The position numbers were made by a program, and so were the translations under genes. From Macrostomum lignano (Eukaryota): a stretch of 64,000 nucleotides of DNA. The notes below the pieces were generated by a model. That model had not been told where the DNA came from. It saw only the letters and a list, made by a program, of their open reading frames with translations, and ran no database searches. The DNA lies in contig NIVC01000029.1 of the NCBI GenBank assembly GCA_002269645.1, forward strand, positions 992,001 to 1,056,000, read 5' to 3'. Positions 1 to 64,000 of this stretch are shown piece by piece. How positions within the stretch are numbered: the first letter of the stretch is position 1; each line of letters opens with the position of its first letter.

Positions 1-6
1 CTCAAG

Positions 7-1071
7 GTAAAAACAATGCTACTTAGAAAGTGCAGAAGAGGTCGAGTTGCAAAGACAATGCATGAGCTTCAGTAGCCTATGGCTCAATCGTGTGGATGTC
101 ACTGGTAAGTCTTCCTGTTATAAATGAAGTTTTTTCGCAATTCTCATTGCATCACGGTCAATTTCAGAAGCCCCTGCTAGACTAAAAATCTCAACCGACG
201 CTGAAGAATGTCAAGAAAAATATGGTAATTTTTCGAAATTCACTTTCGAATCGCCGAGTTTAGCGTCGAGAACGAAGCACAGTTGTAAACTTTGGAATCG
301 ATTTGGCAACAGAATCTCACTGATGCAGAAGCTTGGCGAGTCTGTATGCGATGCTCGAGCAAATTCAATCAAGTCGATTTGGAGCTGTCAGAACTGCGGC
401 AACCCTGCAAAGCTGACAGTGAACTGTTCTGTCGTATGGAATAACCAGACAATAGCATCTACATCCTTCCAACAGCCTCTGTGTCGGACATGGATGCCTA
501 AGTTTAGTGAGTGTCGTTTTTAGGTTTTCAACAGCACTCTGCATTAAATGAGATCAAAGAAACAAGTTTTGATTGTTGTTTCACAAATCCGATGCTTCAC
601 AAACCAGACGATCCACAAATCCGATGCTTCACAAATACGATGCTTCACAAATCCAATGCTTCACAAATCCAATGCTTCACAAATCCGATGATTCACAAAT
701 CCGATGCTTCACAAATACGACGATTCACAAACCAGATGCTTTACACAATTTTTCAGCAATTTTAATGCTCTTCAAGGCCCTGGCTCTTCCACTCTTTATA
801 CTTTTGGCAGCAACAATGTTTTTAGTTACAGGAGCGTTTATTAAGAAGGTAAGTTGTTAAAGGCCTATTTGTATTAATATACCTGTGTGTTAAACACCTT
901 TTGTCAGCATTTTTTACAAATTTCAAAACTGCATTTCAGCGATATTGCAAACCAAGCCAAGATCAGTCCAGCTTATGGGTTGCCGCAGAGCTGGCTGACA
1001 GCAGTACACCGGAGGTGAGCCAGCTCAGACCTCCTGTGAAGGTTGAAACTTCGGCCGAGCCCATCGCTGTG
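7..1071 (+). CDS. Receptor paralog A, 3' part: last lectin exon (frameshifted), Cys-rich/FN3-like exon, TM exon, first cytoplasmic exon
   Basis: Exons 7-104 (VKTMLLRK...QCMSFSSLWLNRVDVT, homologous to the 103-nt exon of B but 98 nt, with the two halves in different frames), 168-506 (APARLKISTDAEEC..FTFESP..HSC..SIWSCQNC..LTVNC), 757-848 (TM ILMLFKALALPLFILLAATMFLVTGAFIKK) and 940-1071 (or 940-1014). GT-AG boundaries. The terminal exon was not confidently found. Confidence 0.7.
578..742. repeat. 16-bp minisatellite (TTCACAAATCCGATGC)n, about 10 copies, in an intron of A
   Basis: Tandem units are directly visible and account for ORFs 511-765 and 573-860. Confidence 0.9.
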
Positions 1072-1509
1072 GTAAGATAGTTCGCTGCTTTAAAGATAAA
1101 TTTTTACTTTTTTTCGCCATTTTCAGTACATTCTGTCCTTTTAGGCATCTGCTACAATTAGAAAAAATAATTGTCAACTTGTTAATCTGGAGCTTATGAA
1201 GGGAGTTGAAGCCTGAAGTTGAAATCTCTTCTGGCTCGTATAAAAACAAAATCGAAAATCAACTCTAATATGTTTTATGTGCTATATATATTTTTTGTTT
1301 AAAATTGTATTTTTATTACTTTAAACGGGCTAAATTCAATTAATTATTACTCTGCTCTTAAAGGCTATCCATTTTTTATCTTATTTGATATTGTATGATG
1401 CTTTTATTTTCAATAAAATGGTTCTTAAAGTCATTCGGCGTATTACATATTCAGATCATATTTTCACTGACTGTTGAATTGATAGAAAAGCCAATAGCGA
1501 AAGACGGAG

Positions 1510-2776
<1,267 letters not shown>

Positions 2777-3100
2777 ACACCAACTGCCCTGAGGTTTTTA
2801 TATTGGTACCGAAAAAATAAGCTTACACACGCGATGTAATCTCGCGATACGTTGAAAATGTTTATCAACTGGCTTCTTGTATTTATTTTTTCTCTTCTTC
2901 ACATATCGCCTAAAATAATATACGAGTAAACTATAACAAACCAGAACTCTTTCGATGCAGCTTTAACTCGTGCCAGAGCAACACACCAGCATAGACTGAT
3001 CGGTTGTACTTGTCTCGTTATTTTTATGTGCTTAAAACTCATACATATGGTTACATTTGAAAGTAGGGTCAGTATCGGTTAATAAAGATAATTAATAGTA

Positions 3101-4400
3101 GAACTACCAAGAGGGGGGGAATTCCCCCCCCCCCCTGACAATATTTTTTGCTGCACCGGAACGGAGCAACGCAGGCACACGAAGTTCAAGAACACGGGCT
3201 AACTTTTTGTTGCGAACCTTCTCAAACAAGAATCAAGTCGCCAGCCCTTCGGACCGTCGAGATATTCGACGATTCTGCCAGAAGGTCGGATTTTTCCCAT
3301 AAGCGCTAGTGTATTCAGTACACCCCTGTGCGCCAATCAGCACTGCGCCTCAGTGCAGCCTTGCCAAGCCTCCAAATTTCATCAGCACGTCGACCAAATG
3401 TGTCTGCATCAGCTCTGACTTCGTTGGTCAGAGCCTCAACTGCCGGACACCTTCAGCTAGTCTCCTAAGCATTTAGCCATCACCCCGACGCCGTCGGCAC
3501 CTTCAACGGGTGGCACCAGGGGAGTAAGGACACCTGAGCGTGATTTTTCATCATGCTCTTAACATTTCTGAATCATTAAAAGATGAAAAAACCGATTGAA
3601 TTTACTGGCTTCTTAAAAGCATAACCCTTTCTGCATAAAAATTGGGTTCAATATTATAGTTGAATAAACTAAACAGCTTCTCGAATAAAATATGTATGTA
3701 GCTCGTATGCATAAAAGTATGTGTAATAATAATATAAATATACAGCAACATGAGTTCAAGCTTAACTATAGCAATGTCCGTGCTTTAAAAATTCTGAGAG
3801 CTTCAGAAATGTAAAATCACGCTCAGGTGTCCTTACTCCCCTGGTGCCACCTGTTGAAGGTGCCGACGGCGTCGGGGTGATGGCTGAATGCTTGACTGAC
3901 TAGCTGAGGATGTCTGGCGGTTGATTCGTGCCCACTGTCGAGGCTTGATCGGTGAAACTAGAGAAATTCGCATCAAGGTGTTCATAGTCACCTGGTGCCA
4001 CCTGTTGAAGGTCTAGAAGCTCCGTCTGGGTGAAGGCCAGTAACCAACGAAGTCAGAGCTGATGCAGACACATTTGGTCGACGTGCTGATGAAATTTGGA
4101 GGCTTGGCAAGGCTGCACTGAGGCGCAGTGCTGATTGGCGCACAGGGGTGTACTGAATACACTAGCACTTATGGGAAAAATCCGACCTTCTGGCAGAATC
4201 GTCGAATATCTCGACGGTCCGAAGGGCTGGCGACTTGATTCTTGTTTGAGAAGGTGCGCAAAAAAAAGTTAGCCCGTGTTCTCGAACTTCGTGAGCCGGC
4301 GTTGCTCCGTTCTGGCGCACCAAAAAATATTGTCCACCTCTTGGTAGTTCGACGGGCGGAAAAATGGCTTGGTATTCCTACTGTTAATACGCTCGTATTT
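3101..4400. mobile_element. Unclassified dispersed repeat family R1 (about 450 bp, GC hairpin near one end): two copies in inverted orientation
   Basis: 3101-3548 is the reverse complement of about 3813-4345. The same family occurs at 8614-9085, 16938-17236 and 17445-17835. A GGGGGGAATTCCCCCC-type hairpin precedes CTTGGTAGTTC. Confidence 0.7.
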
Positions 4401-4519
4401 ACCTGCCAGCCGCCAGCTGCCAGCCCCTATATTTGGTAGTAGACAGCGACAGAAATTAGATCTGTAATAAAATGAGCTATCAATTTACACGATAAGCAAC
4501 GCAGCTAATTAGAAAGAAG

Positions 4520-4650
4520 ACAGAGAGAAAGGAGAGAGAAGTGAGAGAGGAGAGAGAAGTGAGAGAGGAGAGAGAGGAGCGAGAGGAGAGAGAGGAGAGG
4601 AGAGAGAGAGAGAGAGGAGAGAGGTGAGAGAGAGATAGAGAGAGAGAGAC
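4520..4650. repeat. GA-rich simple repeat
   Basis: (GAGA/GGAGA)n directly visible. Confidence 0.9.
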
Positions 4651-4789
4651 AAAGGGCCGTAACACCACCGAGCCTGCGAGGGAGAGAGAAAGTGCGGGAC
4701 CAACGTGACTAAGCGCCGTCATGAACGGTACAGAGGACAGCCAGCTTCGACCTAAATCTGGCACTCCAGTGCAGCCGTAATCATATCCC

Positions 4790-5575
4790 TGGTCTCCGCA
4801 GCACGGCAGCGATGAAATACCTGGAGAAACGCGGCTTATACCCAGTCAATGCATGGACAGACGGCTTGGTCGCTGGTAGCCACCACTAACGGAACTAGCG
4901 CTGCCCTCGTCATTACTCAAGCTTGGGGCCGCATCATCTCCGACGCGGCAGAAGATTTCTGCAGCAGAACACAGGCAGAGCTCCAGGCTATTTCTCGCTC
5001 GCTTTGCAGGCGTTCCAAGACCTCCAGAGCATCTTGGCGGGCCCCAGCAGCGGCAGCAGACTTGTTTCAAATATATGAAGTCTGATTAACAGCGCCGACG
5101 TCAACATAGTTAGAATATAGTTGAACGAGAGAGCGGATGAGGCGGCGAAGACGACTAATGCAGAACAGGAAGAACTAGACATACCGCTCATTACAGCTAG
5201 CTTGCACCTACGCCGCAGTGCACCCTGGCCGCGGCTGCCGGACCTCCCCAGGAGACTGAACGTTTTCCTTCGTCAGTTTAGGGCCGGCTGCAACACCCTG
5301 GCCGACGCCACCCGCCACCGACTGAGTCTGTCCGACTCCGATCTGTGCCCGCGGACTGCGGGGATCGTGACAACGAGCAGCATTTACTGCTCGACTGCCC
5401 TAGAGGCGACGGGGCACGCCTAGCCGACCTCCTGGCGGATGCGCAGGCCACTTTCGCCCTCCTTCGCAGGCTGGGGCGACACCGGGGCATGCGGTGCAGA
5501 GAGAGAAAGAGGGGGCAGCGTAAGCCGTGGCAGTTACCCGCCTCCTATACGGAACTGTTATTTGTCACCGACTGA
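4790..5575 (+). mobile_element. Degenerate 3' fragment of an RNase H-bearing non-LTR retrotransposon (RNase H + C-terminal CCHC knuckle)
   Basis: Motifs across shifted frames: WTDG, CSRTQAELQAI, NERADEAAK (RNase H) and DCGDRDNEQHLLLDCP (knuckle). Several stops and frameshifts. Confidence 0.7.
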
Positions 5576-6536
5576 CTGTTGTCATGCTATTTTTTCATTT
5601 TTTATTTCTTTATTGCAACTATAAAATCGAGCATTGCTTTACTAGCTTTAACTGCTGTCATTTGCCTGCGTGTGCCAATGATTGACAGCGCGCTTACGCC
5701 GATGCATTCCTTTTTCGGCACAACAAAATGGTACTGTTGCCACAGATACATACAGTTTCAGGCTGATCTGCGCTATGCACACGGAATTTCTTTTCACTAG
5801 TAAATACTGATAAATCTAAGCCATTTAGAAGTCAGAACTGTGAAAACTTTCCAATTAAAATAGAATCGAACATCTGAACAATCTGAATCTATGAGAAAAT
5901 AGATTCAGGTTGATACTTATAGCTCGTAATCACCAGGCAGCAGCAAAACACTTTTCCATTTAAATTTAGCTTCAAATATTGATGCTTTAGACATAAATGA
6001 TGATTTATATATATATATATATGTATTATGATGATGGTTTGCAATGCTTTAATTTTGAACACATGCCATAAACTTGTGCGCATGTAGGTGTCGGCGATAT
6101 ACATAGGAGTTCCTGTGTGTTCCTGTGAGACTCCCAACTAAATGAAGAGTTTAAACTTAGCAACATAAGACCATGCTTCCAACGCCCCTTTAGCGCCACC
6201 TACAGTGGCTCACATGTGACGGGTTAATGTCGAAATGCTTCAAACGTTCCATTAAGATTTTGCCCTATCCAAGTTCTACACATCTTCACTTCAGTTTAAT
6301 TATTACAAATTCAACGTTTAAAGCAGCCAATTTGCTTGTAAAATTGGAAAGCATTGCTAATGCTGGACAAACACTGACCATGCAGTTGAAAGACTTTAGT
6401 TGGACTTCCGGCACCCCCTCCCCCACACAGCAATATGATTAAGCAGCCAACGAAGCTTTATTATGGTCACATTTCTCTAAAACAAACGCGCCCTGCAGCT
6501 TCACGCAGTGAAATTTTCAGGTACAGTTGAAGCGTC

Positions 6537-9500
6537 ATGAAGCTTCTGGCCTGCGTTCTGCTTGTTGCATCGGTAATTGAAAGTCTGATTGCCGCGACTT
6601 CGGGACTGTGTAAGTTAAAGAAATAAGTTGAGATGTTTTTGATAATTTTTCATTTAAAAAAAACAGCAATAATTTTGATGCTTCAGGCCGACTCCAAGTC
6701 ACGCGCAAAGCGATCGCCAGCTCATGGCAGTCATCTCACTATACGAGCTCTTATACTAGTACATCAAGGTGCTTTTACACTCGATCAGAAATCAGGACGG
6801 GACAGTGGGACTTCATTCACTCCGGAGATCGCAACTCTTCTGCAGTTGACGGATACCATTGGTTTGTCCTTTTGCTGAATCAAAGTGAAAGAATTCGGTC
6901 TGTCACTGTCGAAAGTAGAGGTGAGGGAGTTTCTGCTGCCAAATTTATGTATTTTTGCGAATATATATTCTGCGAAGGCACCAAGTCTACTATGTCATGA
7001 AAAAATGGAATCAAAAAAATTTCAGATGTACCAGGATATTCAGTAGAGTTCCGTGCAGCAGACGTTGAGCTCTTTGCCTCACAGTCGGACCTGAGCAGCC
7101 AGCTCGGGTCTGAGCACTGCGGCTCTCGGCAAATCAGTTCGGTTTTCAATTCAAAACCGTCGGCTTGGAGCTACTGCGGTAAAACAAAATCAAAAATAGA
7201 TAAAGGAGAACACTTGACTGTAAAATGCGACCGAACAGTAAGTACATTCCAGCAATTTGATGGGTCACTTACAATGATTTATAGATTTTATATTTAGAAC
7301 ATTAGTGTTGACACTTAAAAGTGTGACTACTAAAATTTTGTAAACTTTCAGGTCCGCATGTTGCTGCTTAGAAAGTTCGTTGCGAATCTGACAAATAGCT
7401 ACCATCAGTGCATGAACTTTGTGAACATGTGGCTTAATCGCATCGACTTTGAGGGTGAGTTAAATTGTGTATGCTTGCTCTAATATGAGAAGGCATGTTG
7501 GCATATAAGCATTGAGATATTTCTAGTTAAGATGAAAAAAATTTAATTTTTCGATCTGATTTGAAATGGATTTCAGTTTGGTAGATGCACACAAATCAGA
7601 AATCAGAATGACTTCGTACTTTCAGGTCCGCAAAGTCGATACAAAATCTCCACAGAGTTGGGCATCTGCAATGCAGCAACTCCAAGAGCTGATGTCAAAG
7701 TCACCTTTGAGTCTCCAGACGCATCCAAGCACTTGTGCAGAGCATTCGACTCTAAAGGCCAGCAGCTGACAATTAGAGCCGTGAAAAATCCAACCTGCGA
7801 CGTGGCTGACAATTTGCTGAGGTCCCAGTGGCTGTGCTCAAACTGCAGCAGCTCAGCCAATGTGTCTGTAATCTGCGATGCTAATCGGCATCAAGCTAAA
7901 ACAACTATTGGCACAGAATGCCCAAAAAATAGTAAGTTTTTTTAGCAAAAGTAAATGGCAATACTGGACAGACATTGGCGTCAAGTAATACGATTTGAAT
8001 CTTCGGTTAAAAAAACTATTTTAGAACCTTGGCCGCTGGTAATAGTCCTGACAGTTGTTTTTATTTTGTTAATATTGGCATCCGCTTTATTCGTCTTTGC
8101 TCGCAAGAAGGTAAGTATTGCATAGTACAAAGCTCCAAGCAAAAGAGCAAGATTGGTATTGATGCAACAATTACCTTGAGCTAATTTTTGTTTTTACAAA
8201 CCATCAGTTCTGCAGCCAGCCTCAAAGCAACAAAGATGAACCCCCAGCGGTCTCTTCTCATCCAATGGCCGCTTTGAACTGCGATGCGCCTCAGCAGAAA
8301 GCCGTGGCAGCAACCACAACCGATGTCACCCAGCCCAGCATATCGGTGCTGGAAGCAGAAGTTAATGAGGATAGCAATAGTTCTGAACTCTTCCGGGTGA
8401 GTCTGCGGATGATTGGAGAAGCGACTTTTTATATTTTGAGTAAAAGAGCGAAACCATAACAACATTTCATTTTTTATCTTTTCTTAAAAGCCTCAGTTAT
8501 GATTGGCCTGTGCTGATCTATCTTTCTATAGTTGTTTGCGAAAGTACGATTCTCAACGCTGAAATATATCCTCATATCAAAGCTATGCACATCTACGCCG
8601 AGGATGCTCAGCAGTTGAGGCTTGATCAGCGAAACTAGAGAAATTCGCAACAAGGGTGTCCATAGTCACCTGGTGCCACCTGCTGTAGGTCCAGAAGCCA
8701 GTAACCAACGAAGCCAGAGCTGATGCAGACGCATGTGGTCGACGTGCTGATGAAATTTGGAGACTTGGCAAGGCTGCACTAAGGCATAGTGCTGATTGGC
8801 GCACAGGGGTGTACTGAATACACTAGCGCTTATGGGAAAAATCTGACCTTCTGGCAGAATCGTCGAATATCTCGACGGTTCAGAGGGCTGAAGAATTGGT
8901 TCTTGTTTGATAAGGTGTACGTGCAACAAAAACTTAGCCCGTGTTCTTGAATTTCGTGTGCCTGCGTTGCTTCGTTTTGGCGCAGCAAAAGAAATTGTCA
9001 GGGAGGGATTCTATATGAAAAAAGGAAAATCCCCACCTTGGTTGTTTGACGGGCGGAAAAATGGCTTGGCATTCCTACTGTTAAAAGCGCAATTTGTCTC
9101 TTAAAAATATGATTTTTTGAGACGAAAATTCGACTTTTTAAAGCGCCTAATGGACGCTTTCTTACATTTCGATATTACGAAAATCACACGAAACTACATG
9201 AATCACATGAAACTCGTAGCATGTGTTTGCTTCGAGTTGGCTTGATAGTTGAGCTAACCAAGTTGATAGTTAAGCCAGGAGTTTAGTTTCTGAGCAGAAC
9301 AGATTTTTAAGCGCGAGGACATTTGAGGTCATGGCTTACGAGCTCGTACCATATATAGAAGTTATTCAAATAGGAGCAAATCGAAAAAACTCGATTTGTT
9401 TTCACTGCTGTGCGTGAGTCACAGTCTTGAAATAATCTCTTCCGAATGTTCCTCGCGTTAGTACTCGAGCAAGTAGTAATTATGTAAATTGAATAAGTCT

Positions 9501-9755
9501 ATATTATTTCTCTAAGCAAAAACAACGGCAATTTCTAGTGGCCATCGGTCGTATGCCATAAAATCGAACGTTGCTACCACTACTTGTTGAATTTGTCAAT
9601 CACCACTTCAGAGACAGATAACGAGCGAGTGCTGCTATGATACGGTTAACCCCGACGAACAGATGATGGAGTTGTCGCAGAGCAGTCGGGTCAATAGCGA
9701 TGCCACCGAATACTTGGAGATCATCTCCGATGGTATTGAACAGCAATCTGAATGA
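6537..9755 (+). CDS. Receptor paralog B: SP - F-type-lectin-like - Cys-rich/FN3-like - TM - ITIM-like/ITSM tail (about 448 aa)
   Basis: Exons 6537-6609 (MKLLACVLLVASVIESLIAATSGL), 6687-6920, 7026-7237, 7352-7454, 7626-7931, 8025-8110 (TM), 8208-8396 and 9612-9755 (CCYDTV...TEYLEIISDGI). All GT-AG with consistent phases; total 1347 nt, open. Confidence 0.85.
8614..9085 (+). mobile_element. R1 dispersed repeat copy in the last intron of B
   Basis: High similarity to about 3950-4400 and 17445-17835. Confidence 0.75.
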
Positions 9756-10559
9756 TAATTGTTCTGTTTTCATGGACACGTCTACGGAGTACTACTAGGT
9801 ATAATCATACAGAATTACATGTACTAAATTACTCCATATCTTTAGAAAGTAATCAACACTCCATGTAGGTATTCATAGCAAAACTTGTTGTGACTCACAT
9901 TTTTATGCTTTCTTCGAAGAAATTTTCGCCTTAACAACTTTTTTCCGATACGTGAATTGTCCATATTTGTTTATATTGGCTAAGTGTTAAAAACGGCCTA
10001 CTCATTCGTTAACGCACTGTTCAAAATTTTCCATGAGTTTTTTTCTTGTTATTTTTTTGAAAGTATACAGTATATTCATAAGAATTTCTGCGTGTTTGAA
10101 TTTGTTAGTTTGAATACATGCTGGTTTTCCTGTATGTACACATGTATTTCATCTATCAATCAACGCTACATTTATGGGATTATTCCCTAACTAAAATTGT
10201 GAGAACATCTCATCTCAAAAACCCCATCTTTGATTCCATAAAGACAACCAAAAAAAATACAGAAAAATTCGCGCTAACCACTTAAAGATGAGCAATGCGA
10301 GTGGAACATACTAGGGAGTATGTTTTAAACAATTTACACTTTCTTGCTAGGATTCTTGCTAAAATTAGCATTCAATCGAATGATCTTCAAATAAATTAAT
10401 TCAGGTGCTACATTGTAAGTATAAATGCACAAATGCATATATTTATTTCAAGCGCTTCCCAAGGTTACATGCCGGTAGATACATGTTTAAAACTAGAATT
10501 CAGTCTGGAAGAGGATCCTGGGTCGATGTAGGTCTTCATACATCGACTTTTGGGGACAT

Positions 10560-11897
10560 AAGTCGGGACACCGACAGGGATAGAGATGGGGTCAGGGATA
10601 GGAACACGAACAAGGACATGGGTCATAGACAGGGACAGAAAAAAGCCATGGGTCAGAGATAGGGACAAAGGGGACAGAGACATGGATCAGAGACAGGGAC
10701 AAGGGGGACAGAGACATGGATCAGAGACAGGGACAAGGGGGACAGAGACATGGGTCAGAGACAGGAACAGGGACATGGGTCAGAGACAGGAACAGGGACA
10801 TGGGTCAGAGACAGGGACAGGAACATGGGTCAGAGACAGGGACAGGAACATTGGTCAGAAACAAGAACAGGAAAAAACCATGGGTCAGAGACAGGGACAA
10901 GGGGGACAGAGACATGGATCAGAGACAGGGACAAGGGGGACAGAGACATGGATCAGAGACAAGGACAAGGGGGACAGAGACATGGATCAGAGACAGGGAC
11001 AAGGGGGACAGAGACATGGATCAGAGACAGGGACAAGGGGGACAGAGACATGGGTCAGAGACAGGGACAGGAACATGGGTCAGAGACAGGGACAGGAACA
11101 TTGGTCAGAAACAAGGACAGGAAAAAACCATGGGTCAGAGACAGGGACAAGGGGGACAGAGACATGGATCAGAGACAGGGACAAGGGGGACAGAGACATG
11201 GGTCAGAGACAGGGACAAGGGGGACAGAGACATGGGTCAGAGACAGGGACAGGAACATGGGTCAGAGACAGGGACAGGAACATTGGTCAGAAACAAGGAC
11301 AGGAAAAAACCATGGGTCAGAGACAGGGACAAGGGGGACAGAGACATGGGTCAGAGACAGGGACAAGGGGGACAGAGACATGGATCAGAGACAGGGACAA
11401 GGGGGACAGAGACATGGGTCAGAGACAGGAACAGGGACATGGGTCAGAGACAGGGACAGGAACATGGGTCAGAGACAGGGACAGGAACATGGGTCAGAGA
11501 CAGGGACAGGAACATGGGTCAGAGACAGGGACAGGAACATGGGTCAGAGACAGGGACAGGAACATGGGTCAGAAACAAGGACAGGAAAAAACCATGGGTC
11601 ACAGACAGGGACAAGGGGGACAGGGACATGGGTCAGAGACAGGGACAAGGGGGACAGAGACATGGATCAGAGACAGGGACAAGGGGGACAGAGACATGGG
11701 TCAGAGACAGGAACAGGGACATGGGTCAGAGACAGGGACAGGAACATGGGTCAGAGACAGGGACAGGAACATGGGTCAGAGACAGGGACAGGAACATGGG
11801 TCAGAGACAGGGACAGGAACATGGGTCAGAAACAAGGACAGGAAAAAACCATGGGTCAGAGACAGGGACAAGGGGGACAGGGATGGAGACAGAGACA
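10560..11897. repeat. Complex purine-rich minisatellite (CATGGGTCAGAGACAGGGACAAG... units of about 23-31 bp)
   Basis: Visible tandem units; all three + frames are open only because of base composition. Confidence 0.95.
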
Positions 11898-12962
11898 GGA
11901 AGTCGTGTCTCACAGCTCAACACCGAGAAGAAAATGATTACGAACGATTTCTATTCTGAATGCACGCTAGACGTTTGTTGTCGTTATGTCGTTCTGATCC
12001 CAGCTTAAATCGGTATTACTCGTAGGTTGCACAATGATCATTCATCAAAGCTAAAAGGATTGATAACAATGTTTTTAACTGAATGGTGCACCACATCAAT
12101 TTGATGATCAAATAGGTCCGTCAAAGTTTACGTCTTTGTGCTGGATTGCAGGATGGCATCTGTCGTCGCCTAAAACCAGATTCAACAGGAACCAAGTCAA
12201 CATATTGTGCACTAGATTTAGTTCGTACTCTAACTATTTTAGGCTGCTAACTACTGATCGTCTTCTCGTCCAGCGCCTCGGGAGAATATAGCAGCCACAC
12301 GACAGGGGGTCTTTTTCAATTTTAAAATTTTCGGTAAGCGATTTCTCACATACGCGATACATCGCTTCGTGACCATATAATGATGCAGCTGTTACCAGAA
12401 TATTGCAACTATTGTTTACTTGTAGCTGGAGTTTTGAAATTGTTGCACACAGCGGAGGTGAGCTTACAAAACGCTGAATTTCACTGACCAGAGATCCAGT
12501 ATATTACAGCATCGTTAAAGACAATAATTCGTGAAATTAGCTATTATTATTGAAGTGAGGGGCTTCCAGAATATAATCGAAACGGCCGAGACAGAACCAC
12601 CTAGACCTGAAAGATCTACGTAAATAGCTAAAGATTTATAAACCGAACGGAACACGAGGTAAACAGGGTTCTTTAAATAGTCAAAGATGAATTTACAATT
12701 TAATGATAGCCCTTCAAGCAGATTATGGTAAGTGTCCAAAATGTCCAAATGCACACTAATAATGTAAACTAGTTGGTTTCAAACGCTTTGCCAAAACAAA
12801 TTTGGCTAGGAAATGAGCGTCAGCTGCGCTGCAGGTTGGTATAAATATTCTGAATATTCGCGAATGAAAAGCAATATCATTAACGTTCATTGCAGAGTGA
12901 CGAAATTTAGTTCAGCGATTGCAGTCTTACAAGCGTAAGCTTTAAAGATACTTTTATTGAGT

Positions 12963-15900
12963 ATGATTAATTCCGCACTGATATCTGCTTTAATTTACAT
13001 TTTTATGGCAACTTGCCTGCTCCAATATTTTGCGGAGTCTGCATTTGAATGTAAGTAACAGAAATTTTCGTAAATGTCTCAATAGTCAATAATAAATTCT
13101 ATCACAGTTTTGAATGCTTACATGCATTACATATTTTAAATTACTACTAGGTACTGAATTTGTAACTACTGGTGCAGGAGAAAAGACCTGGCAGTCATCG
13201 AGTTTCAAAGAGTACACTAAAGGCCCGTTTATTTGTGGGATTGGGGGAAGTCAGTTGGACGGGGCCTTCAAATCAGCTGACGAAGGCTCAGCCGCTGACA
13301 AAGGCTATCACTGGTTGGCCGTCCAGCTTAGAAGTACTGTTTGGACAGATGGGTTTGTTATCTCACGTGAGTATATCTATTCATATATTATGGTTATTGA
13401 TTTTATGATAATATTTAATTTTAATATGCAAGTAAAGTGGTATCCCCAAAATGCAGCAATTACAAGCGAAAGCCAGCTAGCAGAGAGAATTGAAGTTTGG
13501 ACAACAACAGAAACAATTGGATTTGGTTCTGAAAAGTGCAACTCCAGAAATATGAGCTCAGTATTTGAGACTAACAAGAAATATTGGACTTTCTGTGGAT
13601 CTTCTAAGCCAACTGCAATTCAAGTGAACTGTTCCAGTGTCCAGGAGGTGAGCTTATCAGTCTATAATTCAGTAAAGGTGTGTTAATAACTTAACACACT
13701 TATATACCAAGCAATTCCCTCAAAAAAATTCAGGCCAAAACAGTACTGCTTCGCAAGCCTGCGTGGAACAACAAAACCAACGCAATTGAGAGCATGGCTT
13801 TTAGTATTTTGGCCTATAAGTATATCTCGATCGATAGTGAGTTAAGATTACATACTTTTTACTCTTTTTCATTAGCCATAAAATACATTTATTTATTCTT
13901 TCAGTTACCTTTGACATAGCACCGCCGTCTAATATAAGCTCGAATACCAGTGCCAAGGTGAGATGCAATGTGAGTTGCATTGATAGTTTGGCAAGTATCA
14001 AATTAATACACTTGAGCACTAACCGGACACTTGCAACTGGAAATGAGACCTATGTAATCGACTCTGTGAATGAGGAAGATTATGGAGTCTATGCGTGCAG
14101 TGTTGGTGGAGTTGTTGTCAGCTCTGGCTATCTATCAGTTGCTTGTGAGTTGTCCAGTTCTCATTGAAATTAGTCCATTAAGATTAGACACACCAGACTT
14201 GATTCATTTTATCATTTTGGCTAGGCATTACAGTACCCATAAAAATTAATTCATTTATACTTTTCAGCTAAGGAAACTAAAGAGCTTCAAAGGCCATCCT
14301 CACCTGAACTTACTCAGTTCTACATATACATATTGATGGCAGTTTCCTCGATTCTGTTAATAGCTGTTGTCGCAGGAGCGATATTTGCTTGTAGAAAAAT
14401 GGTATTAATATGCAACTTTTCTGATCTTTTGTGTCTTTCCTTATGTACAATCCATGCGCCTACGCAGCAATTAAAGTACAGAATTATTAATTTAAATAAC
14501 AAAATATTAAAATATTTCCAACAGGCTATTGGAAGCCATCAAACGCTTGAACGAAAGCTAGCAACTGTAAGGTGAGTAATTTATGCTACACATATATATA
14601 GTAATTTGCTAGAACGACTTGTTTATGTGTCGTTCAATGAACAACAAGATTATTGGTCAAGAAACAATTTTCTAGCTTCTGAGAAACAAGGACCACTGGA
14701 ACATCTAGTCTAGTAGTCCTTGCTGAGAAATACAGAACGTATTTGTATTTGTGTGAGTCAAACTGTCTATATACCAGTTTTGTAGCTTTTTAAGAACTAT
14801 TAAAAGAGCTATTAAAAGAATCCAATAAAAAAACTTAGGTTTTCATTCACTAAGTTAGACAACTTAAAGTTTATTGCTCGAGTAAATTGAATCTTTAATT
14901 AGGCAATATCAACAGGCAGCTAAAAATGATATATTGCGTAAAATAGGAAGCTTTTATTCGGACTAGACTGAAATCAAACACGTTTGCGATTTCATGTCTA
15001 AATAGAATTTGCTATCATATAGTTACTGATGGCTATTAGATTTAGCTACCGAGCTAATGATACTGAGCTATTTGTTATGAGTGTTTCTAAGAAAGAAGGG
15101 AGAAGCGAGGTACCCTATCCTTCTACGTGCTACGTGTATTTGTCGGTCGACCGCTTTTAGTCTTATTCAGGCACTGATTGAATATAATTGTTAGCCATGC
15201 ATATGGATTGAGATATATAGCTATATAATGAAATTATAATTAGTGTGACAGTACCTGCATGTAAATCAAACTATTTCGATGTGGGCAGCTAATCCAAGCC
15301 AAAATACCTGTTTTTAGAGTCAATCTATTAAACCTTGCATGCATAAAATTTATAATAGCTATTAAAATAATTTTTATAAATTTATCACGAGAAAAAATAT
15401 TTACATGAATTCACATCAACGTTGCCTATAAAGTTGAGGATGTAAAAATTAACACATTTGGTCTAGTCGTAAGATTCGATAAAGAATCAGGCGCAATCTG
15501 CCACCGCATCCATTTTAGAGCCAGAAGTTCGCAGGAAATCGCCTTTTTTCCACATTTATCCCCTTTGGGGAAGCCTCTTCGTAGAGCACAGTCAAGTTCC
15601 CATTTAGATCTGAACAACAATTTTTAGCCTTGATTTTGTTCTTTGACTTTTCGCTTCCAAATTGAGTTCAATTCACACATAAAGCATTTCTCCGTGTGTC
15701 AGCAATGTGAAGGAAGGACTTGCGCGACATCAAAGAACTCGGCCACAAATTGACGGAAAATATTCGAAAACGTTTCGTTCGAAAAGTCTCCTCCAGGGAG
15801 CCTTGTACCGGAACCAATGTCCATGTGTGTTAATTTATCAGCTCTAAAGCTGTTGGAATACTGCGAGAAAATAAAATTTATTGGATTGCTAAAACATAAT

Positions 15901-16759
15901 TGTATCATTGTATAAGTCTTTCAATGAATGGAACCTACTACGCATTACTCCACCCTTACATAAAAAATGTTTCAATTGCTTTTTCCAGACACTCAACTGA
16001 GAAAGTTTCAAATGAAGAACCACCAACGCCTGACAACGGAGTGGCGGTGAGGCATGAAAATTTGCATCCAAATTCTGCTATTTGCATGGTTGAACTTCCA
16101 AAGTCTAATGACAACTATCAGGTCAGTCAGAGTAAAAAATCCATTGAGAAAGCATCTTCGTGCTCAATTAAACTGTCTGCGAAAGTGTCTGAAATTCATA
16201 TTAACTAGTAATTTCCCCATGGTTCAAAGTCAAAAAAAGATTTTTAAATATCCTAAGTCAAAAAGATCAGACACAGGATTGAGTTGTAAATATTTTTCTT
16301 CGATTCTCTGTATACAGTGATGCATCAGATGAAAAGACATTTGTATTGAAAAAAGTAACAAACAGTGATTTTACATGTATTGCTTTCAATAAAAGAAGCA
16401 GCTCGGCATAGTTTGGGACTACAGCAGGTAAATATAATTATTTACACGCTAGTAATGCATAACTGCCATCAATTATTTTTTTTAATATCGCAACTCAAGT
16501 ATTTACCGAAGTAAAATAGTCGCTTATATACAACTTATAGTGGCAGTTTTCCCAATAAAAATTTACGGATTTGTAAGACAAATTTAGTTTAAAACTACTT
16601 CAGCTTCAGTCAGATATCCGATATATAATAATACTTCAGGAAGGAAACAGCTGCACCTACGCTTCGCTCATGCCTTCAACAGCTGAACCAAATTCTAACG
16701 AACAGCGGCCAGAAAGTGAAGTCACGGAATATTTGATGATTATTAAGGATGGTATTTGA
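12963..16759 (+). CDS. Receptor paralog C: SP - F-type-lectin-like - Ig - TM - ITIM-like/ITSM tail
   Basis: Exons 12963-13050 (signal peptide), 13151-13366, 13433-13647, 13734-13836 (103 nt), 13905-14144 (Ig: VRCNVSC...DYGVYAC), 14268-14401 (TM), 14525-14571, 15989-16046 (or -16121) and 16640-16759 (CTYASL...TEYLMIIKDGI*). Phases are consistent. Confidence 0.8.
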
Positions 16760-16937
16760 TACTGAAGAAAGAATAGTTATTAACCAACATTGTGACTGTG
16801 TTCTAGCTCGTAGAAGCTTTGTAATTGGAAGCATGTAATTCTAAATTAAAATCTACAATGTTTTGAGGAAATATTTACATGCATGATAAAATTTAGTAAT
16901 TTATTAAACTACGTGCATATGAATGCTTTAACAGTAA

Positions 16938-17835
16938 GCCAACTCTTTGTTGCGCACCTTCTCAAACAATAATCAAGTCGCCAGCCGTCCGGAACGTCGA
17001 GATATTCGACGATTCTGCTAGAAGGTCGGATTTTTCCCATAAGCGCTAGTGTATTCAGTTCACCCCTGTGCGCCAATCAGCAATTTCACCAGCACGTCGA
17101 TCACATGCGTCTGCATCAGCTCTGGCTTCGTTGGTCACTGGCCTTCACCCAGGCGGAGCTTCTAGACCTTCAACAGGTGGCACCAGGTGACTATGGACAC
17201 CCTGATGCGAATTTCTCTAGTTTCGCTGATCAAGCATTAATAATGGGCTAACATTAACACCTGGTCATTTTCAGCTAGACTCTCAAACGTGAGACGTGAT
17301 GACGTAATTAGTTAATTGAACCGTAAATTGAACCGAATTTTCGCCAAGAGAAAAAATGACAAAAAATTATCAACTTTTCTATATGGACTCAAGATCAAGT
17401 AGAATTAACAAAAGTTGCTAAAACAATTTTTAAATTCATTTTTTCGGTGTCCATAGTCACCTGGTGCCACCTGTTGAAGGTCTAGAAGCTCCGCCTGGGT
17501 GAAGGCCAGTGACCAACGAAGCTAGAGCTGATGCAGACACATGTGGTCGACGTGCTGGTGAAATTTGGAGGCTTGGCAAGGCTGCACTGAGGCGCAGTGC
17601 TGATTGGCGCACAGGGGTGAACTGAATACACTGGCGCTTATGGGAAAAATCGGACTTCCTAGAAAAATCGTTGATTATCTCGACGTTCCAGAGGGCTGGC
17701 GACTTGATTCTTGTTTGAGAGGGTGCGCAACAAATAGTTGGCCCGTGTTCTTGAATTTCGTGTGCCTGCGTTGCTCCGTTCCGGCGCAGCAAAAAAGTTG
17801 TCGGGGGGGATCCCCCCCTCTTGGTAGTTCTGCTG
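16938..17835. mobile_element. R1 dispersed repeat, second inverted pair
   Basis: 16938-17236 (minus, truncated) and 17445-17835 (plus) match the copies at 3101-4400. Confidence 0.7.
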
Positions 17836-18474
17836 TAAATCGAATTCGTAGCTGTCTTTTGCGTTTTCAAGAATCCCCCACAGCGCAAGTGAAATAAAAA
17901 TCAGCAAAATGGAATACTTAGTCTTTAAATTACTCGTAATCTAAGAGCTCTGTACTTTTATGGGCTGTTTTTAAACACCTTTTAGTAAGCATCTCATTCC
18001 GATTAATTCACTCAAACTCGAAATGCCTACACTCGTCTGAGCATTGTATTTCTTTTCATTCGATTTTTCTGTTTTAAAGTACGACTCCAGATCCTCATTT
18101 CTACTTTTATGATAAAATTATTACATTTTTAAATTCAAGTGCCTAACTGTACATTTCTCAAAATCTGAGAGACTTGAATTAAATATTTGGCTAACTAATG
18201 CACATATGTAACTTAGGAGGAAAGAGTAGCGAAAATCAGTGAACGATGTTAAATGTAACTCAAAACATATAACTCAAAGCCCATGCAGTCACCGAGCCTC
18301 AACAACCAGAGTTTCAGATGACCAATTATGACGTGAAAAACCTGGCTATTTTAGGGAAAATACCTGAATCAGGATGAAATCGAATGTTCTAAGTGGTAGA
18401 ATTATTGATAGTTCGAGTAGTAGCAAGTTAGGGGTCTTCGTGTTTTCATTTTTTCTCCTGATATCTTAGCGCCG

Positions 18475-18630
18475 AACCTGAACCAAGCATCCCACCTACC
18501 TCGAACATCGAACCCGGGGCCAAAACCCAAACCCGGTACTAAACCCAAACCCAGTTCCAAAACCCAAATCCAGTATCAAAACCAAAATCCTGTACCAATA
18601 TCCGAACCCAGTACCAAAACCCGAACCAAA
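18475..18630. repeat. Degenerate 18-bp tandem repeat (CGAACCCAGTACCAAAAC-like)
   Basis: About 8 degenerate units visible. Confidence 0.7.
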
Positions 18631-18881
18631 TTTAATATGAAAATATAATAATTTATAATCAACCATAGTTCACAGCTCTTGGTTTTATTTGATGACCATT
18701 CTATAATTTATAATTTCGAAATCCTGGATATGTTTTTGCGAGTTATCAAGTTATTGAGATGGAGCGAGAATATATTCGTGTTTAAAATGGTCACGATGAT
18801 TCTCTGGCGACGTTAGCTCCAAATAGTTACGCTCCATATAGTTACTTATAGTTATTGCCGAATACAGAATCAAGCGCTTCC

Positions 18882-21800
18882 TCAATCGCTAACGTAAACT
18901 GACCGAGGCGGCGAAACGTTGTCAGTCCTATTGGTTGTCATGGCTACCATGTCATCCACGTAGACGCTTTGAGCAGCTCGCTGCATTCTCAGCTCGGCTG
19001 GAGGATCGCTGGGTTGGTTAGGAGGATGAGCACAACTCTGGAACTTTTAAGTGTGGCCGTTTATCAAAGTTATCAAATAATTTTTCGGAATTAATTTTTT
19101 CTAAATTTATTTTGGATGGGATTCAGTTCGATATATAGCTCTTTTTAAAACAAAATCTTGCTCAGTTTGATGCCTTGCAGATAACATGAAGACTACTGCC
19201 TCTTATTACAGACCTTTGACTCTCAATCTTACTATTTACATTAAGATTTCATGTCAAGCTTACCTTCTCGTAGTAGATCAGGATTGCAAGGGATATCAAT
19301 ATGATTAATACAATTATCTCGGTCAATAACACGACTAACAGCCAAAAATCTGAAAGTTTGATCATAGAAGGCTTCATTTTACTATTCAAAGAATGTTCAA
19401 TAACTATTTCGTAGATAAATGATAAACAACTTACTCTCATACACGTAGGGACAGCGTGTTTTGATAAGCTTTCTAACTTGATGCTGATCAGCCTGACAGA
19501 TTACAGACACATTGGCTGAGCTGCTGCAGTTTGAGCACAGCCACTGGGACCTCAGCACATTGTCAGCCACATCGCATGTTGGATTTTTCAGCGCAGTAAT
19601 TGTCAGCTGCTGGCCTTTAGAGTCGAATGCTCTGCACACGTGCGTGGATGCGTCTGGCGACTCAAATGTGACTTTGACATCACTGGTTGGAGATATGAAT
19701 TTGCAGATGCCCAACTCTGTGGAGATTTCGTGACGACTTTGCGGACCTGAAGAATAAAAACTTAAGAATTTTAGAGCACTTTGATTTGTTTTTGTTCAGT
19801 TGAAGTAAATCTCTACTTTGCCTCTCTATTGTCTACCCTGATTTACTCCTTGGCTGTCCAAAGAGCTTCTGGTGTTTGGCGATTTTCTCCGCTAGATACT
19901 GCTCAGCAATTTTTCATTGAATTTGAAACAAAAAGGGTACAGACAGAAACTACTGTATACGAAACATTGATTTCCTACCAGTAATTTTGTTAATTACAAG
20001 GTACGAGTTTCAGAGAAACGATTGGTCTCTCTAATCTGGTGTATAGCTATTAAGTTCCTTATAACTTTTCCAACCTATTTGCGCTTACACACTGAATTTA
20101 TTCAAAGATTTGCTTACTGAACTAATTGATTTTTGGCTATGGTAGCAAGGCTGGCACAGCAGTATTTAATTTGGTCCAACAAGCATCAATTTGGTCCATT
20201 GCAGCTATGAAACCTAATCATGAATTACAGCTGAGTAATGCAATTTATTTCATCAAATTTCACTGTACTAATCAATACAAGGTGACGTCAAAAATGCAAT
20301 TTTCTCAGCAATAACAAAATAGCATATTTTAGCATGACCAAAACTCCGCTTCGATCACAAGCACATTGCGTTCGTTTGACAGTCTAGCCTATGTTCCACG
20401 ATTCTGTGACTGATCTTGCTTCTCTGCGGAAGATGCAAATGAAGTATTGCTTTTAGTATTGCTTGTGACAGATATGTCTAAATTAAAATCTAAGGGGTGA
20501 ACTTATGGACCAAATCGATGCAGCGGGTCCATGAAATTTGCTAGCAGGAAATCTGCTAGCCGAAGTTTGCTAGCCGAAATGTGCTAGCCGAAATCTGCTA
20601 GCCGAAGTTTGCTAGCCGAAATGTGCTAGCCGAAATCCGCTAGCCGAAATCTGCTAGCCGAAATCTGCTAGCCGAAGTTTGCTAGCAGGAATTTCTTTGT
20701 AGCTAGCACTCGTACGTCAAGAATCAGAATGTAATTTATATACAAAATGTGCTTGTTAATTTTATTCTTCAAGTTCGTTGGCTCTGTTGTTTTGTTTGCC
20801 CGCTCTCGGTAGTCAGAGTAAATTAAGAAGGCAATCTGTTGTGGGGACGACTTAATCTGGACGACTTAATCTGCCACCTAGCCTTCGCCGTGGGTTCTCG
20901 TACATGTACGTGTTAAAACGCAATCAGTAGATGACGTCATAGACAAAAAGAAAATAAGATTTAGGTTTTAACGTAGGTGGATTAAAAAGTTCATATACAA
21001 GATATTGAATAAAGTAAATATATTACATCCATGATCACAGGGTAAGAGCTTGTGGGCCACACCTGCATAGAGTTTTTGCTTGTACACAATGGAAAATATC
21101 TATACATTAACAATACATATAGCGATAGTAAATTGTACCTTGGAAATACATGTATCTAACTATAGATACTGTACACCAACATGTGTGTTACTGTCTGCTA
21201 AAGTACTGTATATGCTAAAACTGCACTTGGAAATCGTCAAAATCATTTATATTTTTGTCCTATTTTACTCGTAGACATTTGATAATGTTTTAGCATTATC
21301 AGCTGTAAGGCCGTAGTTCAGGTAGCTCAGGCAGCTGTAGTTCAGGTAGTTAAATTTAAACTTATCTATACACACAACTTTCAGTCTTAATGGCTGGTAG
21401 TGGCAGTATATGGTATATAAGTTATATATTTACTCGTACGAATCAAAGCAGCTCAAATCGGAATCAAAACACAGCAAATAACATGCAACAGCTACGAGAG
21501 CAAGGCAGCTAGCAAAATCCTCGCTAGCAAAATTCCTGCTAGCAGATTTCGGCTAGCAAAATCCTCGCTAGCAAACTTCAGCTAGCAGATTTCGGCTAGC
21601 ACATTTCGGCTAGCAAACTTCGGCTAGCACATTTCGGCTAGCACATTTCGGCTAGCAAACTTCGGCTGGCAAACTTCGGCTAGCACATTTCGGCTAGCAA
21701 ACTTCGGCTGGCAAACTTCGGCAAGCACATTTCGGCTAGCGGATTTCGGCTAGCAAACTTCGGCTAGCAAACTTCGGCTAGCAAACTTCAGCTAGCAGAT

Positions 21801-23469
21801 TTCGGCTAGCACATTTCGGCTAGCACATTTCGGCTAGCAAACTTCGGCTAGCACATTTCGGCTAGCACATTTCGGCTAGCAAATTTCTCGCTAGCAAACT
21901 TCGGCTAGCAGATTTCCTGCTAGCAAATCTCGTACTCCCCGATGCAGCTGCTGTGCCAGCCTTTGCTACCATGGGCAAAAGCTCCATTACTTGTGGAAAC
22001 ATATCTTGGATTAAATTCAATGTGTCTAAGCCCTTATAATAGACACTAAGGAATACACGATTTTCAATCTGCGAGGTGTCGCATTTTTGGGGCTGTCAGA
22101 ATTTGAGGCGTCAACACAATTTTATTGGAACAGACGCCAGAACCAGGGGCGCCAGCAAAGCTACTGTCATATAATTTTTACAGCACAATGGGAAGTCGCT
22201 GCGTCACTCTTGCCGAACAGATGGCAACAAACCTGGCCTGAATCAGCCGCCACAGTAAATTATTGAAAAGCAATTGCAAGAATTTTAGCTCCAATTGTAC
22301 TTTAAATAAAGCATCTGAGGACTTTATGTACCATTTTACACTTCTTCTTTTCCAAATATCGTGCCTCTTTTACAAGCTATAAAATACGAACTATCATCAA
22401 CAATAAGTTCAGGAGAAAAAACTCAGTTTAATTTTTAAAAAGAAAATGTAACACATTCCTCATCGAGTATTTTTCTGGACACTAAGTACTATGTTGGGCA
22501 TTAACCGACTATTATTCTAAAACTAAAGCTAGAGATCTTATGGCTACTTGGATCCCAAGCTCACCCTCAGAGTCGATGCGATTTAGCCACATGTTCACAA
22601 AGTTCATGCACTGATGGTATCCATTTGTCAGATTCGCAACGAACTTTCTAAGCAGCAACATGCGGACCTGAAAGTTTACAAAACTCCACAGTAGTCAGAC
22701 TTTTAGTAGTCAACTCTTATTTCTTAAGATATGAAATCTATAAATCATTGTAAGAGACCCATCAAATTGCTGGAATGGACTTACTGTTCGGTCGCATTTT
22801 ATAGTCAAGTTTTCTTTATCTATTTTTGATTTTGTTTTACCACAGTAGCTCCAAGCCGACGGGTTTGAATTGAAGACCGAACTGATTTGCCGAGAGCTGC
22901 AGTGCTCAGACCCGAGCTGGCTGCTCAGGTCCGACTGTGAGGCAAACAGCTCAACGTCTGCTGCGCGGTCTTTTACATCGGGGTCAGCTGAAATGTTTTA
23001 TTTAAAAGTTTCATTCTGCATTTGCCTGGTCTCCATGTACCAGTGTTCATGAAGCACCACCAGAAACTCTCACTTCTACTCTCGACAGTGACAGACCGAA
23101 TTCTTTCACTTTGATTCAGCAGAATGGCAAACCAATGGTATCCGTTAACTGCAGACGAGTTGTTTTCTCCGGAGGTAAAAAAGTCCCACTGTCCCGTCCT
23201 GATTTCTGATCGAGAGTAAAAGCACCTTGATGTACTAGTATAAGAGCTCGTATAGTGAGATGACTGCCATGAGCTGGCGATCGCTTTGCGCGTGACTTGG
23301 AGTCGGCCTGAAAGTTTCATTTTTTAACCTGATAGTTTTCAAAACGAATAACTATTTGTATTGTTTGTTTTGAAGACCAACAAAGCTTTGACTCACACAA
23401 TCTTGAATTCGTCGCCACAATTCTTGCCATCAACAATGCGGAAATCAGGATGCTGAGCAAGATTTTCAT
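18882..23469 (-). CDS. Receptor paralog D: SP - F-type-lectin-like - Cys-rich/FN3-like - TM with Glu - divergent tail (about 390 aa if unspliced)
   Basis: Minus-strand exons 23469-23397 (MKILLSILISALLMARIVATNSRL), 23307-23074, 22987-22785, 22667-22565, 19746-19435, 19349-19264 (NFWLLVVLLTEIIVLIILISLAILIYYEK) and 19043-18882 (...SVYVDDM...RSVYVSD*). Exons 2-5 are close to B. The end of the tail is uncertain. Confidence 0.8.
20128..21982. mobile_element. MITE with about 40-bp imperfect TIR (ATGGTAGCAAGGCTGGCACAGCAG...), interrupted by the foldback element below
   Basis: About 20139-20200 is the reverse complement of 20507-20524 joined to 21949-21972 once the nested insert is removed. Confidence 0.55.
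20525..21939. mobile_element. Foldback/MULE-like non-autonomous element with 9-bp TSD and GCTAGC-module arms, in intron 4 of D
   Basis: TSD CGATGCAGC at 20516-20524 and 21940-21948. Termini GGGTCCATGA.../...CGTACTCCC. Arms are inverted arrays of about 14-bp GCTAGCCGAAATCT modules. Confidence 0.85.
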
Positions 23470-24270
23470 TATGCTTTAATTGTCTCAACGGTAATCACAT
23501 GTAGTTTGAATATTTACCTTGCTGTCTATTTGAACTGCATTTATACCACGCATTTCCGAATTCGTCGGAAAGTAAACAATAACTTATTGTTTGTCGTTAA
23601 TGTTATTTTCGTAAATTTCATAAACTAAGTTTAGAGTGCAACAGTTTCTATAAAAATGGCATCCTATAGTAAACAAAGTTGGGCTTTAGTCGATTTCAGT
23701 AAATCTTCCAGCTACGAGCGTATAAACAGGCTGTCTATAGAGTAAGAGTTTTAGTTTGAGATTTCTGTTCTGTCTGTTTGTTTCGATTTGTACTTTTACT
23801 ATTAAAAGTTAAAAGAGTTTTATTACTTGTCTACCCATGATTTTTTTTAATTTAATCATTTTTCCAAAGTCTTAAGACATCTCGAACCCAATCATACCGT
23901 ACGTTTGATTTCAATCACAATAGCGACCTGGGACTACTCAAATTAGGGACGGGAAACGACAAAAGTTGGAGACCGATCTATTAGTTAAGTATCAGATTAA
24001 ACATGCCTTTTGAGGGATTTATGAAAATAACTCCCGAAAAGGCATGTGTAATCTCGTATAAACCATAGACATAAATACTTTACGGGATATTTTTTGAATA
24101 TTACCAAATAAAATCCCGGAGAACGCAAATATTGTCACGGAAAGTCTTTATTTCTATGGATTATTAACTTATTAGTCCTCGAAAAACCATTGCTTCGATA
24201 GGTTTTACCACAGACTACGCTCGTACAAGGGGTACTAGCTCCTAATCAAGTAAGTCCCTGATCGCGGCAA

Positions 24271-24902
24271 CACTGCACCTTTTTGCCTTCTACTCGTATT
24301 TCAATAAAACTGCATTCAATTTCGGAAAACTGGCTTTCATTTTTGGCATCAGTTTGGTCGCATATCCAAACTACATTAGAATTCGACAAACCGAGAACCA
24401 ATTTCGGCAAACCTTTTAGATGGGCACTGTCGAAATTGAGTGCAGTTTGCCGAGATTGAATGCAGTTTGCCGAAATTGAATGCAGTTTGCCGAAATTGAA
24501 TGCAGTTTGCCGAAATTGAATGCAGTTTGCCGAAATTGAATGCAGTTTGCCGAAATTGAATGCAGTTTGCCGAAATTGAATGCAGTTTGCCGAAATTGAA
24601 TGCAGTTTGCCGAAATTGAATGCAGTTTGCCGAAATTGAATGCAGTTTGCCGAAATTGAATGCAGTTTGCCGAAATTGAATGCAGTTTGCCGAAATTGTT
24701 TCTCGGTTTGTCAAATTCGAATGCAGTTTGCCGAAATTGAGTGCAGTTTGCCGAAATTGAATGCAGTTTGCCGAAATTGTTTCTCGGTTTGTCAAATTCG
24801 AATGCAGTTTGGATGCTGCCAAAGCTGATGCCAAAAATGAAAACCAATTTGTCGAACTTGAATGCAGTTTTATTGAAATAGAACGCAAAAGGGTGTACAG
24901 TA
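24271..24902. mobile_element. MITE with about 140-bp imperfect TIRs and an internal 20-bp tandem array (CGAAATTGAATGCAGTTTGC)n
   Basis: About 24271-24410 is the reverse complement of about 24765-24902; the tandem array spans about 24430-24760. Confidence 0.75.
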
Positions 24903-25991
24903 GTACATTTACATTTTGCACCACCCTTTAAAATCGATATAAATTTGCGGCCCCTCGCGGCTTAGCTACTTCAAGTGAGTTTTAAAGGAAGCAGAGGCGG
25001 CGCTTTCACAAGATTGAGATTTTGTTCAAATCGTCTAAAAGTTTCAAACATTCACTTTAAAAGTAAATAATATATGTTTACTTCATAAAATGTATGAGAG
25101 ACATAGATGCTACTATAACTTATATGATTGGAATTTTTAAGCGACGTGAAATTCTCCGAACAATACCATTTTTTACGTAGAAATAGAATACCAAATCCAT
25201 TCCATAGTGCCGAGAAGTATCAAGTGTTTGTTAAATCTCCGGGTACAAGTTTTTACCTATTAACGTTTAAAGACACCTGTCAAAAGGGATTTACATTTTA
25301 TCTGCTTTAAAACGTAAAATTCGATGCTGCTACATGGTCACTGTTTACGAGGTACATTCTAATAGCTTGCTTGTATGCTTGTATGGCAATCATCCAATTT
25401 CACATAAAAGCATTTCGGGCTGACTTACTTGAAAATTAGACCAAGAATTATTTAAAAGTAGTGTACAAATCGCGAAAGTGGGGTCTGGAGTGTAAATCTC
25501 GAAGATTGAAAGTCGTACGCCAAGACCACCATTGCAGATGGACATGTTAAGATGTTAAGTAAAGATGTTAAGTTAAGATGGACTTAACGCTAACGTAAAT
25601 CAAATTCGAGCTGTACCTGCCTCCTTGTCGAGTTCCGGTCGCGTACCTTACCCATAAGGGCAACAAGAACGACCGACTGAATTACTTTAAGCCTCTTTAG
25701 AATACAGTTCTAATACGGTATCACAAACCATGACTGTTGTTCAAATTACAAGCAAAATGTGTTCGAGAAACCGCAAGTAACTAAAAATAGAGTAGTTGAA
25801 ATGTTTGACTTCTAAAAACGGAAACAGAAAATATGTATACCTGCAACGCATGCTACTGGTATGTTTAGCATGATTATAATAGACTTTCCATACTTTCAAA
25901 AATCGACCTACGAGCGTAATACTTGACAAATGAAAGCAAATTGAATCAAAGAAACCTAAAGACAGAATATAATCAAAAGAAAATAAAAAAC

Positions 25992-27162
25992 ATGAGTAGA
26001 TTCTCACTGATATTCTAGGCCGTCCAGACGACTGCATTGGCTATGGCACTTGTCAGCTCAGTGAGCTGTAAAAAATGTAAGTTTTGGTGACTATAACACT
26101 GCTTCGCTTTATGACTGTACGTAAGATTGCATCATGCCACATTTCAGGCCGAATTGAAGTCAGGAAAGGCTCCATTGAACGCTCCTGGCAGTCGTCGATT
26201 TTGGAAAATGATAGGTCGGCACATTGCTTTTATGAGCGGCCCGTTGGTGATGGCCAAGTCGGCAGCTACAAATATTTGCACACAGAGGAGAGCAAAAACG
26301 GAAATGATTCGGGAGCCGATGCAGGATTTCACTGGTTTGTGATAAAGCTAAAGAAGCCTGAACTGTGAATGTCAAAGTCAGAAGTCAGTCTTGCTTGTAA
26401 CATTTAGGAATAGCTTTTCAAGATCGTGCTTTTCTCTATTTTCTTCATTTTATAAATTTTTTTATTTCAACAGACTTAACCCAAAAAAACTTACGGAAAT
26501 CGGAGACGATTTAAACGCTCGAGCCGCAGACATTGAGATCTGGACGTCTCAGGCGGACCTGGATTTCGGGTCGGAGCACTGCAACTCAAAGAGCATCAGC
26601 TCTGTGTATGATAATGCAGTGAGCGGGACATGGCAGTTTTGCGGCAAGACGCCAACAAATGTTTCTCATGGAGAAACACTGACAGTTCCTTGTATCACGG
26701 ATCAGGTAACGATTTTTTGCGTGAAGTTTAAATTGAGTGGAAATGATTCAATTTTATCCACCAAATTATAGGCAAAATATAGAATAATTTAGAATTTATT
26801 AAGTTCTCAGTTTGGTACAGGGGGTGGTAGCCTGGTGGTTTGCGTCGGACTCTCGACTGGAGTTTCGATTCCCGATCGCACTGGAACTATTTGTGATCCC
26901 GAGAAAAGACACTAAACTCTGTATTGCTTCAGTTTCCCCCAGTTGTAAAATGGGTGCCAGCATTAGCTGGGGTAATTGAGGTTGTTGAGGTTGCGGTTGC
27001 ACATCTGGCCCAAATGGGGTAGGTGTAAATATTAAATTAATTACTTATTATTATTTATCAGGTTCGGATAATACTACTTCGAAAATATGTCGCCAATGAA
27101 ACTGTGCCACGAAAGCAGTGCATGAACTTTCGACATGTGGATTGACCTCCATGGCGTCAAAA
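25992..27162 (+). pseudogene. Receptor paralog E: pseudogene, SP + lectin exons only
   Basis: Exons 25992-26076 (TAG at 26016-26018 where F and G have Trp), 26148-26383 (10-nt deletion vs F/G), 26474-26705 (1-nt deletion) and 27062-27162 (2-nt deletion). Homology to F/G ends in intron 4 at about 27200. Confidence 0.85.
26812..27022 (+). mobile_element. tRNA-derived SINE with a CORE-like segment in intron 3 of E (orthologous copies at 31948-32230 in F and 62181-62372 in G)
   Basis: A-box-like TAGCCTGGTGG; B-box GGTTCGATTCCC (intact in the F copy); the segment ...CAGTTTCCCCAGTTGTAAAATGGG resembles the MIR/CORE motif CAGTTTCCTCATCTGTAAAATGGG. Confidence 0.6.
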
Positions 27163-28499
27163 GTAAGTCGCAAAAGTTCAAATTTCAAGATATACTTCCA
27201 GCGCTCGCCTACAAGCCGCGCTTTCAATTTGACATCCACTGTCAGCTAGCTCTAGCTGTTACTCATGTTACTCTAGTATTACTATAGCAGTGCCACAAGT
27301 ACGCATAGTAACCCCTAGGTAATTTTATCAGCAGGGACTTCAAACATCTGCATCTACGGCCATTGATCTCTTGAACAGATCCCGTCGGGTAGTACAACTT
27401 GCCAAGTTTGTCAGACTGGGTCCGAATGAGGGCGCAGCCGGCCCATCCACAGCGCCACCGCAATCTTGCTCTTCGATGCGCCCTCACGTAAACGTATTTG
27501 CATTGACAACCCTTGATGCCTCTATTGATCTCCAGACCCCAGGCCGAGCACTCTTTATTCTCGAAGTCATCAAAAATTAGGGCATCAGAAGCAGTAGAGG
27601 CAGCTGCAGAAATGAAGGCAATGGATTGCTAACCTATATCTGTTGTCGATTGACTCAAGCGCTTAAAGTGCTAAAATAAATATTTTCTCTTCGTTGGAAT
27701 AGTCAGTTTTATTCTAGATAAAAAATCGTTGAAATAAGGAAATTTAGTAAAAACATTTCAGTATGACGATTCAGTTTTTTACTTTGTAGCATAATTAAGA
27801 AAAAATAGGTTCAGTTGATATTACTTATTCGAATCGTTTCTGCCTTTCCAGTGGTTCATATCTACGTTGAAGAATGACTTTCTACTGAAAAATATTGTTG
27901 CGGATACTCTGCATGGAAGCTACATGGGAATACGAAAACAATAGATTATTAGGATATAAATTTAGGAATTGAAGCTGATTAAGATAAAAAATTCAGGGGC
28001 ATTTTACAGCAAGATGGAATCAAACCCGGTCGATAATGTCTGGATCTTATATGAATTCGATGGATTACACCCATTAGCTAGTAGGCTGAACAGGACTTCT
28101 ACTTATGAAGCCAGACACGTCCATGATGGTCTCCTTTTAATGTTAAATAATTATAGTATATTTGGCGTTATACTGATATTAATATTGGCGCATAATTTTT
28201 GTTGCATTTTTTTTCTCCGAAAGAACACTTTTCAAATTAAAAGTGTGGTGTGGGCGATTTCTCTTATTTACTGAGTATTCATAGAACCATTGCTTAAGCT
28301 TTGAAAAGCAGTATAACAAAACATTGTATACCATTCAATGTACATGTGTATCACGCAATTTCTCGAATTGCATAATTGCTAATCCACATCAATACCATTT
28401 GTACAATAAAACAAGAAGCATCAAAGTAAATTAAGCTGCAGTGGCCAACACCTTTTACGAGTAGTATCCAGTTACAACCACCAGGTTCTAAAGTGACTC

Positions 28500-29111
28500 G
28501 ACACCGCAGTGTCTGGCACCGAAGTGTCTGGCATCGAAGTGTCTGGCACCAAAGTGTCTGGCACCGAAGTGTCTGGCACCGAAGTGTCTGGCACCAAAGT
28601 GTCTGGCACCGAAGTGTCTGGCACCGCAGTGTCTGGCACCGAAGTGTCTGGCACCGAAGTGTCTTGGGCTAAAGTGTCTGGCATCGAAGTGTCTGGCATC
28701 GAAGTGTCTGGCACCGAAGTGTCTGGGGCTAAAGTGACTCGACACCGAAGTGTCTGGCGCCAAAGTGTCTGGCGCCGAAGTGTCTGGCACCGAAGTGTCT
28801 GGCGCCGAAGTGTCTGGCACCGAAGTGTCTGGCACCGCAGTGTCTGGCATCGAAGTGTCTGGCATCGAAGTGTCTGGCGCCGAAGTGTCTGGCATCGAAG
28901 TGTCTGGCATCGAAGTGTCTGGCATCGAAGCGTCTTGCAACGAAGTGTCTGGCATCGAAGTGTCTGGCATCGAAGTGTCTGGCATCGAAGTGTCTGGCAT
29001 CGAAGTGTGGCATCGAAGCGTCTTGCAACGAAGTGTCTGGCATCGAAGTGTCTGGCATCGAAGTGTCTGGCATCGAAGTGTCTGGCACCGAAGTGTCTGG
29101 CACCGAAGTGT
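28500..29111. repeat. 15-bp minisatellite (CACCGAAGTGTCTGG)n
   Basis: Visible tandem units; source of the PDTSV and SGTEV pseudo-ORFs. Confidence 0.95.
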
Positions 29112-29717
29112 CCGGTATTCTTCTATACTTATACGAGTTTCTATTGTGTCAGTGTTAAAGTATGCATATAACGGATTATAGTTGTAGCAATACCGTTATT
29201 TGTGCCTCGTTTATCCTAATTAGTTCTTACAGCTCTACTTAAAACCAAAGGTAACTAATCCAGTAATCCTTAGGAGGTCTAACTGCTGGTTGAGTTACCA
29301 AGGACTTGGAGAAACAACAGTGCATTAAATTATTGCCAGCAACAAAGTGGACTACAATAATGATTACAGCTTGAAGCTTGTATGAAGCTTATTCAAGCTA
29401 GCCCTTCTGCTGGAAAAACGAAGTCAAATATGGCCAAGTGCAAATGTTGTACAGTCTTTGTACTTGTATTGATGCTGAAAATCCAAATCAAGATAAATCT
29501 CTCATTGTTTAATAATGGTCACTTAATGCCCGTCGGTTTATGTTATTTATAACTAAAGATTCACTTTACAAGATGGTATAAATAGTATAATTTGTTTGAT
29601 TTAGTAAGTTTATTCTGGTTATCTGTGTCTGCGTAAGATTGGATGGAAGTTTAGCAAAGCAATTTTGGTGTGTGAATTTACTAAACGCGTTCTCTCATAG
29701 ATAGTAGTTGCAGCGCC

Positions 29718-30327
29718 TTGGGGCTTTAGCACCAAGGGGCTTTAGCACCAAGGGGCTTTAGCACCAAGGGGCTTTAGCACCAAGGGGCTTTAGCACCAAG
29801 GGGCTTTAGCACCAAGGGGCTTTAGCACCAAGGGGCTTTAGCACCAAGGGGCTTTAGCACCAAGGGGCTTTAGCACCAAGGGGCTTTAGCACCAAGGGGC
29901 TTTAGCACCAAGGGGCTTTAGCACCAAGGGGCTTTAGCACCAAGGGGCTTTAGCACCAAGGGGCTTTAGCACCAAGGGGCTTTAGCACCAAGGGGCTTTA
30001 GCACCAAGGGGCTTTAGCACCAAGGGGCTTTAGCACCAAGGGGCTTTAGCACCAAGGGGCTTTAGCACCAAGGGGCTTTAGCACCAAGGGGCTTTAGCAC
30101 CAAGGGGCTTTAGCACCAAGGGGCTTTAGCACCAAGGGGCTTTAGCACCAAGGGGCTTTAGCACCAAGGGGCTTTAGCACCAAGTTGCTTAAGCACCAAG
30201 GGGCTTTAGCACCAAGGGGCTTTAGCACCAAGAGGCTTTAGCACCAAGGGGCTTTAGCACCAAGAGGCTTTAGCACCAAGGGGCTTTAGCACCAAGGGGC
30301 TTTAGCACCAAGGGGCTTTAGCACCAA
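29718..30327. repeat. 16-bp minisatellite (AGCACCAAGGGGCTTT)n
   Basis: About 38 near-perfect units. Confidence 0.95.
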
Positions 30328-30788
30328 TGCAAAATGCACTAAATGCAAAATTCTAAAAATGCTTGGCAACTTTTCTGAGAACTGTAAAATCACACGAAAT
30401 CAAATAAGCACAACTATAAAGATATTTCCAATCGGCCGAGTATGGCGAGCTTGCGGTTTCTAGAATTAGTAAGGCTTACTTTAAATAGCAGTAGAAGTTA
30501 TCTTTAACAGTTACCGTCTGCAGCCCTTCACAATACTTCTTAGTGTAATTTTTAGCTTTTGACCGGAATTAATAAATTATAATCTACTTATATATAAATA
30601 AAGTTACTATCTGTGCAAGCATTGGCAACTAAATTTACTGATTTCATCAATGAACACGTTGCACCAGTTTCACGGTTTTGAATATATCTAGAAAAGCGCT
30701 GCCGAACAAAAATAACAACAATTTAATATTCTCTCACTCAGTTCTCGGAACTTCATCAGTCGAAAAACATTGTTAGCTAGGATTGAAT

Positions 30789-33700
30789 ATGAATCGACTT
30801 ATATCGTTCTCATGGATCTGGGTGACTGCATTGGTCATAACATATCTTGGATCAGTGAGTTGTCAAAGATGTAAGTACATGTGTATAAGCTGCAGTGGTG
30901 TTGGTGTCTAAAACTGTTTCAATAATACGATTAACAAGGACAGTAGGAACCCTGTCGCAGCGCCTTCGGTGACATCGTCCCACAAGGACAATTTTGCACA
31001 TTATGCTGACTCCTAAGCACATACAAGTGCCCCAATACTCTGTACGCAGACACAGCACTCATACACGCTGCCACAGGGTGTACAGCGGTCCTCTGACTTT
31101 CTAATCGTCAGACATGTACAGTCTCTGTGCCTTGGGGGGTTGGCCCTTGTGGGTCTGAATCTTCGTGAGCAAGCCCCAAATGAATGTGAATGTGCAGGCG
31201 ACAGAGTCAGACGAGTTTACCACTGAGCGGCTCTTACTATACTATACTGTGTTTTGCCGTGTCTAAAGTGACATTTGCAACATTTCAGGCCGAATTGAAG
31301 TCAGGAAAGGCTCCATTGAAAGCTCCTGGCAGTCGTCGATTTTGAATAATAATAGGCAGGCATATTGCTTTTACAAGCGGCTCGTTGGTGGTGACCAAGT
31401 CGGCAGCTACAAATATTTGCACACAGAGGAGGGCAAAAACGGAAATGATGCGGGAGCCGATGCAGGGTTTCACTGGTTTGTGATAAAGCTAAAGAAGCCT
31501 GAACTAATCAGCTCTGTGAATGTCAAAGTCAGAAGTGAGTCTTGCTTATAAAATTTGTGAATAAACTTTCAAATCAGGCTTTTTAACGTTTTTATTTTAT
31601 CAATGTTTTAACAGGCTTAAGCCAGACAGAACTTACGAATTTTGGAGACAATTTAAACGCTCGAGCCGCAGACATTGAGATCTGGACGTCTCAGGCGGAC
31701 CTGGATTTCGGGTCGGAGCACTGCAACTCAAAGAGCATCAGCTCTGTGTATGATAATGCAGTGAGCGGGACATGGGAGTTTTGCGGCAAAACGCCAAACG
31801 CTCATGGAGAAACACTGACAGTTCCTTGTATCAGGGATCAGGTAACGATTTTTTTGCGTGAAGTTTAAATTAAGTAGAAATGATTCAACTTTATCCATTA
31901 AATTATGGGCAAAATATAGAATAATTTAGAATTTATTAAGTTTTCAGTTTGGTAGAGGGGGTGGTAGCCTGGTGGTTTGCGTCAGACTCTCAACTGGAAG
32001 GTTGGGGGTTCGATTCCCGATCGCACTGGAACTATTTGTGTCCTTGAGCAAGACCCTTAACTCTGCATTGCTTCAGCTGTAAAATGGGTGCCAGCATTAG
32101 CTGGGGTAATTGAGGTTGTGTGAGCGACTCCCCAGTCCTTGGACTGAACAGCCGTACGCAGCCTTCAGATGCACCGCGCAAATAGCTGCGGCTGAGCTGT
32201 CGGTTGCACATCTGGCCCAAATGGGGTAGGTGTTAGTCTAGGCAAAAACTGAGTCAAGTCATGTTTGCAAGCGAAGGAGAATACCATTGAAAGATCTCTA
32301 CCGAAGTGACGAAAGTTACTTCGATTTATTTGACTACATAACACGAAACCACGTACATTAGTAGACAAACGCCATCCGATTGGCTGGGGGTTAAAACCAT
32401 GCACACTGGCAAGCACAAATGTACACAGGTAGGGGTAAAACGATAGCGCGCAAGAATGATCAGTCACGGGAGGGAGAGAGAGAGAGAGAGAGAGAGACAG
32501 TGAAACAACATGAAAAAACCAAAGTACAACCCCAACACTGCTCCCTCCAAAAGCAGAAAAACAAAAAACAAAAGAAAGCAAGATCTGTCCTTAGACCTTA
32601 TAACAAACAGGTTTACGAGGCCGCAAATCATACGAGCTTTGGGGCTGGAGAGTCTCATCTCCAGAACTCAGCGGGGAGTCACAGTCAGTCACCTCAGGTT
32701 CACGCAGCTCCGAGTCAGAGCCAGCCTTGGCACCCTGAATCGATAGCCCAGCCTGATCCTCGGATCCAGCCGCCTCGGTCAGCCGCCGATCGGCCTCCGC
32801 CTCCGGGCGGCAGCTCCATTGGTTTGCGTGCGCCATCCGCAGTCCACCGTCTGGTAGGTCAGCTGAGGTCACCAGAGCTGTGTTCCGGCCGTGCTGCACG
32901 ATGAACTTGGCCGGAACCGGAGCCGTGCCAGGCCGAGCCCTCAGCCAGATGGAGTCACCCACCTGCTCGGTCATCGTCAGCGGATGGCGCAGCCGGCGTC
33001 CCCACATGAGAATGTCCGGCGAGCTGGATCGATTCCCGCTAGGCCTGCTGGTGCGAATGGTTAGGAGCAATTTCTGCAGGAACTGGTCAAATGGGACCAC
33101 TTTCGTCCACGTCTTCAGCCCGCCTTTGAGACTCCTCACCAACCGCTCAGCCTGCCCGTTCGATGCCGGATGGTACGGTGGGGTGTGCATCTCCTGGCAG
33201 CCCGACACTGTTCAGCCACTGCGAGACTCCTTCCGACCTGAACTCAGGCGCATTATCCGACACTAGCGTCCGAGGCACTTCATTTCTGGCGAACACCGCT
33301 CTCAGCACTCTCAGCACACTGCCCGCAGACCTGTCTGGGACCTGGACAGCTTCGGGCCAACCCGAGTATGCATCAGACAGCAACAGCAGCAAGCCCACTC
33401 CTGGCACCTCACAGTGGTCCATGTGGACCCGGGACCACGGCTCGCTCTCGGATGGCCAATTTGGTCAATTTTCCGCTGAACCACCGGCCGTCTTTCAGCG
33501 CACAGCTGACACCGCTCAACAAACTGACGGACATCGCGATCCAGTCCAGGCCACCAGAACTCCTTAGACACATGGGCCTTCGTATTTTCCGCGCTCGGGT
33601 GCACCTCATCATGCGCGGTCTCCAAAATGCGCCGCCGGAGAATGGTCGGAAGCACCACCCTGGTACCGTGGATGACCAGCCCGTTCTCCACAGACAACGC

Positions 33701-36700
33701 TTCCCGACACGCTTTGTACGGCCGCTCCAGCTGAGAGACCTGACCCCACCGGCCTGTCCTGATTCTCTGCTGGAGTCTTTGAAGCAGTGAACACCGGGAA
33801 GTACTTTCTCTCAGCTCCTCCACGGTAACCAAGCCTCCGTCAGTGATCAACTCAGTCTGGTGAACAGACTCCGTCTCAGGATCGAGGTTTTCAAAGCTCA
33901 GCCTTGATAGAGCGTCAGCATCCTGCATCTTCTTTCCCGGCACATATTCAATCTCGTAATCATAAGCCGATAGCCGCAGAGCCCACCGGGTTAGTCTGGC
34001 AGAAACAGTCTTTGGAAGATTCTTGCAAGGATTCAGAATAAACTTCAAAGGCTCGTGATCGGTCTGCAGAATGAATTTCTTCCCTAGCAACATTTTCCGA
34101 GCTCGTTCAACCGCCCAAACAATAGCCAGCGCTTCTCTCTCGATGTTTGAGTAATTGGTTTCTGCCTGTGAGAGCGCCCTGGACATGAACATGACGGGAT
34201 GTCCAGACTGGACCAGCACCGCGCCCAAGGACTTCTCGCTCGCATCAACTCGAAGACAGACAGGCGCGGAAACATCAAACGGCTTGATGCACGGGTTTGA
34301 GGCCAGACTCCTTTTGACCTCCGAAAATGCCGCCTCAGCCACCGCGTTCCATTTAAAGACCCGGTCACCGCGGCGAAGCTCCTGAAGAGGCCGACATTTC
34401 TCAGAAAAGTTTGGAACCAGCCGTCCATAAAATTGAGCCAGTCCTAGAAATCTCTCCAAATCTTTCTTGGTCTTCGGCACCTCGACATCCATCACACGTT
34501 TCACCATGCCCGGATCGGGTTTTATTCCTTCATCATCAATAATGTGACCAAGAAACTTCAGGCTGTTGGCTTCCATCACGCAATTCGCTTCGTTGATCTT
34601 GACATTTGCGGCCTTTAACTTGTTGAGCACCTGCTCCCTAATTTTCTGCAACTCTGCCCGGCTTGCAGCACCGATCAGCACATCGTCCTGATATACTATG
34701 ACACATGGATGGTCTCCCAGGAGCTTTTCCATCACACGTTGAAAAACAGATGGCGACACCTTAATGCCGTACGGCAACCGGTTAAACCTGTAGCAACCAA
34801 ACGGAGTGTTTATGGTGGTCACCGCCTTCGATTCCTCATCCAGGGGAACCTGATAGTACGCATCCGATAGGTCTAACCGACAGAACAGCTTCTTGTTGGC
34901 CATTTTCGAAAAGGCTGTCTCAATCGAGGGAGTGAGGAAGGTCTGGTCTTGAACCAACCGATTAACAGCCGAATAATCTCCACAAATTCTCACGGATGCC
35001 CGATCTGACTTCACCGTCACCACAATTGGACTGCCCCATTCCGACGACATCACCTTCTCAACGATTCCAGCACTTTCCATCAGGTCCAGCTCCTTCTTAA
35101 CCAAGTGCTTCAGCGCTAAAGGCAGTTCTCTGGCTGCCTGGAAAATTGACCTAGCTCCAGCACAAAGACGGATTTCTCCCGTAGCACCAGATATTCCCAA
35201 CAAGCTCTCATACCTGTTGCTGGCGGCTGACTCATCAGAACTGGCATGGTGCACCGGTGCGAGGACCAGCAGATTCCGGCCGAGCAGCCCAAACTCCTGT
35301 TGGCAGTCGATGACGGGCAGCTCTGCCGCCTTGAAGCGGCCGATGTTGCCAGTGGTCTCCACCAGGCATTCCAGAACGCCCATCTGTCTCATAACGTGTC
35401 CGTCATACGCCAGCATGCGCGACTTCGCCGACTTCAGCGGGGGCCTTCCGAGCTCATTCCAGATCCTTCGTGAGATTAACGAGCAGGAGGCACCGCTGTC
35501 CTTCTCCATCAGTACTTCTCTGTGATTGATTTTCACAGTGCAGAACTCGGCAGGCTTTCCTTCTCCACAGTAGAATACGGGCTCATCACGATAGGAGTCT
35601 TCTGGACTCAGCTGAGTGTGGACTGCTTCAGCTGGGGCAGCGAAGTGGGTCCTGGCACCGCGGCACACACGGGCAAAGTGGCCAGGCTTTCCACATTGAT
35701 TGCAGGTGGCTCTCAGGGCTCGGCAGTCAGCGGGCTTCTGGTGCGATCTCAACCCGCAACGCTGACAGCGCTGGTGTCCGAAGTTCTGCTTCTGCCTCAT
35801 AACCGAATTAACGTTGACAGAGCAGGAGCTATCCGGATGGCAGTGAGCTTCATCAGCCGTAGTCAGACCCGCGGTCGACAGCGACCTAGCCTGGTGCACC
35901 ACCGAATCCACGAGAGTCGAATGAGCAGCAGCCAGGGACCCAGCTGAGAAGCTGCTGACCATCAGTAGCTGCTGAACATATTCTGTGACCTGATCGACCG
36001 TCAGTTCTTGAGTCACTTCACGTTCGAGCACCTTGTTCCTGATGTTCGAGTTGGCCAGACCGGCAATGAGCCGCATCTTGATAAGCGCTTCGGCGGGGTC
36101 CGCTCCTTCCTTTTTCAGGCTCTCGAACTCGCATACGACGGCTTGCTCCCTGAGACGAGCGGCATAGCTGGTGACGGTTTCGCCTTCGGCCTGGCGCATA
36201 GACATGAAGACTGTCCTCTCAGCGATCTGCAGTTTCTTCTTGGGCTCCACAAACGCCAGTAGGCATTGCTTGATTTCAGACCATTTCATCGCAGACGGGG
36301 TTTTTGGAACGGGAGCACGAGAAATGCCCGCAGACGAATTGCCCGCCGAGATTTGCCCGCAGGAGATTTGCCTGTGGAGATTTGCCCGCCGAGCTTTTCC
36401 CGCGGAGATGTGCCCGCAGTGCATTTTGCCCGTGAGCGAATTGCCCGTGGAGATTTGCCCGCCGAGAATTGCCCGCCGAGATTTGCCCGCAGTGCAATTT
36501 GCCCGCGAGTGAATTGCCCGCGAGCGAGTTGCCCGCCGAGTTTTTTCCCGCCGAGGTTTGCCCGCAATGCCTTTTTCCTGCAGCGCATTTGGCAGCTAGA
36601 TTCTGTCTGCATTGCCCCCCCCCCAAAAAAAAATATGCTTTTGATATGCAGTTACTATCAAAACGTTTTGATCGTGTAAATCTCTTTATTGAGATTAACA

Positions 36701-39316
36701 CGTACTAAGCATTGGGAAGGCAATGCAGACAAAATCTGCCGCGTCGCTAAATTCGCTGCAGGAAAAAGGCATTGCGGGCAAACCTCGGCGGGAAAAAACT
36801 CGGCGGGCAACTCGCTCGCGGGCAATTCACTCGCGGGCAAATTGCACTGCGGGCAAATCTCGGCGGGCAATTCTCGGCGGGCAAATCTCCACGGGCAATT
36901 CGCTCACGGGCAAAATGCACTGCGGGCACATCTCCGCGGGAAAAGCTCGGCGGGCAAATCTCCACGGGCAAATCTCCTGCGGGCAAATCTCGGCGGGCAA
37001 TTTGTCTGCGGGCAATTCTCATGGACCCTTTTGGAACAACCAGCTGCTTGACTTTTATAAGCTCAGCGACCCCGAGGCAGCCCATGAAAGCGTCGGTCAG
37101 CGCTCGTCTCTCGTCGGTATCTTCGACTCCTTTGGATCTGGCCTGGGCGTCAAATACTTCAACCCAGGCGCGAAGCTCATCTATGTTGCTTAACGGCAGC
37201 GTCTCTCTCAATTTGATGCTCATGATCCTGCTCGCGACGCCAAAATGTTAGTCTAGGCAAAAACTGAGTCAAGTCATGTTTGCAAGCGAAGGAGAATACC
37301 ATTGAAAGATCTCTACCGAAGTGACGAAAGTTACTTCGATTTATTTGACTACATAACACGAAACCACGTACATTAGTAGACAAACGCCATCCGATTGGCT
37401 GGGGGTTAAAACCATGCACACTGGCAAGCACAAATGTACACAGGTAGGGGTAAAACGATAGCGCGCAAGAATGATCAGTCACGGGAGGGAGAGAGAGAGA
37501 GAGAGAGAGAGACAGTGAAACAACATGAAAAACCAAAGTACAACCCCAACAGTAGGTGTAAATATTTAATTAATTACTTATTATTATTTATCAGGTTCGG
37601 ATAATACTACTTCGAAAATATGTCGCTAATGAAACTGTGCCACAAAGGCAGTGCATGAACTTTGTCGATATGTGGATTGGCCTCCATGGCGTCAAAAGTA
37701 AGTCGCTAAAATTCAAATTTTAAGTTATATTTCCCATCCATTGTACCGCTGTTCGTATCTGATCTCTCCAGCTGTTTTTCAAACTTCAAACGAAGCTTCA
37801 ATTGGAGAAGTGAAACAGAACTCAAGTGTGACAGTGAGCTGCCAATCAAACTGCTCAATAAATACCTCACTGATCACTCTGACTCGCGACGACGAGAATC
37901 GAACTCTTGCAAACGGAAGCCAGGCTTATGAGATTTCGCATGTGCAACCATCGGATGCGGGAAACTACATCTGCAGAGCAGGTGGTGTCGTGTTGAGCTC
38001 CAAGTATCTTCGTGTGCTGTGTGAGTTGTGTAATGTTCCTATTTGACTTATTTAATAACAACTCAAAGACAAAAATATTTCATTCAATTGTTGTGGGCTA
38101 TTCTGAACAGCAAATTTTAAGAATCCCTTAAAATATTGTCAAGGTATCCAACGTACAATGTGCTTTGGCAGAGAGGTACGTACATGTAGTACTGATGTTT
38201 AATAAAGTAGGGTTTGAAAATTTCTATCAATGAATCCATGACAGACAGATAGAAATACACATATGTCGAAGATGATAAATGACTCGTTCTGTGGTTGCTC
38301 CATCTAAGATTAATATCATACAATCTACGTGGTGTCTTCTGAGAATATCAGGTCCTAAACCACATAGTCAGGCTTAACAAATGAGTTTAAAATACTTTGG
38401 GTGTCAGTTTGGAATGCATTGCAACTTTTTGAAAGTATATTTGGTTTAACCATTGGTGTGGAAGTTCAATATGTTGAAATATATTTTGTAGCTAATTTAC
38501 TTTTCATCTACAAACGAATCCGTCAGATCCCCCAGTCGAACAAGAAATCACTGTCGAAGATGAAGCTTGCATCAAAGAACAAGGAAAAGATGTGGCACTT
38601 TCGTTCAGGTCCTCGTTCTCAGTGCCAGCACCTCGGCACGAATGTCATGCACTGAGTCCCATGCTGAAGAGGCTTCAAAGTAACACGGAGTTACAATCGA
38701 AGTCGCTGATATCAAAGTGGGTGTGCGAGAGCTGTTGCAGCTTGGATTGGTTCGCTGTGAATTGCTCAGCTAAGCAATTTGATGAAACTAAACAATCGGA
38801 ACTGTTCGCCTCCAGTGTTTGTCAAAAAATCCGGCCTAGAAAACGTAAGCCCAAATTAACTACGCTCGGAAATCTGTAGAAACTCAAGTTTTGAGCACAA
38901 ATTTCCACATTTCAGCTTCAGGCTCGGTTGAGAAGGGACAACTCATGATTTGGATTCAGTGGACACTCAATTTGATAATTATTGTCTCGATCATTGCACT
39001 ATGTACAGCGCTACTGAGAATTAAGGTAGTACTTCAGATGAGATTTTCTTACTGGCTAGACGCATGATTATGGGACAGGGTAAAGAAGCCCATCACAATG
39101 TGAAAACCGAAACAGCAGATTTGCTCAAGAGAAGTATAATTTGGTGTCACTGCTTCTAATGATGCTCGTTGCAGAAAAGTGCTGGCAGTGTCTGTCTGTA
39201 CACGTTCTGAATTTCAGAGACGACTTGATCTGCTTGAGCCTCCAATGGGTCTCGCTGAAAAGGGTCCTGTAGAAGCTCCTGCTGAGCACAGAACCAGTGT
39301 CTACGTTTATGAATAG
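30789..39316 (+). CDS. Receptor paralog F: SP - F-type-lectin-like - Ig - Cys-rich/FN3-like - TM - short tail (about 477 aa); intron 3 carries the gypsy element
   Basis: Exons 30789-30870, 31289-31534, 31615-31841, 37595-37697, 37772-38020 (Ig: VTVSC...DAGNYIC), 38527-38844, 38916-39025 (TM) and 39218-39316 (...HRTSVYVYE*). Total 1434 nt, open. The end of the tail is uncertain. Confidence 0.8.
32591..37223 (-). CDS. gag-pol polyprotein (Gag with CCHC knuckles, protease, RT, RNase H, integrase); interrupted by a MITE and two integrase frameshifts
   Basis: CQRCGLRSH and CNQCGKPGHFARVC knuckles; DSGAS protease; RLDLSDAYYQ and YQDD (RT); VDAS and NYSNIEREALA (RNase H); HPSAENT..CQLC, MDH, SDN and NGQAER (integrase). 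Frame changes near 33450 and 33205. Confidence 0.9.
36311..37028. mobile_element. Foldback/MULE-like MITE nested in gag, 9-bp TSD
   Basis: TSD TTTTGGAAC at 36302-36310 and 37029-37037. Termini GGGAGCACGAGAA/TTCTCATGGACCC; inverted GCCCG-module arms. Removing it restores ...KQLVVPKTPSAMKW... in Gag. Confidence 0.9.
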
Positions 39317-39491
39317 ACTTTTTGCGTATTCATTTAGAACTTACGATGAACTACATTTATACTATCGAATAGAGTCGGTCCGTGCAGCTGCGTTGTTGGA
39401 TGAATTGACTGGCAGACATGGTATCTTCTGTAACTATTTTTTTCGAACTGCAGAATTTATTCAGAGTGCTTAGCACCTTTAGGGTAGAGTG

Positions 39492-39745
39492 CCCATGCCC
39501 ACCATAAGACAGGGGCACCCACCATAAGACAGGGGCACCCACCATAAGACAGGGGCGCCTCTAAAAGACAGGGGCGCTTCTAAAAGACAGGGGCGCCCAC
39601 CAAAAGACAGGGGCGCCCACCATAAGACAGGGGCAACTCACCATAAGACAGGGGCACTTACCAAGAGACAGGGGCGCCCACCAAGAGCCAGGGGCACCCA
39701 CCAAAAGACAGGGGCGCCCACCATAAGACAGGAGCGCCAACCAAG
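39492..39745. repeat. About 20-bp minisatellite (CCACCATAAGACAGGGGCGC)n
   Basis: About 12 units visible. Confidence 0.9.
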
Positions 39746-40638
39746 CCACTTAATATCGGCTCCTTTTCCTTAATTCAGTGGCCCTGCAATAAAAATAGCT
39801 GCATATGCTACTGTTGGATACTACTGCAGTAGCAATATATGTAGTGCAGCACAAGAGGCGGAACATTTTGTTTCGCAAGGTTATTTGTCATGGAGACGAT
39901 TTTTATTCACAATATTTTAATATTTAAAACATTTGGTGTTTTATACCGAAGCCTTCCCTAGGGACCCATAATGGGTAAATAATGCATTTTTACTGGCCAT
40001 TATAATGACATTGAATGCCACTTAATGGCATTATAATTGCCACTTAATGGCATTATAATTGCCATTATAATGCAAATTCTATATATATAAAATGCATTTA
40101 TAATGTGGTTGCAATTAATTAGAAATAATGCATTTTTAGTCATCTTGCGAGCCATATATACTCGTATATATATGAATACATTGCACTTCGTACCTTCGTT
40201 TAAATCGGCTCATTAAAACCGTACTTAGTTCTATTCTGGTTTGTCTTACCAAACCATGGGCGATGTACACACAATAAGACACACTCAAAATAACACAATT
40301 GGTTAGTTTTATGTATAAGACAGGTCTCAACTAAGTGAGTGAGCCGAAAATGTAATATTTATTACCAAACAAAGAAGCCAAATGTAAAAAAAAAATTTGT
40401 GTCCCCGGAGTTTTACGTAAAAGCAATTAAACATAAAAAACTGCAAAAATGTGACAAAGAATTAGGTGTATCTAAACAAAGCGCACGGCATATGAGAGAA
40501 AACGTAAAACATAACATGTAGGATAAATATAGCTGAGCATTAGGCGCGCATGTTTTGTGAAAAAGGGCTTTTTAGTTTAGAAAAACTAACAAGAAACAAA
40601 GCTTGCTTAAGTACAAGTACTAGATGGTACTGGGTCTA

Positions 40639-40793
40639 CGATGTTAGCCAGCCGGCGTTTGCTAGCCGAAAGTTTGCCAGTTAGTGTCTCTTTCTTGGTC
40701 CCGTCTAATTCCCCAGTCATATTTTCTTCCTGTGTCCTAGCAATAGAGCTTTTAGAATAAGCCTAGCACACACACATCGGCTGGCTAACATCG
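40639..40793. mobile_element. Small MITE-like inverted repeat (16-bp perfect IR CGATGTTAGCCAGCCG)
   Basis: 40639-40654 is the reverse complement of 40778-40793. Confidence 0.5.
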
Positions 40794-40955
40794 ACAAAAG
40801 CTACACAACAATAGCTACCCAGCAGATAAATCAGGAATACGTACCAGAAAAAATTTCATGCAATGATTACATTGACAACCAGGACTACTTACAGAATAGA
40901 AAACGAGACAAGACAATGACCCTGAAAAACTGACGCGCGTTTGAAGTTATCTGAG

Positions 40956-43352
40956 CTAATCGTGCTCACACTCTTCCAACAGGGGTACCAGACAAAAACT
41001 GCCTGATGGCAAGTTCGGAAAGTTGACATCGACTCGAATGCACCTCGCAGCCACATCAGTGAGACGTATGCAATTGTAATTTTCCCGAGTGGGTTCCTGA
41101 CTCGTAAAGATAAGCATATTTCGGAGTGGAACATCAGATGTAAAAAAAGCAAGAAAGATTGCTTGTTCAGATGCACTAGCACCAATATTGGTAAAATCCG
41201 GAACAGCATTGAACAGTAAGTCGATTAAACGACATTGTGGAGTCAGAAAAGAGCCAAAGATTTTGCTATCGGCAAAATGATTAATAGCAAAATATGAATT
41301 TGATACATCCAGGACATACGAACTACATGTTTTTAAAGTGCAATCCGCAGAAGTGGTTGTTAAAATTTTACCCCCAGAAGCGCCTAGAGTTCGATTTTCG
41401 CGCTCAGGAGGATTGCAGTAGTGCTTAGCGATGACAAGGAGTGCATCAGAAATTGAGGGATTGGAGCCTGCAGCAGGTTGCAGTGAATACAATAGCACTT
41501 TTAGCCAGAAAAACTTTTCGGAAATTTGCTTTCCATGAAATCGACTGCCAAAATGAAGCATATTAAAGCCATGCATAGCTGACTCAAAGGGAAACATTGA
41601 TGCACAATACAGAGGACCAAATCGTTCATACTGGTCGGGTAGATGATAGAGAAGATGAAAATTAAGAAGCATAACACGTTCGCCAAAAAACTCAGGACAC
41701 AGGTTAAGAAACATATTGCACAGACGTTTTAAAGTTGAAACACAAGAATTTTGCGAGTACAGCAAGTTATAAATAGAATTAAGAAGAAGGAGCAGGCCCC
41801 TAAGTTCGGGATTTTCGATTCGTGGAAGCAGAATTGATGGAAACAGATACAGAGCAAAAATCTTGTATGTTTTCGCTTTCCAAAGTGAGAGCTGACTAAT
41901 TGGAGGAACATTGCTAATACCTTGGGGAAGTTTCAGTTGCATAATCTGAGAGTCGATTACATTGACAGATGCTGAGCCTAGCACACGGTAATGATTGGGA
42001 TTGCAGCTTTTAGTCTTAGAATCAGTCAAGAAGGCTAGAATGTGTTTTACTTGACCTTCCCAGAGACAATGCATAGAATCAACAATGAAATTTTCTGGAA
42101 AACGAATGATTTTGAGAAGAGCAGTTTCGCGTTTGATTCCAAAATAATCCTTAAGCCCTTGAGCCTTGAGAACTGTGAGATGCTGCGCATGCATGGCATT
42201 AGTTCGAAGCGGAATTCCATGGACAGCGGGGAAGACACGAACTTGGCCTTTTTCTGACACCTTTAGAGACTTGCCAGGTAGGATGCATCTGGGACAAGCA
42301 AATTGTCCGTTGAATTGCTTGATTCCAAAAAGGTGAGATAAAGCGGGCAAATCGCAGGTAAAAAACGAGAAGTGAAGAAAAAACGTCACATTCCTTACTT
42401 TTACACACGAAGGCAAGCGATTTAAAATAGTAGGCAAAAACTTTTCAAAATTCGGCTTTCCTCGATTGGTAAACAAAGCGATTGTGATAATGTTGACAAA
42501 CTTCTGGCGTAATCTAACAGGCAAATTGAGGCACAGTGCACAGAAAGGCCACACAGACATTTCAGAAACTTTAAAGAAGTTTGCTCCGTCAGCCGAAAGA
42601 AGAAAATACAAGTGAAAAATGTCAGGAGATGAGCCGGTTTCTAGTTCATTGCTAACAGCAGAGTTCAGAATGTCAGTTTGAAATCCTCGCCTTAGCTCAC
42701 GCTGGTAAGATAAAATATCATTTAAATGCCTTTCAACTGTAAGCTCCACCTGATGGTTTACATTTAAGAGCCATAGTCCCTCGAAAGAGTCGACTGGATG
42801 TTCACTACAGTTTATAAGTAGACACGCTAAACAAACTTTCACAACGAAGTCCGGTTTTAAAATGAATGAACGAAGCAGAACCGCTTCCATTGCTTTGTAA
42901 GATGTAGGTAAAGCAGCGCGAGGAGACAGAATGGAAATGAGGCGAAGCATGTTTTTAACAGCTTTCTTGGAAACGTTCGACAAGATCATCCACAACATTA
43001 GAAGGGCACATTTGACCTCCATAGAGATACCTTGGATACAAAAGACAGAAAGAAGGTTACTATCCTCATCCGCAGAAAATATTTCAGGGTGCTCGATATC
43101 AGATGGACCAGCTGCCTGCACTTCATTCTCGTCATCAGCAGGAATTGCAATAGTCGGTTGCTCGCCGACGTTTGCTTGAATTGCAGCGGAAGAGCTCGAA
43201 TCGCTGTATTCACCCATGGATGTGTCAATCGAATGTGTACTTGAATCAACCGACATCGAGACATATGACGACCCAGAGGACAGACTTTCCGACGACCCAG
43301 AGGACAGACTTTCCGACGACCCAGAGGACAGACTTTCCGACGACGAACTCAT
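40956..43352 (-). CDS. EnSpm/CACTA-type (Tnp2/Transposase_21-like) transposase, 798 aa, uninterrupted
   Basis: Motifs SADGA..F...SVWP....LNLP...R; FTCDLPA......QFNG.FACPRC; VDSMH..WEG; NFHLLYHLPDQ..RFGPL...SMFPFES. Confidence 0.85.
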   Translation of the reverse strand: MSSSSESLSSGSSESLSSGSSESLSSGSSYVSMSVDSSTHSIDTSMGEYSDSSSSAAIQANVGEQPTIAIPADDENEVQAAGPSDIEHPEIFSADEDSNLLSVFCIQGISMEVKCALLMLWMILSNVSKKAVKNMLRLISILSPRAALPTSYKAMEAVLLRSFILKPDFVVKVCLACLLINCSEHPVDSFEGLWLLNVNHQVELTVERHLNDILSYQRELRRGFQTDILNSAVSNELETGSSPDIFHLYFLLSADGANFFKVSEMSVWPFCALCLNLPVRLRQKFVNIITIALFTNRGKPNFEKFLPTILNRLPSCVKVRNVTFFLHFSFFTCDLPALSHLFGIKQFNGQFACPRCILPGKSLKVSEKGQVRVFPAVHGIPLRTNAMHAQHLTVLKAQGLKDYFGIKRETALLKIIRFPENFIVDSMHCLWEGQVKHILAFLTDSKTKSCNPNHYRVLGSASVNVIDSQIMQLKLPQGISNVPPISQLSLWKAKTYKIFALYLFPSILLPRIENPELRGLLLLLNSIYNLLYSQNSCVSTLKRLCNMFLNLCPEFFGERVMLLNFHLLYHLPDQYERFGPLYCASMFPFESAMHGFNMLHFGSRFHGKQISEKFFWLKVLLYSLQPAAGSNPSISDALLVIAKHYCNPPERENRTLGASGGKILTTTSADCTLKTCSSYVLDVSNSYFAINHFADSKIFGSFLTPQCRLIDLLFNAVPDFTNIGASASEQAIFLAFFTSDVPLRNMLIFTSQEPTRENYNCIRLTDVAARCIRVDVNFPNLPSGSFCLVPLLEECEHD

Positions 43353-43812
43353 AATTTCAACTTCAGTTCTACGAGTGTTAGGATAGACTGAAAAGTTTGG
43401 AGAAAATTACGTACCCGTGCCATCGAAATAAGAATGTGCACCATCATCTATCGATAAATATGAAATGAAGTGGAATAAATTAGCTCGGTGGCGTTAAAGT
43501 TGAAGGAGTTTAGATTCTTCCACATATATACATTTTGAACGACTACGGAAATCATTAAGGGTATCCTAACTACCCATACAAAGAGTGCCAACACTTTTCA
43601 AACGCAACAGTTATTATTCTAAAAAAATAATTAAGGTAGTCGCTTCATTTTATATTAAAAAAACACTACAGAGTAAGAGTTTGACTTTAGCGCAGATAAC
43701 GTAAAATAGGGATCGATTCAGTTCAAAAACGTTATAGTTTGTTACATGTCGAATGGCAGTTGGGTGATTGCATCTTCAGTTAAAATATTGCGACACACGT
43801 TTAGCCGTCAGT

Positions 43813-46800
43813 CTAATCACCGGCCTTTCGCTTGCGGAAGGTTGACTCTGGACCAAGTCGATTCAGAGAGTCTTTGACGGCTGTCCACGCAGAAACCGTT
43901 TGATCCCTCGGGATATTGAAGGCCTTGTTCAGAATGCCTAGTTTTTTTTAAGAAAGATTTTATAGTAGCAGCAAATTCACACAAACATTTTCCAACAATG
44001 GAATGGCTACAGTGAGCCAGTTTGAATTTTTAGCTTTAAAAGACTATATAGAATGACCTGCATCCATCTAATGCCCACAATACTAAGTCAGTTGCCAAAA
44101 AACATTCAGTTGCAAAGAAATTGTATCGCTTACTCTTAAGATGGTCTTGCACTTCTCCTGGAGCCTTTGGCCTTTGTGTCGTGCCTTTGTACTCTCCGAA
44201 AACATGCGATTGCACATACTCGACGCCATACCTCGCAGAAGCATATGCCCTGATGAACTTCGACGTCGTTGTACGAGGCAGATCTGAGAAATTGCAAACT
44301 CGCCCATCGTGGCCTTCAAATTCCTACGAAAAAGTACAAAGAAAATTGGTACTCAGGACCGATTGTTTGGATTATGTCATGATAAATGTCAGTGAAATGT
44401 GAAAACGTCAAGCCACATGAAGAAGAGCGAAAAATAAGAAAAACAGTAAAGTAAAATGGCAAAGTAAAGCATATAATAATTTTATAGTAAATGGTTAGTA
44501 AAGAAAGTAAATTAATTTGCACAGAAACTGAGAAACCTACCTCCTTAAGGAAATCAGCTGATACCATTTGATGCAAGCTGGATGATGAAGTGCGAATCTT
44601 CCTCAGTTTGTGAGCGATGAACCGCTTCAAACTGTCTGAAACATTTGGTGTTTCACATTTGTACTATACTGATAGTGATTACATAAGCAGCACGAAATGC
44701 AGGATTTGTGAGTAAAAAAGTTGTATTACACTGAGATAATGAGAATAAAGCATAAAAACAAAAGCACAAGAAAGAAATAATTAAACCTTACCCATTCCTT
44801 CCTGAAATTCAGCCAGTGTGAGAGGCTTGGAATTTGTGGGATCGTTTGCACTTGCTGCCTTTGCTGATTCATGAGCCTGAAGAACTTGAGGAAGTAGTTC
44901 CGGTGGTAAGGCACGCTGTTCCTCACTTGCAATTAAAGCCAATGATGCCTCAGAATTTTGGTGTCTGTCTTCAACATGAGTACCAGCTGTCCTTGGCCGC
45001 TTGTTTGCTAGACTGCCTTGAGATTGCTTCCTAGCACGAGAATGAGCAGCTGTAGGTGTCGAAACTGGACTTGGGCTTACAAAAGAAACCTGAGTAGGAG
45101 GCGGAGTAGGCTGCCAGGTCTCATCATCATCCGAATCGTCAATATCACCTGCATCTTCATCACTTGAGTCTTCTTGTTGTCTCATGAAGACTTTCATATG
45201 AGACTGGACATGATCAGAGAGCTCGGAGTTCTCCTTGTTTTCAGTTATGAATGCATCAAGCTCCTTCTCAAGGTAGATCATTTTTGACCATGGTTCAGCT
45301 GCAATGAACATGCCATTGAAAATGCCATCCTTGAGAGCAAGTGGGTAGTCCTCACCCTAAAATAAAAATGTGATTCATTATTAGATTTTGAGCTAATATT
45401 AGACCAAATTAATTTTTTAATTAAGAATTATAAACAAACTAAATAGAAAATTCTTTTTAGAATAGTTAACAAAATAGATATAGCCTATTAGAAAGTTAGA
45501 CAAACTAAACAAAAGAGTCCTTTAGAAAGATAGACAAGCTAAAGAGAATAAATCCATTGGAAAAATAGACAAACTTAACTAAAATAAAACTTTAGATAGC
45601 TTAATAGAGTTGGCAAATATAGCCTATTAAAATACTAGGAAAACTAAAAGTATAAGAAATATTAAAATAGAAAACTAAAGCACTGGACAATAGTTCAAAT
45701 AGTAAACTTGCTATTGGATAGAATATAGGGCCTACCTTATCAGCAAATAGACCTTCCTATGAATTGAACACCTTAGGCTTAGCATAGGAATAAAATAGCT
45801 CATAGATAAATAGATATATAAACATACTGAGACCACTATATAAAATGTTATAAAAATCAATGAAGGCAGTCAAGTTTGAAAATGAATACATTATACAAAA
45901 TATATATTAAAAAAATAGACAATAAGACATTTAAAAATGGCCAAAATTCTATTGGGTTGTTAGGAAAGTTCTGTCCGTTTTTTATTTTTCTATGCAGAGG
46001 ATCATGAAGCTGTGTTGGATCCAATACTTGTGTATGCATATACAGCCAGAGTTGTGGTCATTCTAACCAAGTCATTTGCTTTTCAGCGCCCAATTATGGC
46101 CAGAAATTTTGAATTAAACAGCATCGCTCTAAGGCAGTGCATGCTATATGATTTTCTAGCAGGTATTACAGCAGCCGAATCGACTCGACGCCTGTGCAGT
46201 GCATTTGGCCAGGATGCTGTCTCTGACCGCACAGCCCGTCGTTGGTTTGATCGCTTTCGCAGCGGCGACTACAGCCTTGCTGACGAACCTCGCCCTGGAC
46301 GCCCATCTGAGATAGACACTGAGCTGCTGCGGACACTTGTGGAGGCCAATCCGCACCAGACTACACGAGAGCTGGCAGCCACTCTTGGGTGCTCCCATGT
46401 GCAAGTCGCTGAACACCTGGCTGCCATGGGCAAGAAAAGCAAGCTCGGACAGTGGACCCCCCATGACCTGACTGACAGGGACCGTCAAAGCCGAGCAGAC
46501 ATTTGCACCTCACTGCTCTCCTACAAGAGAACAACAGACTGGCTGGCCTCAATACTCACTGGCGATGAGAAGTGGGTGATGTACGTTAATATACACCGCA
46601 AGCGCCAGTGGGTTGATGCCGGCAAACCGCCACAGCCAGAGCCAAAGGCCCCACTGCACCCTAAGAAGGTGATGCTCTGCTGTTGGTAGGACAGTGAAGG
46701 AGTTGTATACTTCGAGCTGCTGCCGCCCAACACCAGCATCACCGCCGAGCTCTACTGTAACCAGCTGCAGAATGTGGCCGACTGCCTCCACACACAGCGT

Positions 46801-47962
46801 CCAGGGCGTCAGCATGTTCGCTTCCTTCATGACAACGCTCGGCCGCACACCGCCAATTTGACCCGACAAAAGCTGCTGGATCTGGGCTGGGAAGTGCTGC
46901 CCCACCCACCGTACAGCCCCGATCTGGCCCCTACAGACTACCATCTTTTTCGAGCGCTGCACCATCATCTGAAAGAGAAAACGTTTGAAGATGACAAAGG
47001 GGTCAAGGACTGCATTACTAACTTTTTTGAATCACAGCCCAAGGATTTCTACAGAGCTGGCATCCAAAGTCTGCCCTCTCGTTGGCAGAGGGTCATCGAT
47101 TGCGATGGCAATTATTTTACTGAGTAACACTGCTGCATTCCTATAAAAACTCGCTCCAACATATTTTAGTCAAAACGGACAGAATTTTCCTAACAGCCCA
47201 ATATATTCTCTCTATACTTAGAATAGAGAACATATAGAAAAGAAAGGAAAGCTAGCCAAACCAACCATAGTTCTTTATGCATGAGTTAGCTAATCATACT
47301 CTAACATTGATAGCAACTAAACAGCCTATTTCAAGCACTAAAAAGTAGTCTTTTGCAAATTAAACAGCCTTGGCCTAGTATTACTAAAACTATAAAAAGA
47401 TGAAATCTTAGAATAAGCCTAATTCACTAAAAAATACCTAACTAGTTCTATAGTTGGGCATCAGGGCCTACTCCCTACATGGCCTAAACTAGGCATATGG
47501 CTATAGAAGCCCAGCCTACTAGTAAAACAATATAAAAAACTATTTAGCTTCATTTAACTTTAGGCCCTAATAAATATATTTGTAGGAGTTAATAGATATT
47601 TGATAGTTAGGCACACAAAACTACATTCATTTTAAGCCATATGCACTCAAGCAATTTATTTATTTTTTCAAATCCTGCAGAATTTTGTATACAATATGCA
47701 ATAGCATTTGTAACAATTACTAGGATTAGGCCTGGGCCTAGTAAGTAAGCAAAAAATTACTTACAAAAATGAATTTCACATCAGGCTCATTATGGCTAAG
47801 TGCAAGACTGCCACGGGAAAAGTTATGATAAGTTCTTGTCTTTCGAATGAAGAATAGTAGGTACTTCGAATCATAAAATGACGCAGCAGAATTTGCCAAT
47901 CGTTGCACTGGTTTCACTACTCTATTCGAAGAGCGCCTACTTGAACCAGCCGCAAGATCCAT
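43813..47962 (-). CDS. Five-exon accessory (TnpA-like) gene of the CMC element, about 390 aa
   Basis: Exons 47962-47765, 45356-44792, 44635-44541, 44323-44134 and 43937-43813. GT-AG, phases 0/1/0/1, 1173 nt open. Acidic middle region; helical C-terminus (AWTAVKDSLN) is possibly BEN/DUF4806-like (inference). Confidence 0.6.
45952..47201 (+). mobile_element. mariner (D34D) element, 1250 bp, nested in intron 1 of the CMC accessory gene
   Basis: 30-bp TIR TTGGGTTGTTAGGAAAGTTCTGTCCGTTTT and matching right end; TA flanks at 45950-45951 and 47202-47203. Confidence 0.95.
46096..47127 (+). pseudogene. mariner transposase with a single in-frame stop
   Basis: WTPHDL, TGDEKW, HDNARPH and YSPDLAPTDYHLF motifs. 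TAG at 46687-46689 in the MLCCW*DSEG context, where W is expected. Confidence 0.92.
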
Positions 47963-49552
47963 TCAAGATCCACCAACTCTTAGTGTCTGAAGTCAATAAA
48001 TTCAAACCTATAATAATAATATATTAACTGAATTGGAATAATTAGAAATTGGAATAATTGTCACACCAGATTGATTAATGCAATTAAATTGTTGAGAGGA
48101 TGTCATAAAATAGTGAAGAAAACAAAGCTTTTATTTCGACAATCAAAATCGATTGAACAAGCTATGTTATAGAGAAATAACAAAAGCGACCCAATTTTTG
48201 CGTACGAATGTAAGTTTGTTTGCTAGATAAGAACCTGAAATAGAAATTTAATTACGAATTTCGCTTCGAGCAACAAAATAATCCAGCACGCAATTAGACC
48301 GCCATTTTAATTTCAATTTGTGATGGTCTAATTCGCTACGGCTGGATATAAAAAATGCATTTGTAATTTGATAATTGTTACAGAAAATAATGCATTTTTA
48401 TCGCACCACGTTTTATTATTTGTTCTTCAAAGTTAGCAACGGAAGTATAATTTATAAATACACAGATGCGCAATAAAGCCAATCTTGAACTAAATTCATG
48501 CTTATTTTGTTAAATAGTGTAGATAGAACTTTTACTAAAAATGCATTAAAAATGCACGTACATATAATGCACCAAGAATGCACTATTTTGTCATTAGATT
48601 CTGAAAATGCATTATTTGTCCATTTTGGGTCCCTAGGGTTGTTTTCTATGTTATGCCTTCATGGCCTCTCCTTCATTGCTTGTGCCTTATTATTTCAATT
48701 TAATTATCGCCTTTCATGATATTAAGCTATTACAATAGGTACTGTTCTTACTATCCAGACAGGTGCAAAAGTGAACTGCGCTGTAATTATTAATATTCTT
48801 TCTTGAACCGTTTTTCCTGATACTCTTAGACTGGCTCGGACAGCTAGTTCAGAACTGCACTGAAGAGTCACTTGCGACTGAAGAGACGATAAGAGCTATT
48901 AAAATACGGCACGATGATTTGTTATCATTAACGATGTCTCAGTTTCTATATATTAATCATTAACGATGCTAACAATAAGCGATGCACAATATAAATATTA
49001 AAGCAGTTGCGGGGCGCAGGGGGGCAAAATTGGGGTGATGGGCACACTAACACTGGATTTACAATCAATCACTCAATTTTAATTAAAATTATTTTACTGC
49101 GTCTGAGGATCGACTTAAGCTGGATAATTTTTTGATGATTCTACTCTCTTTGCCAGTGTAATTGTGTCATCTGACTAAAACCATCCATTGCCTACAAGCC
49201 GCGCTTTCAGTTTGACATCCACTGTCAGCCAGCTCTAGCTGTTAAAGTGTAATCGAACCTGGGCGATGCTGTCTGGACCCGTTTCTTTCTCTCTAGCCTT
49301 CATCAACTGGCCTGACCTAAATTAGCTGGGCTGAACGGTACTTCTACATGTACATTCAGAAACAGCTAACCCCCTGCCGTGGCACCCAGAAAGTGACATG
49401 TAAGGGTGGCGGGGGTTAGCTGTTGCTGAGTGTACTTATAAGAGTACTTTGCGCTTTCGCATGGCGGCATTTTTTCTGTGACATTGAAGTTCGGAGAGGA
49501 AAAGAGTCGGAAAAGTGTTAGACAGGGAAAATTGCAGTTTGCTATATAGTCA

Positions 49553-52310
49553 CTCTATGTTCGACATGGTGGCTCTTCTATGGTTGACATGGTGGCTCTT
49601 TAATGTTCGACATAGTGGCTCTTTAATATTCCCCCAGATAGCAAGCATCCCCCAGATAGCAAGCATCCCCCAAATAGGAAGCATCCCCCCTCCCAGATAG
49701 CAAGCATCCCCCAGATAGCAAGCATCCCCCAGATAGGAAGCATCCCCCAGATAGGAAGCATCCCCCCTCCCAGATAGCAAGCATCCCCCAGACAGCAAGC
49801 ATCCCCAAATAGTAAGCATCCACCAGACAATAAGTAGCTAGTGCAACAATTTCCTTAGCTCTATAGTGGCTCCTTTAAAATTGGCATGACGCTTACTTTT
49901 ACGTTTGAAATTGTGTATCTTTTATGTTTGACATGGTGGCTCTTTTATGTTCTACATGGTGGCTCTTTTATGTTTGAATCGGGGTTTTTTTAATGTCTGA
50001 CATGGTGTCTCTTTAATGTTTGACATGGTTGCTCTTTAATTTTCGAAATGGTGTCTCTTTTATGTTTGACATGGTGGCTCTTTGATGTTCGACATGGTGG
50101 CTCTTTAGTGTTTGACATGGTAGCTCTTTAATGTTAGACATGATGGTTCTTTAATGTTCGACATGGTGGCTCTTTAATGTTTGACATGATGGCTCTTTTA
50201 TGTTTGACATGGAGTCACATATATGTTTGAGATGGTGGCTCTTTTATGTTTGTGGCTCTTTTGGCTCTTTTATGTTCTACATGGTGGCTCTTTTACGTTT
50301 GGCATGGTGCCTCTTTTATGTTAGACATGGTAGCTCTTTAATGTTCGACATGGTGGCTCTTTTATGTTTGACATGATGATTCTTTAATGTTCGACATGGT
50401 GGCTCTTTTATGTTTGAATCGGGGTTTTTTAATGTCTGACATGGTGTCTCTTTAATGTTTGACATGGTTGCTCTTTAATTTTCGAAATGGTGTCTCTTTT
50501 ATGTTTGACATGGTGGCTCTTTGATGTTCGACATGGTGGCTCTTTAGTGTTTGACATGGTAGCTCTTTAATGTTAGACATGATGGTTCTTTAATGTTCGA
50601 CATGGTGGCTCTTTAATGTTTGACATGATGGCTCTTTTATGTTTGACATGGAGTCACATATATGTTTGAGATGGTGGCTCTTTTATGTTTGTGGCTCTTT
50701 TGGCTCTTTTATGTTCTACATGGTGGCTCTTTTACGTTTGGCATGGTGCCTCTTTTATGTTAGACATGGTAGCTCTTTAATGTTCGACATGGTGGCTCTT
50801 TTATGTTTGACATGATGATTCTTTAATGTTCGACATGGTGGCTCTTTAATGTTTGACATTGTGGCTCTTTTATGTTCGACATGGCGGCTCTTTAATGTTT
50901 GACATGGTGGCTCTTTAATGTTTGACATGGTGGCTCTTTTATGTTCTACATGGTGGCTCTTTTACGTTTGGCATGGTGCCTCTTTTATGTTAGACATGGT
51001 AGCTCTTTAATGTTCGACATGGTGGCTCTTTTATGTTTGGCATGGTGGCTCTTTAATGTTCGACATAGTGGCTCTTTAATATTCCCCCAGATAGCAAGCA
51101 TCCCCCAGATAGCAAGCATTCCCCGGATAGCAAGCATCCCCCAGATAGCAAGCATCCCCCCTCCCGGATAGCAAGCATCCCCCAGATAGCAAGCATCCCC
51201 CAGACAGCAAGCATCCCCAAGTAGTAAGCATCCACCAGACAATAAGTAGCTAGTGCAACAATTTCCTTAGCTCTATAGTGGCTCTTTTAAAATTGGCATG
51301 ACGCTTACTTTTACGTTTGAAATTGTGTATCTTTTATGTTTGACATGATGGCTCTTTAATGTTCTACATGGTGGATTTTTTATTTTCGACATGGTGGCTC
51401 TTTAATGTTTGGTATGATGGCTATTTGATGTTTGACATGGAGTCACGAATATACTTGACATGGTGGCTCTTTAATGTTTGACCTGGTGGCACCTTAATGT
51501 CTGTAATGATGGCTCTTTAATGTTTGAAATGGTGGCTCTTTAATATTTGACATGCTGGCTCTTTAATGTTTGACATGGTGGCTCTTTAATGTTCGACATG
51601 GTGGCTCTATAATGTTCGACATGGTGGATCTTTAATGTTCCACATGGTGGCTCTTTAATGTTAGACATAGTGGCTGTTTAATTTTTACATGGTGGCTCTT
51701 TAATGTTCAACATGGTGGCTTTTTAATGTTCGACATGGTGGCTCTTTAATGTTCAACATGGTGGCTTTTTAATGTTCGACATGGTGCCTCTTTAATGTTT
51801 GACATGGTGGTCCTTTTATGTTTGACATGATGGCTCTTTAATGTTTGACATGGTGGTTCTTTTATGTTCGACATGGTGGCTCTTTTATGCTTGACATGGT
51901 GGCTCTTTACTGTTTGACATGGAGTCACATATATGTTTGACATGGTGGCTCTTTTATGTTTGACATGGTGGCTCTTTAATGTTTGACATGGTGGCTCTTT
52001 AATGTTTGACATGGTGGCTCTTTAATGTTTGACATGATGGCTCTTTAATAATTGACATGGTGACTCGAAAATGTTAGACATGGTGACTCGTAAATGTTAG
52101 ACATGGCGGCTCTTTCATGTTTGACCTGGTGGCACCTTAATGTAATGATGGCTCTTTAATGTTCGACATGGTGGCTCTATAATGTTAGACATGGTGGCTC
52201 TTTAATTTTTGACATGGTAGCTCTTTAATGTTCGACATGGTGGTCCTTTTATGCTTGACATGGTGGCTCTTTAATGTTCGACATGGTGGCTCTTTAATGT
52301 TTGACATTGT
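49553..52310. repeat. 23-bp satellite A (GACATGGTGGCTCTTTAATGTTT)n with embedded 17-bp (CCCCAGATAGCAAGCAT)n blocks and higher-order duplications
   Basis: Visible. The 17-bp block and its flank recur at about 49630-49960 and 51080-51340. Confidence 0.92.
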
Positions 52311-52359
52311 GCTTTTTTGTGTTTAGCATTTTGTGTTTTTAAGGTTTTTGAATAAAAAA

Positions 52360-52880
52360 ATCTTTTTGCACTACTAAGATTCGAACCCAGGTCGCTGCAT
52401 TATCAGTCGAGTTTGTTCGCATCAATGCTATCTCTTGTCAATTGGAGAACATGAATTGTGGCCCTTATAATTAAATTCTTATAGCAAATCGGTTAGAGTA
52501 AAAAGTTATGACATAATCAATTTCTCAGTCAGCCAGTATCAGTGTCAATTTAAGTTAGCAATATTGTTACGCAATTTAAATCAAGTTGTGTGTGCATTTC
52601 TTCGGCACTGTTTTCAACTTGTTGTGATGCAATCTTTATCAGAATTGAAATTCAGTCAGTCAGGTTTTTATCTAGCATTCTTACAATGCATTTCAAGTCG
52701 AAAATTTTGCTTGACCTTTGCAAAAAAGCATGTTTTTCGAATATTTGATCTCTTTAACATTGAGCAATTTCTTAGCCAAGATGCATGTACCGTCTTAGGA
52801 AAATTTCTGATCGAATGGTGCAAGTTTGAAGAAAATCGGTTGAGCCATTTTTTCTGGAATCTATCTCACAGAGACACACT
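52360..52880. repeat. About 520-bp unit with a tRNA-like B-box head on the minus strand; duplicated at about 56258-56880
   Basis: CACTACTAAGATTCGAACCCAGGTCGCTGCATT opens both copies (minus strand GGGTTCGAATC); downstream sequences align. Confidence 0.7.
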
Positions 52881-53102
52881 AGCAATCTACGCCCCCCGTT
52901 GGGGAGCCAAAGAAATGCAATACACGTTTTTTTAGTAAGCTACATGTAATCCTTGAAATCTTTAAAAATCTCCTGTCAAAACTTGTAAGCCTTGACATGT
53001 CAGTAATTCCCCCCCACAAGCTTTAACATATCAACTTCCCCCCTTGACATCTCAGCAATGCCCCCAATAAGCCTTGGAAATCTAAAACTATCAGTCAACC
53101 TT

Positions 53103-53440
53103 CTAACCCTAACCCTAGCCTAACCCTAACCCTAACCCTAACCCTAACCCTAACCCTAACCCTAACCCTAACCCTAACCCTAACCCTAACCCTAACCCTA
53201 ACCCTAACCCTAACCCTAACCCTAACCCTAACCCTAACCCTAACCCTAACCCTAACCCTAACCCTAACCCTAACCCTAACCCTAACCCTAACCCTAACCC
53301 TAACCCTAACCCTAACCCTAACCCTAACCCTAACCCTAACCCTAACCCTAACCCTAACCCTAACCCTAACCCTAACCCTAGCCCTAACCCTAGCCCTAAC
53401 CCTAGCCCTAACCCTAGCCCTAACCCTAACCTAACCCTAA
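53103..53440 (-). repeat. Interstitial telomeric array (TTAGGG)n, about 56 units
   Basis: (CCCTAA)n on the + strand with CCCTAG variants near the ends. Confidence 0.97.
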
Positions 53441-54249
53441 AGCATTTACATTTCAGTAATTCTCTCTAAGAGTCATTATAGCGCTACTACAGCATTATAG
53501 CGATTCCCTGCAAGCCTCGACATCGTAGGGATTCCCAAATGCATCTCTTCACTTCGACATGAAGCTTCTTTTATTTTTTACATTACGCTTTTTTATCAGC
53601 GATCCCTCCCCTGAGGAGGCATCAAATAATGTAATAAAAAGTTTTCAATAAACTACATGTAGCTTCTGACTTTAGCCTTGAAATCTCATTTATACCCCCG
53701 TGAGCCTTGACATGTCAGCTATTCCCCCCGTAAGCCTTGACATGTCAGCGATGGCCTCCATAAACCTTGAAATCTAAAAAACCCCCCGTTAACCTTGAAA
53801 CCCGATAAAATCTAACCCTCAACCCAAACCTGACCTAAACCTAACTTTAACCCAACCTAAAGTCTTGAAATCTCAGCAATTCTTCTCCCCTAAGCCTTGA
53901 CATTTTAGTGATTCCTTCTTTAAGAATCACAGCACTATAACGATTTCCACCAAGCTTTGACATCGTAGCAATTCCCAAATGAATCTTTTAACTTCGACAT
54001 GACTCTTCTTTTATGTATACATTGTGCTACTTTTATTTTTTACATGACTCTTCTTCTATCAGCGCCCCCCCTGTGGCGAGCCAACAAATGTAATAAAAAA
54101 ATTGAGTAAAGTACATGAACTTTGAAGCAGCTTCTGACTTTTGCTTTGACATCTCAGAAACCCCCCCCCGTAATCTCAGTTATTCTCTGTGGGCCTTGAC
54201 GTCTCAGTTTTTCTCCCTAGCCCAGCACTATAGCTTCATTTAATTTTTA

Positions 54250-56210
54250 CATGACACCTTTCATGTCTGACATGACGCTTCTTTTATTCTACCATGATGC
54301 TTCTTGATTTTTTAAATGACACTTTCATTAGTTTTTAATGAGGCTTCTATGATTTTTTCATGACGCTTCTATTTACATGAAGCTTCTATGATTTTTTCAT
54401 GACACTCCTATGATTTCTTCATGACGCTTCAATGATTTTTACATGACGCTTCTATAATTGTTTACATGACGCTTCTATGATTTTTTTAAATGACGCTTCT
54501 ATGAGTTTTATATGACGCTTCTATGCTTTTTACATGACGCTTCTATGATTGTTTACATGACGCTTCTATGATTTTTTACATGACGCTTCTATGATTGTTT
54601 ACATGACGCTTCTATGATTGTTTACATGACGCTTCTATGATTTTTTTAAATGACGCTTCTATGAGTTTTACATGACGCTTCTATGATCGTTTACATGACG
54701 CTTCTATGATTTTTTTAAATGACGCTTCTATGCTTTTTACATGACGCTTCTATGATTTTTTACATGACGCTTCTATGATTGTTTACATGACGCTTCTATG
54801 ATTGTTTACATGACGCTTCTATGATTTTTTTAAATGACGCTTCTATGAGTTTTACATGACGCTTCTATGATCGTTTACATGACGCTTCTATAATTTTTTT
54901 AAATGACGCTTCTATGATTGTTTACATGACGCTTATATGATTTTTAACATGACGCTTCTATGATTGTTTACATGACGCTTCTATGATTGTTTACATGACG
55001 CTTCTATGATTTTTACATGACGCTTCTATGATTGTTTACATGACACTTCTATGATTTTTACATGACGCTTCTATGATTTTTTACATGACGCTTATATGAT
55101 TTTTAACATGACGCTTCTATGATTGTTTACATGACGCTTCTATGATTTTTTACATGACGCTTCTATGATTGTTTACATGACACTTCTATGATTTTTACAT
55201 GACGCTTCTATGATTTTTTACATGACGCTTCTATGATTTTTTTAAATGACGCTTCTATAATTGTTTACATGACGCTTCTATGATTTTTTCATGACACTCC
55301 TATGATTTTTTCATGACGCTTCTATGATTGTTTACATGACGCTTCTATGACTTTTTAGATGACGCTTCGATGATTGTTTACATGACGCTTCTATGATTTT
55401 TTACATGACGCTTCTATGATTTTTTACATGACGCTTCTATGATTGTTTACATGACGCTTCTATGATTTTAGATGACGCTTATATTATTTTTAACATGACG
55501 CTTCTATGATTGTTTACATGACGCTTTTATGATTTTTTACATGACGCTTCTATGATGGTTTACATGACGCTTCTATGATTTTTTACATGACACTTCTATG
55601 ATGGTTTACATGACGCTTCTATGATGGTTTACATGACGCTTCTATGATTTTTTACATGACGCTTCTATGATTTTTACATGACTTTTCTATGATTGTTTAC
55701 ATGACGCTTCTATGATTTTAGATGACGCTTATATGATTTTTAACATGACGCTTCTATGATTGTTTACATGACGCTTCTATGATTTTTTCATGACGATTCT
55801 ATGATTTTTTACATGACGCTTCTATGATTTTTTACATGAGGCTTCTATGATTTTTTTTCATGACGCTTCTATGATTGTTTACATGACGCTTCTATGATTT
55901 TTTACATGACGCTTCTATGATTTTTTACATGACGCTTCTATGATTTTTTACATGACTTTTCTATGATTGTTTACATGACGCTTCTATGATTTTAGATGAC
56001 GCTTATATTATTTTTAACATGACGCTTCTATGATTGTTTACATGACGCTTCTATGATTTTTTACATGACGCTTCTATGATGGTTTACATGACGCTTCTAT
56101 GATTTTTTACATGACACTTCTATGATGGTTTACATGACGCTTCTATGATGGTTTGCATGACGCTTCTATGATTGTTTACATGACGCTTCTATGATTTTTT
56201 TACATGACGC
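54250..56210. repeat. 23-bp satellite B (ACATGACGCTTCTATGATTGTTT)n
   Basis: Visible tandem units. Confidence 0.95.
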
Positions 56211-57129
56211 CTTTTGTCCTTTATTTGTCCTTGAATAAAAGCTTTTAATAAAAAACTTTCCACTACTAAGATTCGAACCCAGGTCGCTGCATTTGCAGTC
56301 CAGTCTGTTCACATCTAGGCTGGCTCTTATCGAATTTATAAATGAAATTGTAGCACTTATATAATTCAACACTTACTCACGAAGCAGTTATGACATAATC
56401 AATTTCCCAGGCAAGTCAGTATCAGTCTCAATTAAAGTTGAGAATATGGTTACGCAATCTAAATCAAGTCTGGTGCTACGCTTCCACACCGCATTTTCAA
56501 TACTGCGACGCAATTCAAGCTGGAGTTACAATTCAGCTATGATGCAATCTATTTCAGAATCAGAATTCAACCAGTCAGTTTTTTCTCTAGCATTCTTACA
56601 ATGCATTTCAAGTCGAAAAGTTTGCTTGATTTTTCCAAAAAGCATGTTTTTCGAATATTTAATCGCTTTAACATGGAGCAATTTCTTAGCCAAGATGCAT
56701 GTGCCGTCACGGGAAAATTTCTGATCGAACAGTGCAAGTCTCATGAAAATCGGTCCAGCCATTTTTTCTCCAATCGATTGCGTACAAACTCTAGAGCGTT
56801 ATGGACATTCATTCATTCAAGCATACAAACCTTAGAGATTTAGTATATTTAGATTTCTGGAATCTATCTCACAGAGACACACAACTCATTTTTAGTATAT
56901 GGGACAAGCAAGCATACAAATATTAGAGATTTAGTATATTTGGATAACTAATATTTTCCGGAGCGTATGCTGAAATTAAATGAAATGAGACGCAGTCGTA
57001 TTAACTGAGGGAGACATTTTTCAATGAATTAATTTTTGACGATCAAAATTTCTTCAGTTATTGTTTGAGTATTTATAAGATTAAAATTTCTCAAACGGTT
57101 GTTAGTTCTGCATAGCAATTGTTAGTTAG

Positions 57130-60100
57130 TTATTACTCATAGCAGTGCCACGTGTACGCATAGTAACCCCTTGGTAATTTTATCAGCAGGGACTTCAAAC
57201 ATCTGCATCTACGGCCATTGATCTCTTGAACAGATCCCGTCGGGTAGTACAACTTGCCAAGTTTGTCAGACTGGGTCCGAATGAGGGCGCAGCCGGCCCA
57301 TCCGCAGCGCCACCGCAATCTTGCTCTTCGATGCGCCCTCACGTAAACGTATTTGCATTGACAACCCTTGATGCCTCTATTGATCTCCAGACCCCAGGCC
57401 AAGCACTCTTTATTCTCGAAGTCATCAAAAATTAGGGCATCAGAAGCAGTAGAGGCAGCTGCAGAAATGAAGGCAATGGATTGCTAACCTATATCTGTTG
57501 TCGATTGACTCAAGCGCTTAAAGTGCTAAAATAAATCTCTTCGTTGAAATAGTCAGTTTTATTCTAGATAAAAAATCGTTGAAATAAGGAAATTTAGTAA
57601 AAAAATTCAGTATGACGATTCGGTTTTTTACTTTGTAGCATAATTAAGAAAAAATAGGTTCAGTTGATATTATTTATTCGAATCGTTTCTGCCTTTCCAG
57701 TGGTTCATATCTACGTTGAAGAATGACTTTCTACTGAAAAATATTGTTGCGGATACTCTGCATGGAAGCTACATGGGAATACGAAAACAATAGATTATTA
57801 GGATATAAATTTAGGAATTGAAGCTGATTAAGATAAAAAATTCAGGGGCATTTTACAGCAAGATGGAATCAAACCCGGTCGATAATGTCTGGATCTTATA
57901 TGAATTCGATGGATTACACCCATTAGCTAGTAGGCTGAACAGGACTTCTACTAATGAAGCCAGACACGTCCATGATGGTCTCCTTTTAATGTTAAATAAT
58001 TATAGAATATTTGGCGTTATACTGATATTAATATTGGCGCATAATTTTTGTTGCATTTTTATTCTCCGAAAGAACACTTTTCAAATTAAAAGTGTGGGCG
58101 ATTTCTCTTATTTACTGAGTATTCATAGAACCATTGCTTAAGCTTTGAAAAGCAGTATAACAAAACATTGTATACCATTCAATGTACATGTGTATCACGC
58201 AATTTCTCGAATTGCATAATTGCTAATCCACATCAATACCATTTGTACAATAAAACAAGAAGCATCAAAGTAAATTAAGCTGCAGTGGCTAACACCTTTT
58301 ACGAGTAGTATCCAGTTACAACCACCAGGTTCTAAAGTGACTCGACACCGCAGTGTCTTTCACCAAAGTGTCTCGCACCGCAGGGTCCAGCACCGAAGTG
58401 TCTTTCACCAAAGTGTCTGGCACCGCAGGGTCCAGCACCGAAGTGTCTTTCACCAAAGTGTCTGGCACCGCAGGGTCCAGCACCGAAGTGTCTTTCACCA
58501 AAGTGTCTGGCACCGCAGGGTCCAGCACCGAAGTGTCTTTCACCAAAGTGTCTGGCACCGCAGGGTCCAGCACCGAAGTGTCTTTCACCAAAGTGTCTGA
58601 CACCGCAGGGTCCGGCACCGAAGTGTCTGGCATCGAAGTGTCTGGCACCGAAGTGTCTTTCACCGAAGTGTCTGGCATCAAAGCATCTGGCACTGAAGTG
58701 TCTGGCATCGAAGTGTCTGGCACCGAAATGTCTGTTACTGAAGTGTCTGGCACCAAAGTGTCTGGCATCGAAGTGTCTGGCACCGAAGTGTCTTTCACCG
58801 AAGTGTCTGGCATCGAAGCATCTGGCACTGAAGTGTCTGGCATCGAAGTGTCTGGCACCGAAATGTCTGTTACTGAAGTGTCTGGCACCAAAGTGTCTGG
58901 CACCGAAGTGTCTGGCGCCGAAGTGTCTGGCACCAAAGTGTCTGGCACCGAAGTGTCTGGCACCGAAGTGTCTGGCGCCGAAGTGTCTTGCACCGAAGTG
59001 TCTGGCACCGCAGTGTTTGGCACCGAAGTGTCTGCGGCATCGAATAGAATCGAAGTGTCAGGCACCGAAGTATGTCACCGAAGTGTCTGGCATCGAAGCA
59101 TCTGGCACCGAAGTGTCTGGCACCGAAGTGTCTGGCACCGAAGCGTCTGGCGCCGAATTGTCTGGCACCGCAGTGTCTGGAATCGAAGTGTCAGGCACCG
59201 AAGTATGTCACCGAAGTGTCTGGCATCGAAGCATCTGGCACCGAAGTGTCAGGCATCCAAGTGTCTGGCACCGAAGTGTCTGGCAACGAAGTGTCTGGCA
59301 CCGAAGTGTCTGGCACCGAAGTGTCTTGCACCGAAGTGTCTGGCACCGAATTGTCTGGCACCGCAGTGTCTGGAATCGAAGTGTCAGGCACCGAAGTATG
59401 TCACCGAAGTGTCTGGCATCGAAGTATGTCACCGAAGTGTCTGGCATCGAAGTGTCAGGCATCCAAGTGTCTGGCACCGAAGTGTCTGGCAACGAAGTGT
59501 CTGGCACCGAAGTGTCTGGCACCGAAGTGTCTTGCACCGAAGTGTCTGGCACCGAATTGTCTGGCACCGCAGTGTCTGGAATCGAAGTGTCAGGCATCCA
59601 AGTGTCTGGCACCGAAGTGTCTGGCAACGAAGTGTCTGGCACCGAAGTGTCAGGCACCGAAGTATGTCACCGAAGTGTCTGGCATCGAAGCATCTGGCAC
59701 CGAAGTGTCTGGCATCGAAGTGTCAGGCATCCAAGTGTCTGGCACCGAAGTGTCTGGCAACGAAGTGTCTGGCACCGAAGTGTCTGGCACCGAAGTGTCT
59801 TGCACCGAAGTGTCTGGCACCGCAGTGTCTGGCACCGAAGTGTCTTGCACCGAAGTGTCTGGCATCGAAGCATCTGGCACCGAAGTGTCTTGCACCGAAG
59901 TGTCTGGCACCGCAGTGTCTGGCATCGAAGTGTCTGGCACCGAAGTGTCTGGGGCTAAAGTGTCTGGCATCGAATTGTCTGGCACCGCAGTGTCTGGAAT
60001 CGAAGTGTCAGGCACCGAAGTATGTCACCGAAGTGTCTGGCATCGAAGCATCTGGCACCGAAGTGTCTGGCATCGAAGTGTCAGGCATCCAAGTGTCTGG

Positions 60101-62850
60101 CACCGAAGTGTCTGGCACCGAAGTGTCTGGCACCGAAGTGTCTTGCACCAAGGGGCTTTAGCACCAAGGGGCTTTAGCACCAAGGGGCTTTAGCACCAAG
60201 GGGCTTTAGCACCAAGGGGCTTTAGCACCAAGGGGCTTTAGCACCAAGGGGCTTTAGCACCAAGGGGCTTTAGCACCAAGGGGCTTTAGCACCAAGGGGC
60301 TTTAGCACCAAGGGGCTTTAGCACCAAGGGGCTTTAGCACCAAGGGGCTTTAGCACCAAGGGGCTTTAGCACCAAGGGGCTTTAGCACCAAGGGGCTTTA
60401 GCACCAAGGGGCTTTAGCACCAAGGGGCTTTAGCACCAAGGGGCTTTAGCACCAAGGGGCTTTAGCACCAAGGGGCTTTAGCACCAAGGGGCTTTAGCAC
60501 CAAGGGGCTTTAGCACCAAGGGGCTTTAGCACCAAGGGGCTTTAGCACCAAGGGGCTTTAGCACCAAGGGGCTTTAGCACCAAGGGGCTTTAGCACCAAG
60601 GCAAATGCACTAAATGCAAAATTCTAAAAATGCTTGGCAAGTTTTCTGAGAACTGTAAAATCACACTAAATCAAATAAGCACAACTATAAAGCTATTTCC
60701 AATCGGCCGAGTATGGCAAGCTTGCGGTTTCTAGAATTAGTAAGGCTTACTTTAAACAGCAGTAGAAGTTATCTTTGCCAGTTTACAGTCTGCAGCCCTT
60801 CACAATACTTCTTAGTGTCATTTTTAGCTTTTGACCGGAATTAATAAATTATAATCTACTTATATATAAATAAAGTTACTATCTGTGCAAGCATTGGCAA
60901 CTAAATTTACTGATATCATCAATGAACACGTTGCACCAGTTTCACGGCTTCGAATATATCTAGAAAAGCGCTGCCGAACGAAAATAACAACAATTTAATA
61001 TTCTCTCACTCAGTTCTCGGAACTGCATCAGTCGAAAACATTGTCAGCTAGGGTTGAATTTAAATATGAATCGACTTATATCGTTCTCATGGATCTGGGT
61101 GACTGCATTGGTCATAACATTTCTTGGATCAGTGAGTTGTCAAAGATGTAAGTACATGTGTATAAGCTGCAGTGGTGTTGGTGTCTAAAACTGTTTCAAT
61201 AATACGATTAACAAGGACAGTAGGAACCCTGTCGCAGCGCCTTCGGTGACATCGTCCCACAAGGACAATTTTGCACATTTCTCTGACTCCTAAGCACATA
61301 CAAGTTCCCCAATACTCTGTACGCAGACACAGCACTCATACACGCTGCCACAGGGTGTACAGCGGTCCCCTGACTTTCTAATCGTCAGGCATGTACACTC
61401 CCTGTGCCTTGGGGGCTGGCCCTTGTGGGTCTGAATCTTCGTGCGCAAGCCCCAAATGAATGTGAATGTGGCGACAGAGTCAGACGAGTTTACCACTGAG
61501 CGGCTCTGACTATACTATGCGTGTTTTGCCGTGTCTAAAGTGACATTTGCAACATTTCAGGCCGAATTGAAGTCAGGAAAGGCTCCATTGAACGCTCCTG
61601 GCAGTCGTCGATTTTGGAAAACGATAGGTCGAAATATTGCTTTTACAAGCGGCCCGTTGGTGGTGACCAAGTCGGCAGCTACAAATATTTGCACACAGAG
61701 GAGGGCAAAAACGGAAATGATGCGGGAGCCGATGCAGGGTTTCACTGGTTTGTGATAAAGCTAAAGAAGCCTGAACTAATCAGCTCTGTGAATGTCAAAG
61801 TCAGAAGTGAGTCTTGCTTGCAAAATTTGTGAATAAACTTTCAAATCAGGCTTTTTAACGTTTTTATTTCATCAATTTTCTTAACAGCCTTAAGCCAGAC
61901 AGAACTTACGAATTATGGAGACGATTTAAACGCTCGAGCCGCAGACATTGAGATCTGGACGTCTCAGACGGACCTGGATTTCGGGTCGGAGCACTGCAAC
62001 TCAAAGAGCATCAGCTCTGTGTATGATAATGCAGTGAGCGAGACATGGGAGTTTTGCGGCAAAACGCCAACAAATGTTTCTCATGGAGAAACACTGACAG
62101 TTCCTTGTATCAGGGATCAGGTAACAATTTTTTGCGTGAAGTTTAAATAGAGTAGAAATGATTCAATTTTATCCACCATATTGTGACCCCGAGAAAAGAC
62201 ACTAAACTCTGTATTGCTTCAGCTGTAAAATGGGTGCCAGCATTAGCTGGGGTAATTGAGGGTGTGTGGGCGACCCCTCAGTCCTTGGACTGAACAGCCG
62301 TACGCAGCCTTCAGATGCGCCGCGCAATAGCTGCGGCTGAGCTGTCGGTTGCACATCTGGCCCAAATGGGGTAGGTGTAAATATTTAATTAATTACTTAT
62401 TATTATTTATCAGGTTCAGATAATACTACTTCGAAAATATGTCGCCAATGAAACTGTGCCACAAAGACAGTGCATGAACTTTGTCGATATGTGGATCGGC
62501 CTCCATGGCGTTCAAAGTGAGTCGCTATATAAATTTAAAATCTTAAGATAGTTCCCATCCAATGTACCGCTAATCATATCTGATCTCATCCAGCTGATTT
62601 TCAAACATTGAACGGATCTTCAATTGGACAAGTGAAACAGAACTCAAGTGTGACAGTGAGCTGCCAATCAAACTGCTCAATAAATACCTCACTGATCACT
62701 CTGACTCGAAATGACGAGAATCGAACTCTTGCAAACGGAAGCCAGGCTTATGAGATTTCGCATGTGCAACCATCAGATGCGGGAAACTACACCTGCAGAG
62801 CAGGTGGTGTCGTGTTGAGCTCCAAGTATCTTCGCGTGCTGTGTGAGTTG
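57130..62850 (+). repeat. Segmental duplication, copy 2 (upstream region + exons 1-5 of G)
   Basis: Near-identical to 27280-32230 plus 37557-38030; lacks the LTR element. Confidence 0.9.
58343..60601. repeat. Expanded 15-bp (CACCGAAGTGTCTGG)n array fused directly to a 16-bp (AGCACCAAGGGGCTTT)n array
   Basis: 15-mer about 58343-60145; 16-mer 60146-60601. Confidence 0.95.
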
Positions 62851-64000
62851 ATGCACTTAAAAGGGATTAGGCTCAAGACTGTTTATATGTTTAATGTATG
62901 AAACAAATTTAAGAAGTGAGCATTATCTGAGACGTACTAAATAAACATGAAATTCTAATTTTAACTAATACATTTGCGTAACTTCCAGTATGCTAACTAC
63001 ATCAAGCTCGGAGCCACTTTTTAAAGATTTCTTTTATACCATTAATTGACTAGTTGCATCACTATTTTAGCCCCTCTTATTATTCTTGGTAAACTATAAC
63101 TTCTTATAATTAAAAAACTCTACCGTATTTCAGATCCTCCGATGGACCTTACAATCGGGATAGTCAAGTCCTGCAACTGCGACACCAACTCTGCCAGCCA
63201 ACTGCTGACTTTCGAGTTCAAGTCATCCGAGTCAGAGCCAGTAGCGAATCACAGCTGCTCTGTGAATGGCAATCTTTCAAATGAAATTAACGCCACTGTT
63301 GCTGTCACAGCCGAGGAATTGAACAACTCTTTTGACAACGGTTCAGTGAAAAAAATCCAGTTGGACCTGCTATGACTGTTGTACAGCCATCGGCTTGTCG
63401 AATTTAACTATAAATTGCACGGCTGTTCAGTCAGGAGTGCCCTGGCATTCGACCATCACCGAAATTCTTTCAATATCTAGATGTGGTACGCAAGTCCTTT
63501 ACGTCTCGCAAGTCATGACGGACTTAAAATACGCATTGGAGAAATATTACACTGTAGTATATAAATAAATAAAAATCTTTGACACGTTTAGCAGGGACTA
63601 CGTGTAGTACAGTATCTAACGTCAGTGGAAAACTATCTGGGTAAAATAAGGATAGACTAGAGTATTACTCGTATTTTTATACTTACGCTCGTATTTAGGA
63701 TTTTTAGTTGAGATTTTTAGCCACACTGAACACTGTAAAATATTCAGAGACGAAGTCGGTTGGCTCGAAACAGCAGAAAGAACCCTTATGGTTGGCATTC
63801 GTCTTAACCGTATCGACAGTGGTTGCGGTGGGCGTTCTTGCTCTAGCGATCATCTACCAGATGAGAAAGGTGAATTCCAATGAATTTCTTATAACGATCT
63901 TGTACTGAAATTTACACAGAAGTTTTAAATTATTTTATAAACTTTAGAAGCCGGCAGTTCAGGTGCAACCGCAAAAGTCTCAGGAAGTTGAAACTAAGCC
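61066..64000 (+). CDS. Receptor paralog G (runs off the window): SP - F-type-lectin-like - Ig - Cys-rich/FN3-like (+1 frameshift in an A7 run) - TM - tail start
   Basis: Exons 61066-61147, 61561-61806, 61888-62120, 62414-62516, 62594-62842 (Ig), 63134-63485 (352 nt; frameshift at 63349-63355), 63721-63869 (TM LWLAFVLTVSTVVAVGVLALAIIYQMRK) and 63948 onward. Confidence 0.78.

What the first reader, a model, noticed from the sequence alone, without database searches (positions are those of the whole stretch)
6537..23469. B and D form an inverted 'paired receptor' couple: shared ectodomain, unrelated TM and tail, acidic residue in D's TM
Seen: exons 2-4 and intron 3 of B (+) and D (-) are near-identical and exon 5 is close, whereas the signal, TM and tail exons diverge strongly. 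D's TM contains a Glu (LLTEIIV, codon 19318-19320) and D has no TEYLxI exon. Knowledge: vertebrate paired receptors such as SIGLEC11/16 and SIGLEC5/14 keep ectodomains alike by gene conversion while signalling oppositely. Their activating members use a basic TM residue, so the acidic one here would need a different partner. The opposite-signalling reading is inference.
Basis: partly seen in the sequence, partly recalled or inferred. Interest (0 to 1): 0.75.

Follow-up and report, generated by a model that had tools for sequence, protein, structure and literature searches.

The report
Flatworm lectin-receptor pair, shared ectodomain
Two neighbouring, oppositely oriented flatworm (Macrostomum lignano) receptor genes share a recently copied sugar-binding-like outer part but have anciently different membrane and inner parts, which looks like the inhibitory/activating "paired receptors" of vertebrate immunity; no function has been tested.

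Summary
The window is Macrostomum lignano DNA. B (+, 6537-9755, 8 exons) and D (-, 23469-18882, 7 exons) are intact GT-AG genes with the same exon lengths and phases.

B-D nucleotide identity is 94/93/96% in exons 2/3/4, 87% in intron 3 and 86% in exon 5. It is at shuffled level in exon 1, introns 1, 2, 5 and 6, the TM exon and the tail exon. Synonymous divergence is 0.12 (exons 2-4) and 0.23 (exon 5), against 0.9, 1.3 and saturated in exon 1, the TM exon and the tail. A third paralogue (P0002) is uniformly 0.3-0.5 from B in every exon. So D's ectodomain was copied from, or converted by, B's lineage (permutation p <= 1e-4).

B ends in CCYDTV-x19-TEYLEI, an ITIM/ITSM-like tandem kept in other family members. 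D has Glu in the TM core (codon 19320-19318), no such exon, and a 51-aa tail with two SVYV[D/S]D motifs.

Two corrections. The TM and tail exons are distantly homologous, not unrelated. An acidic TM residue has a vertebrate precedent (CD300C Glu191). The N-terminal domain is a divergent F-type-lectin-like fold, and the family was found only in Macrostomum.

Opposite signalling remains inference: no adaptor was found, and D's tail is not short.

The parts
6537..9755 (+). Gene B, 8 exons, 446 aa. It comprises a signal peptide, an F-lectin-like domain (exons 2-4), a 6-Cys domain (exon 5), a TM (exon 6) and a tail (exons 7-8).
   Evidence: 100% identical to UniRef A0A1I8J1S8.
18882..23469 (-). Gene D, 7 exons, 388 aa, with the same exon lengths and phases as B through exon 6. 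Intron 4 is 2.8 kb, against 171 bp in B.
   Evidence: From exon 3 onward identical to UniRef A0A1I8J0M2.
6682..6925 (+). Shared block 1 (B exon 2), matching D 23312-23069 at 94%.
   Evidence: (I5).
7051..7459 (+). Shared block 2 (B exon 3 from RAADVELF, intron 3 and exon 4), matching D 22968-22560. Exon identity is 93-96% and intron 3 is 87%.
   Evidence: (I8).
7621..7901 (+). Shared block 3 (most of B exon 5), matching D 19751-19471 at 89%. It stops 30 nt before the exon end.
   Evidence: (I4).
6926..7050 (+). Patch where B is the outlier. In the 3' half of intron 2 and the first ~35 nt of exon 3, D resembles the third paralogue P0002 (72% overall, 35/36 around the acceptor) and B does not (50-56%).
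8025..8110 (+). B TM exon (PWPLVIVLTVVFILLILASALFVFARKK), with no charged residue in the core.
19264..19349 (-). D TM exon (NFWLLVVLLTEIIVLIILISLAILIYYEK). It is 86 nt in phase 1, like B's.
19318..19320 (-). GAG = Glu319, tenth residue of a 26-residue hydrophobic stretch. It is the only charged TM-core residue among the family members examined.
9630..9722 (+). B tail tandem tyrosine motifs: CCYDTV (9630-9647) and TEYLEI (9705-9722), with the tyrosines 25 residues apart. TEYLEI fits the ITSM consensus TxYxx[VI].
   Evidence: Equivalent tandems occur in C (CTYASL..TEYLMI, 16634-16756), the P0002 locus (TEYLDI), P0007 and P0013.
18885..18968 (-). D tail motifs SVYVDD (18968-18951) and SVYVSD (18902-18885), with the tyrosines 22 residues apart and Asp at +3. 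They fit none of ITIM, ITSM, ITAM or YxxPhi. The stop codon is at 18884-18882.
18685..18888 (-). Stretch just behind D's stop, in another frame. It holds an ITAM-like YSAI-x9-YLEL and a possible decayed relic of the ITIM/ITSM exon (HEYILAPSQ*LDNSQKHIQDFEIINYRMVIK*). Its status is unresolved.
   Evidence: 1/500 shuffles reach the score with C's last exon. There is no DNA-level similarity.

Best explanation
B and D are two members of a Macrostomum-specific family of single-pass surface receptors. Each has an F-type-lectin-like N-terminal domain, a cysteine-rich domain, a TM and a tyrosine-motif tail.

The two genes diverged long ago, as their signal, TM and tail exons show. Exons 2-4, and less recently exon 5, of D were later overwritten from B's lineage by ectopic gene conversion or a partial inverted copy. 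That exchange did not reach D's membrane and cytoplasmic exons. The result is a couple with about 83-88% identical ligand-binding parts wired to different signalling parts.

B carries the family's conserved ITIM-like/ITSM tandem (CCYDTV-x19-TEYLEI). I infer that after tyrosine phosphorylation it recruits a tandem-SH2 phosphatase or an SH2 adaptor and dampens signalling. D lacks that module, has a Glu buried in its TM helix, and has a different tail. I infer that D either couples through the Glu to a still unknown partner chain, as CD300C does with FcR-gamma, or acts as a non-inhibitory counterpart or decoy for the same ligand.

Shown: the gene models, the mosaic history, the motifs, the Glu, and the lectin-like fold. 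Inferred: ligand sharing, phosphorylation, partner, and the sign of signalling.
For: Mosaic history:
- B-D dS is 0.117 in exons 2-4 and 0.23 in exon 5, against 0.91 in exon 1, 1.34 in the TM exon and saturated in the tail. B-P0002 dS is 0.30-0.48 in all exons.
- Site patterns favouring B=D versus B=P2 are 94:14 in exons 2-4, but 8:21, 10:27 and 15:69 in exon 1, the TM exon and the tail. Permutation p <= 1e-4.
- Intron 3 is kept at 87%, while introns 1, 2, 5 and 6 are at shuffled level (intron 4 was not aligned globally; BLAST found no match there). This rules out plain purifying selection.

Common ancestry of whole genes: identical exon lengths and phases, and reciprocal best weak hits between end exons.

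Tail module conserved in paralogues, with Tyr-Tyr spacing of 24-27.

D is the only member examined with a charged TM-core residue, and it has no ITIM/ITSM.

Precedent for a Glu-TM activating partner with a gene-converted ectodomain: CD300A/C (PMC12447643). A Syk-family kinase exists in flatworms (PMC2820527).

Lectin-like fold: the AF2 block-mean pLDDT is mostly 75-95 over residues 81-200. The top Foldseek hits are fucolectins 3cqo and 1k12, then CBM32 and FVIII C2. The family profile hits 3cqo at E 2.6e-5.
Against: - No functional data of any kind.
- D's tail is 51 aa with two tyrosines, not a short signal-less tail.
- No ITAM-bearing small TM protein is in the window, and none could be searched for in the proteome.
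- D has replaced a His conserved in 8 of the 9 aligned family domains (F[IF]HSG becomes FFTSGE), so identical ligand binding is not assured.
- B-D dN/dS of 0.54-0.74 fits relaxed constraint as well as diversifying pressure.
- YDTV and YLEI also fit the endocytic YxxPhi signal.
- Exon 5 site patterns are mixed (29:26:14).
- The family's biological role (immunity, adhesion or reproduction) is unknown.
Confidence: 0.5

Rival explanations
1. D is a by-product of patchy ectopic recombination in a repeat-rich gene cluster. On this reading it is a chimeric, weakly constrained paralogue or a decoy without signalling. Its TM Glu and odd tail are drift, and there is no paired function.
For: - B-D dN/dS is 0.54-0.74.
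- D has lost a family-conserved His.
- A possible decayed relic of the ITIM/ITSM exon, with an in-frame stop, lies behind D's stop.
- The mosaic is patchy with more than one donor: in the 6926-7050 region D resembles P0002, not B.
- D's intron 4 has swollen to 2.8 kb with minisatellites.
- No second D-type TM or tail appeared in the profile search of the 1.84-billion-representative library; the word-indexed search with D's TM+tail found nothing at all, not even D's own model.
Against: - D's reading frame and all six splice-site pairs are intact.
- The same D sequence, Glu included, appears in two protein models of an independent assembly (P0003, P0004).
- The conversion tracts respect exon edges and leave the signalling exons untouched.
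Confidence: 0.3
2. The family is made of endocytic or adhesion lectin receptors rather than immune regulators. On this reading the tandem tyrosine motifs of B (YDTV, YLEI) are YxxPhi sorting signals, and D (YVDD, YVSD) is a surface-retained, non-internalising version of the same binding module.
For: - Both B motifs fit YxxPhi and neither D motif does.
- The ectodomain is lectin-like.
- The first B motif has Cys at -2 and is not a canonical ITIM.
Against: - The second motif is kept as [TV][EV]Y[LT]EI (TEYLEI, TEYLMI, TEYLDI, TEYTEI, TVYLEI) in divergent paralogues. That is tighter than YxxPhi needs and matches the ITSM consensus.
- The 24-27 residue Tyr-Tyr spacing is also kept, as expected for tandem SH2 binding (my knowledge of PD-1, BTLA and PECAM-1).
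Confidence: 0.15
3. The B/D similarity is simply a recent whole-gene inverted duplication followed by fast divergence of the end exons, or an assembly artefact.
For: Macrostomum assemblies are rich in recent duplicates. E, F and G in this window are such tandem copies, 87-92% identical with introns included.
Against: - dS is 0.9 to saturated in exon 1, the TM exon and the tail, against 0.12 in exons 2-4.
- Introns 1, 2, 5 and 6 do not align while intron 3 does; BLAST also finds nothing in intron 4.
- P0002 groups with B in the end exons but is the outgroup to B+D in exons 2-4.
- The flanks differ, and both genes have independent protein models.
Confidence: 0.03

Closest known systems
CD300A / CD300C (human and primate paired receptors)
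   Same: They are neighbouring genes whose ectodomains are kept alike by gene conversion. The inhibitory member has ITIMs. The partner lacks them and has a glutamic acid in the TM that is needed for signalling via FcR-gamma (PMC12447643). This is the closest match to D's acidic TM residue.
   Different: CD300 has an Ig V-type ectodomain, whereas here it is an F-lectin-like plus Cys-rich ectodomain. CD300C's tail is short, while D's is 51 aa with two tyrosines. The adaptor is known for CD300C and unknown here. The animals are a vertebrate versus a flatworm, and there is no sequence homology.
SIGLEC11/16 and SIGLEC5/14
   Same: These are lectin receptors with 5' exons homogenised by gene conversion and 3' exons encoding opposite signalling modules (PMC5701461, listed). 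The membrane-distal motif of Siglecs (TEYSEI/V, my knowledge) is nearly the same string as B's TEYLEI.
   Different: The activating Siglecs use a basic TM residue and DAP12. Siglec ectodomain identity is above 99%, whereas here it is 83-88% aa. Siglecs have an Ig fold and bind sialic acid, which is not expected in flatworms.
F-type lectins (eel agglutinin 1k12, striped bass FBP32 3cqo)
   Same: They are the best fold and profile matches of the N-terminal domain. The WW-R-V-D-L / V-T-I-x-N-R core aligns with HWFxxxL / VTVxxR. Both Arg positions of the sugar-binding motif align with conserved Arg in the family.
   Different: The match is very weak (15-16% identity, no Pfam hit). The fucose-binding His does not align with a conserved residue. 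F-lectins are mostly soluble, whereas this domain heads a membrane receptor with a tyrosine-motif tail.
Hydractinia Alr gene complex (invertebrate receptor family with ITAM and ITIM tails)
   Same: It is an invertebrate, lineage-specific, clustered receptor family whose members carry ITIM-like or ITAM-like motifs (10.1101/2022.03.04.482883 / PMC9546547, listed).
   Different: It has Ig-like ectodomains and is cnidarian. I did not check that paper for pairs with converted ectodomains or a charged TM residue.

Membership tests
Paired (inhibitory/activating) surface receptors | Closely linked genes in one cluster | tested here: met
   B is at 6537-9755 (+) and D at 23469-18882 (-), convergent, with family member C (13114-16756, +) between them. 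There are seven family members in the 64 kb window.
Paired (inhibitory/activating) surface receptors | Ectodomains much more alike than TM and cytoplasmic parts | tested here: met
   The ectodomain is 83% aa identical (lectin-like domain 88%), and exons 2-4 are 93-96% nt identical. The TM and tail exons are at shuffled level.
Paired (inhibitory/activating) surface receptors | Similarity due to gene conversion or concerted evolution rather than uniform recent duplication | tested here: met
   dS is 0.12-0.23 in the ectodomain exons against 0.9 to saturated elsewhere. The three-sequence site patterns switch along the gene, with permutation p <= 1e-4.
Paired (inhibitory/activating) surface receptors | One member with ITIM/ITSM in the tail | tested here: met
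   B's TEYLEI fits TxYxx[VI]. It is preceded by YDTV 25 residues upstream, which has a non-canonical -2 Cys. The module is conserved in paralogues. This is at motif level only; phosphorylation and SH2 binding were not testable.
Paired (inhibitory/activating) surface receptors | Other member lacks ITIM and has a charged residue in the TM | tested here: met
   D has Glu319 in the TM core and no [SIVLTC]xYxx[ILV] in the tail. The residue is acidic, as in CD300C, not basic as in most pairs.
Paired (inhibitory/activating) surface receptors | Activating member has a short tail without motifs of its own | tested here: not met
   D's tail exon encodes 51 aa with SVYVDD and SVYVSD.
Paired (inhibitory/activating) surface receptors | Association with an ITAM-bearing adaptor through the TM charge | not testable with these tools
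   No credible ITAM ORF was found in the window; hits are in satellites or AT-rich non-coding DNA. The M. lignano proteome could not be scanned.
Paired (inhibitory/activating) surface receptors | Same ligand, same cells, opposite signal | not testable with these tools
   There are no expression or binding data. D differs from B at a family-conserved His.
F-type lectin domain | Galactose-binding-like beta-sandwich fold closest to fucolectins | tested here: met
   The AF2 block-mean pLDDT is mostly 75-95 for residues 81-200. Foldseek ranks 3cqo and 1k12 first (E about 1e-4), followed by CBM32 and FVIII C2.
F-type lectin domain | Sequence-profile similarity | tested here: inconclusive
   The family profile against PDB sequences gives 3cqo E 2.6e-5, 1k12 0.016 and lectinolysin 0.05. 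No Pfam family reaches its threshold.
F-type lectin domain | His...Arg...Arg fucose-binding triad | tested here: inconclusive
   Both Arg positions align with conserved family Arg. The binding His aligns with a variable position, and the family's own conserved His sits 5 residues earlier.
Sushi/CCP domain (exon 5, the name UniProt gives B) | Recognisable Sushi profile or fold | tested here: inconclusive
   There is no Pfam hit. The AF2 pLDDT is below 50 over most of residues 207-308. Only the six-Cys pattern and a Trp are suggestive.

The most novel reading that the evidence does not exclude
Flatworms independently evolved a true inhibitory/activating paired-receptor system on a non-immunoglobulin, F-lectin-like scaffold. 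B would inhibit through its ITIM-like/ITSM tandem. D, kept ligand-matched to B by gene conversion, would activate through its TM glutamate and an undiscovered partner chain feeding a Syk-type kinase.
Probability: 0.2. Interest if true: 0.8.

Novelty: new variant of a known kind. Interest (0 to 1): 0.55.

Why it matters
Paired receptors with converted ectodomains and opposite signalling modules are regarded as a hallmark of vertebrate innate immunity under pathogen pressure.

Finding the same gene architecture in a free-living flatworm would be notable. The shared features are a cluster, ectodomain-restricted gene conversion, an ITSM-type tail on one gene, and a charged TM without an ITSM on the other. 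Here they sit on a lectin-like rather than Ig scaffold, in a family seen only in Macrostomum. That would argue the design is a convergent solution rather than a vertebrate invention.

It would also give an experimentally tractable invertebrate (RNAi and transgenesis exist for M. lignano) in which to ask what such pairs are for. If D turns out to be a drifting chimera, the locus is still a clean example of exon-bounded ectopic conversion in a lineage-specific receptor cluster.

Tried and rejected
- Pfam scan of B gave only noise.
- A word-indexed protein search with D's TM, tail and the downstream frame found nothing, not even D's own model, so it is uninformative.
No second-assembly DNA of the locus could therefore be obtained.
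- A search with gene C, meant to reach an annotated NCBI contig of this cluster, found only a UniRef protein without a contig.
- The P0002 locus has no D-like partner within 10 kb and has different flanks (an integrin gene upstream). It is a dispersed paralogue, not a homeologous copy of the cluster.
- The ITAM regex over six frames hit only satellites, AT-rich DNA and the out-of-frame stretch behind D's stop.
- I tried the alternative donor inside D exon 7 (used by the chimeric model P0004) with nearby acceptors. It gives no frame reaching the ITAM-like or relic stretch (reasoned).
- There is no DNA-level similarity between the region behind D and the terminal exons of B, C or P0002.
- A literature search for Macrostomum plus ITIM found no relevant paper.
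- Rejected as explanations: assembly artefact, uniform recent duplication, and purifying selection alone. See the rival explanations.

Full report
**What the window is.** The composition and the many microsatellites suggested a eukaryote. The spliced product of gene B is 100% identical to UniRef A0A1I8J1S8 of the free-living flatworm Macrostomum lignano. The only other hits were three M. lignano proteins.

A profile search of 1.84 billion representative proteins found 20 relatives at E <= 0.001. All seven looked up by name are M. lignano proteins. The family therefore looks lineage-specific.

**Gene models.** B (+) has eight exons: 6537-6609, 6687-6920, 7026-7237, 7352-7454, 7626-7931, 8025-8110, 8208-8396 and 9618-9755. 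D (-) has seven: 23469-23397, 23307-23074, 22987-22785, 22667-22565, 19746-19435, 19349-19264 and 19037-18882. All introns are GT-AG.

Exon lengths are 73/73, 234/234, 212/203, 103/103, 306/312 and 86/86 nt with the same phases. The genes are therefore colinear homologues from start to TM. D from exon 3 onward equals UniRef A0A1I8J0M2, and a second, chimeric model (A0A1I8G181) carries the same TM and tail up to PPR, where it uses another donor.

B and D are convergent and are not adjacent, because family member C (13114-16756, +) lies between them. The window holds seven family members.

**Checking the observation.** Self-BLAST finds just two B/D blocks: 6682-7459 vs 23312-22560, and 7621-7901 vs 19751-19471.

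| Segment | B-D nt identity |
|---|---|
| Exon 2 | 93.6% |
| Exon 3 | 92.6% |
| Intron 3 | 86.8% |
| Exon 4 | 96.1% |
| Exon 5 | 85.6% |
| Exon 1, introns 1, 2, 5, 6, TM exon, tail exon | no better than shuffled |

- The block edges sit within 5 nt of exon edges at three junctions.
- Glu is encoded at 19320-19318 inside FWLLVVLLTEIIVLIILISLAILIYY.
- There is no [ST]EYxx[ILV] exon on D's strand behind D.

'Near-identical' is somewhat generous, since the lectin-like domain is 88% aa identical and the whole ectodomain 83%.

**Is it conversion?** I used a dispersed paralogue, P0002 (locus L001 on NIVC01003065), as a third sequence.

| Segment | B-D dS | B-P0002 dS |
|---|---|---|
| Exon 1 | 0.91 | 0.30 |
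| Exons 2-4 | 0.117 | 0.48 |
| Exon 5 | 0.23 | 0.37 |
| TM exon | 1.34 | 0.30 |
| Tail exon 7 | saturated | 0.44 |

(All.)

Informative sites group B with D 94:14 in exons 2-4. They group B with P0002 21:8, 27:10 and 69:15 in exon 1, the TM exon and the tail. A GENECONV-style permutation gives p <= 1e-4. Exon 5 is mixed (29:26:14).

B is evenly distant from P0002 everywhere, and D-P0002 (0.55) is about equal to B-P0002 (0.48) in exons 2-4. The simplest history is that an old, divergent family member (D) had its ectodomain exons overwritten from B's lineage after B and P0002 split.

The exchange is patchy. Across the 3' half of intron 2 and the first ~35 nt of exon 3, D resembles P0002 (35/36 around the acceptor) and B is the outlier. 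More than one event or donor is therefore involved.

Uniform recent duplication, purifying selection alone and assembly error are excluded by these numbers.

**What the proteins are.** An AlphaFold model built on 15 family sequences is confident for the N-terminal domain, with block-mean pLDDT mostly 75-95 over residues 81-200.

- Foldseek ranks the fucolectins 3cqo and 1k12 first, followed by CBM32 modules and factor VIII C2.
- A profile of nine family domains hits 3cqo at E 2.6e-5 and 1k12 at 0.016.
- The two Arg of the F-lectin sugar site align with conserved Arg, but the binding His does not. Sugar binding is plausible, but fucose binding cannot be claimed.
- Pfam finds nothing.
- Exon 5 encodes a six-Cys domain that UniProt labels Sushi. 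Neither Pfam nor the model confirms this.

**Tails.** B ends in ...ITSECCYDTVNPDEQMMELSQSSRVNSDATEYLEIISDGIEQQSE. TEYLEI fits the ITSM consensus, and YDTV lies 25 residues upstream.

| Member | Motif pair | Source |
|---|---|---|
| C (16634-16756) | CTYASL...TEYLMI | |
| P0002 locus (L001 12060-12134, missed by its annotation) | TEYLDI | |
| P0007 | CSYLSV...TVYLEI | |
| P0013 | VVYAQV...TEYTEI | |

The Tyr-Tyr spacing is 24-27. Conservation of motif and spacing in otherwise unalignable tails argues for function. By my knowledge of PD-1, BTLA, PECAM-1 and the Siglecs, this is the layout that binds tandem-SH2 phosphatases.

D's tail (SCAHPPNQPSDPPAELRMQRAAQSVYVDDMVAMTTNRTDNVSPPRSVYVSD) starts like B's (FCSQPQSNKDEPPA...) but then differs. 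It has two SVYV[D/S]D motifs with Asp at +3, which fit none of ITIM, ITSM, ITAM or YxxPhi.

Among the family members with a TM that I could examine, only D has a charged residue in the core.

**Comparison with known systems.** The gene architecture meets most defining features of paired receptors: cluster, ectodomain-restricted similarity, conversion, an ITSM-type member, and a charged-TM member without one.

It fails one feature, since the activating member should have a short motif-less tail. The functional features (adaptor, same ligand, opposite sign) remain untested.

It is not. CD300C, the partner of inhibitory CD300A, has TM Glu191, which is needed for signalling through FcR-gamma, and its ectodomain is homogenised with CD300A by gene conversion (PMC12447643). 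That pair is the closest analogue. A Syk-family kinase is documented in flatworms (PMC2820527), so an ITAM-type route is not excluded in principle.

**Loose ends.**
- Right behind D's stop, in another frame, lies RLRKRLILYSAITISNYMERNYLELTSPENHRDHFKHEYILAPSQ*LDNSQKHIQDFEIINYRMVIK*.
- That stretch contains an ITAM-like YSAI-x9-YLEL (my post-hoc estimate of the chance is about 2%).
- It also contains a segment that aligns with C's terminal ITIM/ITSM exon, with only 1 of 500 shuffles reaching the score. The alignment is not found with three other queries or at the DNA level.
- If real, it is a decayed relic showing that D descends from an ITSM-bearing ancestor. I leave it unresolved.
- D has also replaced a His conserved in 8 of the 9 aligned family domains, which cautions against assuming identical ligand binding.

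**Verdict.**
- The evolutionary half of the interpretation, ectodomain-restricted conversion between an inverted pair, is well supported. I put it at about 0.9.
- The functional half, opposite signalling, is a reasonable but untested analogy. I put it at about 0.2-0.35 for true activation, with more weight on 'non-inhibitory counterpart or decoy'.
- I found no description of this family or of paired-type receptors in Macrostomum.
- I rate it a new variant of a known kind, with moderate-to-good interest.

Noticed in passing
window 53-1077, 13114-16756, 26075-27130, 31291-37702, 61512-63870 (+): Five more members of the same F-lectin-like receptor family (A, C, E, F, G) lie in the window. C has an Ig-like domain (DYGVYAC) where B and D have the six-Cys domain, and it ends in CTYASL..TEYLMI.
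   Followed up: partly
window 26135-26989, 31276-32124, 61548-62182; 27266-29115 vs 57120-58975: E, F and G are direct tandem copies 87-92% identical with their introns included. They are ordinary recent duplicates, in contrast to the B/D mosaic.
   Followed up: no
window 18685-18888 (-): Out of frame behind D's stop lie an ITAM-like YSAI-x9-YLEL and a possible decayed relic of the ITIM/ITSM exon, with two Tyr 23 residues apart and a stop between them. It is supported by only one of four protein queries (1/500 shuffles) and not at the DNA level.
   Followed up: partly
D residues 67-72 (window about 23183-23166, -): D reads FFTSGE where B and seven other aligned family domains read F[IF]H[ST]... 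A family-conserved His in the lectin-like domain is replaced by Thr in D only.
   Followed up: partly
L001 11594-11679 (P0002 TM exon): Paralogue P0002 has a Lys at the outer edge of its TM (ILFVVK|VLTVIF...). It probably snorkels at the boundary. I noted it only because a basic TM residue is what D's Glu would need in a partner.
   Followed up: no
L001 12060-12134: The P0002 locus has an unannotated terminal exon (SRRLNGDVTEYLDIVSIGVVRQPK*) with an AG acceptor in phase. The deposited model ends ...LFRKA instead.
   Followed up: partly
window 19747-22564 (D intron 4): D's intron 4 is 2.8 kb, against 171 bp in B. It holds two arrays of a 14-bp minisatellite in opposite orientation (20533-20686 and 21523-21932).
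   Followed up: no
window 10565-11900: A purine-rich tandem array (units of 25, 34 and 182 nt) lies 3' of B. It is free of stop codons in all three + frames for about 1.3 kb and has strong GC and AT skew.
   Followed up: no
window 3091-3430, 3892-4387, 8614-9084, 16938-17840: These are copies, 80-97% identical, of a dispersed repeat a few hundred bp long, some arranged as inverted pairs. One copy sits in B's intron 7 and one between C and D. The chimeric protein model P0004 reads into a copy of this repeat downstream of D.
   Followed up: no
window 1510-2779; 28412-30327; 58286-60601; 49821-51100; 54367-56150: Long simple arrays are present: (GACA)n of 1.27 kb, 15- and 16-bp minisatellites duplicated between two places in the window, and 23-bp satellites.
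   Followed up: no
UniRef A0A1I8J690 (P0022) and A0A1I8G181 (P0004): These public protein models are fusions. P0022 joins B to C, and P0004 joins D to repeat-derived sequence.
   Followed up: partly

What the first reader, a model, noticed from the sequence alone, without database searches (positions are those of the whole stretch)
9612..16759. Siglec-like dual tyrosine tail (CxYxx[V/L] + TEYLxI) conserved between divergent paralogs B and C
Seen: the last exons encode CCYDTV-x-TEYLEIISDGI (B, 9612-9755) and CTYASL-x-TEYLMIIKDGI (C, 16640-16759), with tyrosines 25 and 24 residues apart, while the rest of the tails is unalignable. Knowledge: TxYxx[V/I] is the ITSM consensus, and human CD33 has LHYASL + TEYSEV. 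The proximal motif has Cys rather than the canonical S/I/V/L at -2. Inference: convergent SHP-type phosphatase-recruiting inhibitory lectin receptors.
Basis: partly seen in the sequence, partly recalled or inferred. Interest (0 to 1): 0.8.

Follow-up and report, generated by a model that had tools for sequence, protein, structure and literature searches.

The report
Flatworm receptor family with dual-tyrosine tail
Two neighbouring genes of the flatworm Macrostomum lignano encode membrane receptors whose otherwise diverged inner tails keep the same pair of tyrosine motifs, a layout that resembles the docking sites of vertebrate inhibitory immune receptors, but whose function has not been tested.

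Summary
Exons 9612-9755 and 16640-16759 encode ...CCYDTV-x19-TEYLEIISDGI... and ...CTYASL-x18-TEYLMIIKDGI*, with tyrosines 25 and 24 residues apart. The similarity is far beyond chance: Smith-Waterman score 60 against 21.4±4.4 in shuffles, reached by 0 of 20,000.

The window is Macrostomum lignano DNA. Both exons splice in frame (GT-AG, phase 0) onto upstream exons. Each gene then encodes a signal peptide, a galactose-binding-domain-like module (discoidin/F-lectin fold, seen only at fold level), an Ig or Cys-rich domain, a transmembrane segment and a tail. An independent UniRef model (A0A1I8J1S8) matches my gene B model residue for residue, tail exon included. The existing model of gene C stops before its tail exon.

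The family was found only in M. lignano. Distant members keep the tail: P0007 has CSYLSV + TVYLEIV, and P0021 has VVYAQV + TEYTEIV (transcript-based as I recall that annotation). The distal motif fits the ITSM pattern in all five members of this tail class. The proximal motif has Cys at -2 in three members and is canonical only in P0021.

Other members carry different tyrosine tails (…SVYVSD*, …SVYVYE*, …GVYID*). These proteins are not Siglecs. SH2/SHP-type docking is the best reading but is untested. Interest is moderate.

The parts
6537..6609 (+). Gene B exon 1: signal peptide MKLLACVLLVASVIESLIAATSGL
   Evidence: Manual GT-AG model. Identical to UniRef A0A1I8J1S8.
6687..7454 (+). Gene B exons 2-4 (6687-6920, 7026-7237, 7352-7454): N-terminal galactose-binding-domain-like module
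   Evidence: AF2 model has pLDDT 69.6 and pTM 0.77. Foldseek matches F5/8-C, CBM32 and F-lectin folds at E 6.5e-5 to about 2e-3 over the 50 listed matches (24 at E <= 0.001), TM about 0.5. Pfam F5_F8_type_C matches are only weak.
7626..7931 (+). Gene B exon 5: Cys-rich membrane-proximal domain, which takes the place of the Ig exon seen in C
   Evidence: Paralogous exons lie at 128-520, 19400-19795(-) and 38496-38876. No Pfam match.
8025..8110 (+). Gene B exon 6: transmembrane segment PWPLVIVLTVVFILLILASALFVFA followed by RKK
   Evidence: Ends in phase 0.
8208..8396 (+). Gene B exon 7: juxtamembrane cytoplasmic exon (FCSQPQSNKDEPPA...SSELFR)
   Evidence: Phase 0 at both ends. Its homolog in P0088 ends ...SKLFR.
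9612..9755 (+). Gene B last exon: dual-tyrosine tail. A tandem acceptor lies at 9612 or 9618. The stop codon is 9753-9755.
   Evidence: The UniRef model uses 9618.
9630..9647 (+). B proximal motif CCYDTV
9705..9737 (+). B distal motif TEYLEIISDGI (TEYLEI fits TxYxx[V/I])
12963..13050 (+). Gene C exon 1 (new here): signal peptide MINSALISALIYIFMATCLLQYFAESAFE. A phase-1 donor recreates the junction Cys also seen in B.
   Evidence: Not present in UniRef A0A1I8G0L0.
13151..13836 (+). Gene C exons 2-4 (13151-13366, 13433-13647, 13734-13836): galactose-binding-domain-like module
   Evidence: Homologous to the corresponding exons of B, F and G.
13905..14144 (+). Gene C exon 5: Ig domain
   Evidence: Pfam Ig_2 at E 1.2e-4, below the cut-off. 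It is 42% identical to the Ig exon of F, which passes the Ig_3 cut-off.
14268..14401 (+). Gene C exon 6: transmembrane segment FYIYILMAVSSILLIAVVAGAIFAC followed by RKM
   Evidence: Matches UniRef A0A1I8G0L0.
14525..16046 (+). Gene C cytoplasmic exons 7 and 8 (14525-14571, 15989-16046), with the intron between them. Alternative phase-0 donors lie after 16040 and 16124.
16640..16759 (+). Gene C last exon: dual-tyrosine tail. The stop codon is 16757-16759.
   Evidence: Absent from the existing UniRef model, which ends at ...DNGV.
16652..16669 (+). C proximal motif CTYASL
16724..16756 (+). C distal motif TEYLMIIKDGI (TEYLMI fits TxYxx[V/I])

Best explanation
B and C are two tandem paralogs of a receptor family found only in Macrostomum lignano. 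Each encodes a type I membrane protein: a signal peptide, a galactose-binding-domain-like (discoidin/F-lectin fold) module, an Ig domain and/or a Cys-rich stalk, one transmembrane helix and a disordered-looking cytoplasmic tail.

The last exon encodes an inherited two-tyrosine module. Its proximal part is C-x-Y-x-[ST]-[VL]-x-P. Its distal part, 24-28 residues later, is T-[EV]-Y-[LT]-[EDM]-I-[IV]. This module has been kept while the rest of the tail diverged.

The most likely mechanism is inferred, not shown. After the ectodomain is engaged, a Src-type kinase phosphorylates the two tyrosines, both of which have acidic residues upstream. The phosphotyrosines then dock SH2-domain effectors. The spacing and the pY+1/pY+3 residues fit two-site binding by a tandem-SH2 protein. 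A Csw/Shp2-type phosphatase is the leading candidate, which would make these modulatory, probably inhibitory, receptors.

My estimates: about 0.55 that the module is a phosphotyrosine docking site, and about 0.3 that the partner is specifically an SHP-type phosphatase.
For: Shown:
- The motifs are present and in frame.
- My gene B model is reproduced exactly by an independent annotation that includes the tail exon.
- The B-C tail similarity scores 60 against 21.4±4.4 in shuffles, reached by 0 of 20,000. Synonymous differences within the conserved block argue for purifying selection.
- The same module occurs in distant family members. P0007 has ...ECSYLSVDP...TVYLEIVADAN* with a gap of 26. P0021/PAA49974.1 has VVYAQV...TEYTEIVKSNA* with a gap of 27, a canonical ITIM plus ITSM. 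P0088/PAA92527.1 has the distal TEYLDIV only.
- The tail exon is a single phase-0 terminal exon in other loci too.
- The tails of B, C, P0007 and P0088 contain exactly two tyrosines each.
- The topology is signal peptide, then TM, then basic residues.

From the literature:
- Siglec-5/9 carry LHYASL + TEYSEI, and CD33 carries Y340/Y358 (PMC2722167, PMC9570199).
- Csw/Shp2 predates Bilateria (PMC7260276).
- Among the human gene names used to label M. lignano genes in PMC5946080 is PTPN11.

From my own knowledge, not checked here: tyrosine spacing in PD-1, BTLA, SIRPα, PZR and Siglec-5/7/9 is about 22-26. PZR's VIYAQL/VVYADI resemble P0021's VVYAQV and P0028's ETYADI.
Against: - There is no evidence of expression for B or C themselves. 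Neither has an NCBI (PAA) protein record in the searched database, and the only model of C lacks the tail exon.
- The proximal motif has Cys at -2, outside the ITIM rule, in B, C and P0007. B has Asp at pY+1.
- All four motifs also fit YxxΦ.
- pY-[LT]-[ED]-I fits Src-family SH2 domains (pYEEI-like) as well as SHP SH2 domains, so the signal could be activating or inhibitory.
- The presence of Csw/Shp2 in M. lignano rests only on a gene-name list.
- Conservation beyond the six-residue cores (P at +5, II.DGI) is not explained by SH2 binding alone.
- Close paralogs have lost or replaced the module: D, F and the proximal half in P0088.
Confidence: 0.5

Rival explanations
1. The tyrosine motifs are sorting signals rather than signalling sites. 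YxxΦ motifs (YDTV, YASL, YLEI, YLMI) would bind the μ subunits of clathrin adaptors and drive endocytosis or lysosomal delivery of a cargo-binding, lectin-like receptor.
For: All four motifs in B and C, and those of P0007 and P0021, fit YxxΦ. The ectodomain has a carbohydrate-binding-module-like fold. From my own knowledge, endocytic lectin receptors commonly use such signals.
Against: YxxΦ does not require the conserved T at -2, E at -1, upstream acidic residues or C at -2. Other family members end in Y-I-D*, Y-I-L* or Y-V-Y-E*, where no +3 residue or no Φ exists. A fixed 24-28 residue spacing between two sorting signals has no obvious rationale. An acidic di-leucine reading (EYLEII) fails in P0021 (EYTEIV) and P0088 (EYLDIV).
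Confidence: 0.2
2. The tail is an activating phosphotyrosine module. pY-[LT]-[ED]-I would dock Src-family kinase SH2 domains (pYEEI-like) or a Syk/Shark-type tandem-SH2 kinase, so B and C would be activating, for example phagocytic or adhesion, receptors.
For: The distal cores YLEI, YLDI, YTEI and YADI have an acidic residue at +2 and Ile at +3. Acidic residues lie upstream, as in hemITAMs. From my own knowledge, flatworms possess Src and Syk family kinases (schistosome SmTK3/4/5). Botryllus FcoR tails mix ITIM and hemITAM (PMC12582321).
Against: The tyrosine spacing of 24-28 is well outside the ITAM range of 6-12 intervening residues. There is no DEDG-type tri-acidic hemITAM context. The T at -2 and the A/L at +1 with V/L/I at +3 of the proximal site are more typical of SHP-binding sites.
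Confidence: 0.15
3. The motifs have no function. The tail exons are conserved only by shared ancestry, or B and C are unexpressed or decaying copies in a repeat-rich cluster.
For: There is no transcript evidence for B or C. The cluster holds broken or interrupted copies, namely E, D and F, the last carrying a retroelement. The generic motif pattern is not enriched.
Against: Both genes have complete open reading frames with canonical splice sites across 8-9 exons. Conservation is block-wise, with synonymous changes, in paralogs about 25% identical. The same module occurs in two further subfamilies on other contigs. One of these, P0021, has an NCBI (PAA) annotation that I believe to be transcript-based; the other, P0007, is known only from a UniRef model.
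Confidence: 0.1

Closest known systems
CD33-related Siglecs (Siglec-5, Siglec-9, CD33)
   Same: A type I membrane protein with an N-terminal putative glycan-binding module. The cytoplasmic tail has a membrane-proximal YxxL/V motif and a distal TEYxE[IV]-type ITSM-like motif. YASL + TEYLMI in C and TEYLEI in B compare with LHYASL + TEYSEI/TEYSEV (PMC2722167, PMC9570199). The tyrosine spacing is similar: 24-25 here and 18 in CD33 (PMC9570199).
   Different: No homology. The N-terminal module has a galactose-binding-domain-like fold, not a V-set Ig fold with the sialic-acid Arg. B has no recognisable Ig domain. The -2 residue of the proximal motif is Cys. No binding or signalling data exist. The phylum is Platyhelminthes.
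Dual-ITIM SHP-2 docking receptors (PZR/MPZL1, SIRPα, PECAM-1, PD-1, BTLA)
   Same: Two tyrosine motifs about 22-27 residues apart in a disordered tail. The cores resemble each other: VVYAQV in P0021, ETYADI in P0028 and TEYxxI. These comparisons are from my own knowledge.
   Different: The ectodomains are unrelated. The first motif is canonical in only one family member. No functional evidence.
Botryllus schlosseri FcoR allorecognition co-receptors
   Same: An invertebrate, lineage-specific, clustered and rapidly diversifying receptor family whose members carry alternative tyrosine-based tails (ITIM, hemITAM, ITSM-like) (PMC12582321). Here the cluster mixes a dual-motif tail (B, C) with short ...VY[VI]xx* tails (D, F).
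   Different: The FcoR proteins are pure IgSF proteins. There is no sequence relationship. In Botryllus, expression and genetics are documented. Here nothing is.
F-type lectins, discoidin (F5/8 type C) domains and CBM32
   Same: The predicted fold of the N-terminal module matches at TM about 0.5 and Foldseek E 6.5e-5 to about 2e-3. Pfam F5_F8_type_C and F5_F8_type_C_2 give weak matches in several members.
   Different: All Pfam matches are below the gathering thresholds. A profile search against PDB sequences found nothing relevant. The same fold also occurs in non-lectins such as APC10, SUN and XRCC1. Sugar-binding residues were not established.

Membership tests
ITSM (immunoreceptor tyrosine-based switch motif) | Sequence T-x-Y-x-x-[V/I] | tested here: met
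   TEYLEI (B), TEYLMI (C), TVYLEI (P0007), TEYTEI (P0021) and TEYLDI (P0088) fit. P0028 (ETYADI) does not.
ITSM / ITIM | The motif lies in the cytoplasmic tail of a membrane receptor | tested here: met
   Gene models give signal peptide, ectodomain, hydrophobic 23-25-mer, basic residues and then the tail. B's model equals UniRef A0A1I8J1S8. Topology is inferred from sequence only.
ITSM / ITIM | The tyrosine is phosphorylated and binds SH2 effectors (SHP-1/2, SHIP, SAP) | not testable with these tools
   Needs biochemistry. Only indirect hints exist that M. lignano has a PTPN11-like gene (PMC5946080, PMC7260276).
ITIM | Sequence [S/I/V/L]-x-Y-x-x-[I/V/L] | tested here: not met
   The proximal motifs CCYDTV (B), CTYASL (C) and CSYLSV (P0007) have Cys at -2. 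Only P0021 (VVYAQV) is canonical.
ITAM | Two YxxL/I motifs separated by 6-12 residues | tested here: not met
   The tyrosines are 24-28 apart, which leaves 20 or more residues between the cores.
Siglec family | An N-terminal V-set Ig domain that binds sialic acid through a conserved Arg, followed by C2-set Ig domains | tested here: not met
   The N-terminal module is predicted as a galactose-binding-domain-like jelly roll. It has no Ig match in Pfam. B has no recognisable Ig domain, and C has one Ig exon after the N-terminal module.
F5/8 type C (discoidin) / F-type lectin domain | Match to the family profile above the curated threshold | tested here: not met
   Best Pfam E-values are 0.008-0.03, about 15 bits against cut-offs near 28. 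No hit in a profile search of PDB sequences.
F5/8 type C (discoidin) / F-type lectin domain | Galactose-binding-domain-like β-sandwich fold | tested here: met
   An AF2 model with pTM 0.77 matches F5/8-C domains, CBM32 modules and fucolectins 3cqo and 1k12 at TM 0.4-0.58. Model confidence is moderate (pLDDT 69.6, alignment of 6 sequences).
F-type lectin | A carbohydrate-binding residue set and actual sugar binding | not tested
   No reliable residue-level alignment to a solved lectin was obtained.
YxxΦ adaptor-binding sorting signal | Y-x-x-[LIVMF] in a cytoplasmic tail | tested here: met
   YDTV, YLEI, YASL and YLMI fit. The pattern is too loose to be diagnostic: one search shows no enrichment of the related dual pattern.
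Immunoglobulin superfamily | An Ig domain profile match | tested here: inconclusive
   C's exon gives Ig_2 at E 1.2e-4, 22.7 bits, below the cut-off of 27. The homologous exon of F gives Ig_3 at 31.9 bits, above the cut-off of 30. B lacks this exon.

The most novel reading that the evidence does not exclude
Macrostomum lignano has independently evolved a clustered, fast-diversifying family of receptors that combine a lectin-like (discoidin/F-lectin fold) module with Ig domains. Members would carry alternative signalling tails: a dual ITIM-like/ITSM module (B, C, P0007, P0021) set against short C-terminal ...VY[VI]xx tails (D, F, P0022, P0062). That would be a paired inhibitory/activating recognition system analogous to Siglecs, KIRs or Botryllus FcoR, used for immune, self/non-self or mate/sperm recognition in a flatworm.
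Probability: 0.2. Interest if true: 0.75.

Novelty: new variant of a known kind. Interest (0 to 1): 0.45.

Why it matters
Receptors with tyrosine-based inhibitory or switch motifs are central to vertebrate immune regulation. They have been documented in only a few invertebrate lineages.

A flatworm-specific, tandemly duplicated family would show that this signalling logic was assembled again from different parts in Platyhelminthes. The family pairs a carbohydrate-binding-type fold with a conserved two-tyrosine tail laid out as in Siglecs, PZR and PD-1.

M. lignano is transgenic and RNAi-tractable, so the prediction can be tested directly. If the tails instead prove to be sorting signals, the family is still an uncharacterised, lineage-restricted receptor expansion, currently annotated only as 'hypothetical' or with misleading automatic names.

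Tried and rejected
1. A tail-only profile (A5) searched against the 5.8-billion-protein database. Only 3 candidates shared words with the query and none scored. The word index is unsuited to 40-residue motifs.
2. A full-family profile through the word-indexed search. It did recover the exact UniRef model of gene B.
3. A profile of the N-terminal domain against PDB sequences. It returned only spurious reductase hits at E about 0.1.
4. Generic dual-tyrosine and TEY regular expressions over six frames. They were not enriched over shuffles, so the pattern alone is not evidence.
5. A search for a B-type tail downstream of the near-copy D. blastn and tblastn found only transposon fragments. D has a different tail.
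6. Literature searches for ITIM in flatworms, for M. lignano lectin/Ig receptors, and for the Mlig gene identifiers. Nothing relevant was found.
7. Readings rejected:
   - ITAM, because the spacing is wrong.
   - Acidic di-leucine signal (EYLEII), because it is not conserved in P0021 or P0088.
   - C-terminal PDZ ligand (DGI*), because B carries five more residues after DGI.
   - Recent gene conversion of the tail exon, because identity is only block-wise and synonymous differences are present.


Full report
**What the window is.** A composite of gene C's exons had one match in the 5.8-billion-protein database. It was UniRef A0A1I8G0L0 of Macrostomum lignano, identical over the exons it contains. 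A family profile later recovered UniRef A0A1I8J1S8, 99% identical to my gene B model. The window is therefore intron-containing genomic DNA of this free-living flatworm.

**Checking the observation.** The tyrosines are 25 (B) and 24 (C) residues apart. The B and C tails align with a Smith-Waterman score of 60, against 21.4±4.4 for 20,000 shuffles of C, none of which reached 60. tblastn gives E about 4e-4 within the window and finds no third copy.

The aligned positions are C-x-Y-x-[ST]-[VL]-x-P and TEYLxIIxDGI. Nothing else in the 78- and 112-residue tails aligns. In the distal block, 26 of 36 bases are identical, and four of the nine shared residues use different synonymous codons. This indicates old divergence under constraint rather than a recent copy.

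A loose dual-tyrosine pattern near a stop codon is no commoner in the window than in shuffles (5 against 4.9). The motif pattern alone therefore means little. The evidence is the extended, positioned homology.

**Gene models.** I built GT-AG models by hand.

Gene B has these exons:
- 6537-6609 (signal peptide)
- 6687-6920, 7026-7237 and 7352-7454 (N-terminal module)
- 7626-7931 (Cys-rich domain)
- 8025-8110 (TM, then RKK)
- 8208-8396
- 9612-9755

Every junction from the TM exon onward is phase 0, so the tail is in frame. With the tandem acceptor at 9618 the model equals A0A1I8J1S8 residue for residue. An independent annotation thus includes the tail exon in this frame.

Gene C has these exons:
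- 12963-13050 (a signal-peptide exon not in the database model; its phase-1 donor recreates the same junction Cys as in B)
- 13151-13366, 13433-13647 and 13734-13836
- 13905-14144 (Ig)
- 14268-14401 (TM, then RKM)
- 14525-14571
- 15989-16046
- 16640-16759

The alternative donors after 16040 and 16124 are also phase 0. The existing UniRef model of C skips one exon and ends at ...DNGV, so C's tail exon has no outside support. I found no NCBI (PAA) protein record for either B or C.

**The ectodomain.** Pfam gives only faint F5_F8_type_C matches, with best E-values of 0.008-0.03, all below threshold. An AF2 model of B's N-terminal module was built from an alignment of six window paralogs and has pLDDT 69.6 and pTM 0.77. 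It matches galactose-binding-domain-like folds in the PDB. These include F5/8 type C domains of Bacteroides chitobiases, CBM32 modules, and the fucolectins 3cqo and 1k12, at E 6.5e-5 to about 2e-3 (24 matches at E <= 0.001) and TM 0.4-0.58. The list also includes non-lectins such as APC10 and SUN2.

A profile search of PDB sequences found nothing. 'Lectin-like' is thus a fold-level inference. It is not an Ig-type lectin, so the proteins are not Siglec relatives. C and F have an Ig exon, and F's passes the Ig_3 cut-off. B instead has a Cys-rich domain with no family match.

**The family.** A profile of B, C, D and F was searched against 1.84 billion representative proteins. It gave 78 hits at E <= 0.001. 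Of the ten N-terminal-module hits I looked up (of about 28 retrieved), nine are M. lignano proteins and one is an unnamed metagenome fragment. The remaining hits are generic Ig proteins.

The window itself holds seven copies:
- A: partial, at 1-1144.
- B.
- C.
- D: minus strand, 23.3-18.9 kb, about 80% identical to B.
- E: about 26 kb, apparently degenerate.
- F: 31.2-39.3 kb.
- G: from 61.5 kb, cut by the window end.

**Tails across the family.** The B/C-type module recurs in distant members:
- P0007 (A0A1I8H6B9): ...PECSYLSVDPNAEP...DCTVYLEIVADAN*, gap 26.
- P0021 (PAA49974.1, 804 aa; 20% identical to B in the family alignment)...PDVVYAQV...LATEYTEIVKSNA*, gap 27.
- P0088 (PAA92527.1, 63% identical to B): only the distal ...DVTEYLDIVSIGVVRQPK*, plus a non-homologous FYINS 18 residues upstream.
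- P0028: MEYEQP...ETYADIYCDE*, gap 28.

In the genome loci of P0021 and P0088 the module is again the last, phase-0 exon. The P0002 locus holds the same tail exon, just past the annotated end of that gene. The PAA proteins come from the GCA_002269645.1 annotation, which to my knowledge is transcriptome-based. If so, tails of this kind are transcribed in at least some members.

The distal motif fits TxYxx[V/I] in five of five members of this tail class. The proximal motif fits [SIVL]xYxx[IVL] only in P0021. B, C and P0007 share Cys at -2.

A second set of members has different tyrosine tails:
- D: ...QSVYVDDM-x-PRSVYVSD*.
- F: ...HRTSVYVYE*.
- P0022 and P0009: ...DYENSEYKLEN..G[VI]YI[DL]*.
- P0062: ...LVYIN*.
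- A, tentatively...IAV|YILSF*.

Tyrosine-based C-termini are therefore a family trait, and the cluster mixes tail types.

**Mechanism.** Four things are shown:
- Both genes have intact reading frames.
- Both have type I topology.
- The two-tyrosine terminal exon is inherited and constrained.
- The ectodomain has a carbohydrate-binding-type fold.

The rest is inferred. The tyrosines would be phosphorylated, given the acidic residues upstream and the fact that they are the only tyrosines in four of the tails. They would then dock SH2 proteins.

The layout matches Siglec-5/9 (LHYASL + TEYSEI, described as ITIM plus ITSM-like; PMC2722167) and CD33 (Y340/Y358; PMC9570199). From my own knowledge, it also matches the 22-27-residue spacing of SHP-2-binding pairs in PZR, SIRPα, PD-1 and BTLA. 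Csw/Shp2 is older than Bilateria (PMC7260276). PTPN11 also appears among the human gene names used to label M. lignano genes in PMC5946080. A tandem-SH2 phosphatase is thus the leading candidate, but it is only a candidate.

**Rivals.**
- YxxΦ sorting signals. All four motifs fit. This reading does not explain T-E at -2/-1, the fixed spacing, or the ...YID* type ends.
- Activating docking of Src- or Syk-type SH2 domains. The pY-x-[ED]-I cores fit, but the spacing excludes a classical ITAM.
- Non-functional relics. The intact reading frames and cross-subfamily conservation argue against this.

**Comparison and novelty.** The tail works like, or at least looks like, the CD33-related Siglec or dual-ITIM design. 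The proteins are not members of the Siglec family, because the V-set criterion is not met. They also do not meet the strict ITIM rule at the proximal site. The nearest invertebrate analogue in organisation is the Botryllus FcoR family, which has clustered genes with swapped ITIM/hemITAM tails (PMC12582321).

I found no literature on such receptors in flatworms. I class this as a new variant of a known kind, of moderate interest. The function rests on short linear motifs and remains untested.

Noticed in passing
window 18885-19046 (-), 39218-39316 (+), 940-1071 and 1127-1144 (+): A second tail class occurs in the same receptor cluster. D ends ...QSVYVDDM...PRSVYVSD*, with its two SVYV tyrosines 22 residues apart. 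F ends ...AEHRTSVYVYE*. A tentatively ends ...EPIAV|YILSF*. Other M. lignano members end GVYID*, GIYIL* and LVYIN*. This hints at paired receptors with alternative signalling ends.
   Followed up: partly
window 32242-37373: A Ty3/gypsy-type LTR retroelement sits inside gene F. Its ORF at 33314-36595 (-) has aspartyl protease, RVT_1, RNase H and integrase zinc-finger domains. Identical 117-nt stretches lie at 32242-32358 and 37257-37373. It separates F's N-terminal-module exons (31.2-31.9 kb) from the next exon at about 37.6 kb.
   Followed up: partly
window 53103-53440: An interstitial telomere-type repeat, (CTAACC)n, which is the complement of TTAGGG. It has about 57 copies with 95% matches.
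   Followed up: no
window 27300-32100 and 57200-62400: A segmental duplication of about 5 kb carries the 5' halves of F and G. It includes 15-nt minisatellites (28502-29112, 58346-60149) and 16-nt arrays (29720-30327, 60145-60601).
   Followed up: partly
window 6537-9755 (+) and 23323-18885 (-): B and D form an inverted duplication about 80% identical at the protein level. D lacks any B-type tail. UniRef A0A1I8G181 (P0004) is a chimeric model that runs from D into the antisense strand of B's tail exon.
   Followed up: yes
window 9610-9618: A tandem (NAGNAG-like) acceptor, cag-aga-cag, lies at B's tail exon. Splicing at 9612 or 9618 adds or removes Arg-Gln without changing the frame.
   Followed up: yes
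window 40956-43352 (-), 46012-47127 (+), 3139-4377, 8586-9100, 16900-17900: Other mobile-element remains are present. They include a 798-aa DUF1258 ORF and a mariner/Mos1-like transposase split over two frames. A repeat family also has copies in B's last intron and just downstream of C.
   Followed up: partly
window 1510-2779 and 10588-11899: There is a very long (GACA)n microsatellite of about 318 copies. There is also a G/A-rich minisatellite with 25/34/182-nt periods. Both give long spurious ORFs between genes A, B and C.
   Followed up: no
L001 11968-12053; L003 12060-12131: In the B-like paralog P0088 the last intron is only 86 nt. The tail exon starts just before the distal motif, so the proximal motif is absent. 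The annotated isoform P0002 stops before this exon, although the exon is present and identical in its locus.
   Followed up: yes

What the first reader, a model, noticed from the sequence alone, without database searches (positions are those of the whole stretch)
30789..64000. F and G share a near-identical 5' half up to the Ig exon, then switch to unrelated stalk, TM and tail exons
Seen: about 3.5-4 kb of upstream DNA plus exons 1-5 are duplicated. Similarity stops a few bases into the intron after the Ig exon (GTGAGTTGTGTAAT in F vs GTGAGTTGATGCAC in G). The Cys-rich exon, TM and tail are only remotely homologous; F ends ...TSVYVYE*. Inference: a second, independent case of a ligand-binding head joined to a different signalling base by partial duplication or conversion. 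The sharp breakpoint argues against a simple uncollapsed haplotype.
Basis: partly seen in the sequence, partly recalled or inferred. Interest (0 to 1): 0.7.

Follow-up and report, generated by a model that had tools for sequence, protein, structure and literature searches.

The report
Two flatworm receptor genes sharing one head
Two neighbouring receptor genes of the flatworm Macrostomum lignano share an almost identical promoter region and sugar-binding "head" but have unrelated membrane and tail parts, a real case of the module swapping well known from vertebrate immune "paired receptors", here in an uncharacterised flatworm-only gene family.

Summary
F (30789-39316) and G (61066 to past the window end) share about 3.6-3.9 kb of upstream DNA plus exons 1-5. 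Identity is 94-99% in the exons and 88-100% in the non-coding blocks. Similarity stops 8 nt into intron 5; beyond that the DNA aligns no better than shuffled sequence. The stalk/TM parts are only 22% identical as protein and the tails do not align.

The genome is Macrostomum lignano Mlig_3_7. A second assembled copy of the locus (contig C843, probably a homeolog) carries both genes in the same order with the same breakpoints. F and G are therefore neither alleles nor a mis-join.

The head is a carbohydrate-binding-module / F-type-lectin-like beta-sandwich followed by one Ig domain. G's 108-aa tail carries an ITSM-type motif (TEYIEI) that recurs in distant family members. F's tail is 35 aa without one.

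F's intron 3 holds a 5.3-kb LTR retrotransposon. A decayed head fragment (psiE) abuts the unit's left edge. The shared block is a mosaic of short exchange patches. Each locus copy has one damaged partner.

The best reading is that G's 5' module was copied into a neighbouring old paralog, followed by patchy ectopic conversion. The genetic phenomenon is known; the family is new.

The parts
25993..27199 (+). psiE: a decayed head fragment (exons 1-4 only) that ends 35 bp into its intron 4, directly abutting the left edge of the F unit
   Evidence: tblastn. The alignment to G shows a stop at codon 9 of exon 1, a 10-bp deletion at the end of exon 2, a 1-bp indel in exon 3 and a 2-bp deletion in exon 4. 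The exon-4 frame break is also seen in C843.
27200..30788 (+). F copy of the shared upstream block. It starts AGCGCTCGCCTACAAGCC and contains a 15-mer array (28502-29112, x41) and a 16-mer array (29720-30327, x38).
   Evidence: 98.5% and 96.3% identical to G outside the arrays
30789..30870 (+). F exon 1 (signal peptide)
31289..31534 (+). F exon 2 (lectin-like head, part 1)
31615..31841 (+). F exon 3 (lectin-like head, part 2)
31908..32230 (+). SINE-like dispersed repeat in intron 3. It is present in psiE, F, F' and G'. Its 5' 130 bp are deleted only in G of this contig.
   Evidence: (2,551 first-look candidates genome-wide)
32231..37551 (-). Ty3/gypsy-type LTR retrotransposon inserted in F intron 3 (F and F' only). 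LTRs are 32231-32537 and 37246-37551, with TG..CA ends and a 5-bp target-site duplication GTAGG. The pol ORF is 33311-36595.
   Evidence: zinc knuckle-PR-RT-RNaseH-integrase Zn finger; G shows the empty site; the LTRs differ by one 1-nt indel; 99% identical to M. lignano BOX15_Mlig032248g1
37595..37697 (+). F exon 4 (end of the head domain)
37772..38020 (+). F exon 5 (Ig domain), the last shared exon
38021..38028 (+). F breakpoint: the last 8 shared bases, GTGAGTTG (the splice donor), after which similarity to G is at random level
38527..38844 (+). F exon 6 (Cys-rich stalk, F type)
   Evidence: (found only in F and F')
38916..39025 (+). F exon 7 (transmembrane; no charged residue)
39218..39316 (+). 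F exon 8 (with the last residues of exon 7, a 35-aa cytoplasmic tail ending TSVYVYE*)
39317..49189 (.). F-G spacer. About 9 kb of it (39955-48912) is absent from the C843 copy. It holds a 20-mer array, an 816-aa DUF1258 ORF (40956-43406, minus strand) and a Mos1/mariner-like transposase fragment (45964-46689).
49190..49244 (+). Leftmost 55 bp of G's copy of the shared unit, separated from the rest by an insertion
49245..57119 (.). 7.9-kb insertion private to this contig's G upstream block. It contains 23-mer satellite arrays and a (CTAACC)x57 telomere-type array at 53103-53440.
57120..61065 (+). G copy of the shared upstream block (15-mer array x121 at 58346-60149; 16-mer array x29 at 60145-60601)
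61066..62842 (+). G exons 1-5: 61066-61147, 61561-61806, 61888-62120, 62414-62516, 62594-62842
62843..62850 (+). G breakpoint (GTGAGTTG)
63134..63485 (+). G exon 6 (Cys-rich stalk, G type). An A7 run at 63350-63356 shifts the frame here. The C843 copy has A6 and reads through.
63748..63869 (+). G exon 7 (transmembrane)
63948..64000 (+). Start of G exon 8 (tail). It continues past the window to 64106. Exon 9 is 64203-64370 and holds IYTAL and TEYIEI.

Best explanation
F and G are adjacent members of a large, fast-evolving family of type I membrane receptors, so far found only in Macrostomum lignano. The architecture is signal peptide, F-lectin/CBM32-like head, Ig domain, six-cysteine stalk, TM, variable tail. 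Their 3' halves are ancient paralogs.

Their 5' halves (about 3.6-3.9 kb of upstream DNA through exon 5 plus 8 nt) descend from one recent copy.

Inferred sequence of events:
1. G's 5' module was duplicated into the neighbouring older gene.
2. It entered 35 bp into that gene's intron 4 and replaced everything up to the exon-5 donor.
3. The recipient's own exons 1-4 were orphaned and decayed into psiE. Its exons 6-8 became F's 3' half.
4. The frame survived because the introns on both sides of the Ig exon are phase 1.
5. The two homologous blocks of 6 kb or more, together with psiE, then kept exchanging short tracts by ectopic gene conversion.

Functional consequence (inferred, not shown): one glycan-binding ectodomain is wired to two outputs. 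One is a long tail with an ITSM-type tyrosine motif (G). The other is a short motif-less tail (F). This is the logic of vertebrate paired receptors.
For: Shown:
- Non-coding and coding DNA are equally similar up to a base-sharp edge, then random.
- The 3' halves are 22% identical with the same exon phases and conserved cysteines.
- A second assembled copy of the locus (C843) has psiE', F' and G' in the same order, with both breakpoints spanned contiguously. The arrangement therefore predates the split of the two copies and is not a join error.
- The unit's left edge in F and F' abuts a truncated intron 4 of psiE. In G' it abuts unrelated DNA, and no orphan head exons lie upstream of G or G'. 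This fits G as donor and F as recipient.

Mosaic within the shared block:
- Upstream block: 0 sites support orthology and 34 are singletons, a star tree at 1.3-1.8%.
- Exons 1-3: F is no further from G or G' (2.9-3.5%) than they are from each other.
- Cross-pattern patch at 32041-32066: F=G' against F'=G=E=E'.
- A 130-bp patch at 37678-37807 holds 17 of the 21 fixed F/G differences in the exon 4-5 block. F=F'=E=E' wherever E is scorable.
- Exon-2 motif NNNRQAY (F, G') against ENDRSKY/ENDRSAH (G, psiE).

Function of the parts:
- Head: profile hits to F-type lectins, 3cqo at E=1.4e-4, 3le0 at 0.017, 1k12 at 0.027.
- A head-only AF2 model of a paralog has pLDDT 80.7 and pTM 0.83. It matches CBM32 and F-lectin folds at probability 1.0, with TM-score by target 0.6-0.71.
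- An ITSM-type motif is present in G/G' (TEYIEI/TDYIEI) and in three other distant tail lineages: TVYLEI, TEYLDI, and TEYTEI together with the ITIM VVYAQV.

Organism and assembly.
Against: - No reads or transcripts could be examined, so expression, splicing and the exact base calls are unverified.
- The direction (G to F) and the one-step insertion are inferred from junction anatomy only.
- psiE is 8-9% from F and G in exons 2-3. The recipient's head was therefore already related to G's, which needs an earlier round of exchange.
- F's TM has no charged residue and its tail has no known motif, so 'activating partner' is not supported.
- G's membrane-proximal tyrosine (ECIYTAL) is not a canonical ITIM.
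- G on this contig is frameshifted and F' on C843 lacks exons 1-3. In neither copy are both partners demonstrably intact.
- dN/dS in the head is 0.4-0.9, not above 1.
- The structural model is of a 41%-identical paralog, not of F itself.
Confidence: 0.75

Rival explanations
1. The same outcome by a different route. An unequal crossover (NAHR) between two tandem paralogs whose heads were already similar produced a hybrid gene (G head, neighbour's tail) between them. A later deletion then removed the 3' half of the upstream parent and left psiE.
For: psiE exons 2-4 are 88-93% identical to F and G, introns included, so homology for NAHR existed. A deletion endpoint would automatically define the left edge of F-G similarity. 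Deletions are frequent here: the F' 1.58-kb deletion and the G SINE deletion.
Against: It needs two events instead of one. The crossover would have had to fall in the last bases of exon 5 or the first 8 nt of the intron. No trace of the duplicated spacer or of a second F-type 3' half exists in the genome.
Confidence: 0.2
2. Assembly artefact. F and G are homeologous or allelic versions of one gene wrongly laid out in tandem, or F is a chimeric mis-join.
For: Mlig_3_7 is highly redundant. It holds three subgenomes, and 36% of its length lies in scaffolds chimeric between subgenomes. Long tandem arrays flank the genes.
Against: Two separately assembled contigs (C29 and C843) carry both genes in the same order with the same breakpoints. 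Subgenome copies differ by about 1.4-2.4% in SNPs, whereas the F and G 3' halves cannot be aligned as DNA. F has a private retrotransposon with a target-site duplication, and G shows the empty site. F-F' and G-G' pair up at 21 of 21 informative sites in exons 4-5.
Confidence: 0.04
3. A whole-gene tandem duplication followed by very fast divergence of the 3' half under selection, with no partial copying or conversion.
For: Tails and stalks of this family are very variable.
Against: Intron 5 is at the level of shuffled sequence, while introns 1-4 and 3.6 kb of upstream DNA are 88-98.5% identical. Selection on protein cannot produce a base-sharp edge in non-coding DNA. The site patterns are incongruent between segments.
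Confidence: 0.02
4. The structural event is real but has no functional meaning. F is a neutral by-product of a recombination-prone, pseudogene-rich cluster, not one half of a functioning receptor pair.
For: psiE is dead. F' lacks exons 1-3 and G has a frameshift. Neither F nor G matched any database protein at E <= 0.001, although other family members are annotated. F's tail has no motif. dN/dS is 0.4-0.9.
Against: F keeps a full open frame of 477 codons with eight clean splice-site pairs. F' exons 4-8 are also still open. The ITSM-type motif is conserved in distant tails.
Confidence: 0.35

Closest known systems
SIGLEC11 / SIGLEC16 and SIGLEC5 / SIGLEC14 paired receptors of primates (PMC5701461, PMC4042635)
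   Same: Neighbouring genes encode a transmembrane lectin with Ig domains. An upstream region plus the first exons, which encode the glycan-binding part, are 97-99% identical through repeated gene conversion. The similarity ends near an exon boundary. The 3' exons give different TM and tail signalling. One partner carries ITIM/ITSM-type motifs. Non-functional alleles of one partner are common.
   Different: The glycan-binding domain here is an F-lectin/CBM32-like jelly roll rather than a V-set Ig. The family is unrelated and flatworm-specific. The short-tailed partner has no charged TM residue. The founding 3' edge lies where no homology continues, so the first event was not classical conversion. 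Function and expression are unknown.
KIR, LILR and CEACAM paired activating/inhibitory receptor clusters (PMC3533184, PMC2832619)
   Same: Tandem, rapidly evolving clusters. Ectodomain exons are homogenised or shuffled between members with different tails. The clusters contain pseudogene fragments, hybrid genes and presence/absence variation.
   Different: Those families are all-Ig ectodomains of vertebrate leukocytes with defined adaptors. None of this has been shown here.
F-type lectins (fucolectins: eel agglutinin 1k12, striped bass FBP32 3cqo, lectinolysin 3le0; PMC5712786)
   Same: These are the best sequence-profile hits, and they share the fold class. The core WW-x-VDL...SVTITNR...R-x-x-GAEI aligns with GFHWF-V-L...SVTV-x-R...RA-x-IEI.
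   Different: The fucose-binding signature is not kept in F or G. The His-to-Arg spacing is 31-36 instead of about 26. No Pfam model reaches its threshold. The fold matches CBM32 at least as well as it matches F-lectins.
Intron-mediated exon shuffling between phase-1 introns
   Same: The junction lies in a phase-1 intron next to an Ig exon, so the frame is kept.
   Different: Here a whole 5' module including the promoter was moved between paralogs of one family, not a single domain between unrelated genes.

Membership tests
Paired receptors (activating/inhibitory pairs) | Two genes with closely related ligand-binding ectodomains | tested here: met
   The heads are about 93% identical as protein, with 94-99% identity in exon DNA.
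Paired receptors (activating/inhibitory pairs) | The inhibitory partner has ITIM/ITSM in a long cytoplasmic tail | tested here: inconclusive
   G has a tail of about 108 aa with TEYIEI, which fits T-x-Y-x-x-[VI]. The same motif type occurs in three other tail lineages. The proximal motif ECIYTAL is not a canonical ITIM. Phosphorylation and SH2 binding were not tested.
Paired receptors (activating/inhibitory pairs) | The activating partner has a short tail and a charged TM residue that recruits an ITAM adaptor | tested here: not met
   F's tail is short (35 aa), but its TM (WTLNLIIIVSIIALCTALL) has no K, R, D or E.
Paired receptors (activating/inhibitory pairs) | Both partners expressed on the same cells and binding the same ligand | not testable with these tools
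   No expression or binding data were available.
Ectopic (non-allelic) gene conversion tract | Non-coding DNA is as similar as coding DNA, and segments give incongruent trees | tested here: met
Ectopic (non-allelic) gene conversion tract | Homology continues on both sides of the tract | tested here: not met
   Beyond the 3' edge (38028 / 62850) the two genes are at random-level similarity. The founding event is better described as a partial duplication or illegitimate junction. Conversion applies to the later internal patches.
F-type lectin domain | F-type / galactose-binding-domain-like jelly-roll fold | tested here: met
   The head-only model has pLDDT 80.7. Foldseek matches CBM32 and F-lectins (1k12, 2j1r, 2j22, 3le0) at probability 1.0. 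The model is of paralog P0127, which is 41% identical to F's head.
F-type lectin domain | Fucose-binding signature H-x(24-26)-R-x-D-x(4)-R/K | tested here: not met
   The two Arg positions align, but the conserved His is offset, with 31-36 residues to the first Arg. F and G have R-S/T-L instead of R-x-D.
F-type lectin domain | Reaches the curated Pfam threshold (F5_F8_type_C / F5_F8_type_C_2) | tested here: not met
   Scores where shown are 14-17 bits against cut-offs of about 28. 10 of 17 members touch PF00754 below threshold.
Immunoglobulin superfamily domain (exon 5) | Pfam Ig model above its gathering score | tested here: met
   Ig_3 scores 31.3 bits (F) and 33.2 bits (G) against a cut-off of 30 on the exon translations.
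Ty3/gypsy LTR retrotransposon (the insertion in F intron 3) | Two LTRs with TG..CA ends, a 5-bp target-site duplication, and pol order PR-RT-RNaseH-IN | tested here: met

The most novel reading that the evidence does not exclude
A flatworm-specific family of lectin-Ig receptors has independently arrived at vertebrate-style paired receptors. One glycan-binding head is kept matched between an ITSM-bearing partner and a short-tailed partner by ongoing ectopic exchange, with a pseudogene fragment acting as an extra sequence donor. After the recent genome duplication, the two locus copies each disabled a different partner (F intact and G frameshifted on C29; F' decapitated and G' intact on C843).
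Probability: 0.2. Interest if true: 0.7.

Novelty: new variant of a known kind. Interest (0 to 1): 0.45.

Why it matters
Head-sharing between receptor genes with different tails is a hallmark of vertebrate innate immune clusters such as Siglec, KIR, LILR and CEACAM.

Finding the same genetic architecture in a free-living flatworm would point to convergent evolution of paired-receptor logic outside the deuterostomes. Here it is built on a different sugar-binding fold, and it belongs to a family that in the databases searched occurs only in M. lignano, with tyrosine motifs of ITIM/ITSM type.

It would also give the family a first functional hypothesis. M. lignano is a tractable model, with transgenesis reported for it and, from my own knowledge, RNAi by soaking, so the hypothesis can be tested.

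The locus also shows how recent polyploidy interacts with a recombining gene cluster. On the technical side, it is a worked example showing that this redundant assembly can be used as its own control against mis-assembly.

Tried and rejected
- **Full-length F against 5.8 billion proteins:** no hit. The word pre-filter missed real family members that a profile search later found.
- **Spliced proteins for structure prediction:** Paralogs that looked intronless in the genome search turned out to have in-frame stops in their introns.
- **COX1 search to place the organism:** nothing found. The likely reason is that the assembly copy lacks the mitochondrial scaffold. The organism was identified instead from the retrotransposon pol ORF.
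- **Whole-protein AF2 model of P0127:** poor (pLDDT 56). Its fold search returned only generic Fab-like beta-sandwiches. I discarded it and used a head-only model instead.
- **'Two clean layers' hypothesis, withdrawn:** I first inferred a young/old switch at about 31908 with the retrotransposon acting as a heterology barrier. The three supporting sites were G'-only. The six-way table shows a patch mosaic instead. The LTRs (1 indel in 307) are younger than the divergence they were meant to explain.
- **psiE exons 1-3 as a 5' end for the decapitated F':** rejected, because psiE has a stop and three frameshifts.
- **tRNA origin of the intron-3 repeat:** not supported by ARAGORN.
- **Literature search for this family in Macrostomum:** nothing found.
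Full report
**1. The observation**

A self-comparison of the window and a base-level alignment show that F and G share a long 5' unit.

- In F the unit runs from 27200 to 38028.
- In G it runs from 57120 to 62850. A further 55 bp of its left end sit at 49190-49244, split off by a 7.9-kb insertion.

Block by block, identity is 98.5% and 96.3% upstream, 94.2-98.8% in exons 1-5 and 87.5-100% in introns 1-4. The first 8 nt of intron 5 (GTGAGTTG) are identical. The rest of intron 5 then has 23.9% identical alignment columns, against 23.1% for shuffled sequence. The edge is therefore sharp to the base.

The copies are not collinear. F carries an extra 5.3 kb between 32231 and 37551.

**2. Gene models**

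F has eight exons, all with GT/AG borders and consistent phases. They give a 477-aa type I membrane protein ending TSVYVYE*. Exon 5 is an Ig domain.

G has the same first five exons, then a stalk exon (63134-63485) and a TM exon (63748-63869). Its two tail exons start at 63948 and run past the window end to 64370.

The stalk+TM parts of F and G are 22% identical over 163 aa (E=6e-8). All six stalk cysteines and the exon phases are conserved. The tails cannot be aligned.

**3. Organism and assembly**

The pol ORF of the element inside F is 99% identical to a Macrostomum lignano protein. The genome handle has 764,410,778 bp in 5,269 sequences. The published Mlig_3_7 assembly has 764,424,962 bp in 5,270 scaffolds (PMC5730564). 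The difference of 14,184 bp would fit a mitochondrial scaffold, which would explain the missing COX1.

The sequenced DV1 line is highly inbred. The assembly contains three homeologous subgenomes that differ by about 1.4-2.4% in SNPs and by many indels. 36% of its length lies in scaffolds chimeric between subgenomes (PMC10733133).

**4. Not alleles, not a mis-join**

A second contig, C843, is collinear with the window in reverse orientation over at least 60 kb. It carries D', psiE', F' and G' in the same order. F' spans the F breakpoint contiguously, and G' spans the G breakpoint. The cross-matches stop at exactly 38028 and 62850.

The F-type 3' half occurs only in F and F'. In the stretch tested, the G-type 3' part occurs only in G and G'. 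Given the literature, C843 is most simply a homeologous (subgenome) copy. If it is an allele, the argument is unchanged. I could not examine reads.

**5. What the shared block looks like inside**

With four copies (F, F', G, G') and psiE/psiE' as a third paralog, relationships change along the unit:

- **Upstream block (27266-28480).** All six pairwise distances are 1.3-1.8%. No site supports orthology, three sites group by contig and 34 are singletons.
- **Exons 1-3 block.** F is 3.5% from G and 2.9% from G', while G and G' differ by 3.5%. F' lacks this block.
- **Exon 2.** The motif SIL-NNNRQAY is shared by F and G'. SIL-ENDRS(K/A)(Y/H) is shared by G and psiE.
- **Intron-3 repeat.** In a patch at 32041-32066, F and G' are set against F', G, E and E' at 8 sites.
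- **Exons 4-5.** 21 of 21 informative sites pair F with F' and G with G'. Seventeen of them lie in one 130-bp patch (37678-37807). Wherever psiE can be scored there, F=F'=E=E' and G/G' are the odd ones out. Outside the patch, fixed divergence is about 1.2%.

So there was one founding copy not much older than the C29/C843 split, overlaid by short exchange tracts among psiE, F and G. My earlier two-layer reading was wrong and is withdrawn.

**6. Junction anatomy and the likely founding event (inference)**

The unit's left edge (AGCGCTCGCCTACAAGCC, 27200) abuts, in F and F', the first 35 bp of intron 4 of psiE. psiE is a head fragment of exons 1-4 with a stop at codon 9 and three frame-breaking indels.

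In G' the same edge abuts unrelated DNA. No orphan head exons lie upstream of G or G'.

The simplest history is that G's 5' module was copied into the neighbouring older paralog. It replaced the stretch from that gene's intron 4 to its exon-5 donor. This orphaned exons 1-4 (now psiE) and captured exons 6-8 (now F's 3' half). The phase-1 introns kept the frame.

No homology continues beyond the 3' edge. This first event was therefore an illegitimate or partial-duplication junction, not classical gene conversion. The shared 8-nt donor may mark microhomology. The main alternative is an unequal crossover followed by a deletion.

**7. What the proteins are**

Full-length F found nothing in 5.8 billion proteins. 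A profile of exon-2 segments found 17 representatives among 1.84 billion proteins. All ten clusters I looked up are M. lignano proteins, named only 'hypothetical' or 'Ig-like domain-containing'. In the genome the head gives over 100 exon matches on many contigs.

A profile of ten spliced heads hits F-type lectins best in the PDB: 3cqo at 1.4e-4, 3le0 at 0.017 and 1k12 at 0.027. Pfam stays below threshold.

A head-only AlphaFold model of a paralog (P0127, pLDDT 80.7, pTM 0.83) matches CBM32 modules, F-lectins and other galactose-binding-domain-like folds at probability 1.0. The fucose-binding signature is not kept in F or G, so I call the head F-lectin-like rather than a member of the F-lectin family.

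G's tail holds IYTAL and TEYIEI (TDYIEI in G'). The T-x-Y-x-[DE]-I motif recurs in three other distant tail lineages. One of them also has a canonical ITIM, VVYAQV. F has a 35-aa tail without such motifs and no charged TM residue.

**8. Damage in each copy**

- On this contig, G's stalk exon has A7 where G' has A6, giving a frameshift and a stop. This may be a real null or a homopolymer error.
- On C843, F' has a clean 1.58-kb deletion that joins the 16-mer array to window position 31900. It removes the proximal promoter and exons 1-3. F' exons 4-8 are still open.

If both are real, each locus copy keeps a different partner.

**9. Comparison and verdict**

The closest known analogue is the SIGLEC11/16 pair. 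There, an upstream region plus the first exons are 97-99% identical through repeated conversion, the similarity ends near an exon end, and a non-functional allele is common (PMC5701461). SIGLEC5/14, KIR, LILR and CEACAM clusters show the same phenomenon.

The genetic phenomenon is therefore known. What is new is the family, the fold of the binding domain and the phylum. Function, expression and the paired-receptor reading remain inferences.

Noticed in passing
window 32231-37551 (minus strand): A young Ty3/gypsy-type LTR retrotransposon sits in F intron 3. It has an open 1094-aa gag-pol frame, LTRs that differ by one 1-nt indel, target-site duplication GTAGG, and 99% protein identity to an annotated M. 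lignano copy. It is present in F and F' but not in G, G' or psiE. I described it only; the whole element was never printed or assembled.
   Followed up: partly
window 53103-53440: An interstitial telomere-type array, (CTAACC)x57, lies inside the 7.9-kb insertion that splits G's upstream block on this contig. This may be of interest given the chromosome fusions reported for this species.
   Followed up: no
window 63350-63356 and C843:~255270: G has A7 and G' has A6 in the stalk exon, and only G' reads through. Conversely, F' on C843 lacks exons 1-3 while F is intact. This could be reciprocal inactivation of the two partners in the two locus copies, or two assembly errors.
   Followed up: partly
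window ~31900-31908; C843:269976: Two independent deletion endpoints lie 8 bp apart, just 5' of the intron-3 repeat: the right end of the F' 1.58-kb deletion and the left end of G's private 130-bp SINE deletion. This may be a fragile or recombinogenic spot.
   Followed up: partly
window 49181-49190 vs 37738-37747: At the left edge of G's unit on this contig, the 9-10 nt CCATCCATTG replace the GCAGCGCTC seen in G', F and F'. They are identical to the F intron-4 sequence that follows the point where psiE's homology stops. This could be a repair footprint or chance. Unexplained.
   Followed up: no
window 6682-7459 (+) and 23312-22560 (-); C843:277523-278302: Genes B and D share only head exons 2-4, in inverted orientation at 86%. 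B is 94% identical to the D' copy on C843.
   Followed up: no
window 28502-29112 / 58346-60149 and 29720-30327 / 60145-60601: The shared upstream block contains two minisatellites whose copy numbers differ strongly between F and G: a 15-mer (x41 vs x121) and a 16-mer (x38 vs x29). The 16-mer array is also longer in F' (about 1 kb).
   Followed up: no
window 39955-48912: About 9 kb of the F-G spacer is absent from C843. It contains an 816-aa open frame with a DUF1258 match (40956-43406, minus strand) and a Mos1/mariner-type transposase fragment (45964-46689). F and G are 17.8 kb apart here but about 2.1 kb apart on C843.
   Followed up: partly
L003: C29:1059187-1061376 (window-equivalent 67187-69376): A further family member (H) lies just downstream of G. 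It has head, Ig and stalk exons, and its stalk is weakly similar to F's (25% identity).
   Followed up: no
whole family: Neither F nor G matched any database protein at E <= 0.001, although other family members are annotated (for example PAA53557.1 and UniProt A0A1I8GJD6). Automatic names such as 'Sushi', 'CUB' or 'Fibrinogen C-terminal domain-containing' on some members found no support in the Pfam scan for the one such member tested (P0123).
   Followed up: partly
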